Of a stretch of DNA of 64,000 bases, positions 1 to 64,000 are shown piece by piece. The stretch's first letter is position 1. The number at the start of each line of letters is the position of its first letter. Below the pieces are notes generated by a model. The model ran no database searches. It was not told where the DNA came from and saw only the letters and a list, made by a program, of their open reading frames with translations. The translations under genes and the position numbers were made by a program. Source of the DNA: Ignisphaera sp. (GTDB lineage: Archaea > Thermoproteota > Thermoprotei_A > Sulfolobales > Ignisphaeraceae). Where the stretch lies: assembly GCA_038821645.1 (NCBI GenBank), contig JAWBDT010000003.1, forward strand, positions 68,402 through 132,401, read 5' to 3'.

Positions 1-153
1 GAAGGTATAGACATAAACTCAAACCCTTCACATATATAAACTCTCTTTTGTTTTTTATTCGATACTGATGTTCTATATGAGTTATCAACAGCTTATAGCT
101 TTAGTATATCTTCATCAATCCAGTAACTTAATTGCTAGAGGTGAGACTATACC

Positions 154-1884
154 ATGGTTAACATTAGCAATATATATAATTCTCTAGAGTCTTTCTACTC
201 TAAACAAGAACTCATATGGATGATCTCATCTATATCTAGATTTCATCGAATCCAGGGAAGTAGCGAACTTGAAAAAGCTGTAGACTATATAGCTGAAAAT
301 CTTCTTGATCTAGAGAACTTTGAGATAAAGACATATAGATTCAGTTATGGCGAACGTTACGGTATTCATTACGATATTGTTGGATGGGATGTAGAAGACG
401 GATTTGTGTCCATAGTCAAACCAAAACACAAAATATTAAGTAGATTTCTATCATCTAAAACAGCTGTAGTTGCTCATAGCCCTAAAGGTGATGTAGAAGC
501 AGAAGTTGTTTATGTAGCTGATGGTCTTGATATCAATAGGTATAGAGATGTTGATGATAAGATAGTCTTAAGTTATGGATCTCCATATATAGTTTATAGA
601 ACTGGTTGTAGATTTGGAGCTTCTGGATTCATATTTTTTAAGAGAGATGCTTATGAAGAAGCTGTACCATACATAGGACTCTTTCTGTCTAGAGAAGACA
701 CAAAAACATGTAAAGCACCAGCTGTATCGATATCTAGACATGCCGCTATACATATTATTAACAGTATAGAGAAGGGACATAAGGTTGTTGCAAGAATATA
801 TGTAGAATCTAGCTTTAGAGCAGAAGCCTATATACCAGTACTTGAGCTATCGCTAGGTGATGGAGAAAGAGAAATTCATGCATATGCACATATATGTCAT
901 CCTGCTGGGACAGTTAACGATAATGTTAGCGGCGTAGTAGCACTTATAGAGCTTGCTAAAGCAATTGATAAAGCACTCAATAAAGATAGGATTAGCTATC
1001 CGAGGTATAGAAAAATAATGTTTGTTCTATTCCCTGAATACTATGGTCCACTTCCATATCTACTTGAAAAAACAAAATTCAGCGATATAGAATTTAGCAT
1101 AAATCTCGATATGATTGGAGAAAGACAATGGATAACAAACTCTACGCTTCATTTCATATCTCCTCCCACCATTTTATCAAACAAACTATACGAAGGATTG
1201 ATACTAAAGCTACTAAACTATAGTCTCTGTAAAGTCTCGACATTCTCGTCATCTATAAAGACACTATCATATAGATTTGATGTGGTACCTTACGATAGTG
1301 GAAGTGATCATGATGTTTATCTTCAGTTCCAAATACCATCAGTAATGATTAATCAGTGGCCTGATACCTACTATCATACGGATATGGATGCTATAGATAA
1401 ATTTGATCCAGAGATAACATCATATATATCGATAGCCATAGGTGTAGCCATATATACACAATCTTTAAATCAGTTAAGTGAATCTACAAAAAAGGATATT
1501 GAAGATATGTATACACATATTATCGAAGGTTATAGAGAATTAAGAAAAGAGAAAGAAGATACTATTTTCAAGAAAGCTGAAGACATTGAAGACACAGCTA
1601 TCTATAGATATGTAGCACCTAAAGGCATCATCTCTGTGAGACATCTATACAACTACATAGGTTTTGAAGATGTGTTAAACATAATGAGCGATCTAGAGAA
1701 CAAGTTTATGTATCATCTGTTCTCTAGATACATACCATTGATTCTTTTAGTAAGACCCATGAATATCTATGAGATTGCTAGACACATAGAGCAAGATTAT
1801 GGAAAATCAATAGCATTTAAAGATATTAAAAAGATACTCAATTATCTATACAGAATGGGTATTATAGTGAAAGACCAAGGGTAG
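154..1884 (+). CDS. M28-family (DUF4910-like) Zn aminopeptidase-like protein with PA domain
   Basis: Motifs AHICHP, NDNVSG, PEYYG, NLDMIG, GSDHD, YYHT; SD GAGGTGA upstream of ATG. Confidence 0.75.
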   Translation: MVNISNIYNSLESFYSKQELIWMISSISRFHRIQGSSELEKAVDYIAENLLDLENFEIKTYRFSYGERYGIHYDIVGWDVEDGFVSIVKPKHKILSRFLSSKTAVVAHSPKGDVEAEVVYVADGLDINRYRDVDDKIVLSYGSPYIVYRTGCRFGASGFIFFKRDAYEEAVPYIGLFLSREDTKTCKAPAVSISRHAAIHIINSIEKGHKVVARIYVESSFRAEAYIPVLELSLGDGEREIHAYAHICHPAGTVNDNVSGVVALIELAKAIDKALNKDRISYPRYRKIMFVLFPEYYGPLPYLLEKTKFSDIEFSINLDMIGERQWITNSTLHFISPPTILSNKLYEGLILKLLNYSLCKVSTFSSSIKTLSYRFDVVPYDSGSDHDVYLQFQIPSVMINQWPDTYYHTDMDAIDKFDPEITSYISIAIGVAIYTQSLNQLSESTKKDIEDMYTHIIEGYRELRKEKEDTIFKKAEDIEDTAIYRYVAPKGIISVRHLYNYIGFEDVLNIMSDLENKFMYHLFSRYIPLILLVRPMNIYEIARHIEQDYGKSIAFKDIKKILNYLYRMGIIVKDQG

Positions 1885-1886
1885 CT

Positions 1887-2636
1887 CTATACATTATCTC
1901 CTCTAATCACTTCATCACTCTTAAACACTCCACACACAGGGCATCGTACATTTCTTTTGATTTCTATAGTTCTAAATTCCATATAGAGAAGATCCACTAT
2001 GAGAAGCTTGTTTAATAATGAAGGACCTATACCGAGAAGATATTTTATTGCTTCAGCTGCCTCGATTACGCCGAGGATCCCTGGCGTCACACCTATAACC
2101 GGTATCTTCTTCTTAGGCAAGGGTTTAGGTATTATACATGATAGACACGGGGTTCTATTCGGTATGACTGTTGTGGCTTGACCATACCAACCAATTATAC
2201 CAGCATGAACAAGAGGTTTCTTTAGCTCAACACATAATTTGTTTAATATATATCTAGTTTCCCAATTATCGACAGCATCAATCACTATATCAACATCTTT
2301 GACTATTTCTCTACCATTAGATTCACTAAATTCTTCATCTTTGCATAATACATCAATTGTGCTGTTTAATCTCATGATTTTCTCGCATACAACATCAGCT
2401 TTCTTTCTACCTATATCTTTTTCAGTATATAGTATTTGTCTATTTAGGTCTGAAATCGATACGATATCTCTATCAACAACGTATATTCTACCTACACCAG
2501 CAGCAGCTAAATAAAGTATAGCTGGAGAACCCAGTCCACCAGCACCTACTACAGCTACACTAGAGTTGGATAGCCTTTTCTGGCCTTCGAGACCAAAAAT
2601 CATGATTTGGCGATCGTATCTCTCGTAAACATCCAT
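1887..2636 (-). CDS. ThiF/MoeB/UbaA-family E1-like adenylyltransferase
   Basis: RYDRQ, VVGAGGLGS, SDLNRQ, DAVDN, two CxxC; start set at MDVYERYDRQ (ATG 2636) rather than the ORF-track start 2702. Confidence 0.9.
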   Translation of the reverse strand: MDVYERYDRQIMIFGLEGQKRLSNSSVAVVGAGGLGSPAILYLAAAGVGRIYVVDRDIVSISDLNRQILYTEKDIGRKKADVVCEKIMRLNSTIDVLCKDEEFSESNGREIVKDVDIVIDAVDNWETRYILNKLCVELKKPLVHAGIIGWYGQATTVIPNRTPCLSCIIPKPLPKKKIPVIGVTPGILGVIEAAEAIKYLLGIGPSLLNKLLIVDLLYMEFRTIEIKRNVRCPVCGVFKSDEVIRGDNV

Positions 2637-2764
2637 TGGTTTCACATCAGGATCCTGTTTTACTATCCTATTAAGCATCAGATATATAACTCTATTTATC
2701 ATGTATCTTATGCATTAAGCTTATATTGTATTTATTCCTCTATTTATCTTGAATGTGAATAGCT

Positions 2765-4357
2765 ATGAGGATAGTAGGAACGCTTGAGATAGTATTTAGT
2801 AAAGCTCTACCTATGGAAGCTAAGGATGATATAGAGAAAGTTATTGAGTATCTTAATAATGACTACCTTAAGAAGGGTACAAAAGATCCAAATGAAGCAG
2901 CCAATATAGAGAGTTTCGAGATTGGTGAAGATAGACTAATCATAAAATTGAATACAGGTTCTAAAGTACGTATCGATGAAGCTTCGCTCAGAATAAGAAA
3001 CGTTCTTTCTTCTATACTTGGGAGAAACTATAAGATTGGTGTGAGAAATCTAAAACTTACTGAACCCAAGATACTTCTCGACGGCATTATATCAGTATCC
3101 ATATCACTTCCATTCATAAAAAAAGTTTACTCTGAGGAGAGAAGAACTATTGTTGAACTTAACGATTTATTTGAAAGCGATCTTAAGAAACCTATATTCC
3201 TTAGACTTCTTAGACTTATAGAGGAAAAAGAAAAGAGATATAGGTGGGGTGGTAAAGCTGAACATTGGATTCTACTTAAGAACAGTTCTACTAAACCAGT
3301 TCTATTCTACGAAGATCCGAACAAGATTCTCGAAGAAATTGGATGGATTAAGAGGACCTCCATAGGTCAGTGGATCTATACTCCACCGCTTACACATCTA
3401 CTTAACTCGCTTAAAGAACTATTCCTAGACGAGGTTATCAAGCCCCTAGGTTTTGAAGAAGCCATATTTCCGAAGATGTATCCACTAGAAGTAGGTTTAA
3501 AGACAGGACATCTCAAAGGCGTTATAAACTCTATGGTTTTTGCCTCTCTACCTAAGAGCTACAATATATCTGAATTCGAGCCATTAATAGACTACATGAC
3601 CGTAATGGATGAAGCTCCACCAAAAGAATTACAAAAATATGTAGAACCACCATCATATTTTCTATGTTTTGCTCAATGTGAACCTTTCTACTGGTTCTTT
3701 GAGAACGAAATATTAGATGATAACCTGTTACCTGTTAAGTGGTATGATATGAGTGGACCATCATTTAGATGGGAAGCTGGCGGCATACACGGTATAGAGA
3801 GAATTATAGAATTTCATAGAATAGAAGTTGTTTGGCTTGGAAAACCTGAACAAGTTATAGATATCAGGAATAGGCTTCTAGAAAAATACGAATACTTCTT
3901 AGACAAAGTTCTAGATCTTGAGTGGAGACTCGCTTGGGTAACTCCATGGTTTTATGAACACAGCGGCATAGTCGAAGAGAAAATTGAGATAGATATAGAT
4001 AGACCTGGTACAGTAGATATAGAGGTATGGCTTCCATATAAAGGTAGTAGAGAAGAAAATAAGAATTGGCTAGAAGTAGGCAATATATCTATACACGGAA
4101 CAAAGTTTACACAATCATTTAGAATAAAACACAATAAAGATGAAACTCTATGGACTGGGTGCTCAGGTTTTGGAAGTGAGAGATGGCTGATAGCACTTCT
4201 AGCTCAAAAAGGTTTTGATCCATCTAGCTGGCCTAAAAAATATCTAGAGTATGTTAAGCGTAAACCATTTCCAAAATCCATATCAACAATTACTTATCCA
4301 AAAACTAAAGAAGGTAGAGAAGCTCTTCATCAAATAGACACAAAGATGAGGGTATAA
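2765..4357 (+). CDS. serS: Seryl-tRNA synthetase, type 2 (methanogen-type)
   Basis: Class II motif 2 SFRWEAGGIHGIERIIEFHRIE, AQCEPFY, motif 3 WTGCSGFGSERW; long alpha/beta N-domain instead of a coiled coil. Confidence 0.85.
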   Translation: MRIVGTLEIVFSKALPMEAKDDIEKVIEYLNNDYLKKGTKDPNEAANIESFEIGEDRLIIKLNTGSKVRIDEASLRIRNVLSSILGRNYKIGVRNLKLTEPKILLDGIISVSISLPFIKKVYSEERRTIVELNDLFESDLKKPIFLRLLRLIEEKEKRYRWGGKAEHWILLKNSSTKPVLFYEDPNKILEEIGWIKRTSIGQWIYTPPLTHLLNSLKELFLDEVIKPLGFEEAIFPKMYPLEVGLKTGHLKGVINSMVFASLPKSYNISEFEPLIDYMTVMDEAPPKELQKYVEPPSYFLCFAQCEPFYWFFENEILDDNLLPVKWYDMSGPSFRWEAGGIHGIERIIEFHRIEVVWLGKPEQVIDIRNRLLEKYEYFLDKVLDLEWRLAWVTPWFYEHSGIVEEKIEIDIDRPGTVDIEVWLPYKGSREENKNWLEVGNISIHGTKFTQSFRIKHNKDETLWTGCSGFGSERWLIALLAQKGFDPSSWPKKYLEYVKRKPFPKSISTITYPKTKEGREALHQIDTKMRV

Positions 4358-4361
4358 AGAC

Positions 4362-5039
4362 ATGAGATCCAGATTAGTTGAAGAAGCCCGTAAAAGACCT
4401 CTTCTCCAGGTAGCTCTAGACTTCATAGACCTAGAGGAGGCATTGAGGATAGCTACAAAAGTTGTTGATGCTGGTGCACATATAATTGAAATAGGGACTC
4501 CTCTGGTTAAGACCTTCGGCTTCTTAGCTCTAGACAAAATTAAAAGTGTATCCAAAAACAACTTAATTGTTGTTGATCTAAAGACTGTTGATGCTACAGA
4601 GTTAGAATTTTCAGCGTACCTTAGCAAAGGTGTTGATGGTGTTACATTACTCGGTATAGTTGATGAAGATGTTGTTCAAGATGCGATAAATCTGTGCAGA
4701 AGATATGGTTCAGCTCTAATAGTAGACATGATCTATACTCCCAATCCTGTCGATAAAGCACTAAGATTAGCAGAACTTGGTGTAGATATTGTGGCTATGC
4801 ATCTAGGGGTAGATGTACAGAAAAAACGAGGTTTAACAGCTAGAGAACTACTTAGAGAAGTAGCGGAAGTGGCAGCGAGTGATGTTATTGTTATGGTTGC
4901 AGGAGGAATCAAACCTCATGAAGTAGAGGTATTTGTATCTCATGGGGCAAGAATAATAGTGATAGGTTCAGCTATAACACGAGATCTAGATCCCTATAAA
5001 GCTACTTTAACAGCTCTAAGTATATTGAAACCTCCTTAG
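4362..5039 (+). CDS. hps: 3-hexulose-6-phosphate synthase (OMPDC/HUMPS family)
   Basis: LQVALD, EIGTPL, DLKTVD, HLGVDVQ, VAGGIK, GSAIT. Confidence 0.85.
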   Translation: MRSRLVEEARKRPLLQVALDFIDLEEALRIATKVVDAGAHIIEIGTPLVKTFGFLALDKIKSVSKNNLIVVDLKTVDATELEFSAYLSKGVDGVTLLGIVDEDVVQDAINLCRRYGSALIVDMIYTPNPVDKALRLAELGVDIVAMHLGVDVQKKRGLTARELLREVAEVAASDVIVMVAGGIKPHEVEVFVSHGARIIVIGSAITRDLDPYKATLTALSILKPP

Positions 5040-5129
5040 AACTTGTATATTGTTTTATGTACGTTAAACCTAAAATTCTTTATAAGAGTATCCAGAGAAC
5101 AGACAATAGATATGTTGAGTGAATATAGT

Positions 5130-5465
5130 ATGGCTGATGAAGTTAAACAGAAAGTTATAGAGATACTAAAAAATGTGTATGATCCAGAAATACCTATAAA
5201 TATCTACGATTTAGGTTTAATTTATGAAATTAATGTAAATGATACCGATATAGAGGTTGTCTTAGGGCTCACAACACCTTTCTGTCCTATTGCACATCTA
5301 GTTGTTTATCAAGCAGAATCCATGCTCAAGGAGCACTTCAAAAATAAGAACATCAGTATAAGGCTCGATTTAGGTAGACAGTGGACACCAGAGAGAATGA
5401 CAGAAGAAGGTAGAAAGATTTTTAAAGCTCTCTATGGCTATGATCCCGCTGAAAAAATAGTATAG
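5130..5465 (+). CDS. DUF59/SufT-like metal-sulfur cluster assembly protein
   Basis: VYDPEIPINIYDLGLIY, LTTPFCP, WTPERM; ATG 5130 follows GAGTGA. Confidence 0.85.
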   Translation: MADEVKQKVIEILKNVYDPEIPINIYDLGLIYEINVNDTDIEVVLGLTTPFCPIAHLVVYQAESMLKEHFKNKNISIRLDLGRQWTPERMTEEGRKIFKALYGYDPAEKIV

Positions 5466-5595
5466 TAAGAATGAATAAGAATACTATATTTTGTGTATAT
5501 CTTACTGATTTTCTAGATAAGGTGTTTGCTTAGATGTTGAGTTATTATAGATTTTTAATTTCTTATCCCTATTATCGTAGATGGTGACTCTAATT

Positions 5596-6201
5596 ATGGC
5601 TTATGAAAGAGCTCTGATAGGTGCCACAGCTGTAGGTATAAAGATAAACAACGGTATAGTTATTGGTGCAGAGAAGAGGGTTAGCTACGGTGGGTTTGTC
5701 CTTAGCAAGGTTGGTAAGAAGGTTTTTGTTATAGGCGATAGAATGGCTATGGCTGCAGCAGGTCTCTTTGGAGATATGCAGACTATAAGCAGATTAATTG
5801 TAGCTGAAATTATGTATAGAGAGAGACTAACTTCAAGAAAGATAAGTGTTAGAGCTGCTGCTAAACTTTTATCAGCTATCCTCTATAGCTATAAGCTTAT
5901 GCCATTCATATCAGAAATCATCTTTGCTGGATATGATTCTGATGGATATCATCTCTACGTTCTTGATCCTATAGGATCGTTGATAGAAGATGATTATGCT
6001 GCTGTAGGTACTGGGGGAGCTATAGCTATAGGTATCATAGAGAGTAATTATAACAAGAATATGACTCTAGATGAAGCTGAAGAATTGTGCATAAAGTCTA
6101 TCAAAGCTGCTGCATCTAGAGATGCTGTTTCTGGTGATGGTATAGATATAGCTGTTATTACTAGTAATGGTATTAGGGAGAAGACTATACCTTTAACCTA
6201 G
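5596..6201 (+). CDS. psmB: Proteasome beta subunit, probably the non-catalytic type
   Basis: [31 protein letters not shown]; Ala at the Thr1 position; ATG 5596 after GGTGA. Confidence 0.9.
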
Positions 6202-6261
6202 TTAACCTTATGATTTGGAACAAGTTCTTATAGTATATAGTATTAATTCCTGGTGTAATTT

Positions 6262-6927
6262 ACGAAAATAGGTATACTTGATTTTAATATATCAAGAGCT
6301 AAATCTCTACAAGAACATTTAAGCACTTTTGTAAGAATTGAGCCTCTTACTCTAGAAGCTGTAGAGATTATTGTAGGTGTTGATGTAGGATATAGAGAGT
6401 CTATAGGTGTAAGTGTCGCTGTAGCATATAGCGTTAAAAGAAATAGAGAGGTGTGCCATACTGCTGTAATAAGCGATGTTGCTGTACCCTATATTCCGGG
6501 TCTTTTAGCATTTAGAGAAGCACCAATAATGATTGCAGCAATTAAGGAACTCATACATAAGTGTACTGATTTTGATATAGTTATGGTTAATGGACATGGG
6601 ATTACACATCCAAGAAAATTCGGTATAGCATCACATATAGGTGTAGCTCTAGAAAAACCATCAATTGGTGTAGCTAGAAGTATTCTTTACGGAGATATAG
6701 TGATTGTAGAGAATAAGAAAATAATTGTTGTTGATGGAATTAAAGCTGGATACATTATCGAGACTGGATGGAGTGGAGAAATATATATATCTGTAGGCCA
6801 TAGAATAACACCAGATGAAGCTTTAACTGTTGTTGAAGCTACATGGAATAAGGAGCTTCCTCTACCAAATCCCTTATATATGGCAGATAGTCTAACTAAG
6901 AAGTACAGAAAATATATCAAAAGATAA
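6262..6927 (+). CDS. nfi: Endonuclease V; N-terminus extends upstream of the ORF-track start 6451
   Basis: PYIPGLLAFRE, NGHGITHPRKFGIASHIG, YISVGH; the frame is open from 6259 and contains GVDVGY (6376-6393); start codon uncertain. Confidence 0.85.
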   Translation, partial: TKIGILDFNISRAKSLQEHLSTFVRIEPLTLEAVEIIVGVDVGYRESIGVSVAVAYSVKRNREVCHTAVISDVAVPYIPGLLAFREAPIMIAAIKELIHKCTDFDIVMVNGHGITHPRKFGIASHIGVALEKPSIGVARSILYGDIVIVENKKIIVVDGIKAGYIIETGWSGEIYISVGHRITPDEALTVVEATWNKELPLPNPLYMADSLTKKYRKYIKR

Positions 6928-7057
6928 TTAAGCATTATAACTATCTTCTATTAGTTCTCTATGCATATTAATTCCATAAGCTTTGCAAATAGGTTCTAGA
7001 CTTCGATACATAATCATGTGAAAAATATATAAAACTAAAATTATAGAATCTTGTTTG

Positions 7058-8158
7058 TTATTCATATTCTATTGTTGCAGGTGGTTTAGGTGTCACATCA
7101 AATGCTATGGTCTTTATCTTGGGTAGAGATAGAAGTTCTTCAGCTAACTCATTAAGCTCTTTATAGATATCTATTCTAGGCACTTCTGCAACCATATAGT
7201 CTTCAGTTTTAACAATCCTTATAGCTATAACGAATTCTCCATCTTCTTTTTCTCTAAGCTGTAGGAGTATATGTGGATAATTCTCTGAATTGAATTGTTT
7301 ATAGAGTGTATATACATCCGTAACTTGATTATATCTTCTAACCATAACTGGATGACCATAGATCCTTCTACCATCTATAACACCTGTTGCTTTAACTTTG
7401 AATACCAAATATTCGATATCACCTATGACACCTTTGTCTATGATATCGTGTTCCCATATAGCTGGGAAGTATTGACTATATCCTCTTCCGTTAAGTCTTT
7501 CTTCAACAATAGCTGTAGCTTTTCTAACAAGTTCCAACTTTTCTCTATATAGTTTACCAACAGTACGAACGAGTAGACCTGGTCCAGGAAATGGCTGTCT
7601 TTCTGCAAGCCACTTAGGAAGACCTAGCTGTTTAGCTAAAGCTCTAACCTCATGTTTGTATAGATCTATCACAGGTTCGATAACCTTTAATCCATAGCGC
7701 TTAAGAAGTTCATCAGACAATACATTGTGCTGTGTCTTAATTTTGCCTACAGTTTCAACAACATCAGCCTTGATAGTTCCTTGAACAATCCATCCACATT
7801 TCTTTTCCTCTGCTATCTTCTTTACAGACATATAGAAGGCATCTCTAAATGCTATCCTCTTTTCTTCAGCATCTTCAAGACCTTCGATTCTAGATATGAT
7901 TTCTTCAGAAAAATCGTATATCTCTAGATCTAGAATACCCTTTAAAGCTTCTCTAACCCTGGCTCCTTCATTCATTCTCATAAAACCTGTGTTAATGAAT
8001 ACTGGATACACCTTATCCCCTAAGGCTTTCTTTGCTAAGACAGCCGAAGTTGTGCTATCAACACCACCACTTACACAAGCGACAGCACAATCTATATCTC
8101 TATATAGAGCTCTGAGTCTATTGATAAGCTCATCTATAGATATACCTAATTCAGACAT
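7058..8158 (-). CDS. guaAB: GMP synthase, ATP pyrophosphatase subunit B
   Basis: SGGVDS, QGTI..D, IKTQHNV, RQPFPGPGL, DVTPKPPATIEYE. Confidence 0.92.
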   Translation of the reverse strand: MSELGISIDELINRLRALYRDIDCAVACVSGGVDSTTSAVLAKKALGDKVYPVFINTGFMRMNEGARVREALKGILDLEIYDFSEEIISRIEGLEDAEEKRIAFRDAFYMSVKKIAEEKKCGWIVQGTIKADVVETVGKIKTQHNVLSDELLKRYGLKVIEPVIDLYKHEVRALAKQLGLPKWLAERQPFPGPGLLVRTVGKLYREKLELVRKATAIVEERLNGRGYSQYFPAIWEHDIIDKGVIGDIEYLVFKVKATGVIDGRRIYGHPVMVRRYNQVTDVYTLYKQFNSENYPHILLQLREKEDGEFVIAIRIVKTEDYMVAEVPRIDIYKELNELAEELLSLPKIKTIAFDVTPKPPATIEYE

Positions 8159-8449
8159 AGTCTCACTCTTTTCATAAGTGATGCTACTGCTACTGAGGAA
8201 ATAAAAATCTAGCTGAAAATAATTATATACATAACAATGTAAATATAGTGCTTATGTTATACAGCAACATTCAAAAATGAACCTAAACATTGCAATCAGA
8301 TTAATGTAGTTAACAGATTCAATACAATTTTCAACCTATAGGACTTAAGATAGTTATTTTGTATCCATATAGTTAATGAATATCTGAACCTATGTGACAA
8401 CTGAATTATGATATGTATTAGTATCTGACTTGCAAGTAGATGGAGATCT

Positions 8450-9136
8450 CTACTTCAATTTTTTGACTATGGATTTAACAGCATTAGATACTTCAGCTCT
8501 ATTGATGAGATTTACAGGAACTCTTTTACCCTTGTAACTTGCATCTAGAGAAGCTGAACAAAACATAGCTTCGCTTACTACTTCAAAGAATATAATGGGA
8601 GGTAGAATAGCTATACCTCTGATTTCTCCTTTCTTTATGTCTGATATATTTGTGACAACAGTAAATGAGAAATGCTCTGTACCTACTCTAGCTATCCACA
8701 GTTTATCAGCTTTAGGATGCTTCTTCAGGAATCCAACTTCAACTCCAACGATATCCACAGCATATTCAGGGAAATTATCGTCACCAAGAGCCAATCTAGC
8801 TCTAAGACCTAATAGGATAGATAAGGCATAACGTAATTCTGCTACAGTAAATTTCATCGATACTCCATCAATTCTAATGTTTCTAGGTGGTAGAAGGAAA
8901 GATGATAATTCTCTCACCTGCGCCTCTAGCTGCCTAAGTTCGTCTGAATTGATAAGCATGGTATGTGGAAGATACATGTACTTTAACTTCATCAGAAGAG
9001 ATCTAACTCTTTTAACACACTCTAGAGCATGTCCTCTATTTAGTGGATAAGGTAAACTCCAGCCTTTAATCCTATTCTCTATTCTGTTGACAGCATCTTC
9101 AGCTACTAGAAATCTATAGTCTTCAGCAATAACCAT
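8450..9136 (-). CDS. Predicted RNA-binding protein with C-terminal EMAP/Trbp111-type OB domain
   Basis: KHPKADKLW, VVTN, LPP..FFEVVSEAMFC. Confidence 0.75.
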   Translation of the reverse strand: MVIAEDYRFLVAEDAVNRIENRIKGWSLPYPLNRGHALECVKRVRSLLMKLKYMYLPHTMLINSDELRQLEAQVRELSSFLLPPRNIRIDGVSMKFTVAELRYALSILLGLRARLALGDDNFPEYAVDIVGVEVGFLKKHPKADKLWIARVGTEHFSFTVVTNISDIKKGEIRGIAILPPIIFFEVVSEAMFCSASLDASYKGKRVPVNLINRAEVSNAVKSIVKKLK

Positions 9137-9325
9137 ATATTCAACACCATAGTGTAGAGAACGTGTAGACTAAATATGTTTTGCAACTCCATAGCTACAT
9201 AGATTGATATACACCACGCTACTGACTTACTTAGCTCCATAGGTTACTCTGTTTCTGAATCTAATTAGAAAACAAAATGATGTATTATATTCAACACATT
9301 GATATGGTAACTATATACAAAATGT

Positions 9326-10660
9326 TTAGATGAAATGTTTAGATGTCCTTATGTTTCTTACCAATACATATGGTGCTCTTACTGGTGTCTCTATTTCCCA
9401 CCATTGCATACTATATAGGTCTCTTCCAATCATGTCTATGTTGCTCAATAAGTTATTGAGATTATCTGCTATTCTTATCTTGTTAACAGCTCCTACTACT
9501 CTATTGTTTTCAATTAAAAATATTGCGTCTCTAGCTATAGTCGAAAATGTTCCTTCTACATAGTTTTGTAATCTAGTGTACCAATTGTTAGTTATTACCA
9601 GACCTTTACACACATTCGCAATCATTTCATCTACAGTAGCATCTCCAGATTCTACAGCTATGCTCCAAGGCCTTGGTTGAATCCATCCAGCATTACCAGT
9701 ACTTCTAGTCTTCATAATTGTTGCTGTTTTTGTATTATGTAGCAGAGTCTTTAGTGTTCCTTTCTCGATAACAGGTTTATTGAATGTCTTCATAGCTTCG
9801 TCATCAAAACCTGTGACTCCTGGAAGCTCTATATCTCTAGGTACATCATGTATCGTAAGGTTTTCTGAAGCAACTTTATCACCTATTGCTCTATTCATAA
9901 ATATCGATGCACCCATCATTACCGAGAAAGCTGAAGCCATATCGACTATGTAATTGAGTAAATTTCCAAACACCATAGGGCTTAATATAATGTCATATCT
10001 ATCAGGCTCTATCTCTCTCTTGTTCCTAGAGTCTACAGCAAATCTAGAGGCCATTAGAGCTACCTCTCTAATATTATTTAGATCGAGTTTTGTTGATGTA
10101 TGGCACCATTGTCCTGATCCTTGTCCAGAAAACGCTCTTACATAGATAGTTGTACTTGTTTTTCGTTCTGTTGCTGAAGCACCTTTTGATGAAGATAGCG
10201 ATCTCTCTGTATAGTTTAATTGAATCATACCTGCAACACTATCTATTCTTTCTCTGTGACTAACCTCAATAACTTGTTCAGCAATATCATCAATTCTATC
10301 CATAGCTTCTATTACCAAAGTATCTACAACATTTAGAGGCTCTATCGATTCTAGTTGAGGTAGTGGTGCATAAAGTTGCGACTCAAGGATTTTTGGAGCA
10401 ATAGACAGAAGATCCTTTATCGATTTATCTATATCTTCCGTACTACTAGGTTCTAGTGATACTATAATTATCTTTCTATCTTTTGCTAAATACAGGTCTA
10501 TACCTAGGGTATTCCATCTCTGTATAACGCTTATCTCACTATTTGCTAACTTGGTCATAACGGTACTTCTCTTCGTAACAATAGCTATAGCTTCATCAAA
10601 ACCTTCTCTAAGAGCTTTCTCTGTAAGTTTAACCGATAAATCATGCGCATCTATTTCCAT
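9326..10660 (-). CDS. TldE/PmbA-family protein
   Basis: GFDDE, STGNAG, TNNWYTRLQNY; follows tldD; likely start MEIDAH. Confidence 0.85.
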   Translation of the reverse strand: MEIDAHDLSVKLTEKALREGFDEAIAIVTKRSTVMTKLANSEISVIQRWNTLGIDLYLAKDRKIIIVSLEPSSTEDIDKSIKDLLSIAPKILESQLYAPLPQLESIEPLNVVDTLVIEAMDRIDDIAEQVIEVSHRERIDSVAGMIQLNYTERSLSSSKGASATERKTSTTIYVRAFSGQGSGQWCHTSTKLDLNNIREVALMASRFAVDSRNKREIEPDRYDIILSPMVFGNLLNYIVDMASAFSVMMGASIFMNRAIGDKVASENLTIHDVPRDIELPGVTGFDDEAMKTFNKPVIEKGTLKTLLHNTKTATIMKTRSTGNAGWIQPRPWSIAVESGDATVDEMIANVCKGLVITNNWYTRLQNYVEGTFSTIARDAIFLIENNRVVGAVNKIRIADNLNNLLSNIDMIGRDLYSMQWWEIETPVRAPYVLVRNIRTSKHFI

Positions 10661-10661
10661 T

Positions 10662-12098
10662 CTATGCCACACCCAGTCTAATCTTCTTAAGCCTCACATC
10701 AGGGCCACCGAACCACACAGGCACACCCTGCATTGGCTCACCTTTACCACAGGTACCTGCACTAAACCTTAGCTTTCTGCCTACAGCATCTATAGAGCTA
10801 TAGAATGCTTTAGTGGTTAGCTCTAATACAGGGTTTCTAACGTATTTAGTGAGCTCGCCTTTCTCTACCAGATACGCTTCAAGACCTACATATCTCTGGC
10901 TCCATCTCTCGTCATCAATATTCCACTCCATATAGCTTTTAATATAGACTCCTAGATCTATGTCCTCTATAAGTTCTTCAAATCTGTAGTCACATGGCTT
11001 TAGGTATGTATTAGACATCCTTATTATAGGTTCACCCATATAGCTCATAGATCTAGCTGAACCATTACTTTCTACACCAAAGATATATGCAGTCCAGCGG
11101 TTGTGTAGAAATTCATTTATTACACCTTCCTTGTATAGATACTTTGGTCTTGCTGGAACACCTTCATCATCGTATAGATAGAAACCAAAACCTCCAGGTA
11201 TTGTGGGATCATCTATGACTGTGGCATACTCGTTACCGATTCTGTAACCAATCATGTCCTGCCTTATGAAGCTTTTACCAGCTTGCGCTGCTTCTCTACC
11301 CAATATACGGTCAGCTTCACTAGGATGACCACAACTTTCATGCACAACTAGACCAACAATTTCGCTACCAACAACAACAGGTATCTCCTCTTTTGGAGGC
11401 TCTATAGCTGATAACAGTATCTGTTCGTATATCTTGATATTTTTCGGGATCTCTTCCTCGAGTCTCCATGTATCTAGCTGCTCTACTCCTCCACTACCTC
11501 CAATTTCCTCAAATCTTTGTAGAAAACCTTTCTGTGGATGAGCTACAACAATATTGTAGTAAACCATAAGTCTGGGTATGTAACTTTTAACGAAAGCACC
11601 ATCACTATTTACAACAACTTTTTCTTCAATAGACTCGTTATAACCTAAAAAGAATGTTGCTACTTTGGCTTCTGAAACAACACTATGTAGTGCACTCCAT
11701 AACCTGTTGTGTAGAGCTATCTTCTCGTCTAGCGAGATATCTGTAAACTTCTTCTTTTCAATAACATTATAACTAGCTCTACCAACTTTAGCTGGTGAAA
11801 AAACTATAGGTTTCTTCATGATTTTTGCATGAGCTTTAGCATAACTGTATGCTTTTTCAATAATATTTCTAACAGACTCTCTATTTAGCATGTTTGTTGA
11901 TGCGAAACCTAGAGCTCCATCAACTAAAACTCTTACACCAATACCATGACTGACACCTTTTCCTGCACCAATGATTGAACCATTTCTTGAAACTATAGTG
12001 AAACCATCAATTCTATGTAGCCTAGCCTCAGCGTAATACGCTCCTAGTTTGCAGGCATAATCGATAGCATAGAGAGCTAAGTCTTCATCCATATACAT
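10662..12098 (-). CDS. tldD: TldD-family metalloprotease
   Basis: HESCGHPSEAD (HExxGH), YDDEGV, RMSNT, GTCGKGEPMQGVPV. Confidence 0.9.
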   Translation of the reverse strand: MYMDEDLALYAIDYACKLGAYYAEARLHRIDGFTIVSRNGSIIGAGKGVSHGIGVRVLVDGALGFASTNMLNRESVRNIIEKAYSYAKAHAKIMKKPIVFSPAKVGRASYNVIEKKKFTDISLDEKIALHNRLWSALHSVVSEAKVATFFLGYNESIEEKVVVNSDGAFVKSYIPRLMVYYNIVVAHPQKGFLQRFEEIGGSGGVEQLDTWRLEEEIPKNIKIYEQILLSAIEPPKEEIPVVVGSEIVGLVVHESCGHPSEADRILGREAAQAGKSFIRQDMIGYRIGNEYATVIDDPTIPGGFGFYLYDDEGVPARPKYLYKEGVINEFLHNRWTAYIFGVESNGSARSMSYMGEPIIRMSNTYLKPCDYRFEELIEDIDLGVYIKSYMEWNIDDERWSQRYVGLEAYLVEKGELTKYVRNPVLELTTKAFYSSIDAVGRKLRFSAGTCGKGEPMQGVPVWFGGPDVRLKKIRLGVA

Positions 12099-12239
12099 TC
12101 GCCATCAATCCACTATTCTCTGGCTCTTAACCACTAAACAATATATATTATTATGCTTCATAAGACAATAAAATACATTATCGAAGTATTACGGAAAGAA
12201 TATAAATAAAAATTTATGTTAATTGGCTCCCTACTACCT

Positions 12240-12575
12240 CTACTTCTTAATCATGCCTATCACGATACCGACAATAAAGCCTATGCTAACAGGTCCTACA
12301 GACATAAGTCCAAGTACTATGGCTAGTCTTTTAGCTGCTTCAGCAGCTATACCAAGTGTTGATAAGACTTCTGCTGGTGTTGTCCCTAAACTCCATATCG
12401 ATAGAAATGTACCTAAAACCAATATAGCTACAAATGCAAGTATATATTTAACAATCTTTGTTGATATATAGCCTAATGCTAGACCTAACAGAAACTGTAT
12501 TGCGATTGCTATTAATACTGGTGGTTGTGATAGAAGAGTTGCTATTGTTTCTTCAAGTGGAGCTACAGTTGACAT
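12240..12575 (-). CDS. Small membrane protein with about 3 TM helices (FUN14-like)
   Basis: Hydrophobic segments, GLALGY..K.VK and GFIVG; SD AGGTGGTAGG upstream. Confidence 0.6.
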   Translation of the reverse strand: MSTVAPLEETIATLLSQPPVLIAIAIQFLLGLALGYISTKIVKYILAFVAILVLGTFLSIWSLGTTPAEVLSTLGIAAEAAKRLAIVLGLMSVGPVSIGFIVGIVIGMIKK

Positions 12576-12654
12576 TGTTTCCTACCACCTAAGAATATGC
12601 TTTCTGGTGATATATATACGTATTTGATGCACTAAGTAAAGAATGCTATAGGGA

Positions 12655-14028
12655 TCAAGACTGTTTCTCTAAGCCGAAGAGTTTTTCAGCTAGAATCAAC
12701 ATTTTTTCAACAACTTCTGTAGCTGTTCTACCAAAGATGTTTATCATTGGTTCTTTCCCCCAATCCCCTCTATGGTAAACTATATCAGGAACCTTATTGT
12801 TTAACATCTTGATAGCCTGCTCTATACCCCACGGTATAGATCCTCCTTCAATACTCTTTATCTCTGGAGGTTCTTTAGATCTGTCATAGAAAGCTACTGT
12901 AAAACCTAGTTCTCTAGCTATCTCAATGATTTTTTCGCTGAACTTTATATTGGCTACAGCTCTTACATTCTCATTGTACTCTATAGCTTTTAGGATAGCT
13001 CTAGCCATGTGTTTAGATGCCCCAAATTCTGGAGAAGAAACAACCTTAATCTTGTTTCCAGCTCTCACAATTCTACCCGGTATTGCTGCTACATCGTTTA
13101 AGCTTCTAGCATATGGTTTAGGAAGAGATACAGCTATATTCATACCAACTTCAGGGATGAGAGACACCACAATATTGCTGTTAGCTTCAAGAATATCTAT
13201 AGCTTTCTTTAAATCCTCTAGAACCTTATACCTTTCCGCCGGTATATATAGCCATGCCATAGGATTCACAGGACCATGACCCTTGCCTATGGGTAATCCA
13301 TGCTCTATAGCTATGGTTATGAACTCTTTGGCTGTCTTGACAGCTTCAACAATGTTCTTGCCTTTGGCAAGTTCTGCTGCTATAGCTGCAGAAAAGCTAC
13401 ATCCAGTTCCATGAGTATTCCTAGTCTCTATCCTTTTGGCTCTGAACTCTCTATAAACTCCATCTACGTAGAGAATATCTATAGACTCTTCACCCTCCAT
13501 ATGTCCACCTTTAACAATAGCTGCACGAGCACCAAGATCTTCAACTATCTTTCTAGCAGCTCTTTTAGCATCATCTATACTTTTTATTGCTATACTTGTG
13601 AGCTTTTCTGCCTCAAATCTATTTGGTGTAACAACTGTTGCTATAGGTATTAGATATTTGATTAAAGCTTCAACAGCATTTTCCTTAAGGAGAGGAGCAC
13701 CACTTTTAGCAACCATAACCGGGTCTACAACAACAGGTATACTATAGCTCTTTATTAGAGAAGAGACTAGTTCAACTACTTCATATCTGCTAAGCATCCC
13801 CGTTTTAGCAGCATCAACACCTATATCTTCTACAACAGCTTCAAACTGAGCTTTTATTATGTCTAGAGGAATATCGTGAACAGCTCTAACCTCGTAAGTA
13901 TTTTGAGCAGTTACAGAAGTTATCACGCTCATTCCATGAACACCTAGAGCAGCAAATGTCTTTAGATCTGCTTGTATACCTGCACCTCCACCTGAATCAC
14001 TACCAGCTATAGTTAAAGCCTTCTTCAT
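12655..14028 (-). CDS. thiD: Bifunctional HMP(-P) kinase / thiamine-phosphate synthase ThiDN
   Basis: [27 protein letters not shown]; C-terminal ThiN domain [18 protein letters not shown]. Confidence 0.93.
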
Positions 14029-14148
14029 TATGTACCACCACAACTTCTAAAGCTATAAAAGATTATAAATATAAAATTGTCATAAAAACTGTATAAATTT
14101 CTATTTGACTTGATTCAAAAAGTTAATACATCATTTTAGTTTATCTAA

Positions 14149-14162
14149 GAAACATTTATAAG
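14149..14162 (+). promoter_or_regulatory. BRE/TATA promoter of the peroxiredoxin gene
   Basis: GAAACATTTATAAG ending ~35 nt upstream of ATG 14198, with SD GGGTGA in between. Confidence 0.55.
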
Positions 14163-14197
14163 TATTCGCTAGAGATATCTTTTGGTAGGGTGAACGT

Positions 14198-14896
<699 letters not shown>

Positions 14897-14910
14897 CTTA
14901 ATTATTAAAG

Positions 14911-14917
14911 TTTTTTT
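14911..14917 (+). terminator. Oligo-T terminator
   Basis: T7 run 15 nt after the peroxiredoxin stop. Confidence 0.5.
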
Positions 14918-15263
14918 GACATATTATTCCATAAAACTTTATTAATATAAAGGTTAACCATAATCTGCTTCATCTATATTTCTTCCATAACCATCTGAAA
15001 ACGTATAACTATAGCTAGATGAACCAAATTTGCGATACAGTTGTTGTTATGATTCGCTAGCACAAGAATATGAACAATTTAATGAAAGTAGCAGCATAAA
15101 TGATAGACTCTGTAACTATAGAATAGATAGAGATCAAACACAAAGAGGTATCTCTCGTTGTTAATACAAAAATCCAGTAACATCAATACATCCCTGGGGT
15201 TGCTGATAGATAGTAGTGAAGTTGTACAGGAATCAATATTTGTGAAGATAGTGGTAAAATCTA

Positions 15264-15298
15264 AATACCTGGAGGTTTTGGTTTCTATCTATATGATG
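15264..15298. repeat. Inverted 35-nt copy of tldD segment 11168-11202
   Basis: aatacctggaggttttggtttctatctata(t/c)gatg matches the reverse complement of 11168-11202 at 34/35 positions. Confidence 0.9.
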
Positions 15299-15551
15299 CT
15301 TCAGTAAGACTAAAAGTTCATAATTTTTGACCTCATTTCTACTCTAAATAAGGGAGCTTTCAGGATATAGATCTCGTCAAATCAGTTAGTATATATTGGT
15401 AACTAATTTATTCTCGCTACTGTATATGCATTACATCACAATATATGTCTTAATTAATTTAGACATAATTGAGTTGAGGTGTATTTGATATAAAGTTCTT
15501 TATCTACACAAGATTTTGTGAGATGAATAGTGGCAGGTATAGCTGATTTTT

Positions 15552-16718
15552 ATGCCTGAACTTGTGATAAATGTTAGCAATATTATATCATCTCTATGCT
15601 ATACTATACTTAAGCTAGAGCCTTACACAATATGTCCATTTAGATGTGTCTATTGTTACTCTAGATGGTATATGAAGTCTCCTTCAAGGTATGTATATCC
15701 AAGACCTAAGGCTTTAGGTATGTTTAGAGAAGTGATTCTAAAGATTTATAGAAGAAGTTTAAAGCCTATTCCTTTCAGACTTTCAACACTTGTTGATCCT
15801 TTCCCTCCCCATGAACAGCTCTATAGAGTATCAGAAAATATATTGAGAGTAGCTCTTGAATACAGCTATCCCTTGGTTATCAACACAAAAAGTATCTATT
15901 TTCTTCATCAACCTCTAAAAAGTTATGTAGAGAAACTATTAGATGATAGATTGGCTATTCTACAGATATCTATATCGACACTTAACGATGATATTGCTCA
16001 AGTAATTGAACCAAGGGCACCAGAAGTGAAAAAGAGATTGGATACAATTAAACAACTCGGTTCTACAGATATCCCGTTGGTCTTAAGGATTTCTCCATAT
16101 ATACCTTACGCATCACCTACACAATCAAGAGATATAGAGCATCTAGTTTATCTAGCTAGAGATCTAGGCTTTAAACATATAATTGTTGAAGCACTTAGAA
16201 TGGAAACAAATAACATAAGAAATCTTCTTGAATATCTAAACATCACTGAAATAGATATAGATAGCTACAGCTTAAGAAAAGTAGAGGGTTTGAAGCCTTT
16301 AGTGAGAATATCTCTTCACCTACTAGAGAAAACATATACTATGTTAAGTAATGAACTGAAAAAACATGGAATAACGTTTGCTACATGTAAAGAAGGTTTA
16401 TTTGATCTTCATACAGCTTCTGATTGTTGTGGTTTATACCTATTGAGAGAATACATTGTTAGAGCAACACTACAAGATGTGTATAGATATGTCACAGAAA
16501 TGAATATAAATTCTCATCAAGAACTCCAGAATATTGAAGTAGTTGAAAATTTATGCAAGAAGTACTCTAGGCTATGCTTGGATGAATTACATCTATATCC
16601 AAAAAACATTTCGAAAACATTAAGATATCACGAGAAAAAGATGTTTAAAGTTCTTCAAAATATAGACCTCTTAAAGCATATAGCTCCTCATCTAGCTAAA
16701 GAATTTATAGCTACTTAG
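15552..16718 (+). CDS. Radical SAM protein, SplB/spore-photoproduct-lyase-like
   Basis: LEPYTICPFRCVYCY (CX3CX2C), DPFPP.E, INTKS, extra CKEG...CCG motif. Confidence 0.8.
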   Translation: MPELVINVSNIISSLCYTILKLEPYTICPFRCVYCYSRWYMKSPSRYVYPRPKALGMFREVILKIYRRSLKPIPFRLSTLVDPFPPHEQLYRVSENILRVALEYSYPLVINTKSIYFLHQPLKSYVEKLLDDRLAILQISISTLNDDIAQVIEPRAPEVKKRLDTIKQLGSTDIPLVLRISPYIPYASPTQSRDIEHLVYLARDLGFKHIIVEALRMETNNIRNLLEYLNITEIDIDSYSLRKVEGLKPLVRISLHLLEKTYTMLSNELKKHGITFATCKEGLFDLHTASDCCGLYLLREYIVRATLQDVYRYVTEMNINSHQELQNIEVVENLCKKYSRLCLDELHLYPKNISKTLRYHEKKMFKVLQNIDLLKHIAPHLAKEFIAT

Positions 16719-16788
16719 CTTGACTCCCTCTAATCCATTAATGTATCTTGAAAACAATGTACATAGAGTTCTTGTTGTCTCCTATAAC

Positions 16789-17715
16789 CTAGACAGCTTC
16801 CCAAAGATATTCAACTACATCGCTATGTCTAGGAGCTTCATGAGATCCTAACTTCGTTATTTTTAGAGCTGCTACAGCATTTGCGTAGAGAGCCGCCTTC
16901 TTTACCGTATAACCCCTTATGAATCCAGATATAAGGCCTGATATAAAGGCATCTCCAGCACCAGTCCTATCGACTACTTTATCTGTCTTTACAGCTGGTA
17001 CTTCTTCATCTATTCCATCACCCAGGATATAAACCCCTCTTGGACCAAGCTTTACTGCTACTAGTTCGGGTCCTAAGTTCTTCAAGATTCTCGCAGCTTC
17101 TCTATAGTTATCAGATTCTATTTGTGTTAGGGCTGCAGCTTCTCTATAATTGAGTGTAACTATATCTACCTGCTTAATCAGGGTTTCAAGTTCTTTTAAT
17201 CCTTTTGTTGAAAGCACTCTACCTGGATCCCAGGAAACTTTAACATTATTCTTCTTAGCTATTTCGATAACCCTTAATGATGTATCTACCCTAAGACTGG
17301 CTATATGTACATATCTAGAGCTAGCAATAATGTCATCCACAATATCGTTTGGTTCTAGTTCTTCTGCAACACCTTTATAACCATACATAGCTATATCACC
17401 ATTACTGTCTATAACAACTATGGTGAACCCTGTTTGTCCTTTCGATGAAACCCTTAAACCAGTTATATCTACACCTTCCTTAAGAAGTTCATCAACAATA
17501 ATTCTTCCAAAACTGTCAAAACCTATCTTGGCTATAACAGCCGTTTTTAAGCCAAGTCTACAACCATCGATGGCAACATTTACAGCTGATCCTCCCGCAC
17601 CCCAAACCTGGCTAACAACCTTGGCTTCTTCATCAGCTTGTGGAAACCTATCTACAACTATCCTTATATCTACTAGAGCATGACCTACAGCAACAAGATC
17701 ATATCTCTTAGACAA
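16789..17715 (-). CDS. PfkB-family sugar kinase, likely ATP-dependent 6-phosphofructokinase
   Basis: GGSAVNVA, DRTGAGDAF; directly downstream of the class I FBP aldolase. Confidence 0.8.
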   Translation of the reverse strand: MSKRYDLVAVGHALVDIRIVVDRFPQADEEAKVVSQVWGAGGSAVNVAIDGCRLGLKTAVIAKIGFDSFGRIIVDELLKEGVDITGLRVSSKGQTGFTIVVIDSNGDIAMYGYKGVAEELEPNDIVDDIIASSRYVHIASLRVDTSLRVIEIAKKNNVKVSWDPGRVLSTKGLKELETLIKQVDIVTLNYREAAALTQIESDNYREAARILKNLGPELVAVKLGPRGVYILGDGIDEEVPAVKTDKVVDRTGAGDAFISGLISGFIRGYTVKKAALYANAVAALKITKLGSHEAPRHSDVVEYLWEAV

Positions 17716-17726
17716 TACTCAAACCC

Positions 17727-18551
17727 CTACTCAAGATATTTCACAACATCTTCAGGATGCTTATCTTCGTGCACAATAGCCATTATGGCTTTAATCATTC
17801 CTCTGGGATTCTTATGTTGAAACACATTTCTACCTACTACAACACCTTGGGCACCTACCTCAATAACATTTCTAACATCTCGTAGAAACTCTAGAGGATT
17901 CTCTCTAGCAGGTCCTCCACTCATAAGGATAGGCACACCCGAAGCTATCTTAACAACTTCCGAGAACGATTCTTTAGATCCTGTATAGTAAGTCTTGATT
18001 AGATCAGCTCCACTCTCTACAGCAGCTCTTACACCATACTTAACGATTTCCACATCATACATATTCTTTATAGCTGGACCTCGAGGATACGCTAGCTGTA
18101 GACATGGTAAACCATATCTTTCAGCAGCTTCACGTATACTAAACCATAGATCCATCATAACACCTTCGTAAGGACTTCCCCAGTAGACAGTTGCAGCAAC
18201 AGCATCAGCACCAAGAGCAACAGCATCTTCAACATAACCAAAGACATTTTGGAGCAATCTCTGATCCTCTGGTCTTAGGTTAGTTTTACCTGTTACTTTT
18301 ACGATAAGAGCAGTTCTATTAGCCCATACATCATGGGTTAAAGAAGCTAAACCAGGTAAAAGCATAATAGCATCAACACCAGCATCAACAACCTTCTTCA
18401 GAATAACCTTGGGATCAATATGCTCTAGAGGGAAATCTTTTGGTCCATGCTCTACACCATGATCAAAAGCAAATACAACAGCTTTACTATCTCTCAGTAT
18501 TCTCGAGAGTCTAATCTTCTTACCCACGTAATTAAAAGTCATATGCAACAC
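17727..18551 (-). CDS. fba: Archaeal class I fructose-bisphosphate aldolase (DhnA type)
   Basis: [27 protein letters not shown] (Schiff-base Lys), GRNVFQ. Confidence 0.9.
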
Positions 18552-18630
18552 ATATCTAGCCTACTCTTTCGAAATTAAAAAACTGAACTATTTATTATTA
18601 GAGATTATGGTATTAAAGACTCTAATTGTT

Positions 18631-19989
18631 CTACAGTTTAGGTATATACGTTAAATCTATTTCTTTTGGTTCATAATCTTTCAATCTCCCTTCTAGATAC
18701 TCTTGGTAACCAGTTAGATCTAGCAACCCATGACCACTCATATTGAATAATATTACTATCTTTTCGTTCTTTTTCTTCGCTTCTAAAGCAATATCTATCA
18801 CACTTTTGACTGCGTGAGCAGATTCTGGTGCAGGTACAATTCCCTCTACTTGTGCAAAAATTTTCGCCGCCTCAAACACCTCTGTTTGATGATATGCTAT
18901 TGGTGCAACTATTTTGTTTTTAACTAGTAAGGCAAGTGTGGGTGCCACTCCATGATACCTTAAACCGCCTGCGTGAATTGGCGGTGGTATGTATTTGTGG
19001 CCTACGGTGTGCATTTTTATCAATGGTGTTAATCTAGCTGTATCTCCATAATCGTATGTATAGACCCCTCTAGTCATTGATGGAACTGCCTTGGGTTCTA
19101 CAGCTACGAACTTTATGTCTCGCTTCTTACCTCTAACTATACCATCATGGTAAAACGGATACGCTAGACCTGCAAAATTACTTCCACCACCGACGCATCC
19201 AACTATATAGTCTGGAAGCTCTTCTCCCATTAGCTCTAGCTGTTTTAATGCCTCTAGACCTATTACTGTTTGATGCATGAGCACATGATTTAGTACAGAC
19301 CCAAGACTATACTTAGTTTTTGGGGTAGTTACAGCATCCTCTATAGCCTCACTTATGGCTATACCTAGAGATCCTGGATGATTCGGATTCTGCTCAAGAA
19401 TGGCTCTACCAGAATTAGTATAGAGGCTGGGGCTAGGAACTACTTCTGCTCCATATAGTTGCATAAGTATCCTTCTATAGGGTTTCTGTTCATAGCTTGC
19501 ACGAACCATATATATCCTGACCTTGAGTCCGAATACTGCACCAGCTAAAGCTAGAGCAGAACCCCATTGACCTGCACCAGTTTCTGTTGTGAGTCTTTCA
19601 ATACCCTCTAGTCTGTTATAATAAGCTTGAGCTAGAGCTGTATTGACTTTATGGGAACCTGTGGGCATGACACCTTCATATTTAAAGTATATCTTAGCTG
19701 GTGTATCTAGATATCTCTCGAGTCTATATGCTCTTAATAGTGGTGTAGGTCTACCAATCTCTAGATAGAGTTGACGCAGATCTTCAGGGATAGGGATAAA
19801 TCTATCTGTAGAGAATTCTTGTAACACTAGCGATTTAGGGAATAACACCTCTAGATCCTTTTGCTCAACTACTGATCCATCTGGTTTAATCATTGGCGGT
19901 AGCTGTTCAGGAAGATCGGGAACAATGTTATACCAGTATTTTGGTGTTATATCATCTGATTGAATAGATCTAACGAAATTTAACTCCAT
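18631..19989 (-). CDS. trpB2: Tryptophan synthase beta chain 2 (TrpB2)
   Basis: WYNI, TGSHKVN (PLP Lys), [27 protein letters not shown]. Confidence 0.93.
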
Positions 19990-20416
19990 TGGCGCATGAT
20001 ATCACCGTTTCTTCATCACATTGAACAAAATTAAAAGTTTTTCGCTATAACTAGACGATAGAATAACCATACTTAATTAAATATAGCTATATAATACAAC
20101 ATTAATTATCATATCATAGAATCTATAGTTAAGCTACAAATAAATACTGACATGAGATTATATTAGAGTATACCCTATGGATACAATTAATACCAAATGT
20201 TTTGTCTAGTAAAGTAATACAAAGGACATGCAGAATCAATATTAATAGGGATTCAATGCACTTCTAAACAAACTGTATGTATATATGCCTAAGATAAGTA
20301 ACTAAATATCTATACCTAATCATAATTTCAATTACTCTAACCAATTATCAATTGAGTCATTAACTTGATCATTGCATAAATCAATCCTTTTTCTAATACT
20401 CAATAGGATGTATTGT

Positions 20417-21217
20417 CTATAATCTCGTCACCTTTCTTGCAAACATTATATACCCTGTATGTCCAATCATTAATGATGATGGTCTTATAGATTCTTTAGT
20501 TAGCATTATTTCACGTAGCAATACTTCGTAACATCTGATATCTATGTATCCTCCATGCTCTACTAAAGAATTATACAGTTTTTCAATCTGATTAATCGAT
20601 GGTACGAAGAATACTACTGGAGCTGAAGGTTTTAAGGTTGTATGTAAATGTTCCAATAGATTCCATGGATCAGCTACATCAACTACTGCTCCATCTATCT
20701 CTTTCTCATCTATACCTTCTTTAGCGTCTTTAAGTTTTAGAGTTACATAGCTCGCTAAACCTAATATCTCAAGGTTTTTTCTAGCGATATTCAGAAATTC
20801 TTCTCTTATTTCATAGCCATAAACATGACCCGTAGGTCTAACTATATTAGCTAGTACAGCCGTAGTATTACCCGTACCTACACCTACCTCAACAATTCTT
20901 AATCCTGGTGAAAGCCCTAAGAGCATTACTATGAATCCTTGATCTTTAGGGTATATGACTTGTGTTACTCTAGTAAAACCTTTTTCAAGAAAATCTATGA
21001 GAAGCGGTTTTAGGATATATGCATTAAACTTAGTACTGGTTTTGACTCTAGATCCGTATTCAAGACCAATAACATCATCAAGATGTATAGAGCCTCTATC
21101 TGATGTAAAGACTCTATCTTTCTCTACTTTTGTAATCCATCTACGCCTACGATCCATATATATGAGTATCTTGTCATCTGGATGAACATAAATATTTTCA
21201 CTCAGAGCTGATGTCAT
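20417..21217 (-). CDS. trmI: tRNA (adenine57/58-N1)-methyltransferase
   Basis: TQVIYPKD, EVGVGTG, DPW, RP...MIGHTGY. Confidence 0.92.
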   Translation of the reverse strand: MTSALSENIYVHPDDKILIYMDRRRRWITKVEKDRVFTSDRGSIHLDDVIGLEYGSRVKTSTKFNAYILKPLLIDFLEKGFTRVTQVIYPKDQGFIVMLLGLSPGLRIVEVGVGTGNTTAVLANIVRPTGHVYGYEIREEFLNIARKNLEILGLASYVTLKLKDAKEGIDEKEIDGAVVDVADPWNLLEHLHTTLKPSAPVVFFVPSINQIEKLYNSLVEHGGYIDIRCYEVLLREIMLTKESIRPSSLMIGHTGYIMFARKVTRL

Positions 21218-21251
21218 TCTTCATCACATCAACATTACCAGCCTTCATCAT
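21202..21251 (-). ncRNA. C/D box sRNA candidate overlapping the trmI start
   Basis: ATGATGA (C) - 12 nt - TTGA (D') - GTGATGA (C') - 15 nt - CTGA (D). Confidence 0.7.
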
Positions 21252-21465
21252 CGCGTAACGTAACTATATTTAACACTATATCTATGAAGTTCATAACTCT
21301 TCATGCTCTACTGACTAAGATTTGCTATAATAATGATTAAAACAAGTGATTTGTTATGGAATTGACAAAGCTCTACAAATACTTTACATGAAGTAGATTA
21401 TCGATATTCTATGTCTCCTTAAAAACTTATCACATTTTTACGTAACTCAAATTAAAGTCTGTAAT

Positions 21466-21684
21466 TCAAAAATCCTCTATAACCTCTATAACTCTACTTT
21501 TGTTACTCTTTCCCTCAATAACCCTATTACCACTAGACCAAAGTTCTTTCTTAAGTAATTCTCTAATGGCAGCTCTAATAACTTCTGATCTAGATGTATA
21601 CCTACCTATTCTAACAAGTTCATCTATTGCCTCAATGTATGATTCCGGTATTTTTACTGTAACTATACGCAAAGGTATCACCAT
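21466..21684 (-). CDS. Ribbon-helix-helix (CopG/Arc/MetJ) regulator
   Basis: IVTVKIP...[23 protein letters not shown]; true start probably TTG 21672 after GGTGA. Confidence 0.85.
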
Positions 21685-21747
21685 AAGCGTTATACTAAAG
21701 ATAATAATTTATAAGCTAGGGGAGATATTCACAGTAGTGGGTTGGCT

Positions 21748-22047
21748 ATGGGTACAAAAGGAGGTAAACCTATATCATCTATAGAGAAGAGACAGAAAAA
21801 AGTAGAGAAGAGAGAAGAAAAGAGAGAAGAAAAGAAAGAGATGAAATTAGGTATAGTAGATCAATCAATGGTCAAAAAAATTATAGAGGAACTTAAAGGT
21901 CAGACTCACATAACCACATTTCAAGTAGCTCAGAAATACAATATAAGATACAGTATGGCTAAGAAATTACTAAGAGCCGCTGTATCTCAAGGAGCTGAAA
22001 TAGTTGCTAAGAATAGGCGGGTTATTGTGGTTTCATTACGTAAGTAA
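21748..22047 (+). CDS. rps25e: 30S ribosomal protein S25e
   Basis: Lys-rich N-terminus MGTKGGKPISSIEKRQ, ITTFQVAQKYNIRYSMAKKLLR. Confidence 0.85.
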   Translation: MGTKGGKPISSIEKRQKKVEKREEKREEKKEMKLGIVDQSMVKKIIEELKGQTHITTFQVAQKYNIRYSMAKKLLRAAVSQGAEIVAKNRRVIVVSLRK

Positions 22048-22106
22048 CAAGTTTTTACTCTAGATAACATTTAATGAACTATGTGACACTATTCTAAATG
22101 TCTCTA

Positions 22107-22937
22107 TTACTTGATGTAGTATGATATAGCTTTGCTCAATACCTTTAATAGTTTTTTACGTGATGGAGAAAGAATAGACTCTGTACCTATCTTTGATTTC
22201 GATCTCTCTTTATCTAGATTAACTTTGATTATTTTTGGTGATTTATCTAATACTTCATGAATAACAGCACCATTTTCATCAACTATTGATGTAGGCATAA
22301 ACATTACTTCTTCATCTTTTTTTCTAATAGTGTATCCGATACTTATAATCATTGAGTTAAGCTCTAGTGATCTGGTTTTCATTATAGCGGTTATCTTATC
22401 TACTGATATTTGTGGATATGGATAGAAAATCACTACATCAACATTCGTTATCTTCATCAAGAGCGAAAGCTCTGGTAGATGTATATCTTCTGCTATGAAT
22501 ATACCTATGGTGAGACCACAGATATTGATTATAGGTGGTGAAGAGCTTTGTCCAAATTTTGAAGGCGTGTTTACTTGACTTATAACTGATTTAATGTTCA
22601 TTGACGGATCTACTAGAAATGCTGATCTATATATTTTTGAACCTCTTCTTTCAAGTATGGGTCCGCTTAGTATATATATTTTGAATTTATTAGCTAATCT
22701 TGCTAATTGCTCAGAAGTTCTTCCAGGTATAGTTTCTGTAATCCTCCTAGTCTTCAGATTCTTCTTTAAATCAAAAATAGGTATACCATTTATCATGGCC
22801 GGCAATAAAACTACTTCAGCACCCTCGTTTTTTGCTCGCTCTATCATTTCTTCAATTCTCTGAATATTTTGATCATATTTACCGAGATCTATAACGCTAT
22901 GAAGAACAGACATAACGTTTTTTACATTGTTTGACAT
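22107..22937 (-). CDS. Carbon-nitrogen hydrolase (nitrilase) fold protein with a degenerate active site
   Basis: GAEVVLLP, ETIPG, IYRSAFLVDP, IGIFIAED..LPEL; overlaps the reverse gyrase 3' end by 16 nt. Confidence 0.75.
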   Translation of the reverse strand: MSNNVKNVMSVLHSVIDLGKYDQNIQRIEEMIERAKNEGAEVVLLPAMINGIPIFDLKKNLKTRRITETIPGRTSEQLARLANKFKIYILSGPILERRGSKIYRSAFLVDPSMNIKSVISQVNTPSKFGQSSSPPIINICGLTIGIFIAEDIHLPELSLLMKITNVDVVIFYPYPQISVDKITAIMKTRSLELNSMIISIGYTIRKKDEEVMFMPTSIVDENGAVIHEVLDKSPKIIKVNLDKERSKSKIGTESILSPSRKKLLKVLSKAISYYIK

Positions 22938-25900
22938 ACCTTCACACCTTCACCATATAGTTCAGAAATTACATGCTTACATACTTCTTTAAATAACTCT
23001 TGTATTACATCTATATAATTGACTTTACCTGATTCTACAGCCTGTATCTTTGTATAGAGTTCCTGTGTTCTCTTGACACTCACCATCCTCCTTAGTTCAT
23101 TACGAACCATGTTGAGTATCTTGGTAACATTTTCGACAATATTTTCACTTCTTCTGTATACAGACCTTATGGTGTTTAGAAACATCTCGAAATCGATATC
23201 TTTATCATCAAAACTCGCTCCAGCAAGAAGAAGATACACATATATCCCTTCTATATCAGGTATAAGTATACCGCCTTTTACACTCATCGTATAGCCTCTC
23301 TTAATAATCGTATCTATGATTTTAGCATATGTACTGGGTCTACCTATACCTACCTCCTTCATCCACCTAATTATATCACCTTGAGTTGGCATCGTATATT
23401 CACTCAAAACAACAGTTCTTATCTTTAAAGGTTTTAGAGAAAATGTTGTATTAGGTACAGAGATAACTTTTATTGGCATATACATCAATAGGAATCCTGG
23501 GTCAATTACATTCGTTACGAGCTCTATAGTATGTGAGAATACTTCGTTATTATCGATATAGACTGTTGCAATGTATCTAGTTTTCTCCACAATGCCAGGC
23601 TTCATCTGACTTGCCATAAACCTTCTGAATATAAGATCATAGAGTTTGAAATGTTTAGCAGTAAGTCTTAATGGAGTCTCTATAATACCTTCAGCTATAA
23701 GCTCTTTAAGTCTGTCCACATCTATAGGTTTTGTTGGACGTATACCTTCGTGAGCTCCTCCGCTACCCCAAGTTCTAGGTTCAAAGACTTCAGAAAGTTT
23801 ATCGCCATAGATACTAGATATATACTCTTTAGCTACACCTATACCGGCCGACGATATTCTTGTTGAATCTGTTCTATGGTAAGTTATAAATCCAAGCTCG
23901 AAAAGATCTTGAGCAAGTCTCATAGCCTCTACAGCATCGATCTTCAGAACTCTATATGCTTCAGCTATCATTTCATCTGTTGTAAATGGTGGTAATGGAT
24001 ATAGTCTCTCAATACTTACTGATATAGGTCTAAAAACAACTTCCACACGTGATGGAGAAAGCCTTTTGATCTCTTCGCCAAGAGCCTTCTCTAGTAAATC
24101 TTGAGGAACTTCTATAGATATCCCATCAAGATATATGATCTTGGTTTTTCTAGCTGTTGTTAGCTTCTTGATATAGAGCTCTATGATCCTGCCAAGAACA
24201 GGTGTCTGAACCCTGCCTGCACTTAACCTTCCTTCTCTTTCTCGCAAACCTATATCGAGAGTCTTCAGCTTGTTCGTCACATATTCAGAAAGTGCAAACC
24301 CCAATAACCTATCCTCTATCCTTCTAGTTATCTGAGCTTCAACAAGCGATAAATTGACTTCCCTGGGATTCCTAAAAGCATTCATTACAGCTTTTCTAGT
24401 AACCTCATGGAACTCTATCCTCATAATTGATTTAGCGAAAGGTGCTAAGGATATCGCTATATCGTATCCTATCTTCTCGCCTTCAGCATCAGGATCTGTA
24501 GCTATAAATATCTCGTCAACTTCCATAGCTATTTTCTGAAGTACCTCAATAACAGATCTAGATGATTTTACTCTATCACTCCCACAGATAGGACATGTTT
24601 CTCCTTTTACGAATTGTGTACCGCATCTAAGGCATCTTTTAATGTAATCATATTTTGGTAGAAAGAGTGTCTTTTCCTTGTGTTTAGCAATAGCTATTCC
24701 ATAGACACTATCTTCCTGAATACCTTCTTCAACTAATTCAAAAACATGACCACCAGTAGAGGTTATAAGCAGATGTATATCGCCTACATTAGTTTCATAA
24801 ATTCTTAGACCATCTATTTCCCTAAACGTTGGTCTTCCAAAGAATGATGCTATAGTTCTAGCTTTATTAGGAGATTCAACTATAAATAAAGCTGTTCTAA
24901 CTCTAAGCTCCTTGGGTACTTCACGAAGATCTAGTTTACCAGATCTAATTGCTTTCAATAGTTCTCTATCATCATCAATACGTTTGATTACATTATCAAT
25001 ATCTACTGTTTCTAAGGAACTCATTGAAAAATCCTCTATAAAGTACTTTACTCTGTCTACAAGTCCATTAAGCAGTCTAATATCATCGACTAATACTATG
25101 GAAAGTCCTGTCGTTATACCTCCAACAAAAAGTCTCGAAGTTCTGCCGCTAGCCTGTATATATGTAGGTGCATCTGGTATCAATATGTAAAGTGTGTTGT
25201 TTTCTTCAACAATAGATGCTTTCTGATATTTCTTGAGGGCCTCAACTATATTCTTATCAGATAGAAGAGATGTAACGAAATTGTGGGCTTCGGTTATTAT
25301 GGAGGCTATAGGTTCTTCTATAGGTTCTTGTGAAGATATCTTATCAACTATAATCTTAATTCTTTCAGCAGACATCTGTCGAAGGATTCTTCTGAGCTGT
25401 GCTATAAGTCTAATTGCCTTATCTTTCTGTTTCTCATCCTCTATTACATCTAAAAGTACTGTTAAAAGCCTCAGTAAGTTCTGTGGATTAAATCCTATTT
25501 GTGTTATCGAAATTTTGTGCCTAGGGACTCCAATAAATATGGCATATCTGATCCTCTCCGGGATATCTATTCCTCTCACAAGAAGACCATAGTACGTGGC
25601 TACACCTATTAGAGCCTTTATCTCACCTAAGATGAATCGTTCTAGAGTGTCTGTTCTCCTGCTCGAGAGCACTTCAACATCTATACCTCTATCTCTAAGT
25701 TCATTACAGAGTTTGTTAGCGTATTCTAATCCTCGATCAATTGTTACATATATTAGACATCCATCGCCTAATTTATTGATAAGTTTTGCAACAATATCTG
25801 CTACTTCCTCTTCTTTAGGCATCAACATGTAGGTATCTACAACATTTCTATAAACTTCAACAGCAGATCCTATATTGAATCCCAATAATTCTCTAAATAA

Positions 25901-26959
25901 TCTGATCCTCTTGCCTCTAGCTCTTCCTGTAGCAGAGCTAATTGCAAGTATTCCACATTTCCTTCTTGTAGCTAGAATTTCGCGCTGAAGATCATTAAAA
26001 ATATCTCTGATATGTTTCTCGCCTTCATAACACATACCTCTAGTTTTTTCATTTTCAGATGAGTCACACTTCATTACTCTCTGACGAAGAGCCATGAGTT
26101 TATACGCTTTCTCTATATCCCTTTCACCAAATCCTATAAGCTTCAAAATCATGTCTATGGCTTTACTACCCTTCATTACAGCATCAACATCGTCTACAAA
26201 AACAAAATCTATCTTATATCCTTTGGAGAGAAATTCATTGAACACATCATTAAAGTTTCTCATGAGGTACTTAGACGTTGTGATAATTATATCAAAATAA
26301 CCCTCACGTATAGCTTTTTCATATTCTTCTCTTTTCTTTGGTGAAAGCTTTGAATGCATAGCTATAATCTGAACTATTATACCTGCTCTTTCTGCAAACT
26401 CTCTTAACCTTTCTTCACACTGTTTCACAAGGATAGATGTTGGAACGATTATGTATGCCTTTTTACCTAATCTATAGGATAGATAGAGAGCTACTATCAA
26501 TCCAAACGTTGTTTTACCTACACCTGTAGGAGCTATAAGTGCAAAACTCTGGTTTTGAGCAATTCTTACAGCCCAGCTTATCTGGAGATGCCAAGGAGAA
26601 CTCTTCAAACATTTGACAAAAAATTCACTAAAGTCATGCACAAATTTTTGAACATCAACAACTTTTCTAATGCTACTTTCAGTGAATACTTCCTTAACAT
26701 GTTTTGTTAGTTCAATCATATTACTAACAGGTATTATCTCGTTAGTACCCATACATTTTGAGCAAGCATTCTTAAACAACAATCTACTATCTTCTATAGG
26801 ACCACCACAATTGGGACATAAATGTAGATATATACCTCTAGGAAGCAAGAGCTTGTTAATGTGATTTTCATCTACTTTATGTAGAGAAACCTTAACACTT
26901 AATGCAGGTAATACCATAGAAAATCCAGCTGAATCATATCCTCGAGAACCTATATTCAT
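22922..26959 (-). CDS. rgy: Reverse gyrase
   Basis: CPNCGG Zn finger, APTGVGKT, DDVD, QASGRTSR, ESPNKA, ATDPDAEGE, SAGRVQTP, ITYHRTDS, GIGRPSTY. Confidence 0.97.
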   Translation of the reverse strand: MNIGSRGYDSAGFSMVLPALSVKVSLHKVDENHINKLLLPRGIYLHLCPNCGGPIEDSRLLFKNACSKCMGTNEIIPVSNMIELTKHVKEVFTESSIRKVVDVQKFVHDFSEFFVKCLKSSPWHLQISWAVRIAQNQSFALIAPTGVGKTTFGLIVALYLSYRLGKKAYIIVPTSILVKQCEERLREFAERAGIIVQIIAMHSKLSPKKREEYEKAIREGYFDIIITTSKYLMRNFNDVFNEFLSKGYKIDFVFVDDVDAVMKGSKAIDMILKLIGFGERDIEKAYKLMALRQRVMKCDSSENEKTRGMCYEGEKHIRDIFNDLQREILATRRKCGILAISSATGRARGKRIRLFRELLGFNIGSAVEVYRNVVDTYMLMPKEEEVADIVAKLINKLGDGCLIYVTIDRGLEYANKLCNELRDRGIDVEVLSSRRTDTLERFILGEIKALIGVATYYGLLVRGIDIPERIRYAIFIGVPRHKISITQIGFNPQNLLRLLTVLLDVIEDEKQKDKAIRLIAQLRRILRQMSAERIKIIVDKISSQEPIEEPIASIITEAHNFVTSLLSDKNIVEALKKYQKASIVEENNTLYILIPDAPTYIQASGRTSRLFVGGITTGLSIVLVDDIRLLNGLVDRVKYFIEDFSMSSLETVDIDNVIKRIDDDRELLKAIRSGKLDLREVPKELRVRTALFIVESPNKARTIASFFGRPTFREIDGLRIYETNVGDIHLLITSTGGHVFELVEEGIQEDSVYGIAIAKHKEKTLFLPKYDYIKRCLRCGTQFVKGETCPICGSDRVKSSRSVIEVLQKIAMEVDEIFIATDPDAEGEKIGYDIAISLAPFAKSIMRIEFHEVTRKAVMNAFRNPREVNLSLVEAQITRRIEDRLLGFALSEYVTNKLKTLDIGLREREGRLSAGRVQTPVLGRIIELYIKKLTTARKTKIIYLDGISIEVPQDLLEKALGEEIKRLSPSRVEVVFRPISVSIERLYPLPPFTTDEMIAEAYRVLKIDAVEAMRLAQDLFELGFITYHRTDSTRISSAGIGVAKEYISSIYGDKLSEVFEPRTWGSGGAHEGIRPTKPIDVDRLKELIAEGIIETPLRLTAKHFKLYDLIFRRFMASQMKPGIVEKTRYIATVYIDNNEVFSHTIELVTNVIDPGFLLMYMPIKVISVPNTTFSLKPLKIRTVVLSEYTMPTQGDIIRWMKEVGIGRPSTYAKIIDTIIKRGYTMSVKGGILIPDIEGIYVYLLLAGASFDDKDIDFEMFLNTIRSVYRRSENIVENVTKILNMVRNELRRMVSVKRTQELYTKIQAVESGKVNYIDVIQELFKEVCKHVISELYGEGVKVCQTM

Positions 26960-27085
26960 GTTTTCTCTCCTGGACTAGCTATTCACACTTACTATAAAAA
27001 TTTTCATTACATAAAGTTCTAGTCTAGAGCTTAAAGTTAGGTGAATTAAGCTAGAAATGAAAGATGAAAAGATATGGGTAAAAAT

Positions 27086-28466
27086 TTACCTTCTCTTAAT
27101 GAAATATCCAAGAATTACTCCAATAACAACAACAACTATACCAATGCCTATTGTTGCTACCCAGTTCTGCTCTACCAAAGTGGTAGTAGTTGGGTATGTT
27201 GCTGTAGAAGTAACAATATTTGTCTTAACAGACGTTTGTATTATAGTGGTTTCTTGAGTTACAGTAGTAAACATTGTTTTAGTAGTTTGTTGAGTTACAG
27301 TAGTAGTTGTTGGTTTGGTTATAGTTTCAGTTTTCATTATTGTTTCTGTAATCCTTATTTCAGATACTTTCGGTACACTTACTGTTGTTGTAATACTCTT
27401 CTCTATTGTTGTTGTAATCTTCTCAACTATTACAGTTGTTAGTGTTGTAGTAATTTGGTGTGTTACTTCAACGGTTACTATAGTAGGAGTCGGTGTAGGA
27501 GTTGTAGGTGGTAATGCCACATTTAATTCATAGTAGTATTCATAGAATGTCCAGCAGAATTTAGCTGTAGCTTGCGTACTTGAGAAAAATTCGCCAAATA
27601 GATCTATCATCTGTATTATATACTCCTTTAATGCATCTAAACTCCATTTATCTGGATGCATAGAATTTAGTAATCTTAAGGTTTCATCTATAAATATATT
27701 GATGTATAAGCCTATCTTTGCTTTGGGATATTGTTCCTTTGCTAGAAATGTTATTTCGGTATGATCTGCTAATGACTGATCTGTATTTCTTCCATATACA
27801 TCAAATTCTATGCATCTTAATGTATCGTTGATCTAGACTGGAATAATATAGCTACCTACTAAAGTGCCCCTGGCGCATCAGCTTCCGGACTACAGTACAT
27901 TTGTATACTGATCAATATATCTCCTCGTGATGTTCCACCACTTCTCAAAGTCTTGGGTATCCATAGGTAGTAGTTTATAGCTATTGGTGTAAGTGTTTTT
28001 GTAAAGTCCACAGATACATTAAATACTGCCTTGACAGTTGGTAATTCACTTAACTTTATAGGCAATTTGAAATATGGATGAGGATCTGGATTACTTCCCC
28101 AAATGTTTATCCCGTATCTAAAGCCTGGTCCAGCTATAAGTCTTACTCTTGTTGGATAAAGCTCGCTGAAATCACCTTCACCTGTAACACTTTCTTCAGT
28201 AACAGTAAGTGTTATACTTCCAACAGCTGTATCTGGTATATTCCATAAATTCGCTACAACATCTACATAAGTTAACCTGATCGTAGCCCACTTATTGCCA
28301 GCACTTCCTACTGCCTGACCAGTAATCTTATTTGGATCTGGAAATATAGTTGCTATTTGTACTTGTTGTTGAGTGTATGAGTTGTATGAGTTGATGGATG
28401 CTGTAAGTAACAGCATTATAGAGAGCACTAAAAACTGTTTTAGTTCTTTTATTTAGCGTTATGCAA
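27086..28466 (-). pseudogene. Disrupted membrane-anchored GH12-like (endoglucanase-fold) gene
   Basis: ORFs 27859-28428 and 27086-27661 join through a frameshift at the G4 run (27867-27870) and an in-frame TAG (27833-27835); NLWN and LPIKLSELP motifs, Thr-rich linker, C-terminal TM and KRR. Confidence 0.75.
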
Positions 28467-28636
28467 ATCAACAAGTTACACTCTGTCATACTGTCTATAA
28501 ATAGAATTTAAAAACTTAGCTTAAATCGTACTCGTAAGTTACCTCAGACATCAACAATAACGTAACAATTAGTAGTTAAAAAGCAGAGCTTAAGTTTTAT
28601 ATTGTATCACTCAAGTATTAATTCGTGGTGTTTAGT

Positions 28637-29584
28637 ATGTGTATAGCTGTTGTCGGTAGTATACATGCTGATTTTTATATAAAGACCAAGAAATTTCCAC
28701 AACCAGATGAAACGGTTATCGGTAACGATTTCGCAATACACCCAGGTGGTAAAGGTGCTAACCAAGCTGTAGGATGTGCTCGTCTAGGTATTGAGACATA
28801 TATGATAGGAGCTGTAGGCAATGATTATATAGGTCGTCTGCTCATAGAAAATCTTGCAAAGAATGGTATAAAGGTAGATTACATCTTTACAGCAGAATGT
28901 AGTAGTGGAGTAGCATTTATAATTCTTAACGAAGAAACTGGCGAAAATATGATAATAGTTTCATCTGGTGCTGATAACGCTCTTACACCAAATTATGTAG
29001 AGGATGTTCTTGAAAATCTAAAGAATAGAGCTAGAACTCTTTTAGTTCAACTTGAGATACCTATAGAGACAGTATATAAAGCAATTGAAATAGCTAAAGA
29101 GATGGGTATGACTACAATACTGAATCCCGCACCAGCAAGATCTTTAGATAGGTATATCTACAGCTACATAGATGTGATTGTTCCAAATAGAGTTGAGCTT
29201 CAGCAACTTACAAACATCAAGATAGCTACCATTGATGATGTTTTTAAGGCTAGCGAAGAACTACTAAACTATGGCTGTAACGCTGTAGTGACTACACTTG
29301 GATCTATGGGAGCAGCAGTAGTTACTCCATCAATAAGAGTTATTGTTCCAGCATTCAAGACCCAGATAGTAGATACAGTTGGAGCTGGCGATGCCTTTGT
29401 AGCAGGTCTTGCAGTATCGCTATATGAAAATAGAGATATAGTTGAAGCTGTCAAATATGCTAATGCAACAGCTGCTTTAAAGATTATGCGCATGGGTGCT
29501 CAAAGTATGCCAACACGCAGTGAAGTTGAAGAGTTTCTAAAGAAGTATTCACAAAACAGTAATGAAATATTAAAGATATATTGA
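28637..29584 (+). CDS. rbsK: Ribokinase (PfkB family)
   Basis: PGGKGANQA, GENMI, QLEIP, NPAPA, DTVGAGDAF. Confidence 0.85.
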   Translation: MCIAVVGSIHADFYIKTKKFPQPDETVIGNDFAIHPGGKGANQAVGCARLGIETYMIGAVGNDYIGRLLIENLAKNGIKVDYIFTAECSSGVAFIILNEETGENMIIVSSGADNALTPNYVEDVLENLKNRARTLLVQLEIPIETVYKAIEIAKEMGMTTILNPAPARSLDRYIYSYIDVIVPNRVELQQLTNIKIATIDDVFKASEELLNYGCNAVVTTLGSMGAAVVTPSIRVIVPAFKTQIVDTVGAGDAFVAGLAVSLYENRDIVEAVKYANATAALKIMRMGAQSMPTRSEVEEFLKKYSQNSNEILKIY

Positions 29585-29926
29585 TACCCCATACATAGAC
29601 ATCACATATCTCGATCAAAATGCCATGACCATATGCATGAATTTATCTCAACAAGATTCGCTAGCATGCTCTATACATAAATTTTCTAGTAGTTCTAGAT
29701 GTCGTGAAGCTCTCCTATTTTAACATTCATTACATAATTCAAAACCTTACTTGGATAACGTTTCGATCGTAACTACATCAGATTCAACTCTAATTATACT
29801 CTTACTGAAACCTTGTGAATAGTTATCCTCTGGAAACATTTTAAGTTTCTACAAAGATTATGTTAAGTCAGGATATTCCTCATGATTTCATTTACTGCTG
29901 AATAAAAATGAATTATTAGTATTCAG

Positions 29927-31420
29927 TTAAGCCTTACCGTAAAGTAGTTCAAGAAATCTTGTGTATGCTTCATCATGTTCTTTACTGTGATTAGGTTCAT
30001 ATACACTGATCTGATATGAATTCTGAACATATTCTCTTAATTCTCTCAAAGACTTTATTATACCTAAGCCTGCTACTTGTAGAAGTACATTACCTATCGA
30101 TGTAGCTTCTTCAGGACCTGCATACACTTTTTTGTTAGTGAAGTCAGCAGTAAGTTGGTTGAGTAGCCAGTTTCTAGAACCTCCTCCAAATATGTTTATA
30201 TGTGTTAGTTTTCTACCTATAAGATCTTCTGCTTGTTCAAAAACAAGTCTATATTTTAGAGCAAGACTTTCGAATACTATTCTGAAGAGTTCGCCAATAT
30301 TTGATGGTTTTTCTTGTTTTGTTTCCTCGAGGTACTGCATTATAGCGTCAACCATGTTCAATGGTGCTACAAACCTATCATCATCAGGATCTATGAATGC
30401 CTTAAATGGTTTTGCTTCTAGAGCCATCTTGAGTATCTCTGGATAAGAGAGTTGCTGACCTTGCTCACTTAGTACTCTTCTAACTTCCTCAACTATCCAC
30501 ATACCTTGGATGTTTCTGAGAAATGTTATAGTATTGAACGCCCCTCCCTCATTAGTAAAGTTGTACTCCATAGCTTTCCTGTTTATTAGAGGTTCTGGAA
30601 GCTCTACACCTACTAGAGACCATGTACCAGAACTCACATAACCAGCACTCTCATTAACCATAGGTCCTGCTGCTATTGCTGAAGCAGTATCATGGGTTGC
30701 TGGCGCAATTATCTCTATATCTTTTGGTACATCAAGTTCCGAGACGAGTTTTGGAGATATTTTACCTAATTTTGTGGTTGGCTCGATAACTGGAGGAAAT
30801 ATATGTGTAGGTATTCCCAACGCCTCAAGTATATCATATGCCCAGTTCTTTGCCTTGGGATCGAGAAACTGTGTTGTTGTTGCTTCAGTAAATTCTGCAA
30901 AGGCTTCACCGCTTAACCAGTAGTTGAATAGATCGGGTATCATTAGGAAGGTTTTGGCTATCTTCAGCTGTGGAGAACCTTTCTTAACCATTGAATATAT
31001 TTGAAACAATGTATTTATCCTTATGAACTGTATACCTGTTCTCTCATATATCTTCTCTTTTGGAACTATCTTCAGAACTTCTTCAAGTATACCCTCAGTT
31101 CTAGGATCTCTATATGTGTGTGGATTACCGATGAGTTCACCTTTCTCGTCTAAAAGAGCATAATCTATTCCCCAAGTATCTACACCTATAGATAGAAGCC
31201 TATTACCATACCTTCTATAGGCAAGCTTTATCGCATACTTCATCTCGTGCCATATCCTGAGAACATCCCAATGAAGACTCTCGCCTACCCTAACCATATA
31301 GTTAGGCCAACGGTAAAGCTCTTCAACACGTACCTTCTTTTCCTTCTCATCAATAAATCCAACCATAGCTCTACAACTACTAGCACCTAAATCAAAGGCT
31401 AGTACAACAATTTCGCTCAT
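29927..31420 (-). CDS. Rhamnulokinase-like FGGY kinase (C1-phosphorylating subfamily)
   Basis: AFDLGASSCR, DTWGIDY, YRDPRT, HDTASA, SSGTWSLVG, FTNEGG, GGGSRN, GPEEAT. Confidence 0.85.
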   Translation of the reverse strand: MSEIVVLAFDLGASSCRAMVGFIDEKEKKVRVEELYRWPNYMVRVGESLHWDVLRIWHEMKYAIKLAYRRYGNRLLSIGVDTWGIDYALLDEKGELIGNPHTYRDPRTEGILEEVLKIVPKEKIYERTGIQFIRINTLFQIYSMVKKGSPQLKIAKTFLMIPDLFNYWLSGEAFAEFTEATTTQFLDPKAKNWAYDILEALGIPTHIFPPVIEPTTKLGKISPKLVSELDVPKDIEIIAPATHDTASAIAAGPMVNESAGYVSSGTWSLVGVELPEPLINRKAMEYNFTNEGGAFNTITFLRNIQGMWIVEEVRRVLSEQGQQLSYPEILKMALEAKPFKAFIDPDDDRFVAPLNMVDAIMQYLEETKQEKPSNIGELFRIVFESLALKYRLVFEQAEDLIGRKLTHINIFGGGSRNWLLNQLTADFTNKKVYAGPEEATSIGNVLLQVAGLGIIKSLRELREYVQNSYQISVYEPNHSKEHDEAYTRFLELLYGKA

Positions 31421-31642
31421 GATACATACACCCACAATACTATCTTCTGCTGAGTAGATATAAACCTTCCTATCAGTTTAATACACCAAATGTATGCATC
31501 ATGTACTGTATTTCCATACGCCTTATCAGAATCATGACGAGTAGTTAAATATTAGTAAATAATCTAGGCTAGCATATCGATATGACTAGACTTTAATAAA
31601 GATTTTAAACCGAGAACACAAGGCATAACAATAGGTGTAATT

Positions 31643-32665
31643 GTGACTAAATTAAATCCATTCATAGTTTTTGTGATAAAGAGAGTTAGCATGATGATTT
31701 TAACATTTTTTGTAGCAGCAACACTGATATTCCTATTGCCACGTCTTATCCCAGGAAACCCGCTAGCCATGTTAATATATTCTCTAGTTCAGACTGGTGC
31801 ATCTGATCCAGAAAGACTTAAAGCAGTTGAGAGAATGCTTTTAGAGTACTTCCAGCTCGATAAACCTCTATACGAACAATACTTCAGATTTATTCAAGAC
31901 CTCTTTAGAGGAGATTTAGGGAGATCTATAATGTTCTTTCCAAATACTGTTAATGATATTATCGCCAGATACCTTCCATGGACTTTAGCTCTACTTATAC
32001 CAGCAATAGTGGCTTCATGGAGTGTAGGAAACATCATAGGAGTTGTAGCAGCTATAAATAGAGGAAAAATTACCGATAAAGTTGTTCTACCACTACTTGC
32101 AGTTCTTCAAGGTACACCTCCATACATATTCGCCATGTATCTGTTGCTAATCTTTGGCGTGTACCTTAAGATTCTACCTACTGGAGGTGGATGGTCTCCA
32201 ACTTTAAGACCTAGCCTATCTGCAACATTTGTTCTAGACTACCTAAGACACTATATACTACCATTCACATCAATATTCCTAACATCTTTAGGTGGATGGG
32301 GACTAAGTATGAGGAATATCGCTTTACAAGAATTGACAACAGATTACATGGACTACGTCAGAGTTCTAGCACTTTCACAGAAAAAGACCATAAGATATCT
32401 CTTTAAGTGTTCAGCTTTACCACAAATAGTTGGTTTAGCGATAGTTTTAGGATGGAGTGTGGCTGGTTCAGTTATAACTGAAATAGTGTTCAATTACCCT
32501 GGTATAGGTACAGCTCTCTGGAGAGCACTACAGTCTACAGACTATATGTTGATACAGGGCTTCTTCGTAATACTGATAGGGACGATAATACTAGCCAACT
32601 TTATATCAGAGATCATGTTTGCTGTTATCGATCCACGAGTTAGATATGCATATGTAGGTGCATAA
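31643..32665 (+). CDS. ABC transporter permease (DppB/OppB type, sugar subfamily)
   Basis: PRLIPGNP, GDLGRS, EIVFNYPGIG, DPRVR. Confidence 0.9.
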   Translation: MTKLNPFIVFVIKRVSMMILTFFVAATLIFLLPRLIPGNPLAMLIYSLVQTGASDPERLKAVERMLLEYFQLDKPLYEQYFRFIQDLFRGDLGRSIMFFPNTVNDIIARYLPWTLALLIPAIVASWSVGNIIGVVAAINRGKITDKVVLPLLAVLQGTPPYIFAMYLLLIFGVYLKILPTGGGWSPTLRPSLSATFVLDYLRHYILPFTSIFLTSLGGWGLSMRNIALQELTTDYMDYVRVLALSQKKTIRYLFKCSALPQIVGLAIVLGWSVAGSVITEIVFNYPGIGTALWRALQSTDYMLIQGFFVILIGTIILANFISEIMFAVIDPRVRYAYVGA

Positions 32666-32667
32666 AG

Positions 32668-33501
32668 TTGAAGATACCCGGTATACTAAGGATAAAAAAG
32701 TTTGTCATAGGTATCGCGATATTCGCTGCCATAGTTATTACAGGACTCATAGGTCCAATTTTCTATAAAGTTGATCCCGGCAGAATGGTTGATAGAAGAT
32801 ATCTACCACCATCAACAAAATATCCATTGGGAACAGACGCTCTAGGAAGAGATGTTTTAGCACAATTCCTTCACGGTATAAGAGGATCTCTGTTGGTGGG
32901 TTCAGTAGCTTCCGGTATAGCTTTAGCATTAGCGATATTTCTTGGAACTATAGCAGCAGTATTCGGGGGATTAGTGGATAAAGTTATACTGACGGTTTCA
33001 GAAATCTTCATAATAATACCAGCTATCCTACTAATGATGGTTTTAGCTGCATATCTACCAGAAAGAAATCTATGGCTTGTAGCATTTGTTATAGGTATAA
33101 CATCATGGGGTGGATGGGCAAGAGGATTCAGATCCAGATCTATGAGCATACTCTCGTCAGAGTACATAAATATGGCTATTCTCTCTGGAGCTTCTAGGCT
33201 TAGTATAATTGTTAAAGATATCCTACCGGTCATCTCCCCATACATATTAGCGGCTTTCGCAATGATATTTTCTTACGCAGTCATGTCTGAAGTTGGTTTA
33301 ACAGTAATAGGCATAGGTATGACTAAAGACATCACCCTAGGACTTGTACTATATATAGCTCAGCTATATGCAAACATTACACAAGGCATATGGTGGACAT
33401 TCGTACCACCAACAATAGCAATAATAGCTATATATCTCTCCCTCTACATGATAGCTATATCGTTGGATGAATACTTCTCACCAAAAGTAGGCTCTATGTA
33501 A
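32668..33501 (+). CDS. ABC transporter permease (DppC/OppC type)
   Basis: PLGTDALGRD, EYINMA..SGAS, WW..VPP. Confidence 0.9.
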   Translation: MKIPGILRIKKFVIGIAIFAAIVITGLIGPIFYKVDPGRMVDRRYLPPSTKYPLGTDALGRDVLAQFLHGIRGSLLVGSVASGIALALAIFLGTIAAVFGGLVDKVILTVSEIFIIIPAILLMMVLAAYLPERNLWLVAFVIGITSWGGWARGFRSRSMSILSSEYINMAILSGASRLSIIVKDILPVISPYILAAFAMIFSYAVMSEVGLTVIGIGMTKDITLGLVLYIAQLYANITQGIWWTFVPPTIAIIAIYLSLYMIAISLDEYFSPKVGSM

Positions 33502-33515
33502 ATTGAGGTGAAGAT

Positions 33516-34502
33516 GTGATGGTGGTTTTAGAGACTAGAGGATTAAAAGCTTACTACATCCTACGCAAGGGTACAGTAAAAGCTGTTGATAATGTAGATC
33601 TTATAGTAAATGAGAAAAGTATTGTAGGTATTGTTGGTGAATCTGGATGTGGTAAATCAACATTAGCAAAAACTTTAGCACTCGATATAGTTCCACCACT
33701 TAAACTTATTGACGGTAGGATAGTTATAGACGGTATTGATGTTACAGAAATGCCTCTTAATCAAGCTAGAAAAAAGATAGCTGGAGTTAAAGTTTCTATA
33801 ATACCGCAATCAGCTATGAATGCTCTAGTGCCTACAGTCAAGATAAAGAACTTTATAGTTGATGTATTGTCGGAGAAAATCAGTATTGATTCAGAGAAGA
33901 TAATAGAACTAGCAGAAAAAAGACTAAAGGAGCTAAACTTACCAGTAGAAAGTTTGAATATGTATCCCTTCGAACTTTCGGGTGGTATGAGACAAAGAAT
34001 ACTAATAGCATTAGCAACACTACTTAATCCATCGCTACTGATAGCTGATGAACCAACATCAGCATTGGACGTATCAACACAAAAAATAGTGCTCTCCACA
34101 ATGCACAGCATTTTCATAAAAGGATTGGTGAAGAGTATTCTATTCATATCACATGACATAGCTACTGTAAGGCAGATTGCTGATAGGATCGTAGTTATGT
34201 ATGCAGGTAAAATAGTTGAAGATGGTCCAACAGAAGAAATCATACATAACCCATTACATCCATACTCTAAAGCACTTATGTTCTCGATACTCACACCAGA
34301 AATACAGATAGTAGAAAGAGTAAAAAAAGCACTCACACTAGCATTAGCTGGTGAACCTCCGAGCCTAATAAATCCTCCACCTGGTTGTAGATTTCATCCA
34401 AGATGTCCCTTCGCTATGGATATATGTAGAAGAGAAGAACCAAAACTTGAAAAACTAGAACAGAATAGATATGCTGCATGTTGGTTATATCTAAAGAGAT
34501 GA
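33516..34502 (+). CDS. ABC transporter ATPase (DppD type)
   Basis: GESGCGKST, LSGGM, ADEPT, HPY, GCRFHPRC. Confidence 0.93.
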   Translation: MMVVLETRGLKAYYILRKGTVKAVDNVDLIVNEKSIVGIVGESGCGKSTLAKTLALDIVPPLKLIDGRIVIDGIDVTEMPLNQARKKIAGVKVSIIPQSAMNALVPTVKIKNFIVDVLSEKISIDSEKIIELAEKRLKELNLPVESLNMYPFELSGGMRQRILIALATLLNPSLLIADEPTSALDVSTQKIVLSTMHSIFIKGLVKSILFISHDIATVRQIADRIVVMYAGKIVEDGPTEEIIHNPLHPYSKALMFSILTPEIQIVERVKKALTLALAGEPPSLINPPPGCRFHPRCPFAMDICRREEPKLEKLEQNRYAACWLYLKR

Positions 34503-34512
34503 GGTAATACAT

Positions 34513-35319
34513 ATGGCTCTACTTAACATTAAAAACCTAACGAAAATCTATAGATCTGGCTTAATTACACACAAATTAATCCTAGCTGTAGACAATGTGA
34601 ATTTTGATATAAAGGAGGGCGAAATAGTATCTCTCGTAGGTGAAAGCGGGTCAGGTAAAACAACAACAGCAAGAATTATTCTAAGGTTATTAAAACCTAC
34701 ATCAGGTTCCATAGTCTTTATGGGTAAAGATATATGGCGTGATCTTAAATCAAAAAATGATCTTAAGTGGTATTGGAGAAATGTTAATGGAGTTTTTCAG
34801 GATCCTTTCTCCTCATTTAATCCAACACATAGAATCAGAGACGATCTATTAAGAGTTTTCAACCTATTTGAGCATAACTATGATAATGAAACAAAAATGA
34901 ACTTAGTTAGAGAAGCTCTACAATCAGTTGGACTTATACCAGAAGAAGTTCTCGAACGAAGACCTTTCGAGCTCTCTGGAGGTATGAGGCAAAGGATACT
35001 GATAGCCAGAATATTTCTAATAAAGCCAAAGCTGGTAATAGCTGATGAACCTACAAGTATGATAGATGCTACACTAAGACTCAATATACTAAATCTATTC
35101 ACGAGACTTAGAGAAGAATTGAAAACATCGATAATGTTTATAACACACGATCTAGGACTAGCCACATATGTAAGTGATAGAATATTGGTTATGTATAAAG
35201 GTAGAATAGTTGAAGAAGGAACTCCAGAGGAAATCCTTAACAATCCAAAACATGAGTATACACAAAACCTACTAAACTCAGTACCAAAACTCTATACCTC
35301 ATGGTTCAAACAGTTATGA
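34513..35319 (+). CDS. ABC transporter ATPase (DppF type)
   Basis: GESGSGKTT, LSGGM, ADEPTSMID, ITHDL. Confidence 0.93.
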   Translation: MALLNIKNLTKIYRSGLITHKLILAVDNVNFDIKEGEIVSLVGESGSGKTTTARIILRLLKPTSGSIVFMGKDIWRDLKSKNDLKWYWRNVNGVFQDPFSSFNPTHRIRDDLLRVFNLFEHNYDNETKMNLVREALQSVGLIPEEVLERRPFELSGGMRQRILIARIFLIKPKLVIADEPTSMIDATLRLNILNLFTRLREELKTSIMFITHDLGLATYVSDRILVMYKGRIVEEGTPEEILNNPKHEYTQNLLNSVPKLYTSWFKQL

Positions 35320-35403
35320 ACCACTTCTACACCCTACATACTTTCATCAATATTTTTAAAGAAAACTCATAATAATATAGTTACTCTGGGGTGAAGTGTA
35401 AAT

Positions 35404-37467
35404 ATGAAAAACAAAATGTTTATGGTATCATTAATCCTATTGCTAGCACTAGCACTAATATTGCCTACTCTCTCACCCATCCTCTATGCACAAGAATTTC
35501 CACGAGATCAAACAGCAATAATATCACAACAATGGGGAACCCCTGGAGGTTTCAATCCATTAGTTTCTGGAAGATACGCTTGGGGTACAGATATACTGAT
35601 GTATCCTAGACCCTTTGTCTATGGACCCTACTCTGACGACTTTGTACCTTATCTAGCTACAAGCTTTAGATGGGTAGATCAATACACATTAGAAATTACT
35701 TTAAAGACAGATGCTTACTGGTCTGATGGAACACCCATTACTGCTGCTGATGTTGTATGGTCATTTGAAGTAAACAAGTTATGTTCAACAGCTGGAAGCT
35801 ATATATGGAACTATATATTAGCTGTAGAAGCAGTTAACCCACAGACAGTCAGATTCCATATAAATAGAACCAATGTTAACTACTATAGAATAGTAGATGT
35901 ACTTACATGGCTTATTCTACCTAAGCATAGATGGGAAAGATTATACAATGAAATGGGCTGCAAAATAGCTACAGAGTTTATGGATACAGAATTCGATAAA
36001 ATTGTTGTAGGAGGTCCATATAGACCTGTTTACTGGGTTGGAGATACATGGGTCTATGAAAGAATTGATAATTGGTGGGGTAGGGAATACTTTGGGTTAC
36101 CTGCACCTAAATATGTAATGCACATATCACCTAAGAGCGATGAACAGGTAAGACTCGAATGGATACAAGGAAACAGAGACCATATGTCCCACTTTGTTGA
36201 TAGATTATGGGAGATAATTGCGACAGATCCAACAAAAGGAACATTCGATAACAAGAACTGTCCACCTTGTATGTTCGGAGGTAGCGTTGTATTCTTTGCA
36301 TTCAATCTAGAGAAATACCCATTTAATGATGTAAGAGTTAGAAAAGCTCTATACTACGTTATGCTTGCAAACAACATGGAAGCACTTAAAAAAGCTTCTG
36401 AAGCTGCTTTCTCAGGTTACCTTATTCCCGCAAGAATATATCCTGTTCCTATAATACCTCTTCTCGAAAGAACAGAAAAGTATCTAGCTAAAGATCTCAT
36501 AGAGAGCTTTTTGAAAGAAGCTACAATAGAGAATGCTAAAAAGTTGCTTGATGAAGCTGGTATAATTGATAGAAATGGTGATGGGATTAGGGAGCTACCT
36601 GATGGAACATCATTCAGATTCTCAATACTAGTTCCAGCAGGTTGGGTGCCAGTAATAGGTTCAGCAACAGTATTTGCAGAAATATGGAGAAAAGAACTAG
36701 GAGTAGATGTTATAGTTGATCAGAAAGATTTCAGCGTAGTATGGGATAAAGTTAGTAAAGGAGATTATGAAGCTACATGGTGGTTGCATAGCACGAGAAT
36801 GGGTCCAGCTTCACCATGGATAAACTTTGATGTAGCTATGGACTCAAGGTTACCAACAAATCCATGGGGAGGACCCATATCTAGGTACAAGAACCCTGTA
36901 GCTGATTGGTTGCTAGACGAAATTGGTAGAACATGGGATGAAAGCAGAAGGGCATATCTCTATAGACTGTTGCAAGAGATATGGCTTAGAGATTTACCAT
37001 TCCTTATATTTGGTCAAGATCCTCACTGGTACCAGTATTCTGAACAATACTGGGTTGGATGGCCAAACATAGACAGAATAAACAAGTATGGAGCATTCTA
37101 TGCCACAAACTGGGATCCAGGATTCCTATTCGTTCTCTTCCAGATCAAATCATCTAAAGAGATTTCACCAGGAGCTGATGTGGATACTGTTCCAGAGTTC
37201 CTAAAGCCACATAATAGAATACCAGCTTCCGTATTCTTTGATGAACTTCAGAAGGTTGCAGGAGTTGTAGCTCCAGTAACAGTTACCGTTACACAAGCTG
37301 CAGCAACTGTAACAACAACATTGATATCTACAAAGACAGAAGTGAGAACCTCTGTTGTAACAACTACAACAGAAGTAACCGTTACTGATTGGACAATGAC
37401 TATAGCAATAGGTGTAGTGTTACTTATCGTTGGTTTAGCTATAGGTTGGTTCATTAAGAAGAAGTAA
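35404..37467 (+). CDS. Family 5 extracellular solute-binding protein, probably for oligosaccharides
   Basis: Signal peptide, WSDGTPITAADV, VPAGW, Trp-rich core, Thr-rich linker, C-terminal TM and KKK. Confidence 0.9.
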   Translation: MKNKMFMVSLILLLALALILPTLSPILYAQEFPRDQTAIISQQWGTPGGFNPLVSGRYAWGTDILMYPRPFVYGPYSDDFVPYLATSFRWVDQYTLEITLKTDAYWSDGTPITAADVVWSFEVNKLCSTAGSYIWNYILAVEAVNPQTVRFHINRTNVNYYRIVDVLTWLILPKHRWERLYNEMGCKIATEFMDTEFDKIVVGGPYRPVYWVGDTWVYERIDNWWGREYFGLPAPKYVMHISPKSDEQVRLEWIQGNRDHMSHFVDRLWEIIATDPTKGTFDNKNCPPCMFGGSVVFFAFNLEKYPFNDVRVRKALYYVMLANNMEALKKASEAAFSGYLIPARIYPVPIIPLLERTEKYLAKDLIESFLKEATIENAKKLLDEAGIIDRNGDGIRELPDGTSFRFSILVPAGWVPVIGSATVFAEIWRKELGVDVIVDQKDFSVVWDKVSKGDYEATWWLHSTRMGPASPWINFDVAMDSRLPTNPWGGPISRYKNPVADWLLDEIGRTWDESRRAYLYRLLQEIWLRDLPFLIFGQDPHWYQYSEQYWVGWPNIDRINKYGAFYATNWDPGFLFVLFQIKSSKEISPGADVDTVPEFLKPHNRIPASVFFDELQKVAGVVAPVTVTVTQAAATVTTTLISTKTEVRTSVVTTTTEVTVTDWTMTIAIGVVLLIVGLAIGWFIKKK

Positions 37468-37494
37468 GAATCTGTATTACGTTACATCAATTCA

Positions 37495-37500
37495 TTTTTT
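37495..37500 (+). terminator. Oligo-T terminator after the binding-protein gene
   Basis: T6 run about 28 nt after the stop. Confidence 0.45.
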
Positions 37501-37596
37501 AATTCCTAATTGTGTTAATTACACAGATTTCTATGATTTCATTAAGAGTACATTTTTATAGTAGTTCACAACATTTAACTGGATGGGTTAAGAAAT

Positions 37597-38586
37597 ATGG
37601 GGATAAAGTTTTCCACAGGAATATGGGTTTTTGGGGCAGGTGTAGAACGTTTTGCACCCACGGGATATAAGGTAGCTAAAGATATCGTAGATCTAGTACA
37701 TGAAGCAGCTAGAGTCGATGATCTTAAAGGACTAGAGTTTCACTATCCTACAGAAGTTAATGAAGGTAATGTTAAAGATGTTAGAGATGCTCTATCAGGT
37801 CACGGTATTGAGGCTGTTGGTATAGCTCCAGTACTTTCTCAAGAAGCTCAATGGGCTCGAGGAGCTCTTTCGGCACTTGATGAAAATACTAGGAGAAAGG
37901 CTATAGATAGGTGCAAGAAGGCTATAGATATTGCTAGAGAACTTGGAGCAAAAATACTTATCATATGGCCTGGTAGAGAAGGTTTTGACTTTCCCCTCAC
38001 AACAGATTATAGAAAGTTATGGAACAACTACGTTTCAGCGATAAGGGAAATAGCAGAATATGGTTCAGATCTAAAGGTGGCACTAGAATATAAGATAGAG
38101 GATCCAGCGAGCTACCTTCTTCATGGTTCAGCCGCTAGAGCTCTAACAACAATACTTGAGCTGAAGGCTGAAGGAATAAATAATGTGGGTATAAATGTTG
38201 AATTTGCACATGCAAAACTAGCAAAAGAATATGTACCCGAGACTATAGTCCTTATATCCAGATATAGAGCTCTGTATCATCTACATCTAAACGACATATT
38301 CACAGAAGTAGATCTGGATCTCTTTCCTGCGAGTGTACATCTACTAGAATTCATTGAATTACTCTACTGGCTACACGAGATAGGATACGATGGTTGGTAT
38401 GGACTAGATTTATTTCCAAGATATCTAGATGCAGCTGAAATGGTTAAACAGAGTATATACAACATTAAAGCACTTTATAATGCTTTAGAGAAAGTTGGTT
38501 GGAACAAGATAAGAAAAACTATAGAAATGAATAATCCTATAGAATCTCAGAAGCTTTTAAGAGAAATTCTTGGTGCATATATCTAA
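37597..38586 (+). CDS. Xylose-isomerase-superfamily sugar isomerase, D-apiose isomerase (ApsI)-like
   Basis: G.W.F....RF...GY, W.RGAL, WPGREGFDFP, ALEYK, HLND, DLDL, LDLFP resemble the apiose/xylose isomerase subfamily as recalled. Confidence 0.75.
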   Translation: MGIKFSTGIWVFGAGVERFAPTGYKVAKDIVDLVHEAARVDDLKGLEFHYPTEVNEGNVKDVRDALSGHGIEAVGIAPVLSQEAQWARGALSALDENTRRKAIDRCKKAIDIARELGAKILIIWPGREGFDFPLTTDYRKLWNNYVSAIREIAEYGSDLKVALEYKIEDPASYLLHGSAARALTTILELKAEGINNVGINVEFAHAKLAKEYVPETIVLISRYRALYHLHLNDIFTEVDLDLFPASVHLLEFIELLYWLHEIGYDGWYGLDLFPRYLDAAEMVKQSIYNIKALYNALEKVGWNKIRKTIEMNNPIESQKLLREILGAYI

Positions 38587-38698
38587 AACATCTGGACTAT
38601 ACATTACCTTTCATAATATTTTTATAATATTCTACCGACATAAATGAAAATATTTTTATACCTACCTATATCATTTTACTTTGCTTTGGTGAAACACT

Positions 38699-40939
38699 AT
38701 TTATCACAAGATCAAAGAAATCATCAAAAAAATGAGTATAGAGGAAAAAATTGCTCAGCTGACCTCGATATTTGTTGATGATCTTATCGAGAATGGTGAT
38801 TTCTCTGAAGCTAAAGCTGAGCAACTTATAAAACATGGGATTGGGCAGATAAGTAGAGTAGCAGGATCAAAATTAGGGTTCAGACCTAGAGAAGTTGCTA
38901 AAATAGTTAATAAGATCCAGAAATTCTTGATTGAAAAAACCAGATTAGGGATACCAGCTATAGTGCATGAGGAATGTCTCTCAGGATTAATGGGACCTTC
39001 TGTTGTTATGTTCCCCATACCTTTAGCACTAGCAAGTACATGGGATCCTGACCTCGTTAAAAATGTTGCAGAAAAGATAAGAGAGCAAGCATTATTGGTT
39101 GGTGTTAAACATTGTTTATCGCCTGTACTAGATCTATGTAGAGATCCTAGATGGGGTAGATGTGAAGAAACCTTTGGCGAAGATCATAATCTGGTAGCGG
39201 CTATGGGTATAGCATATGTTAGAGGTTTGCAAGGCAATGGAGATAGAGTTTACGTAGTTGCTACAGCAAAACATTTTGCTGCACATGGCGTTCCTGAAGG
39301 AGGTAGAAATATAGCGTCTGTAAATATAGGTGTTCGAGAGTTTAGAAATATTCATCTATATCCTTTTGAAGCAGTTGTGAAGCTAGCTAAACTAAAATCT
39401 ATAATGCCTGCTTACCACGAAATCGATGGAATACCTTGTCACGCAAATGACGAACTACTGACCAAAGTACTTCGATATGAGTGGAGATTCGATGGAATTG
39501 TTGTATCTGACTATTGGGGTGTAAGAATGCTTAATACTGTTCATAGAGTTGCAAAAAGTTGCAAAGAAGCGGCAATACTAGCTTTATCAGCTGGTGTAGA
39601 TATAGAGCTTCCACATAATGACTGTTTTAAGGAGCTTGTAGAAGCTGTAAAGAAGAGAGAGATACCCGAGGAACTTCTAGATAGAGGTGTTGAAAGAGTT
39701 CTCTATGTCAAGTATCTATTGGGGCTTTTTGATAATCCATATGTAGATGAAGCAAGAGTTCCAGAAACCATAGACGGTCCTAGCTATAGAGAGCTCGCAC
39801 GTGAAGTTGCAAGAAAATCTATAGTATTGTTAAAGAACGATGGAGTATTACCTTTACCGAAATCTAACATAAAGATTGCTGTGATAGGACCTCTCGCAGA
39901 CAATCCTTTCGCTATGCTAGGTGATTACCATTACGCATCACACATAGGTTTAGTTCAACCTGATATACATATAGTATCGGTTCTCGAAGGAATAAGAAAC
40001 AAGGTAGATCCGTCATCAGTTGTATATGCTAAAGGTTGTGAGATACAAACTTCAGACCTTAATATGCTTAATGAAGCTATTGCTATAGCTAGTAAAGCTG
40101 ATGTAGTTGTTGTTGTAGTTGGCGATATTTCCTGTATATTTGATAAGAATAGATGTACCTCAGGTGAAGGTATAGATAGAACAGATCTATCTCTAACAAA
40201 ACCACAAGAAGAGCTAGTTAAGAGTATTAGCAATTTAGGCAAACCCGTAGTTCTTGTCGTTATAGCTGGAAGACCTATGTCTCTAGAGAATGTACAGAAA
40301 GATGTAAAGGCTATTCTATGGTGTTGGAAACTAGGTGCTGAAGGTGGTAATGCTATAGCTGATATTCTTTTTGGTGACTATTCACCAAGCGGAAGACTAC
40401 CTGTATCCCTACCCAGATCAAGTGGTCAGCTACCAGTATACTATTCAAGAAGACCTTCATCATTTGGTGAGTATATAGAGATGCCGTCTAAACCTTTATA
40501 CCCATTTGGTTACGGACTAAGCTACACAGAATTTAGATACACTAACATTAATGTAGAACCTCTAGAAGTACCAATAGCTGGAGAAATTAAGATATCAGTT
40601 GAGGTCGAGAATATAGGTAGATACGAAGCTGATGAAGTTATACAGATATATATTGCCAGAACTTATAATAGTGTAGCATTGCCAGTTAAAGAGTTGAAAG
40701 CATTTAAGAGAGTGACGCTCAAGCCTGGGGAAAGAAGGAAAGTAATGTTCAAAATACCCACACAACTTCTAGCGTTTTACAATAGAGATACAAAACTTGT
40801 TATAGAACCTGGCGAATACAAGGTACTTGTTGGACGTAATAGCGAAGAAAGTATCTTTGAAACAACGATCAAAATTGTTGGAGAAACTATAGAACTCAAA
40901 GAGAGAAATATATTTACTGCTGAAGCATATATAGAATAA
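38699..40939 (+). CDS. GH3 beta-xylosidase/beta-glucosidase
   Basis: EEKIAQL, HEECLSG, RDPRWGR.EETFGED, KHFA, VSDY (nucleophile), SGEGIDR, YPFGYGLSYT, Fn3-like C-domain; start is ATT 38699 or ATG 38732. Confidence 0.92.
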   Translation: MYHKIKEIIKKMSIEEKIAQLTSIFVDDLIENGDFSEAKAEQLIKHGIGQISRVAGSKLGFRPREVAKIVNKIQKFLIEKTRLGIPAIVHEECLSGLMGPSVVMFPIPLALASTWDPDLVKNVAEKIREQALLVGVKHCLSPVLDLCRDPRWGRCEETFGEDHNLVAAMGIAYVRGLQGNGDRVYVVATAKHFAAHGVPEGGRNIASVNIGVREFRNIHLYPFEAVVKLAKLKSIMPAYHEIDGIPCHANDELLTKVLRYEWRFDGIVVSDYWGVRMLNTVHRVAKSCKEAAILALSAGVDIELPHNDCFKELVEAVKKREIPEELLDRGVERVLYVKYLLGLFDNPYVDEARVPETIDGPSYRELAREVARKSIVLLKNDGVLPLPKSNIKIAVIGPLADNPFAMLGDYHYASHIGLVQPDIHIVSVLEGIRNKVDPSSVVYAKGCEIQTSDLNMLNEAIAIASKADVVVVVVGDISCIFDKNRCTSGEGIDRTDLSLTKPQEELVKSISNLGKPVVLVVIAGRPMSLENVQKDVKAILWCWKLGAEGGNAIADILFGDYSPSGRLPVSLPRSSGQLPVYYSRRPSSFGEYIEMPSKPLYPFGYGLSYTEFRYTNINVEPLEVPIAGEIKISVEVENIGRYEADEVIQIYIARTYNSVALPVKELKAFKRVTLKPGERRKVMFKIPTQLLAFYNRDTKLVIEPGEYKVLVGRNSEESIFETTIKIVGETIELKERNIFTAEAYIE

Positions 40940-41094
40940 AACGATTACTAAACACTAATTATTTTTGACCAATTCATTCTATGTCCACATGTTTCTCTAT
41001 ATCTATCAGTAACCATATTTAGAATATATGGAAGTAGATAATGCATGTAGGCTTATTAAATTATACAACGTACACCTCTATTTGGGTCTCCTCC

Positions 41095-42564
41095 TTGGGT
41101 AGACCAAATCTTCATTTAAGAAGATATATACAATATGATGAAGTAGGTATGGGTCAAAACCAGTTTAGATGTTTTTACATGGCTTTCCATCCAGTCAATG
41201 GCGCATTCGTTATACATGAGGGACATTCAGGAAAAATATATATGGATGGAAAACTTATATATGATTTTGCATTAATTGGTAGACCACCTAGAGCTGGAGG
41301 AGATACTCATGGCGCTATAACATGGTCTCGAGAATATGTATTCATAGGTGGCTGGATGAAGGCTCCTCCAGGACTGCTTGTATCTACGGATAGAACTCTT
41401 GCTAAACAAGATATGAGAGAGAAGTATAGCCATATACATATAGTTGATGAAAATGGTAAAGTAGAGCTTCTATGGTCTAGGAAATGGGATGATAAACTTC
41501 CTCCAAATCATTGGTATGGAGAGGTAACAGATCTCTTGTATGATGGACATGACAATGTACTGTACTTTAGTAGAGCTGATGGGCATGCAGAACTAGGTTT
41601 ATGGAGGATATCTCTAAATGATAAAAAAGTTGAATGGATAATTAGGAACAGGACAGTATATAAGATGGAGATGAAAGACGATAAAATATTTGCTACACTA
41701 TTCAATCCAGCTCATATGGAGAAATCTGCTGTAGCTATATACGATACCCTTAGTGGAGAAAGTAGACTTATTGAAGACTTCAATTTTGCTTTAGACCCAG
41801 ATAAGAAAATTTCTATAAAAAGAGATGGTGGTCAAATAGTACAAATACAGAATCGATTGATATCATTCTACGGAGGTGCACTAATAGTTAGTGATCCCTA
41901 TAGAGATAGACATATTCTCTACCCATTTCTAGAAGTTGTTAGTCCTGAATCAGAAAGACCTCCATATATACCTGGACTTAGAACACAGAAGGTTTATCCC
42001 ATTGGAATACCTATTATAGCTGTTAATCCATCTGAAGGACTTACAGAACCTACACTTAGAACTACTTTTGGTCTCTTAGTGAGAGTAGATCCTGTTGTAC
42101 CACAGATAGTGTCTCTATCAGGCTTCATTTCAGGTATGATATCAGATGGAGAATATGTATATCTAGGGGCATCATATGCGAATCACTGTCCAGCATATAC
42201 TTATAGAACAGGTGATGGAGGCATATATGCTATACCTATAAAAGAGCTGTTCACAAAACCTTGGAATTCTCTTAGATTATGGGTATTCGATGGATCTTAT
42301 AAACTTGATGAAACAGGTATAGAAGGATGGTTCGGTGGTATACCTCTTAAAGGATTTACTGTAAGGAAAATGAGAATATATGTATCAGATAAGGTGAAGA
42401 TGAGTATTGCAGAATACAATTTGCTTACAAAAGTTTATGAAGATTCTGTAAACCTAGAGCAGGGATGGAATATAGTAGATTTATCACCATACTATGATAT
42501 AGTAGCATTCAGATTCAGCAACAATTTAGAGAAAGTGTTAGCTGAAGTAATAGCAGAACCCTAA
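41095..42564 (+). CDS. DUF2139-like conserved archaeal protein
   Basis: GGDTH, FIGGW.KAP, W.GEV.DLLYD, RADGH; TTG 41095 fits the TATA-like TTATTAAA at about 41053. Confidence 0.65.
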   Translation: MGRPNLHLRRYIQYDEVGMGQNQFRCFYMAFHPVNGAFVIHEGHSGKIYMDGKLIYDFALIGRPPRAGGDTHGAITWSREYVFIGGWMKAPPGLLVSTDRTLAKQDMREKYSHIHIVDENGKVELLWSRKWDDKLPPNHWYGEVTDLLYDGHDNVLYFSRADGHAELGLWRISLNDKKVEWIIRNRTVYKMEMKDDKIFATLFNPAHMEKSAVAIYDTLSGESRLIEDFNFALDPDKKISIKRDGGQIVQIQNRLISFYGGALIVSDPYRDRHILYPFLEVVSPESERPPYIPGLRTQKVYPIGIPIIAVNPSEGLTEPTLRTTFGLLVRVDPVVPQIVSLSGFISGMISDGEYVYLGASYANHCPAYTYRTGDGGIYAIPIKELFTKPWNSLRLWVFDGSYKLDETGIEGWFGGIPLKGFTVRKMRIYVSDKVKMSIAEYNLLTKVYEDSVNLEQGWNIVDLSPYYDIVAFRFSNNLEKVLAEVIAEP

Positions 42565-42638
42565 CCTATCTACACAACTTTTAAATAAGATTTAAATTCT
42601 AAAACTATGTTTTCTATTTTTCGTCCTCTGGTGACTCT

Positions 42639-44093
42639 ATGAAGCAACTCTTTATAGGAATAGATTTAGGTAGTAGCGGTATTAGGGTAGAGGTATACGA
42701 TATCGAGGGAAACCTGGTAGCTATAGGTAAGGAGTCTATCTATAATCAAACTTGTGAAGAATGGTTGCGAGCATTAGAAGCTTCTGTACCAAACATTGTT
42801 AAAGAATGCACAGATTGTGAAAAACATGTATCTGTTACAAGTACCTCTGGAACATTAATAGGTGTCAATAGATATGGTGAAGTGGTTTATGGTCCCATAA
42901 TGTACTATGAAAGACTTGATGAATGGTACGAAAAGATAAAAAACTATAGCTCTATCAAGAAGTTGAACGAGAAAGGTGTTAAAATAGATCAAACATCACC
43001 TCCTATAAAGATCCTGAAGTTAAAGATTGATCACCATGATATCTACAGTAACGTCCGCTGGTTTATTTCACCAACAACATATCTTCTATACAAGCTGTAC
43101 TATAATGAAAGTGAGATATGGGAAGATATAGAAATGGACTATACAAATGCCTTGAAGTTTGGTATAGATATCACATCTTCTCCACCAACATGGTTCTATT
43201 CACTATATGATGAACTAGGTATAGATGTAGATAAACTACCTAAACTAGCTCCAGTAGGTAAGGCTATAGGTATTGCAAAAAGCAGATTTGCTGAAAAAAT
43301 TGGTCTCAAAAATGCTAGACTTTATCAAGGGTTAACAGATGGTAATGCTGCAGCTATAGCCGGTGGTGCTATAGATATAGGGGACATAAACATGTACATA
43401 GGTACAACAACTGTACCGAAGATAGTTGTTGACAAAATTGTGACTCATCCAGCACTTTATTACCATATACATCCGATAAAGGGATATTTAGCAGGCTCTG
43501 CAACAGGATTTACTGGAGCATTTCTCTCATGGTTTTCAGAAAAAGTCCTCGGAATACCTCTAGATAAAGCTTCTGAGTATGTCGAGAAAGTTAAAGCTGG
43601 TAGTGAGTATATGTTCTTTCCCTATGGAGATAGAGGTCCTACATACAATCCGTTATTAGAACCAGCTATAACAGGTATAAAGATTTCAGATGAACCTAGA
43701 GAAATACTTTTAGGAAGATTCATTAGAAGCATTATGCTTGGAATAACGTTGCTTGAAAACTATTTTATTGAATTATTTAGAGAACTCTTCACTATAGATA
43801 CAAGCTGTATCAATTTAACTGGTGGTGGAACTAAATCCAAGATATGGAACAAGATTAGAGCCTCAGTATATGGAAAGAAAATCATAGTTCATGGAGACCT
43901 CATTGGTACAGGGATAATAATACCTTTGCTAATTAAAAACAGATTCTATAGCTCTATAGACGAAGTTAAAAAAGTGTTCTTGAAGCCTGTTGATGTTGTG
44001 GAACCTGATAAAACTTTAGTTGAGGTGTATAGACCATATAAAGATGCATTCATAAGGAGATGGCTAAAACTACAAGATCTATACAGAGCCTGA
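42639..44093 (+). CDS. FGGY-family sugar kinase (xylulokinase-like)
   Basis: IGIDLGSSG, STSGT, TDGNAA, GTT, GDRGP, GGG.KS.IW..IRA. Confidence 0.85.
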   Translation: MKQLFIGIDLGSSGIRVEVYDIEGNLVAIGKESIYNQTCEEWLRALEASVPNIVKECTDCEKHVSVTSTSGTLIGVNRYGEVVYGPIMYYERLDEWYEKIKNYSSIKKLNEKGVKIDQTSPPIKILKLKIDHHDIYSNVRWFISPTTYLLYKLYYNESEIWEDIEMDYTNALKFGIDITSSPPTWFYSLYDELGIDVDKLPKLAPVGKAIGIAKSRFAEKIGLKNARLYQGLTDGNAAAIAGGAIDIGDINMYIGTTTVPKIVVDKIVTHPALYYHIHPIKGYLAGSATGFTGAFLSWFSEKVLGIPLDKASEYVEKVKAGSEYMFFPYGDRGPTYNPLLEPAITGIKISDEPREILLGRFIRSIMLGITLLENYFIELFRELFTIDTSCINLTGGGTKSKIWNKIRASVYGKKIIVHGDLIGTGIIIPLLIKNRFYSSIDEVKKVFLKPVDVVEPDKTLVEVYRPYKDAFIRRWLKLQDLYRA

Positions 44094-44852
44094 TACTTGA
44101 GACTTAATCTCTATATATGATAACAAGTTTTTTAGGAAGAATTTTGTTGATTCAGAAGCTTTAAATGGCAAAACTATTGCTGCCTCTTTTTTAAGCTCTT
44201 CATCAGCATCACCTGTTGCTACACCTATTCCTACAGTTTTAATCATGTCGATATCTGTTACACTATCACCTATAGCTACAGCTTTTTTGAGATCTATACC
44301 AAGTTTCTCAGCCACAATTCTGATGCCTGAGCTTTTTGAACAATATTTAGGGTAGATATGTATGACGTAACCTGTGTATAACGCATGAATCTCCGGGTAT
44401 AGATGCATTATCTTTTTCTCAAGCTCTCTAACAGCATGAACATCACTCTTGATTTCTTTAGGCACATGAAATGCTCTGTCACATAATCTATAAGCATTAC
44501 TTGATGAAGGCTTGAGACCAAAGCTTTTTGAAATTGCATCAGCTAAACTATCTAGAGATTCTTTACATATCTTTAAGACTTCTTCATGCATCTGAATGAC
44601 GCAACCGTTCTCAGCTATAAATATAGATGAAAGACCTAGATATCGTTGCAAAGTCAGTACTACTGGATAAGCATTACCAGAAACAAGATATACAGGAACA
44701 CCTTTTGACTCTAATTCTCTTAAAAGACCAACTACTTCAAGATCTATTACGTAGCTACCTCTAGCTACAGTCATTACACCATCTATATCAATGAAGAGAG
44801 CTCTCGGAATACCACTATAAAGATATTTTTCAAGTATGTTATGCAGATTCAT
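44079..44852 (-). CDS. HAD phosphatase, archaeal phosphoglycolate-phosphatase/SPP-like
   Basis: DIDGVMT, VSGN, AENG, SK..G, GDS.TD.DM; co-oriented downstream of RuBisCO. Confidence 0.8.
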   Translation of the reverse strand: MNLHNILEKYLYSGIPRALFIDIDGVMTVARGSYVIDLEVVGLLRELESKGVPVYLVSGNAYPVVLTLQRYLGLSSIFIAENGCVIQMHEEVLKICKESLDSLADAISKSFGLKPSSSNAYRLCDRAFHVPKEIKSDVHAVRELEKKIMHLYPEIHALYTGYVIHIYPKYCSKSSGIRIVAEKLGIDLKKAVAIGDSVTDIDMIKTVGIGVATGDADEELKKEAAIVLPFKASESTKFFLKNLLSYIEIKSQVSGSV

Positions 44853-44927
44853 GAATCTCTACCCAAATGTCTTATAGAAATAGGTAATAAAGTAAAGGAT
44901 ATTTATTTAAAAAATAATTGTCTTTAT

Positions 44928-46271
44928 TTATATCGGTCTCACATATCCCCATTTCTCGAGAGCTTTCCTAAGTTCTGGATGATCTCTAGCATAATCATCT
45001 AGAGGTATTCCTTTGACGATAGCTTCTAGCGCTTGTCGAACAGCAGCTGCACCAGCTCTAGGACCGTCTGGATGACCTATAGTGCCGCCACCTACTTGTA
45101 TAACACAATCTCTACCTAATACTTTAACAACCTCTGGAAGAGTTCCTGGATGTAGTCCTCCAGATGATGTTGGTACTGCTGACTTTATATGGTAGAAGTG
45201 TTGCTCGAGATGAATTATATCATCTTTATCTGGTGTAAATGGATCTTCTCTAAGTACTTTAGCATTCCTTATGACATCTATGGTCTTCGCCTCTAGTTTA
45301 CCTACTTCTGGTGTACCTATATGTAGTTGATCAACACCTATTATCCTGAAGAGCTTAGCTAATGTAAACATTGAGATACCATGGTATGGATTTCTCGTTA
45401 TAGCTGCATGCATAGCTCTATGTGCGTGGATAGCTAGACCGTATTCTTCAGCTAGATCTCTAATATATGTTAGGGCAGACCATCCTGTGATAACCACGTC
45501 GACCATTATGTATGGGTTACCGTAATCAGCCACAAGCTTTAGTCTTTTCTCCATTTCCCTAACATCAGCAGTAATATTAGCAAACCATACCTTTCTCTCA
45601 CCAGTCTCTTTCTCAACTTTGTCTATGATCTTCATTATCGATTTTGCTCTTGCCTCAAAACGACAGTAACTTGGGCTAACAAGGTTTTCGTCATCCTTTA
45701 TATAGTCCATGCCTCCGCTTAGAATCTCATAAGCTAGTTTCTCTACTTCATCTGCAGTATAACCTATTTTAGGTTTCGGTACTGTACCTGCAATAGGCCT
45801 GTCATAGACTTTGAATATATCTCTAACACCTTTAACACCCTTAACAGGGCCTCTGAAATACTTGATGAAATCATATGGAAGATACATATCCTCTACTCTA
45901 AGCCATTTAGCTCTCCTCATACCGAAGATGTTTCCAGCAACACTAGCTAAGAAACCAGGCATGTTATTCTCTTCAAAAAGCTCTACAGGATATGCTATTC
46001 TGATGAGCCAAGAACCATCGCCCAAGTCTTTAAAGAAGTATGCCCTGCCCTTGAGTTTCTCTAATCTATTCTGATCATACCATACATAGAGTGTAGTCCA
46101 TGTACCCGTACTACTTTCAGCAGCAATACCACCTGCAACCTCTTCTATACTGAAGCCTTCAGCTGGCGTTACTCTAAAGGTAACAATAACATCATTCTTA
46201 AGATCTGGTGCATAACTCTTGTCTACCCATGTGTGATAAGGTTCAAAATCCACTTTCGGTTTATATGCCAT
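44928..46271 (-). CDS. rbcL: Ribulose-1,5-bisphosphate carboxylase, form III
   Basis: AESSTGTW, GNIFGM, KPKIG, DYIKDDEN, HAHRAMH, HIGT..VGKL, SSGG, GGG: carboxylase residue set present. Confidence 0.95.
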   Translation of the reverse strand: MAYKPKVDFEPYHTWVDKSYAPDLKNDVIVTFRVTPAEGFSIEEVAGGIAAESSTGTWTTLYVWYDQNRLEKLKGRAYFFKDLGDGSWLIRIAYPVELFEENNMPGFLASVAGNIFGMRRAKWLRVEDMYLPYDFIKYFRGPVKGVKGVRDIFKVYDRPIAGTVPKPKIGYTADEVEKLAYEILSGGMDYIKDDENLVSPSYCRFEARAKSIMKIIDKVEKETGERKVWFANITADVREMEKRLKLVADYGNPYIMVDVVITGWSALTYIRDLAEEYGLAIHAHRAMHAAITRNPYHGISMFTLAKLFRIIGVDQLHIGTPEVGKLEAKTIDVIRNAKVLREDPFTPDKDDIIHLEQHFYHIKSAVPTSSGGLHPGTLPEVVKVLGRDCVIQVGGGTIGHPDGPRAGAAAVRQALEAIVKGIPLDDYARDHPELRKALEKWGYVRPI

Positions 46272-46561
46272 AGATGCCCAAGCTACTATTATCTTCAGGA
46301 CAGTATAATAAATCTAACGCATATAACCGTTAACATTGCTGAATATTGAGGTACCTAAAACTAGTTCTAGAAAAGGAAAGAATATGGATTGTTATACCTC
46401 ATGACGAGATGTAGTGTATCGCCAATAAATATCAATGTTCAGAAAGAGGTCTAGAAGAATATTGATCTACTAGTTAACATTTCTACTGATACTGATCTAG
46501 AAATCTTCATGGATAAACTTATAACCTTTAGCTACAGAGGCAATAGGTGTGGGAGAAAACT

Positions 46562-47461
46562 ATGACCAAACTACATCTAGGTTTAAATCTTAGTTGGGCT
46601 GTTAAACGATGGCCTATGCCAGAGGAATGGGCAGAAATAGTGGCTAAACTTGATGTAAAGTACGTTCAGTTCTCATATGATCTACTCGATCCCAGATCTA
46701 CACATGATGCTGTAGAACATATGGCTAATCTTATCCTGGACGCTGTAAAGAAGTATGGAATAGTTATCCATTCAACATTTACTGGTTTAGCTGCATACTC
46801 ATTCAATCTACTATCACACCCAGATCCAGTAATGAGATATGATGCTCTAGATTGGTATATGAAAGCTATAGACTTTACCTCCAAGATATCGGTAAAAGCT
46901 ACTGGAGGTCATATAGCTGCTAAAAGCGTAAAAGACTATAATGATCCGAAAAGAAGAACATACATAGACTCAGCATTAATAGATAACATGAAAGCTTTAA
47001 GAATGTATGCTAAAGCAAAAGGACTAGAAATGATCTTATGGGAGCCTATGCCTGTTCCTAGAGAAACTCCTTGGACAATGAACGAGACAGAAGAAATACT
47101 TGTTAAAGCCAATGAAGGTCCTGGAGTCTCTGTACTCCTAAATATAGATCTGGGTCATCAATGTACATTACAGGGTATGGAAGCTGATCCCTATGAATGG
47201 CTAAAGAGATTTGCTCCAAAATCACCTGCAATACATATACAGCAGACGGATGGTAAAGGAGATAGACATTGGCCTTTTACTGAAGAATACAATAGGATAG
47301 GCATCATAAAGCCTGATAAAGTTGTTGAAGCAATAGAAGCTTCAGGAGCTAAAGAAGTATACCTACTTCTAGAGTATATACCCCCATTCGAGTATCCAGA
47401 TGAAGAAGTCCTAAAGAATCTAGAAGCATCTGTAAAATACCTTAAACAATATATACCATAA
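46562..47461 (+). CDS. TIM-barrel sugar-phosphate epimerase, EryC (erythrulose-1-phosphate 3-epimerase)-like
   Basis: HPD..R...DW, KDY.DP.RR, WEPM...RE, D.GH, DPY.W, SP.IH.QQ, H.PFT...N..G.I.P match the EryC pattern as recalled. Confidence 0.7.
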   Translation: MTKLHLGLNLSWAVKRWPMPEEWAEIVAKLDVKYVQFSYDLLDPRSTHDAVEHMANLILDAVKKYGIVIHSTFTGLAAYSFNLLSHPDPVMRYDALDWYMKAIDFTSKISVKATGGHIAAKSVKDYNDPKRRTYIDSALIDNMKALRMYAKAKGLEMILWEPMPVPRETPWTMNETEEILVKANEGPGVSVLLNIDLGHQCTLQGMEADPYEWLKRFAPKSPAIHIQQTDGKGDRHWPFTEEYNRIGIIKPDKVVEAIEASGAKEVYLLLEYIPPFEYPDEEVLKNLEASVKYLKQYIP

Positions 47462-47511
47462 AACCATAAAAGTAATTATAAATAAAATGTTGCACACTCT
47501 TTATGCTATTT

Positions 47512-48114
47512 TTATTTTTTGACAATTTCTAGAAAGTATCTATGTATTCTTGTATCACCTGATAGCTCTGGATGAAATACTGTAGCCAGTATAGCGTCTT
47601 GTTGTACAAACACATAGTTTTCTCCATAGATAGCTAAGGGTTTGACTTTACCTGAGATCTCAATAATTGCTGGAGCTCTTATGAATATAGCTCTAAATGG
47701 TTTTTCTCCTAAAGTAGGTATTTCTAGATCTATTTCGAAACTTTCTTTTTGTCTACCATAGAAGTTTCTGACGACAATCGCATCTAACAAACCTATTGTG
47801 CCTTGAAGTTCTTTTCTTGTTTTTAGATCTGTAACCTTCTTTGCCAAGAATATTGCTCCTGCACAAGTACCTAAGACGGGTAGCCCCTCTATCAACTTGC
47901 TTTTGATCTCTTCAATCATATTGTATCTCTTGGCTAATTTGACTATAGTTGTTGATTCGCCACCAGGTATTATGAGACCATCTAGCTTATTTAGCTGTTG
48001 AGGTTTAACTACTGTTTCCACACTGCATTGTATACCTAATTCCTTACATGATTCAATTACCATATATTTGTGTTCGTCTATACCTCCTTGATACCCAAGT
48101 ATCCCTATATTCAT
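47512..48114 (-). CDS. pdxT: PLP synthase glutaminase subunit
   Basis: PGGEST, GTCAG, RNFYGRQ, FIRAP, FHPEL. Confidence 0.95.
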   Translation of the reverse strand: MNIGILGYQGGIDEHKYMVIESCKELGIQCSVETVVKPQQLNKLDGLIIPGGESTTIVKLAKRYNMIEEIKSKLIEGLPVLGTCAGAIFLAKKVTDLKTRKELQGTIGLLDAIVVRNFYGRQKESFEIDLEIPTLGEKPFRAIFIRAPAIIEISGKVKPLAIYGENYVFVQQDAILATVFHPELSGDTRIHRYFLEIVKK

Positions 48115-48116
48115 GG

Positions 48117-49157
48117 CTATATCCCTCTAACCTGAAGAAGTTCTTCAGGTTTCAACTGCCTTATATCTATACCCATCATACTCTTTGATTCATCTATCAT
48201 AGCCTGTGCTTCTGCTACAGCTTCAGGATCATACCACATAGATGTAGCAAGAACTATTGCTTCTGCTCTTGTTTGAGGATCTTGAGACTTGAATATACCT
48301 GAACCAACGAATACACCATCTGCTCCAAGCCACATAAGTAGAGCTGCATCAGCAGGTGTAGCTATGCCTCCAGCTGCGAAATTAACTACAGGGAGTCTCT
48401 TCAGCTTAGCTGTAAGATCTACTAGTTCATAGGGTACACCATACTCTCTAGCTTTCTTCATTCTATCCTCTGGAGCTATGCTGACAACAACCATTATGCT
48501 CTCCATTATTGACCTCATATGTTTCACAGCTTCAGAAACATTCCCTGTGCCCGCCTCTCCCTTAGTTCTGATCATCGATGCTCCTTCATATATTCTTCTC
48601 AAAGCTTCTCCAAGATCTCTAGCACCATTAACAAACGGTATCCTGAAGAGCCACTTATTTATATGTCTTTCCTCATCTGCAGGTGTCAAAACTTCGGATT
48701 CATCTATCATATCTACACCTATTTGTTCGAGAACTCTTGCCTCCATGTAGTGACCTATTCTAACCTTAGCCATAACCGGTATAGTTACAGATTCAAGAAC
48801 CTCCTCTATCCTTTTAATACTAGCCATTCTAGCTACACCACCACTTTTCCTAACATCATAAGGAAGTTTATCTAAAACCATAACCGAAACTGCTCCAGCT
48901 TCTTCAGCTATTACTGCTTGCTCAACATTAGTAACATCCATACATACGCCATATTTTTGGAATACAGGAAATCCGTACTTAACCTTCAGCGTACCTTTAG
49001 CAGGAACAACTATGGTCTCTGGCAATTTTTCTGGACCGTATCTAAAGTAGAGACCATCAGATCTAAGTTTATCACTAACCTCGGCTAGTCTGTAGAAGAA
49101 GTCAACTATATTATTGAATCCAACCTCATATAGATGTGTATCAAACAATCTCTTCAT
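48117..49157 (-). CDS. pdxS: PLP synthase lyase subunit
   Basis: [42 protein letters not shown]. Confidence 0.96.
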
Positions 49158-49312
49158 GGCTCAATCAACTCATCTTAGATACATTATTGCTTTCAGAATA
49201 TAAGTGTTAATCTAAGTATTTAATCGATATATCTATATAGAGATAGGTAACACATTCTGAATAGTCTCTCAGAATATAAATTAGAGGCGATACAGAGAGT
49301 TTTTGGTGTAGT

Positions 49313-50050
49313 GTGTTGATTGTGTATGTATATGCTAAGAGTTTGCCTGAGGCATGGGAGAAGAGTTTAGTTGAGCTTAAGAATCTGGGGATAGTTATTG
49401 ATACAGAGTATGGTGAGAAATCTATTGATGCTCCTGCTGTTATAGTTGTTGAAGAACCTTTCTCAGAACCTAGAGTGCATCTCAGAGGTATTGTTGCAGG
49501 TTCTCTCAAGGGTTTGCTAGAGTATGTTGATGAAGTTGTGTATGGTGTTCATGACCATCTTGTTGAGAGATTTGGATACACATATCACGAGAGACTCTTT
49601 AGCTATAGACTACCAAATGGTGTTGTTGTTAATCAGATAGAGAAGATTATTGAGAAGCTAAAGAAAGCACCCTACAGCAGAAGAGCACAAGCAATAACTT
49701 GGCAACCATGGAAAGACCTAGAAACAGAGCATCCACCTTGTCTACAGAGAATGTGGTTTAGAGTTATAGACAATAAGCTAGTTCTACATATACATATGAG
49801 AAGCAATGATGCTTTGAAAGCCGCATACATGAACATGTATGCATTCACAGAACTACAGAGATACGTTGCGCAACAACTTGATGTACCTGTTGGTCGCTAT
49901 ATACATATAGCTGATTCTTATCATGTCTATGAGAGAGACTGGAAATGGTTCAACACATTTGTGGAACAGATAAAGAGCGGTGAATCGAGAAAGAGATGGA
50001 GAACAACACAAGAATATATAGACATGATCAAGAAACTCGAAAACAAGTAA
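49313..50050 (+). CDS. thyA: Thymidylate synthase, archaeal ThyA type
   Basis: YTYHERL, SRRAQA.TW, PPCL, MRSND, SYHVY. Confidence 0.85.
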   Translation: MLIVYVYAKSLPEAWEKSLVELKNLGIVIDTEYGEKSIDAPAVIVVEEPFSEPRVHLRGIVAGSLKGLLEYVDEVVYGVHDHLVERFGYTYHERLFSYRLPNGVVVNQIEKIIEKLKKAPYSRRAQAITWQPWKDLETEHPPCLQRMWFRVIDNKLVLHIHMRSNDALKAAYMNMYAFTELQRYVAQQLDVPVGRYIHIADSYHVYERDWKWFNTFVEQIKSGESRKRWRTTQEYIDMIKKLENK

Positions 50051-50372
50051 CAATCCTAATGATAGCTGATGACGATACCATATACCTCTCATTTATATTC
50101 AGAAACATTGTTCTGAATCTTTCTCAACAATCTATACTTAATGCTCTAAATCAGACTGTTTAGAATACTAACCTATCTTTATATATAGGATACCGAATAG
50201 CTATGTCTCTAACAGAAGTCCTCGAGGTTCTATAACTCTATGGTGTAGCAATATTGATGTAATTAACACAATGAAATGACATAAGGTCTTTTGAGAAAGA
50301 ATCTGAAGAGTTTTAGCACTATATATAGTTTTTATACTAAAACATACGCGAGATTAATTGGTTGTAGCATTT

Positions 50373-51911
50373 ATGGATGAGGAGGAGATTACTGTTAGAA
50401 TAGTATCTGGAAGTTTTATGCTTACAGTAGGTAGCATTATAGCTGATATCGTTGGTCTCCTCTTCAGCATTATTATTGCAAGACTTTTGGGACCGGAAGG
50501 TTATGGTATATGGAGTCTCTCTTTGGTTTATCCGTCCATGGTTGCAGGATTGGTTGATCTGGGTCTCGCAACTATTTTTGCTAGATATGCTACTTTATCC
50601 AATAGAGATAGGAATATATACATATGGACAGGAATAATCTTCAGATGTCTTCTCGGTTTCATTGGGGCTTTAACTGTTTATTTTCTTGCTGATGCTTTTG
50701 CTCATCTTCTCGCTAGACAATATATGGGTGACTATATAAGGATACTTTCTGTATATACAGCCTCTTATGTACTTTTAACTGCCTTAGGGTCTATCTTTAA
50801 TGGGTTAGGTAGATACAGGATATCTGCTTCAATAAATATTTCTCAGTTTATCCTAAGAGGTGTTTTGTCTATCTTATTCATACTCATGGGTTTTGGTGTA
50901 TATGGTGCAGTAGTTGCTTGTTCACTAGCTTATACAATTCTATCAATAATTTATTTCATCATATATACTAAACATGTTAAACCCATAGGTTTTTCAAGAA
51001 AAGCTTTAGCAGATATGTTGAGACTCTCTATACCCCTCTATATAGCTTCTATAGGTGGTATAGCTGTAGGTCCTTTCGTAAGTACTGTTTTAGCTAGATA
51101 TGTATCAGATTATGATCTCGGCAATTATCGTGTAGCTCTAAATGCTTTATCACCCATTGTAGCTCTTCAAGGCGCTATATCTGTAGCTACACTCACTTCT
51201 CTTCCTCTATTGCTAAACAATAGCAACAGTCTTAAGAAGAGAACAGAAGAAGCCATACTCTACTCTTCAACTATATTTATAGCTCTAGTTCTTTGCTATA
51301 TTTCTGTGATCAGTCCCACTATACATTTATTTTATGGTAGAGCTTATGCTGAAGCACCTATTTATGCAACACTTTATTCTATAGGGATAGTGGTTTCAGC
51401 TATTTTAGGATCTCTTGTAGTAGGAAGCTACTTCATAACCATAGGGGTAACCAAATGGAATACTATAACAGCTGCAATTGGTCAACTAACAACAATCATC
51501 TTAGCATTAACGCTTACCTCTAGATACAATGTATATGGCGCTGTAATCTCACAAGCAATAGGATCGATAATATCATCTATAGCTGGTCTCTATATAGCCA
51601 AGAAACTATTCAATCTAGAGGTAAATCTTAAGCCAGAAATTAAAGCTCTATTACCTTCAGTTTTAGCCTATATTGCTACCTACACTATACTAAGATTGTT
51701 AACAAATATTGGTGTAAGCTTTGTAGCAAAAATCATAAGCATTATTATAGGACTTACTGTATACAGCTCAGTATATTTGGCATTTCTACCGTTATTTGTA
51801 GATAAAGGTATCATCAGGAACATAATCATGTTAGTAGGTAAAGTAGAATTTGTGGGAAGAATTCTTAAGCCTTTAGGAGAAGCTTATCTAAGACTAATAA
51901 ACATTGAATGA
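50373..51911 (+). CDS. MATE/Wzx-like polysaccharide flippase
   Basis: ARLLGPEGYG, DLGL, many TM helices. Confidence 0.8.
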   Translation: MDEEEITVRIVSGSFMLTVGSIIADIVGLLFSIIIARLLGPEGYGIWSLSLVYPSMVAGLVDLGLATIFARYATLSNRDRNIYIWTGIIFRCLLGFIGALTVYFLADAFAHLLARQYMGDYIRILSVYTASYVLLTALGSIFNGLGRYRISASINISQFILRGVLSILFILMGFGVYGAVVACSLAYTILSIIYFIIYTKHVKPIGFSRKALADMLRLSIPLYIASIGGIAVGPFVSTVLARYVSDYDLGNYRVALNALSPIVALQGAISVATLTSLPLLLNNSNSLKKRTEEAILYSSTIFIALVLCYISVISPTIHLFYGRAYAEAPIYATLYSIGIVVSAILGSLVVGSYFITIGVTKWNTITAAIGQLTTIILALTLTSRYNVYGAVISQAIGSIISSIAGLYIAKKLFNLEVNLKPEIKALLPSVLAYIATYTILRLLTNIGVSFVAKIISIIIGLTVYSSVYLAFLPLFVDKGIIRNIIMLVGKVEFVGRILKPLGEAYLRLINIE

Positions 51912-52183
51912 AATATAGTACCAGTTTATTAGGTAACTATCTGAGTTCTTCAATACCAATATAGGTGAGGTCCATACATTATCAGTACATCATCTTTAGC
52001 ATTTTGAGCTCAACAGTTTGCAAGCTGCTTAGTGATCTATCGGTGTTTTGAATATTCTTTAGATATTGGAGGTGTATGCTAGTTAGCTCATCTGTAATAA
52101 ACAACTTTGTGTATCACCATATAGATAAGAATGTAGTGTATATTTGAAAATAGATCTAAATCATAGCCACCTAATAGATATCA

Positions 52184-53641
52184 TTAGGCGAGTATTAGTA
52201 AGTTGACTGAATGTGGTTTTAGTTTTACTGTCCTTGTTGATGTAATAGAATAGTTCTTCTCCTCTATAACTACATTAGTTGGAGTTTCAAATGTGTTCCT
52301 ATCATCGATACTTTGTCCAGCAATATATTTGTGTTTTACTATCGAAGGTGCAAAACTGCTTATGTGTAGTTCTACATCAGCTTCTTCTTCTGGATGTCTA
52401 TTTACCATAAATAAGTAAACCGTGTTATTGTTGTATATAGCCGAGGCATCTATGTACTGTACATTTCTATCTAATTCGTTAGATCTATATGATTGCGAGA
52501 ATGCTGAAACGCTAATTATTTTACCTTCTGTTACTTCTGTATAGAGTTTAAATACGTGATATTGGGGTGTCAATAGAATTTTATCATCTTTTGTGAGAAT
52601 CAGAGGCAGTACATTAACTGTTTGAGCAAAACATGCTATAGGCACTATATCTGAAAGTCTTTGTAGAACATTTAGAACAAGAGCTGTAAATATAGCATCC
52701 TTCATGCTTGTTATTTGTTCTAGGTATGGAGGCTGGGCTTCGGGATACCATACGTTCCATTCATCAAAAACAATCCTTATCTTCTTCTTTATACCGTATT
52801 TGTATCTAGTCTGCTCTATTGTGTAATAGATATGTTTAAGGTTCTCCTCTATGTATATAGGCCAGGCAACAAAATCTTCATATGTTTTGCCCTGTCTTTC
52901 TCTAAATATGTAGGTATGTATCGAGAGATAATCTATATAGTTTCCAGCTACCCTAATCATGTCTATATTCCATTCAGGATCATAATCGACACCAACAGCA
53001 ACAAGTTTTATAGAAGGATCAACTCTTCTCATATGATCAGCAAACTCCACAGTTCTCCATCCACATTCTTCACCATCTCTACAGAAACCTACTTGCCACC
53101 ATCCATTTAGCTCGTTGCCTATAGCCCATAACTTAACATTGTAGGGCTCTTTATGACCATACCGCTTTCTTAAAGAAGCATAATACGTTTCTCTATCTGA
53201 GTTGCAGTACTCCACCCACGCAGCAGCTTCTTCTGGTGTACCATTACCTGCATTAACAGTTATATAGGGTTCCGCTCCCAATAACTTGATCCACTCTATA
53301 TATTCATCAGTTCCAAACTCGTTTGGTTCTACTAAGCCCCAAGCTAAATCGAATTTCCTAGGTCTCTGTTCTCTAGGTCCAATACCATCCATCCAATGAT
53401 ACTGAGAAACAAAGTTTCCTCCAGGCCATCTAACTATAGGAGGTTTTATCTCTTTTACAGCATTAAGTACATCAAGTCTATAGCCATTTAGATTCGGTAT
53501 CGAAGATTTTTCTCCAACCCATATACCACCATATATACATCTACCAACATGCTCAATAAATTGACCATAGATTCTTTTATCAAGTTGAGCAATAACCGAA
53601 GAGAGATCAATATATATGTGGGCCTTTATGTTATTCACCAA
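52184..53641 (-). CDS. GH51 alpha-L-arabinofuranosidase
   Basis: YGQFIEH, RWPGGNF, FGTDE, GNE (acid/base), DEWNVW (nucleophile), AQTVNV. Confidence 0.93.
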   Translation of the reverse strand: MVNNIKAHIYIDLSSVIAQLDKRIYGQFIEHVGRCIYGGIWVGEKSSIPNLNGYRLDVLNAVKEIKPPIVRWPGGNFVSQYHWMDGIGPREQRPRKFDLAWGLVEPNEFGTDEYIEWIKLLGAEPYITVNAGNGTPEEAAAWVEYCNSDRETYYASLRKRYGHKEPYNVKLWAIGNELNGWWQVGFCRDGEECGWRTVEFADHMRRVDPSIKLVAVGVDYDPEWNIDMIRVAGNYIDYLSIHTYIFRERQGKTYEDFVAWPIYIEENLKHIYYTIEQTRYKYGIKKKIRIVFDEWNVWYPEAQPPYLEQITSMKDAIFTALVLNVLQRLSDIVPIACFAQTVNVLPLILTKDDKILLTPQYHVFKLYTEVTEGKIISVSAFSQSYRSNELDRNVQYIDASAIYNNNTVYLFMVNRHPEEEADVELHISSFAPSIVKHKYIAGQSIDDRNTFETPTNVVIEEKNYSITSTRTVKLKPHSVNLLILA

Positions 53642-53809
53642 AGGATGGTTTGATGTTAATAGATAATAAGGTTAGCGTATATCGGCTATAGACTAGTACC
53701 TAAGATGTTGAACAGCATATCCCTCGATAGTATACCGAAAGAAGAAAACCTTATATTTCAGACCAGATTAACCTAACTAGCTATATTGTAGAGAAGCTTT
53801 ACGAGGCTA

Positions 53810-55210
53810 ATGAAATTGAAAAAGTTCACTATTGGAATAAGTAATCTAGAAGACCTCCTAGGCACAATAATTGCTCCATACACTATCCTTATTGCAGGTC
53901 ATCCTGGTTCTGGCAAAACAACGCTAGCAGCATCAGTATGTTATGCCAACGCGTTAAGAGGTCATAAATGTCTCTACTTGTCTCTCTATGAGGATAAGGA
54001 GAAGTTCTATAGATTCATGGATAAATTAGGTCTCAGGTTTACTGATGTTGAATCCAGAGGTCTATTCAAATATGTTAGCTTACCTTTAACATTAAATGTT
54101 AATGATATTGTTAACGCTATAGGTGAAGTTGTTTCAGAAGGTTATGATATTGTTGTTATAGATTCTGTAACGGCTTTGCTGGAATCTATAGAGGGGTCTG
54201 CTACAAAAAGAGCTTGGCTTCTCAATTACTTCTATCAACTCTCCAAGCTTATTAATGGTCTCTTAATACTTATTTCAGAACTTCCATACGGTGAAGAAAG
54301 ACTAGGTTTAGGATCAATAGAATTTATAACAGATTCTGTACTAATACTTAAACATAGAGTTGAAGAGAGATTCTTAGTAAGACTTCTAGAAATTAGAAAA
54401 ACTAGAGGAGCACCAATATATGTTGCAGAGATACCTTTCGCAATTGTTCAAGGTAGAGGTATAGAGATATTCACTCCACCACTACTAGAAAAAATTCCTG
54501 AACAAGGAGAAGAACTATCTCCACCTTGCAATGTGCATAAGGAGACCATAGGACATTTCCATCGAGGATTTCTAGTGAATGTATTCTATCCGTCAAACAC
54601 TATCTATGGTAAAGATGCTCTAATCTATGTACTAGCATTTGCTATAAAGAATTCAATGAAAATCCTTTTGATAAGCTATATATCACCACCTTCAACATTA
54701 ATTGAACTAATCTCAAGGACTCTAGAAAGATATGGAATAGATAATGAAAAAGCTTTAAAGATCATAGAGAAATACATCACAGTAAGAGCCATTAATCCCT
54801 ATGCATACAGCACTTCACAGTTAGTAGCACAAGAACTTTCACTAGTTAACGAATTTAAACCAGATATTGTTGTCTTTCATGGAGCTCATGTAATTAGATT
54901 AATTGCTTCAAATTATGCATCAATATTTCGTGAGGTATATAATGAGGTTATGTACCTTAAGTCAAGAGGTATAAACATTGTAAGGATAGGAAACCATATA
55001 GATGACTATACAACTAATGTTGAAGCCTCAATATCTGATGTAACTTTCAGATCTGTTCATGAATATCATGAAGATGATATCAAGACTAGAATATATGTGT
55101 TTAGAAGATATAGAGAACCTATCGTGTTTAGCCTTAGTGATTTTGTGAAGTGTCTAGAAGAATGTGTCAATATTATAAGAAGTGAAGCATTTAATTTACC
55201 CAATGAATAG
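53810..55210 (+). CDS. KaiC/RAD55-like RecA-fold ATPase with a degenerate second domain
   Basis: GHPGSGKT, VVIDS, IRKTRG in the N-domain; no Walker A in the C-domain. Confidence 0.8.
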   Translation: MKLKKFTIGISNLEDLLGTIIAPYTILIAGHPGSGKTTLAASVCYANALRGHKCLYLSLYEDKEKFYRFMDKLGLRFTDVESRGLFKYVSLPLTLNVNDIVNAIGEVVSEGYDIVVIDSVTALLESIEGSATKRAWLLNYFYQLSKLINGLLILISELPYGEERLGLGSIEFITDSVLILKHRVEERFLVRLLEIRKTRGAPIYVAEIPFAIVQGRGIEIFTPPLLEKIPEQGEELSPPCNVHKETIGHFHRGFLVNVFYPSNTIYGKDALIYVLAFAIKNSMKILLISYISPPSTLIELISRTLERYGIDNEKALKIIEKYITVRAINPYAYSTSQLVAQELSLVNEFKPDIVVFHGAHVIRLIASNYASIFREVYNEVMYLKSRGINIVRIGNHIDDYTTNVEASISDVTFRSVHEYHEDDIKTRIYVFRRYREPIVFSLSDFVKCLEECVNIIRSEAFNLPNE

Positions 55211-55366
55211 AGATCGACAGATGATTTCACAACACAATAAGTCTACACAATCTTTACCTCTATAGCTATTTAATCTAATAAATCATATCAGATTATATAC
55301 CTCATATCGCTTAACTTGTAGAATAGTTGATAACAGTAGTTTAAAGCAAACTGTATATGGTGCTAA

Positions 55367-56851
55367 TTGGTGACACACACCATTAAGATAACTTTGAACA
55401 AGTTTAAGAACTTTAGCGAATGGTTTGACTGGATAATATCTGAAGCAGAGATATATGACTATGGTCGTTATCCAGTTAAAGGTATGGGTATATGGCTTCC
55501 CTACGGTTTCAAGATAAGACAGAAGGTTATTGAGACTATAAGAAGTCTACTTGATGCTACTAACCATGAAGAGATTCTCCTTCCAATACTGATACCTGAA
55601 ACCATATTTAGGAAAGAAAGTGAACATGTTAGAGGATTTGAAGGTGAGGTGCTATGGGTTACCCATGGAGGTGTTGAAGAACTTGATGTAAAGCTAGTTC
55701 TAAGACCTACAAGCGAAACATCTTTAACATATATGGAGAGTTTCTGGATCAAAAGCTACAAACAGCTACCAAAGAAGTACTACCAGATAGTAAGTATATT
55801 TAGATATGAAACCAAGATGACAAGACCCATGATGAGGGTACGTGAAGTAACTACATTTAAAGAAGCTCATACAGTTCACGAAGATTTTGAAGATGCTGAA
55901 AGACAGGTTCTAGAAGCAATATCTATCTACAGTAAATTCTTTGATACACTAGCTATACCCTACATAGTCTCCCGTAGACCACAATGGGACAAATTTGCAG
56001 GAGCTCTTTACACAATTGCTTTCGATACTGTTTTCCCAGATGGAAAAGCCATACAGATAGGTACCGTTCATAATCTAGGTCAAACATTTTCATCTGTTTT
56101 TGATGTTAAGATACAGAAGCGTGATGAATCTATAGATTATGTGTGGCAAACAAGCTACGGTATATCAGAAAGAGTCATTGCATCTATAATAGCTATTCAT
56201 AGCGACGAGAAAGGATTAATATTACCACCAACTGTAGCTCCATGGCAAGTGGTTATCATACCTATTCAGCATGTTGATCAATATGTATACAAAAGAATCA
56301 TTGAATACTGCAACAATATTGAAGAAATGCTAAAGAAAGAAGGAGTAAGGGTCTATACAGATAGCAGAGTTGATGTAAAACCCTCTGAAAAGTTCTATGA
56401 ATGGGAACTAAAGGGGGTTCCAATTAGAGTTGAGATAGGGGCAAAAGAGGTTGAGAATAATACTGTAACAGTATTTAGAAGAGATGTTATGAAACGTACA
56501 AATGTAACTATAGATAAAATTGTTGAGAACATCAAAGAAACTCTCAACGATATACAGAAGAATTTGTATGAAAGAGCTTGGAAATGGATTAAAGACAATG
56601 TAAAGATTTTCAACAATATAGATGAAGCCATAGAACACATTAGAAGAGAAGGTGGACTAGCTTTTGTTCCATGGTGTGGATATGAGCCTTGTGTTCATAG
56701 CCGTATAGAAGGTATAGAGGGTATAGATGCTCTAGGTGAACCACTTTCAATAACTCTAAACATCCTAGGTATCGAGAGTATAAAGAACCTTAAATGTGGT
56801 TTTTGTGGTAGAGATGCTTATAGATACATGATCCTAGCAAAGAAATACTAA
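55367..56851 (+). CDS. proS: Prolyl-tRNA synthetase (archaeal/eukaryotic type)
   Basis: [48 protein letters not shown]-terminal Y. Confidence 0.96.
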
Positions 56852-56918
56852 AATATATATACTTGAGCTACTAAAGGTTAAGATTGGAAGAGATATAAGA
56901 GCAGTAGGGTGAAAATTC

Positions 56919-57212
56919 ATGCCCAAGAAAAGAGAAAATAGAGGTAGAAGGAAGGGAGATAAAGGATCAGTAACAAGAGTACATTGTGATAATTGTGGAG
57001 CACTTGTTCCAGAAGATAAGATTGTATGTGTAACTAGGATGTATTCTCCTGTAGATCCACAATTAGCAGAAGAACTTGAAAAGAAAGGAGCAATAATAAT
57101 GAGGTATCCTGTTACAAAATGTTATTGCATCAATTGTGCTATATTCTATGGTGTTATAAAAGTTAGAGCAGAAGATGAAAGAACTAAGCGAACAGTTCTA
57201 CAGAAGCTCTAG
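56919..57212 (+). CDS. rps26e: 30S ribosomal protein S26e
   Basis: MPKKRENRGRRKG, CDNCG.LVP.DK, YCINCA. Confidence 0.95.
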   Translation: MPKKRENRGRRKGDKGSVTRVHCDNCGALVPEDKIVCVTRMYSPVDPQLAEELEKKGAIIMRYPVTKCYCINCAIFYGVIKVRAEDERTKRTVLQKL

Positions 57213-57219
57213 ATAGATA

Positions 57220-57795
57220 CTACCTAATGTTTCTATAAATATATACAATTCTTTGCACAATAGTTAAGCTACACAATAAAATCAACACAATAAGCACTAT
57301 GTTCGCCAGCTGTAGATAACCTAGAGCAATAAAGACTCCAGCTACCATTACGAGGATAACTCTTTCACCTCGTTCCATTAGACCTACACCTTCCATAAAT
57401 ACTCCCTGTTTCTCTCCTAGGGCCCTCAAATAGCTTATCAAAAATGATAACACAATTGAAATCGTTATCACAATTCTACTTACTCCTAGAATTTCCAGTG
57501 ACGTCATGTACATCACTTCTTCAATTCTATCACTAAATGAATCCAAAATAGAACCAAACTTTGATACCTTCTGTGAAACTCTTGCAACAGCTCCATCAAG
57601 TACATCCATAAAGGATGAAACTACCAAACATATTAAAAAGATGTATATATTACCTTTAAGTGCTGCAAAAGGACATAAGAATGAGATAATTAGACCAGAT
57701 AACGTTATCGCATTTGGTGTCATCCCTAATTCAGAAACATTTTTGGCAAACCCTTCAATAATTTTTGATACGGATCTCCTAAATCTAGTTAGCAT
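57220..57795 (-). CDS. CDP-alcohol phosphatidyltransferase (archaetidylinositol phosphate synthase-like)
   Basis: TPN.IT, D..DG.VAR...S.FG..LDS..DR, SYLRA, ERGER. Confidence 0.88.
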   Translation of the reverse strand: MLTRFRRSVSKIIEGFAKNVSELGMTPNAITLSGLIISFLCPFAALKGNIYIFLICLVVSSFMDVLDGAVARVSQKVSKFGSILDSFSDRIEEVMYMTSLEILGVSRIVITISIVLSFLISYLRALGEKQGVFMEGVGLMERGERVILVMVAGVFIALGYLQLANIVLIVLILLCSLTIVQRIVYIYRNIR

Positions 57796-57871
57796 TTCAG
57801 TAAAACACCTTCAGAATTCTGTGATATATGAATAAGTATATTAGTCTTGATAGTTTCACATAACTGCTTCG

Positions 57872-57918
57872 GTGAAGAAGAATCCGGGATCTGAATAGTG
57901 ATGAAGTTTTACAGCTGA
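57872..57918 (+). ncRNA. C/D box sRNA candidate
   Basis: GTGAAGA (C) - 12 nt - CTGA (D') - GTGATGA (C') - 10 nt - CTGA (D), intergenic. Confidence 0.75.
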
Positions 57919-57928
57919 TTAAGTTTAT

Positions 57929-58615
57929 ATGTCTACACAAAGCTTCTATTCCTGGTACCACACTCAGGTGGTGCTAATAGAAGTCAACAAGCAGATTAGA
58001 GATGTTTATGTTGTTGTATATGATCCGAAAAAGTTCATTAAGGTACTCGAGATACTTGATAAATATGGTATTAAGGTTAGAGGTGTTGATGTCAATACGA
58101 AATCTATCCACGGCATTATTATAGTAGATGATGGGGGACGTCAATACCTAGCATCAAATAGTGTAGATGTGTATGGATACATCATCGATATCGATGAATG
58201 GGGATTTGAGAAAGGTCTAGCATCAGCAATAGTTTTTGCAAAAACATCCATAATTAGACCTTTAATGAATATCATAGTTGGTATTGATTATGGAAAGAGC
58301 ATAGGTATCGCGATTATTGTTAATAGCGATATAGTGTACACAAATAGCTACAGATCTAAGGAAAATGCACTAAAAGACATAAAGTTCTTCATAGAGAATG
58401 TAGATACACAAATAAAGATCATAAGGATAGGTATAGCCTCAAATCTCGAGGATGCCTTTATCGATACACTTATCGACACATTTAGGGATATAGCTAGCAT
58501 TGAGCTTGTTCCAGAACACAAGAGTTCAAAACTTAGACACTTCATTGATCGCCAAAGGTTGAAGGCAGACGAAGTTGCCGCTATTAATATAGCTCTATAT
58601 AGGGGTAACAGCTAA
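57929..58615 (+). CDS. Conserved protein with a C-terminal RNase H-fold (YqgF/RuvC-like) domain
   Basis: VGIDYGKSIGIA, IRIG, VPEHKSS, DEVAAINIA; true start probably near 57968. Confidence 0.6.
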   Translation: MSTQSFYSWYHTQVVLIEVNKQIRDVYVVVYDPKKFIKVLEILDKYGIKVRGVDVNTKSIHGIIIVDDGGRQYLASNSVDVYGYIIDIDEWGFEKGLASAIVFAKTSIIRPLMNIIVGIDYGKSIGIAIIVNSDIVYTNSYRSKENALKDIKFFIENVDTQIKIIRIGIASNLEDAFIDTLIDTFRDIASIELVPEHKSSKLRHFIDRQRLKADEVAAINIALYRGNS

Positions 58616-58654
58616 AATCTCTAACTTCTCTCTAGAGCTATAGGCTAGATCTGT

Positions 58655-59965
58655 ATGAATCTACCGATACAACCATTATCTCTACAGACACGAATAGAGC
58701 TAGAGAAGAATTCTCTTATTAGAGTGATAGGCCCAGCGAAATTGAGTGTGCTAGAAGGTGTTGTAAGGATACTTGGTCTAAATATATCCAGAGGAGAGTC
58801 TATAGTGATTAGTAGGTATAGGAGCTATTGTGTAAGAGCTGTAACAGATTCTATTCTAAACATTTCACTTGGTGAAGGAGGAAGCATAGAGAAACCCAAA
58901 CTTGGTGAAGAGGTAATAGATGAATGGGAAAGTACTGCAAAAATTGTTGCTGAAAAAGGTGGTATAGCTGTTATTGTGGGAGCTGTAGAAAGTGGTAAAA
59001 CATCTTTCTCAACACTTTTGTCTAATATTGCTCTAGATCTTGGCTTAAAGCCTTGTATTATTGATGCAGATATTGGTCAAGGTGATCTAGCTCCACCAAC
59101 ATTTATAGGTATGAAGTGTATGGATAGAAAAGTTTTGTGGTTACGTGAGGAGAGATGCAGCTCTATGAGGTTTGTAGGCTATTTATCGCCATCGAATCCC
59201 TTAGCTATGGCTAGAGTAATCACATCTGTGATAGACTTGGTTTCTGAAGCTAAGGATCTAAACAGAGATCCAATAATAGTTAATACTGATGGTTGGCTTG
59301 GTGATGTTTCTTCGATAGAGTATAAGTACACGTTGATAAAGTCTTTAAAGTCCAATACAGTTGTTGTCTTAGGTCAAGAGTTTTGTAGCGTATTTCAATC
59401 AGCATTCAGAAACACATCTATAGAAGTCTACTGCGTACCTAGACCCAAGGTAGTTAAAGAAAGAGATAGAGAAGATAGAAGAGATCTAAGGAAATATAAC
59501 TATCAATCATGGTTCAATAATGCTAAGAGAATCTGTTTAGACATGAACTCTATAGCTGTGATAGGCTTGTGTTTGCTCAACGGTGTACCTTCGAATAGTG
59601 ATGAATTATTAGAGCTTAAGAAGATGTTGGGTATAGAGGTTCTCCATATAGCTAGATATACTGATGTAGATATTATTGCTGTTCCTGATGAGATTCTTGT
59701 ATCTAGAGAAGTACTTGAACGGATATCTTCTGGACGCAGGGTTTTTATCGTTAAACCTTCTAGCGCTAAAGGTCTCATAGCAGCTGTCACAGATAAGAAT
59801 TTGCGTGAACGAGGAGTAGCTATAGTGGATGACATAAACTTTATTGAAAAGAAAATATGTGTATTGACTGATTACATGGGTGAAATAGGGGGCGTAATCG
59901 TGGGTAAAGTTAAAATAGATGAACAGTGGGACGATAGTATTCGGTTCAGTAAATGTATAGCGTGA
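58655..59965 (+). CDS. Clp1/Grc3/Nol9-family polynucleotide 5'-OH kinase
   Basis: GAVESGKTS, DADIGQGD..PP, INTDGW-type Walker B (VNTDGW), R.REDRR.LR lid. Confidence 0.88.
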   Translation: MNLPIQPLSLQTRIELEKNSLIRVIGPAKLSVLEGVVRILGLNISRGESIVISRYRSYCVRAVTDSILNISLGEGGSIEKPKLGEEVIDEWESTAKIVAEKGGIAVIVGAVESGKTSFSTLLSNIALDLGLKPCIIDADIGQGDLAPPTFIGMKCMDRKVLWLREERCSSMRFVGYLSPSNPLAMARVITSVIDLVSEAKDLNRDPIIVNTDGWLGDVSSIEYKYTLIKSLKSNTVVVLGQEFCSVFQSAFRNTSIEVYCVPRPKVVKERDREDRRDLRKYNYQSWFNNAKRICLDMNSIAVIGLCLLNGVPSNSDELLELKKMLGIEVLHIARYTDVDIIAVPDEILVSREVLERISSGRRVFIVKPSSAKGLIAAVTDKNLRERGVAIVDDINFIEKKICVLTDYMGEIGGVIVGKVKIDEQWDDSIRFSKCIA

Positions 59966-59971
59966 TTATAC

Positions 59972-61246
59972 ATGAGTTTAAAGAACTTTTGTGAATTAAC
60001 AAAAGATGAAATAGTGTATATAGAACAGCCTCTAAAACGTGAATTAGAGCCTACTAAATATCTTGCCAAATATGATAATGAACAAATGATGGTTTTATTC
60101 AGAATTGAAAACAGTCCTTTTAAATGTATAGGTAACGTTCTCAATAGCAGAAAGAGACTCTATAAGTATGTTCTAGGTGTGGAAACTGATGAAGATGCCT
60201 ATCGAAGGGTATTATCATTAAGTCCTAGCAAACCTAAAGAAGTAAGCTTTGAACATAACTACAGAATGATGCCCAATGTCGATCTCGCATCTATACCGTT
60301 CATAAAGTTCTACCCAATGGATGGAGGATTCTACCTGTCATCATCTATATACATAGCCTGTTTAGATGGGATGTGCAATGCATCTATACATAGAACAATG
60401 ATCGTGACTAAAGATAGTGTTGTAGCTAGAATTGTGCCTAGACACTTGAGATATATATACGATTCTTATAGGAAAAGAGGTAAAGATGAGGTTCCTATAG
60501 CTATTGTTGTGGGAGTACATCCTGCAGTTCTTCTAGCTTCAGCACTTTCACCCCCTTTTGGCGTTTTTGAGCTAGAGCTTGTCCGGAATCTTGAGAATAG
60601 TTTCAGTATATCGTACACACCTCTCTATAATCTGCCTGTTCCAGCTAATGCAGCAGTAGTTCTTGAGGGTAGAATAACGAGTCAGTTAGTTGATGAAGGT
60701 CCTTTTGTTGATTTACTGCATCTATATGATGCTGTACGTAAAGAGCATTTGATCCGAATAGATCGTGTATATATTAATCCTGAAGAATATTTCAATGTAA
60801 TATTACCAGCCGGGAAGGAGCACAAAATTCTGCAGAGTTTCTATAGAGAAGCACTAATATGGAGTTATGTTTCACATGTTGTCCCTAAGGTCCATAAGGT
60901 TAGACTTCTCGAAGCTTCGGGCTCATGGTTACTAGCAGCTATATCGATAGACAAAGCTCATGATGCTGATGCAAAAAACGCTATATTAGCAGCATTTGCA
61001 GCTAATCCAAGTCTAAAGATGGTGATGGCTGTGGATGGCGATATCGATGTAGATTCATATGATATGATTCTATGGGCTTTATCCACAAGATTCAGAGGAA
61101 GAGATAGCATGATCATTATAGATAAAGCTAGATGCTCTACACTAGATCCAAGCTCTAGTACAGGTTTATGTGATAAGGTTGGATTTGATTTAACTATACC
61201 TCTCAATGAGAATAAACTTAAATACATGTTTGTAAAGCCTGGATGA
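59972..61246 (+). CDS. UbiD-family decarboxylase, likely trans-anhydromevalonate 5-phosphate decarboxylase
   Basis: DGG.Y, NASIHR, RHL, EGPFVD, EH; adjacent to the AcnX subunits. Confidence 0.85.
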   Translation: MSLKNFCELTKDEIVYIEQPLKRELEPTKYLAKYDNEQMMVLFRIENSPFKCIGNVLNSRKRLYKYVLGVETDEDAYRRVLSLSPSKPKEVSFEHNYRMMPNVDLASIPFIKFYPMDGGFYLSSSIYIACLDGMCNASIHRTMIVTKDSVVARIVPRHLRYIYDSYRKRGKDEVPIAIVVGVHPAVLLASALSPPFGVFELELVRNLENSFSISYTPLYNLPVPANAAVVLEGRITSQLVDEGPFVDLLHLYDAVRKEHLIRIDRVYINPEEYFNVILPAGKEHKILQSFYREALIWSYVSHVVPKVHKVRLLEASGSWLLAAISIDKAHDADAKNAILAAFAANPSLKMVMAVDGDIDVDSYDMILWALSTRFRGRDSMIIIDKARCSTLDPSSSTGLCDKVGFDLTIPLNENKLKYMFVKPG

Positions 61247-61249
61247 ACT

Positions 61250-62413
61250 ATGTATTTAAGTAAGTGGGAAGAAAAAGCATTACAAGGCGAGTTTGGAGAA
61301 GCTCTTCAACTATCTATGAATGTTCTCGTAAAAGTCTGCAGAGCTCTTAAAGCTGAAAAACTTGTTGAAATTTCTCATGCACATGTTTCAGGTGTATCGT
61401 ATTTCAATATAGGTGATGAAGGAATAGAATTTCTAGAAGACCTTGTGAAGAAAGGGGCAAAAACATCTATCTACACCACAGCTAACCCTGCCTCTATAGC
61501 TTTTCTCGATAAATTTAGAGATTCATATAGTTCAGAAATAATAGTTAAACAGAGAAAAATCATAGATATCTTGATGTCTATTGGTATAGATAGAAAGAGC
61601 TTTACTTGTATACCATATAAATTGAGGATGCCTGTACTTGGTGAGCATTTAGCATGGGCCGAATCAAGTGCGGTCATCTATGCAAACTCTATTTTGGGAG
61701 CTAAAACGAATAGAGAGGGTGGTATAACAGCACTTATGGCAGCTATAGCCGGAAGAACATGCTTCAGCGGTATGCACTTAGATGAGAATAGATGTCCCAC
61801 AGAAACTATAGTGATAGATTTTCCAATAAGGTCTATAGCTGAAGCTTCTGCCACAGGATTATACATAGGGAATGCAGTAAGAGGTATTCCTTACATAAAA
61901 ATGAAGATGTATATCGATGAAAAACTAAAGAATGTAGCATTAAGATCTTTTTTAGCCTCACTAGCATCTACCTCAAGTTGTCCTTTAGTACTAATAGAAG
62001 GTGTTTCTCCTGAAGCACAAAAGTATGTGGATAAACATAGTTCTTTGGAAAAAATCTCTATAGATTTTAAGGATGTCCAAACATTCTTTGACTCCATGTG
62101 TTCACCAATTCTCTACCTAGGATGCCCGCATATAGATATAGATGAATTAGAATTAATTTTGAGGAACTCTATAGAAGTATTGAAGATATTGAAAATAGAA
62201 AAACTGTATGTCTCTGTACCTATGTATGAACAAGAGAAGATCCTTAAGTATATTGGTTCTTTAGAAGGAATTGAGATTGTTTATCTCCCTGGTGCATGTC
62301 CTGTGGTATCTGATTTAAAGAATTTAAAGGCAATGTCAACTGTTCATGGAAAAGCGCGACACTATATACCTAAAACAGCTGGTGCTTCAGCATGTTTAGT
62401 AGATATTGTATGA
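61250..62413 (+). CDS. Aconitase X large subunit (phosphomevalonate dehydratase L)
   Basis: AHVSGVSY, TCIPY, AWAESSAV.YANS..GA.TNRE, GCPH, GAC. Confidence 0.88.
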   Translation: MYLSKWEEKALQGEFGEALQLSMNVLVKVCRALKAEKLVEISHAHVSGVSYFNIGDEGIEFLEDLVKKGAKTSIYTTANPASIAFLDKFRDSYSSEIIVKQRKIIDILMSIGIDRKSFTCIPYKLRMPVLGEHLAWAESSAVIYANSILGAKTNREGGITALMAAIAGRTCFSGMHLDENRCPTETIVIDFPIRSIAEASATGLYIGNAVRGIPYIKMKMYIDEKLKNVALRSFLASLASTSSCPLVLIEGVSPEAQKYVDKHSSLEKISIDFKDVQTFFDSMCSPILYLGCPHIDIDELELILRNSIEVLKILKIEKLYVSVPMYEQEKILKYIGSLEGIEIVYLPGACPVVSDLKNLKAMSTVHGKARHYIPKTAGASACLVDIV

Positions 62414-62823
62414 AGTTAGAGAATGATATCATGAACACTATCGAAGGTGAAGTTGTAAAGGTTTCTGTAATATCGTTTCTAGGTGATATTGATAGAGAGA
62501 AAGGAACCATAATATCTAAAGATAGTGGCTGTTTTGGTTGTAGCATGAAGAACAAGATTCTGGTTGTTGAAAGGTTTAGAGGTAGTACTGTAGGAACCTA
62601 TGTACTCTATTCATTATGTAGAAAAGGTTTAGCACCAAAGGCTATAATATCAATTGAGCCCGATCCTGTTGTAGTTGCTGGTGCAGCTCTTTGTGGAATT
62701 CCATTAATTTACGGTATCTCAGAAAGCTTTCTTTCCTCTATTTCTACAGGTGATAAAATAAGAATTGAAATAGATAAAGGTGCAAATGAGGTATGTATAG
62801 TAGTAGAAAAGGACTTTTTGTAG
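62410..62823 (+). CDS. Aconitase X swivel/small subunit (phosphomevalonate dehydratase S)
   Basis: ISFLGDID, RGSTVG.Y, APKAII; ATGA overlap with the large-subunit stop. Confidence 0.85.
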   Translation: MKLENDIMNTIEGEVVKVSVISFLGDIDREKGTIISKDSGCFGCSMKNKILVVERFRGSTVGTYVLYSLCRKGLAPKAIISIEPDPVVVAGAALCGIPLIYGISESFLSSISTGDKIRIEIDKGANEVCIVVEKDFL

Positions 62824-63410
62824 TTATAGAAGGAATAGATGGATCGGGAAAAACAACTATAGCTAAAAAACTTGTTGAAAAACTTAAATCTATGGGCTAT
62901 AAAGCTGAATATACATATGAACCATTTGCATCACCTTTTTCACAAGCTCTTAAACAATACATTGATACATATGGAGGTGCAGAACCAGAAATAGAGACTC
63001 TCGCAATGGCTCTAGACAGGCTGTATCACATTAGAAAGGTTGTGCTACCTCTTCTTAACGAAGGATTTATCGTTATTAGTGATAGATATTTGTATTCGTC
63101 TATAGCTTATCAAGGTGCTCGTGGAATTGATCTAGATTGGATATACATAGTCAATAGATACGCTATAGAACCTGATGTAGCGATATACTTGAGGGTACCA
63201 TTTGACATAGCTTTAGAGAGAAAAAAACAAAAAGAATCTAAATGGAGCTATTTTGAAGATATAGATCGGTTAAAGAAAGCTCAAGATATATATGAGAAGC
63301 TTGTATTATTGAACAAATTGGTACCTGTAGACGCTTCACGCAAAGTCGATGATGTAATAAATGAGTGCTTAAACATCATTTTCGATTATCTCGGTAAAAG
63401 AAAACATTGA
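62793..63410 (+). CDS. tmk: Thymidylate kinase
   Basis: IEGIDGSGKTT, EP, DR..H, SDRYLYSSIAYQG. Confidence 0.95.
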   Translation: MYSSRKGLFVVIEGIDGSGKTTIAKKLVEKLKSMGYKAEYTYEPFASPFSQALKQYIDTYGGAEPEIETLAMALDRLYHIRKVVLPLLNEGFIVISDRYLYSSIAYQGARGIDLDWIYIVNRYAIEPDVAIYLRVPFDIALERKKQKESKWSYFEDIDRLKKAQDIYEKLVLLNKLVPVDASRKVDDVINECLNIIFDYLGKRKH

Positions 63411-63451
63411 ACCTAAAAAACCTTATATATCTTGGGAAACACTAAAGTATC

Positions 63452-63503
63452 ATGATGAATGAGATCTCCGATACTGAAAAATGATGAAGCCCCGCAGTGA
63501 TGA
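63452..63503 (+). ncRNA. C/D box sRNA candidate with a degenerate D box
   Basis: ATGATGA - 15 nt - CTGA - ATGATGA - guide - GTGA/ATGA; BRE/TATA AAAAACCTTATATAT at 63416-63430 with no ORF downstream. Confidence 0.6.
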
Positions 63504-63573
63504 ATAGTAAAGATAATGGCAAGAGTAATTGTGGTAAAACTCAATACATCTATAAATCTATAGAATCATCAAT

Positions 63574-63585
63574 AAAACTTATAAT
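63574..63585 (+). promoter_or_regulatory. BRE/TATA promoter of tRNA-Ala
   Basis: AAAACTTATAAT about 33 nt upstream of the mature tRNA 5' end. Confidence 0.55.
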
Positions 63586-63618
63586 CCTCCCATAATTCAG
63601 TATAGCAATATTTGTGGT

Positions 63619-63694
<76 letters not shown>

Positions 63695-64000
63695 AATATT
63701 GATTATTCACCATCGATTGTGTATATATTTCATCACCACGATACCACACCATACTCAAAACATAATTTAAAGAAGCAATCTCAAAAAATACCTTATTTAA
63801 TCTATAATTATTTTTGAACTAGTAACTATGTGACTAAAGGATGTGATCTATCGTGATTGTAGTTGATAACTTAGATGAACTCTTTCACTAATCTCTCTCC
63901 TCATATATTTTTCTAAAACTGCAGTATAGTTGTGGCAGAATCTTATGGTAGCTAGCTATCAACAAATAGTACTCATATTAAGTAAAATTATCACAGATCT

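Follow-up and report, generated by a model that had tools for sequence, protein, structure and literature searches.

A Candidate Pentose-to-RuBisCO Route Encoded around a Form III RuBisCO Gene in Ignisphaera and Acidilobaceae

Archaeal form III RuBisCO is known to be supplied with ribulose-1,5-bisphosphate (RuBP) by AMP phosphorylase plus ribose-1,5-bisphosphate (R15P) isomerase or by phosphoribulokinase (PRK). In the erythritol pathway of Brucella, EryC epimerizes a phospho-ketose at the position adjacent to its carbonyl. Ribulose-1-phosphate (Ru1P) does occur as a metabolite in halophilic archaea (PMC9700705). We analyzed a 64,000-nucleotide stretch (the window) of the genome of a hot-spring archaeon, Ignisphaera (G000; 1.57 Mb; 97.8% complete), for which a preliminary description had proposed that pentoses are converted to RuBP by the products of genes surrounding rbcL. 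The survey set comprised 301 genomes of the order, and the genus set comprised 17 genomes.

All genes named in that description were present as intact open reading frames at or near the coordinates given there. On the plus strand, an Opp/Dpp-type ABC importer (31643..37467; two BPD_transp_1 permeases, two ABC_tran+oligo_HPY ATPases, and one 687-aa SBP_bac_5 binding protein), presumed to take up oligosaccharides, is followed by a xylose-isomerase-like TIM barrel (TIM1; 37597..38586; AP_endonuc_2), a GH3 glycosidase (38732..40939; Glyco_hydro_3 N and C and Fn3-like domains), a DUF2139 protein (41041..42564; PF09910, 119 bits), and a XylB/D-ribulokinase-like FGGY kinase (FGGY2; 42639..44093; FGGY_N/C domains). 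The form III RuBisCO large subunit gene (rbcL; 44928..46271; TIGR03326, 658.4 bits; cutoff, 497.45) and, downstream of it, the gene for a HAD-IIB phosphatase of the Ta0175/TK2301 type (44079..44852; TIGR01487, 146.8 bits; cutoff, 122.75) are paired separately on the minus strand. They converge on the plus-strand sugar operon (the 3' ends of the HAD gene and FGGY2 overlap by 15 bp) and diverge from an EryC-like TIM barrel gene 275 bp away (TIM2; 46547..47461, plus strand; AP_endonuc_2, 53 bits). For TIM2, the start previously placed at 46562 is probably correct, as orthologs align from residue 5-6. Ahead of the importer lie a RhaB/FucK-type FGGY kinase (RhaB-A; 29927..31435, minus strand; TIGR02627, 462.7 bits; cutoff, 527.95) and a PfkB-family kinase of the ribokinase type (28625..29584, plus strand; TIGR02152, 326.5 bits; cutoff, 299.65), the latter counted here into the neighborhood beyond the earlier gene list.

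The form III RuBisCO is, as judged from its sequence, intact, with its catalytic motifs kept. It matched the T. kodakarensis enzyme (1GEH) with 668 bits, the catalytic motifs being conserved in the alignment, and KPK, KDDE, HR, LHxG, GKLE, SGG, and GGG, which we take to be the relevant motifs, were all intact by eye. The absence of known RuBP-forming enzymes, described earlier for the window, extends to the whole source genome: AMP phosphorylase was not found (best match, 33.5 bits; cutoff, 535), 0 of 41 PRK candidates passed, and no true R15P isomerase was found (R15P isomerase model, 249 bits; cutoff, 314), the sole e2b2 homolog being of the MtnA type (NF004326, 416 bits). The searches also found neither AMP phosphorylase nor true R15P isomerase in the 17 genus genomes, the closed genome of I. 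aggregans, or two Acidilobaceae MAGs; PRK was not detected in that I. aggregans genome, in G007 or G002, or in either Acidilobaceae MAG. Alternative pentose sinks in these genomes appear poor. Ribulose-phosphate 3-epimerase (Rpe) was not found or gave only a marginal score, phosphoketolase was lacking in 16 of 17 genus genomes (the remaining one had a 26-bit partial match), and the Acidilobaceae MAGs had no tkt or tal match. In Ignisphaera, transaldolase gave a partial match only and a split transketolase N-subunit was found.

Among the 301 genomes of the order, 135 carried rbcL, 127 carried true R15P isomerase, and 109 carried both. Of the 26 that had rbcL but no isomerase, 17 were Ignisphaeraceae, 3 were Acidilobaceae, and 6 were others that were 63 to 84% complete; these six incomplete genomes aside, only Ignisphaeraceae and one Acidilobaceae genus have RuBisCO while lacking R15P isomerase. 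FGGY2 was detected in 25 of the 301 genomes, every one rbcL-positive. Within Acidilobaceae, rbcL occurred in 3 of 53 genomes and FGGY2 in 2 of these 3. Among the FGGY2-positive genomes of the order, seven that were R15P-isomerase-positive carried FGGY2 at a site not adjoining rbcL. TIM2 was found in 18 of the 301 genomes (15 Ignisphaera, 2 Acidilobaceae, and G144), 17 of them rbcL-positive. One genus member (G016; 93% complete) lacks rbcL, FGGY2, RhaB, and TIM2 together.

FGGY2 is single copy in the 1.57-Mb genome and is separated from rbcL by 841 bp; because of this, and because the juxtaposition recurs in species with rearranged outer flanks, the clustering exceeds chance. The two genes share a contig, at most 17.2 kb apart, in 14 of 15 rbcL-positive genus genomes (at most 1 kb apart in 8), and FGGY2 adjoins the HAD-rbcL pair in 9 of 12 genus loci, with the outer flanks rearranged. 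FGGY2 directly follows rbcL on the same strand in G003 (L040), while I. aggregans carries FGGY2, TIM2, a FucI-like isomerase, an aldolase, RhaB (directly upstream of rbcL; L011), rbcL, and the HAD gene within 9.4 kb. In 12 of 48 loci, RhaB-A forms a tandem with FGGY2 or lies close to it. In both Acidilobaceae MAGs, rbcL, TIM1, TIM2, RhaB, and FGGY2 all lie within about 10 kb; rbcL is downstream of a sugar ABC importer there, on the same strand as the ABC permeases and a GlcS-like binding protein and next to TIM1, TIM2, and RhaB-FGGY2. The linkage of rbcL, the EryC-like gene, and both FGGY kinases, which the preliminary description could report for a single genome, is thus found in other Ignisphaera species and in two Acidilobaceae MAGs. 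Ignisphaera and Acidilobaceae form one clade in the rbcL tree (SH-aLRT, 97), and the Acidilobaceae RhaB copies are placed among the Ignisphaera copies; this pattern would be consistent with a cassette that moved as a unit. Monophyly of Ignisphaera rbcL was not rejected by the AU test (p = 0.157), so a transfer may have run in either direction. The linkage evidence represents mostly one genus and one probable transfer, and independent events are few.

Regarding the individual enzymes, TIM1 is a short xylose-isomerase-like TIM barrel with PDB matches to 3ktc (173 bits) and to class I xylose isomerases (74 bits). By eye, it keeps H49, E163, K165, E202, H205, D239, D241, and D271, which we take to be xylose-isomerase-type residues. 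TIM1 shares 66% identity with its Acidilobaceae counterpart adjoining rbcL; its absence from G002 and G012 speaks against the proposed route. TIM2 matched 3qxb (152 bits) and Brucella EryC (4k3z, 110 bits), and an E166/D201/H230/E276 pattern was seen by eye. RhaB-A matched S. pneumoniae FucK (4c23, 345 bits) and E. coli RhaB (2cgj, 290 bits). FGGY2, with only 109 bits on the XylB model (cutoff, 380) and only 72 bits to its nearest PDB entry (5htr), is by these scores a deep-branching XylB/D-ribulokinase-like FGGY kinase. A further point against the route is that, to our knowledge, no FGGY kinase accepts a sugar that is already phosphorylated.

We consider it reasonably probable that a pentose is converted to a ketopentose and then, by two phosphorylations and a C3 epimerization, to RuBP, which RuBisCO would use. 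The pentose would enter through an ABC importer, in some species once GH3 has released it; TIM1 (in some species the FucI-like isomerase instead) would turn the aldopentose into a ketopentose; the RhaB/FucK-type kinase would phosphorylate C1; TIM2 would, where needed, epimerize C3 from the xylulo- to the ribulo-configuration; the XylB-like FGGY2 would phosphorylate C5 to yield RuBP; and RuBisCO with CO2 would give two molecules of 3-phosphoglycerate. We infer every catalytic step, the step order, and the entering sugar. The reverse order (FGGY2, TIM2, and then the RhaB-type enzyme) appears only slightly less likely than the RhaB-first order: FGGY2 would then act first as a pentulose 5-kinase, TIM2 would stand in for the missing Rpe as a Xu5P-to-Ru5P epimerase, and the RhaB-type enzyme would act last as a nonhomologous PRK. 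Ru1P may also be a branch point, since a class II aldolase and an aldehyde:ferredoxin oxidoreductase (AFOR), whose genes show linkage to these kinases in related genomes, could split it. PfkB could provide an extra entry point (ribose to R5P and then to Ru5P via RpiA). The HAD protein (PDB matches: PH1421, 70 bits; TA0175, 50 bits) is encoded next to rbcL in all 12 genus loci that were inspected but in 0 of 8 loci outside the genus. For its characterized relative TK2301, PMC11032457 describes a preference for RuBP over 2-phosphoglycolate. The HAD protein probably clears 2-phosphoglycolate, excess RuBP, or XuBP and would serve as a repair enzyme or valve.

The locus had also been described as a plant-sugar island, which holds in part. 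GH3, TIM1, and TIM2 occur together elsewhere in G010, G015, and G007, with GH3 beside TIM1 or TIM2, and G010 repeats the PfkB/RhaB-A/ABC-TIM1 arrangement (L084); on the other hand, the ABC importer, GH3, and DUF2139 genes lie beside rbcL only in the source genome and a 98%-identical relative. The closest model for GH3 was beta-xylosidase/alpha-L-arabinosidase (NF052329, 707 bits; cutoff, 1050). DUF2139, also located between GH3 and TIM2 in G010, is a variable island member; it had no NCBIfam match and only DUF2139 clusters in the protein atlas. A GH51 alpha-L-arabinofuranosidase gene (52184..53641, minus strand; Alpha-L-AF_C domain; NF051901, 384 bits; cutoff, 625) is peripheral and only loosely a member: it lies 4.7 kb from the cluster, its linkage was seen only in the window and L003, and a 75% homolog in G008 adjoins a RhaB-B/aldolase pair. 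Against the proposed route, I. aggregans carries TIM1, FGGY2, TIM2, RhaB, and rbcL, yet is reported not to grow on xylose, xylan, or xylitol (PMC3035270).

The kinases could plausibly serve ordinary fucose, rhamnose, or D-arabinose catabolism, given that a RhaB-like kinase occurs without rbcL or FGGY2 in five genomes (all of one genus) and that an Ignisphaera RhaB paralog belongs to a conventional isomerase-kinase-aldolase set. The kinases, isomerases, and aldolase might then all be conventional deoxyhexose/pentose genes (rhamnose, fucose, or D-arabinose via a ketose-1-phosphate aldolase and xylose via Xu5P), with the MtnA-type protein moonlighting as an R15P isomerase on R15P from PRPP or from a PfkB ribose-1-phosphate (R1P) kinase. 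This combination is in our view unlikely. The MtnA-type e2b2 protein is present, and RhaB of relatives occurs together with a class II aldolase, a FucI-like isomerase, and AFOR; however, the MtnA-type gene is single copy, unlinked to rbcL, and found in 38 of 41 relatives (E<=1e-20), including rbcL-negative ones, and all seven rbcL-positive genomes of other families among the 41 retain a true R15P isomerase in addition. In both families the clusters are flanked by PfkB kinases, and the window PfkB scored 135 bits on the halophile R1P-kinase model, but it failed that cutoff and passed the ribokinase cutoff. FGGY2 is not tied to RuBisCO everywhere, since homologs (40 to 45% identity) occur in four Bathyarchaeia MAGs (given without completeness figures) of which three had no detectable rbcL and the fourth had fragments only; there the kinase gene is found with genes for a TIM barrel and a HAD protein or lies among housekeeping genes. 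What conventional genes leave unexplained is the company of rbcL with FGGY2, TIM2, TIM1, and RhaB in exactly the two lineages without the isomerase and its position behind a sugar importer in Acidilobaceae.

PfkB enzymes phosphorylate ketose-1-phosphates (e.g., FruK), and by analogy with 1-phosphofructokinase, PfkB might make RuBP from a pentulose monophosphate, with each FGGY kinase making a monophosphate only (Ru1P or Xu5P/Ru5P). PfkB is beside RhaB-A in the window and G010, an ortholog adjoins FGGY2 in G001 (L010), and a distant PfkB flanks the Acidilobaceae cassettes. Nevertheless, the two PfkB types share only 26% identity, the window copy fits the ribokinase equivalog model, PfkB is near rbcL in 1 of 12 genus loci versus 9 of 12 for FGGY2, and the kinase counted as strictly co-occurring with rbcL is FGGY2, which makes PfkB a distinctly doubtful second kinase. 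Very improbable is a methionine-salvage-like or 5'-deoxynucleoside-salvage-like route, in which RuBisCO would be an enolase and not a carboxylase, the HAD protein an MtnX-type phosphatase, and the class II aldolase-fold protein MtnB, along with the MtnA-type isomerase. The rbcL-HAD pair resembles the mtnW-mtnX pairing in Bacillus, the MtnA-type isomerase is present, and the class II aldolase-fold neighbor scored 72 bits on the MtnB model, although this is under the cutoff (137). Against such a role, the sequence is that of a complete form III RuBisCO, far over its equivalog cutoff and with carboxylase motifs intact, is 78 to 79% identical to the RuBisCOs of relatives with R15P isomerase, and scored far lower on enolase models (205 bits; cutoff, 409).

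Gene linkage and the missing known routes support the pentose-to-RuBisCO proposal in part, its core included, and nothing that the preliminary description had named as contrary evidence turned up in the computational searches. An intact RuBisCO, known substrate-making enzymes that were not found, and the location of rbcL beside isomerases and two kinases point to an undescribed pentose catabolism through RuBisCO. RhaB-A is related by its PDB matches to RhaB and FucK, the named families of which are C1 ketose kinases. The module as a whole would supply a catabolic form III RuBisCO with RuBP made from free pentoses, replacing both the AMP-phosphorylase/R15P-isomerase route and the PRK route.

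Domain and family-model searches found each gene that the preliminary description had listed for this region as an intact open reading frame. The plus strand carries an Opp-type ABC importer, a xylose-isomerase-like TIM barrel (TIM1; 37597-38586), a GH3 glycosidase, DUF2139, and a XylB-like FGGY kinase (FGGY2; 42639-44093). A HAD-IIB phosphatase (HAD; 44079-44852) and the form III RuBisCO gene (rbcL; 44928-46271) constitute a two-gene unit on the minus strand that is convergent with the plus-strand genes, and the 3' ends of this unit and of FGGY2 overlap by 15 bp. An EryC-like TIM barrel (TIM2; 46547-47461, plus strand) is divergent from rbcL across a gap of 275 bp. The RhaB/FucK-type FGGY kinase (RhaB-A; 29927-31435, minus strand) lies 5' of the importer, from which it is divergent, and is adjoined by a ribokinase-type PfkB (28625-29584, plus strand). 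For DUF2139, a protein-atlas search returned DUF2139 clusters only.

RbcL passed the form III equivalog model TIGR03326 (658.4 bits; cut-off, 497.45) and matched the Thermococcus kodakarensis enzyme with 668 bits. Alignment to 8dht and 1geh revealed the motifs KPK, IKDDE, HRAMH, LHIG, GKLE, SGG, and GGG, which we take to hold the carbamylated lysine, the metal ligands, and both phosphate sites; the carboxylase residues are thus kept. RhaB-A scored 462.7 bits against the rhamnulokinase model TIGR02627, below the cut-off of 527.95, and its structural matches were FucK of Streptococcus pneumoniae (345 bits) and RhaB of Escherichia coli (290 bits). FGGY2 is deep branching: its score against the xylulokinase model TIGR01312 (XylB; 109 bits) was far below the cut-off (380.25), and the nearest solved structure gave only 72 bits. 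Similarly, TIM1 reached 90 bits against the xylose isomerase model TIGR02631 (cut-off, 447); by eye, most of the xylose isomerase ligands were kept at what we presume to be the motif positions, with His at one Asp position. TIM2 matched none of the NCBIfam models and aligned over its full length with Brucella EryC (4k3z; 110 bits). Because EryC is the only characterized relative of TIM2 among solved structures, the label "EryC-like" holds. HAD passed the archaeal phosphoglycolate phosphatase model TIGR01487 (Ta0175 type; 146.8 bits; cut-off, 122.75). This label is weak, since T. kodakarensis TK2301, which is of the same type, has a broad substrate range and is most efficient on RuBP; in the same study, Ignisphaera is listed among organisms without the specific PGP (PMC11032457). 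PfkB passed the ribokinase model and fell below the cut-offs of two R1P-kinase models (135 bits versus 330 and 91 bits versus 500). The class II aldolase scored 62.6 bits against the halophile Ru1P-aldolase model (cut-off, 300).

Several further features of the window were recorded. PdxT/PdxS (47512-49157, minus strand), which encode PLP synthase, an enzyme that uses a pentose 5-phosphate, lie directly 3' of TIM2, a linkage confined to the window and its closest relative (locus L003). A second PfkB kinase adjoins a DeoC/LacD-family aldolase (16789-18551, minus strand); the two are probably a glycolytic ATP-phosphofructokinase and class I FBP aldolase pair. Reverse gyrase is located at 22922-26959 (minus strand). 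In run X17, a 2018 assembly, a strain 90 to 95% identical to window positions 41041-47461 has DUF2139, FGGY2, HAD, rbcL, and TIM2 in collinear order, with approximately 160 bp between rbcL and TIM2 exchanged for unrelated sequence of equal length. The 10-mer TCATGACGAG occurs in both divergent promoter regions (31532-31541, between RhaB-A and the importer; 46399-46408, between rbcL and TIM2) and no more than three times in the whole 1.57-Mb genome. It is kept solely in a 98%-identical relative and was therefore rejected as evidence of a shared operator or regulon; the recurrence may be due to chance. Contigs about 95% identical to the window in one metatranscriptome library (X20) cover rbcL and TIM2 and, over short stretches, FGGY2, HAD, and DUF2139. 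They are a weak hint of expression of the island genes, given that this single RNA library may contain DNA and that its depth cannot rank genes; stretches without coverage are uninformative.

To our knowledge, only two routes are established for supplying RuBP to form III RuBisCO, i.e., those through R15P isomerase and through phosphoribulokinase (PRK). The preliminary description had noted the lack of AMP phosphorylase, R15P isomerase, and PRK in the window, and the same held genome-wide: AMP phosphorylase, true R15P isomerase, and PF00485 PRK were not found in the genome of the window (G000; 1.57 Mb, 31 contigs, 97.8% complete). The best AMP phosphorylase match there was 33.5 bits (cut-off, 535). 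The single e2b2-family gene of G000 (C5:73381-74283) scored 249.4 bits on the R15P isomerase model TIGR00511, below the cut-off of 314.1, and fit MtnA models well above their cut-offs; among 41 relatives, an MtnA-type gene was present with or without rbcL. No AMP phosphorylase was detected in the 17 genomes of the genus, G000 among them, or in two Acidilobaceae MAGs (G041 and G042). True R15P isomerase was likewise missing from the 17 genus genomes among the 41 relatives and from all 26 genomes of the family that includes G000 (f1) within the 301-genome set described below. PF00485 had no match in G000, G041, G042, or the Ignisphaera genomes G015 and G002 and a sub-threshold match of 20.5 bits in a further Ignisphaera genome, G007; the Ignisphaera genomes of this set include the closed one of I. 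aggregans. Among the seven rbcL-positive genomes of other families in the 41 relatives, all encoded the isomerase and six encoded AMP phosphorylase (one split).

Order-wide counts refer throughout to one fixed set of 301 genomes. Of these, 135 encoded rbcL, 127 encoded true R15P isomerase, and 109 encoded both. The 26 genomes with rbcL and no isomerase comprised 17 Ignisphaeraceae, three members of the family of the Acidilobus MAGs, and six genomes that were 63 to 84% complete. FGGY2 was present in 25 genomes, every one of which was rbcL positive, including two of the only three rbcL-positive genomes among the 53 of the Acidilobaceae family. TIM2 was found in 18 genomes (15 Ignisphaera, the same two Acidilobaceae, and one Desulfurococcaceae), and its sole carrier without rbcL was 72% complete. 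The RhaB-like kinase was wider in distribution (28/301); it occurred without FGGY2 in five genomes of one genus, and the two of these five that were checked for rbcL were negative. In one genus member (G016, 93% complete), rbcL, FGGY2, RhaB, and TIM2 were jointly missing. TIM1 was missing from two Ignisphaera genomes (G002 and G012).

FGGY2 homologues of 40 to 45% identity were also present in four Bathyarchaeia MAGs, with a TIM barrel and a HAD gene as neighbors or amid housekeeping genes; in these MAGs, whose completeness is not established, rbcL was not found in three and was limited to fragments in the fourth. At two Bathyarchaeia loci (L041:6721-10090 and L057:1341-3260), an FGGY2 homologue (approximately 41% identity) was accompanied by a HAD-IIB phosphatase, with no rbcL detected, and an AP_endonuc_2 TIM barrel made up a trio with them in L041. 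A Halobacteriales MAG (L059:8184-11503) encodes an FGGY2 homologue of 30% identity and, divergent from it, a RuBisCO-like protein that is only distantly related to RbcL (29% identity). Among haloarchaea, several FGGY2 homologues (33 to 36% identity) adjoined class II aldolases.

The neighborhood of rbcL was surveyed in 20 loci with 10-kb flanks (12 from the genus and eight from outside). HAD adjoined rbcL in every locus from the genus (12/12) and in no locus from outside it (0/8). Within the flanks of the genus loci, FGGY2 was found in nine, RhaB in five, and TIM2 in three. FGGY2 and rbcL were on the same contig, at most 17.2 kb apart, in 14 of the 15 rbcL-positive genus genomes. Given that the outer flanks vary between species, the block of FGGY2 and HAD-rbcL has been retained amid rearrangement. 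In G003, another Ignisphaera genome, FGGY2 lies directly 3' of rbcL on the same strand (locus L040), and in I. aggregans FGGY2, TIM2, a FucI-like isomerase, a class II aldolase, RhaB, rbcL, and HAD are packed into 9.4 kb. FGGY2 did not adjoin rbcL in genomes positive for R15P isomerase. In the Ignisphaera genomes G010, G015, and G007, GH3, TIM1, DUF2139, and TIM2 cluster again, away from rbcL.

The strongest point for linkage comes from the clusters of the two Acidilobaceae MAGs, which lie outside the family. In both, rbcL shares one strand with two genes for ABC permeases and one for a GlcS-like binding protein, whose score of 591 bits exceeds the cut-off, and these genes are adjoined by TIM1-TIM2 and RhaB-FGGY2, with PfkB close by. 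The linkage of rbcL, the EryC-like gene, and both FGGY kinases, for which the preliminary description had proposed a check, was recovered in I. aggregans and in these MAGs. Searches of the two MAGs for R15P isomerase, AMP phosphorylase, PRK, transketolase, and transaldolase gave no match. A conserved protein of approximately 410 amino acids, with no match in Pfam or NCBIfam, is encoded between PfkB and the ABC-rbcL operon (L037:11779-13011 and L079:12095-13270). In a quick rbcL tree, the Acidilobaceae copies grouped with Ignisphaera (SH-aLRT, 97), and their RhaB copies were placed among those of Ignisphaera; both groupings are what cotransfer of a cassette would be expected to give. Monophyly of Ignisphaera rbcL was not rejected by the AU test (P = 0.157), which leaves the nesting unsettled, and we therefore name neither Ignisphaera nor Acidilobaceae as the donor. 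The third rbcL-positive genome of the Acidilobaceae family (G278, 82% complete) is uninformative on linkage, with rbcL approximately 0.7 kb from a contig end and no cassette genes nearby. The linkage reflects a small number of independent evolutionary events.

An FGGY2 profile recovered 48 loci, 12 of which had RhaB and FGGY2 arranged in tandem or near each other, and in Desulfurococcales the pair was often accompanied by a class II aldolase and aldehyde:ferredoxin oxidoreductase (AFOR). Many Ignisphaera genomes carry a second RhaB paralogue (RhaB-B) within a conventional isomerase-kinase-aldolase set. G000 has RhaB-A only; its class II aldolase and FucI-like isomerase are on another contig (C8), with no kinase beside them. 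A separate clade of rbcL-linked RhaB was considered and rejected: in Desulfurococcales, the copies next to FGGY2 cluster with the B type, which is linked to the aldolase, so there is no basis for a clean neofunctionalized clade.

An intact RuBisCO needs RuBP, and the two FGGY kinases are its only consistent kinase companions; a kinase route is therefore favored. The RhaB and FucK families phosphorylate ketoses at C1, and the XylB and ribulokinase families do so at C5; a putative aldose-ketose isomerase (TIM1) and a putative EryC-type epimerase (TIM2) accompany the two kinases. On these grounds, it is somewhat probable that an aldopentose would be isomerized to a ketopentose and converted by two phosphorylations and a C3 epimerization to RuBP and then to 3-PGA, with 2 ATP spent per pentose and two 3-PGA returned. 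We prefer the order proposed in the preliminary description, in which C1 phosphorylation would be followed by the TIM2 step and then by FGGY2, for three reasons: in this archaeal order, FGGY2 occurs only in genomes that also have rbcL; the linked aldolase can draw on the product of RhaB as well; and in the Brucella pathway, the ketose on which EryC acts carries its phosphate next to the carbonyl. The reverse order is nearly as good. There, FGGY2 would be a pentulose 5-kinase, TIM2 a Xu5P/Ru5P epimerase, and RhaB-A an analogue of PRK, a scheme that fits the link to ribokinase and RpiA (the latter present in 5/5 genomes) and the missing ribulose-phosphate 3-epimerase (Rpe), for which none was detected in G000 and only marginal matches (≤22 bits) elsewhere. 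Overall, the interpretation in the preliminary description holds in part: support is strong for a kinase-based and undescribed supply of RuBP from sugars; the order of steps and the sugar are not settled.

The preferred route, with C1 phosphorylation at the start, had been proposed to bypass transketolase and transaldolase. In a search for these enzymes, a split transketolase N-subunit was present, in Ignisphaera only among the genomes examined, and transaldolase was limited in G000 to a partial match (43 bits, about half of the model; C16:37771-38292). This transaldolase-like stretch is in an open frame of approximately 724 amino acids, 6 kb from the transketolase N-subunit (C16:30859-31503), an unusual architecture. 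Phosphoketolase was not found in the genus except for one 26-bit partial match. Xylose, xylan, and xylitol are reported not to support growth of I. aggregans (PMC3035270), and xylose may therefore not be the substrate.

A broader and more doubtful reading is that the importer, isomerase, EryC-like epimerase, two FGGY kinases, and rbcL might be a laterally mobile, self-contained cassette for carboxylating pentose fermentation. One FGGY kinase would then be a nonhomologous replacement for PRK or R15P isomerase, and Ru1P would be partitioned, depending on CO2, between RuBisCO (giving two 3-PGA) and aldolase/AFOR (giving DHAP and glycolate). If so, form III RuBisCO would be an enzyme of mainstream free-sugar catabolism above 85°C. 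More generally, the substrate supply of form III RuBisCO defines the purpose of the enzyme in nonautotrophs. A third route, in which free pentoses are processed by TIM-barrel isomerases and FGGY kinases, would account for the presence of RuBisCO in Ignisphaera and in some Acidilobaceae, where both known routes are missing. It would also show pentose fermentation with net CO2 incorporation in archaea without a complete pentose phosphate pathway, give two large enzyme families new activities, and yield thermostable parts for pentose-plus-CO2 engineering, and it bears on the role that RuBisCO had before the Calvin cycle. I. aggregans DSM 17230, a cultured strain with a closed genome, allows the question to be tested directly. 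No paper describing the route was found in a literature search whose scope excluded many subscription journals and supplements; Ignisphaera may be listed as an exception in the supplementary gene-distribution tables of PMC9700705, PMC11032457, and earlier pathway papers.

The closest known system is that of T. kodakarensis (NMP shunt or pentose bisphosphate pathway), in which form III RuBisCO is likewise the catabolic sink of a heterotroph without a complete non-oxidative pentose phosphate pathway and converts C5 and CO2 to two 3-PGA. However, neither AMP phosphorylase nor true R15P isomerase of the shunt was found in Ignisphaera, the input is presumed to be free sugar taken up through ABC importers and glycosidases rather than nucleotide ribose, and the enzymes proposed to make RuBP (an isomerase, an epimerase, and FGGY kinases) are not related to those already known. 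In the noncarboxylating pentose bisphosphate pathway of halophilic archaea (PMC9700705), RuBP phosphatase and Ru1P aldolase lead to DHAP and glycolaldehyde. The likeness is in Ru1P, in the dephosphorylation of RuBP by a HAD enzyme, and in a class II aldolase; homologues of these gene types (HAD and class II aldolase, with AFOR for the aldehyde) accompany the kinases in Ignisphaera and relatives. The halophile pathway starts from R15P isomerase and proceeds from RuBP to Ru1P without RuBisCO, whereas in the Ignisphaera proposal a kinase would convert Ru1P to RuBP, RuBisCO is present, and the isomerase is missing. Halorhabdus also activates free pentoses, with xylose isomerase, pentulose kinase, ribokinase, and L-ribulose-5-P 4-epimerase-type enzymes, and finishes with Rpe, RpiA, transketolase, and transaldolase (PMC8551123). 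By comparison, G000 has no detected Rpe, only a partial transaldolase match, two FGGY kinases, and rbcL in the cluster, and its TIM1 and FGGY2 fall well short of the XylA and XylB cut-offs. The Calvin cycle and the reductive hexulose-phosphate pathway of methanogens similarly obtain RuBP by ATP-dependent phosphorylation of ribulose monophosphate; the kinase proposed here is instead of the FGGY fold, nonhomologous to PF00485 PRK, and its context is sugar fermentation, not autotrophy. Finally, the reactions proposed for TIM2 and RhaB-A keep the regiochemistry of their families, as known from Brucella EryC and the RhaB/FucK ketose-1-kinases, but unlike in the erythritol pathway and RhaB/FucK, the substrates in Ignisphaera would be C5 sugars en route to RuBP.
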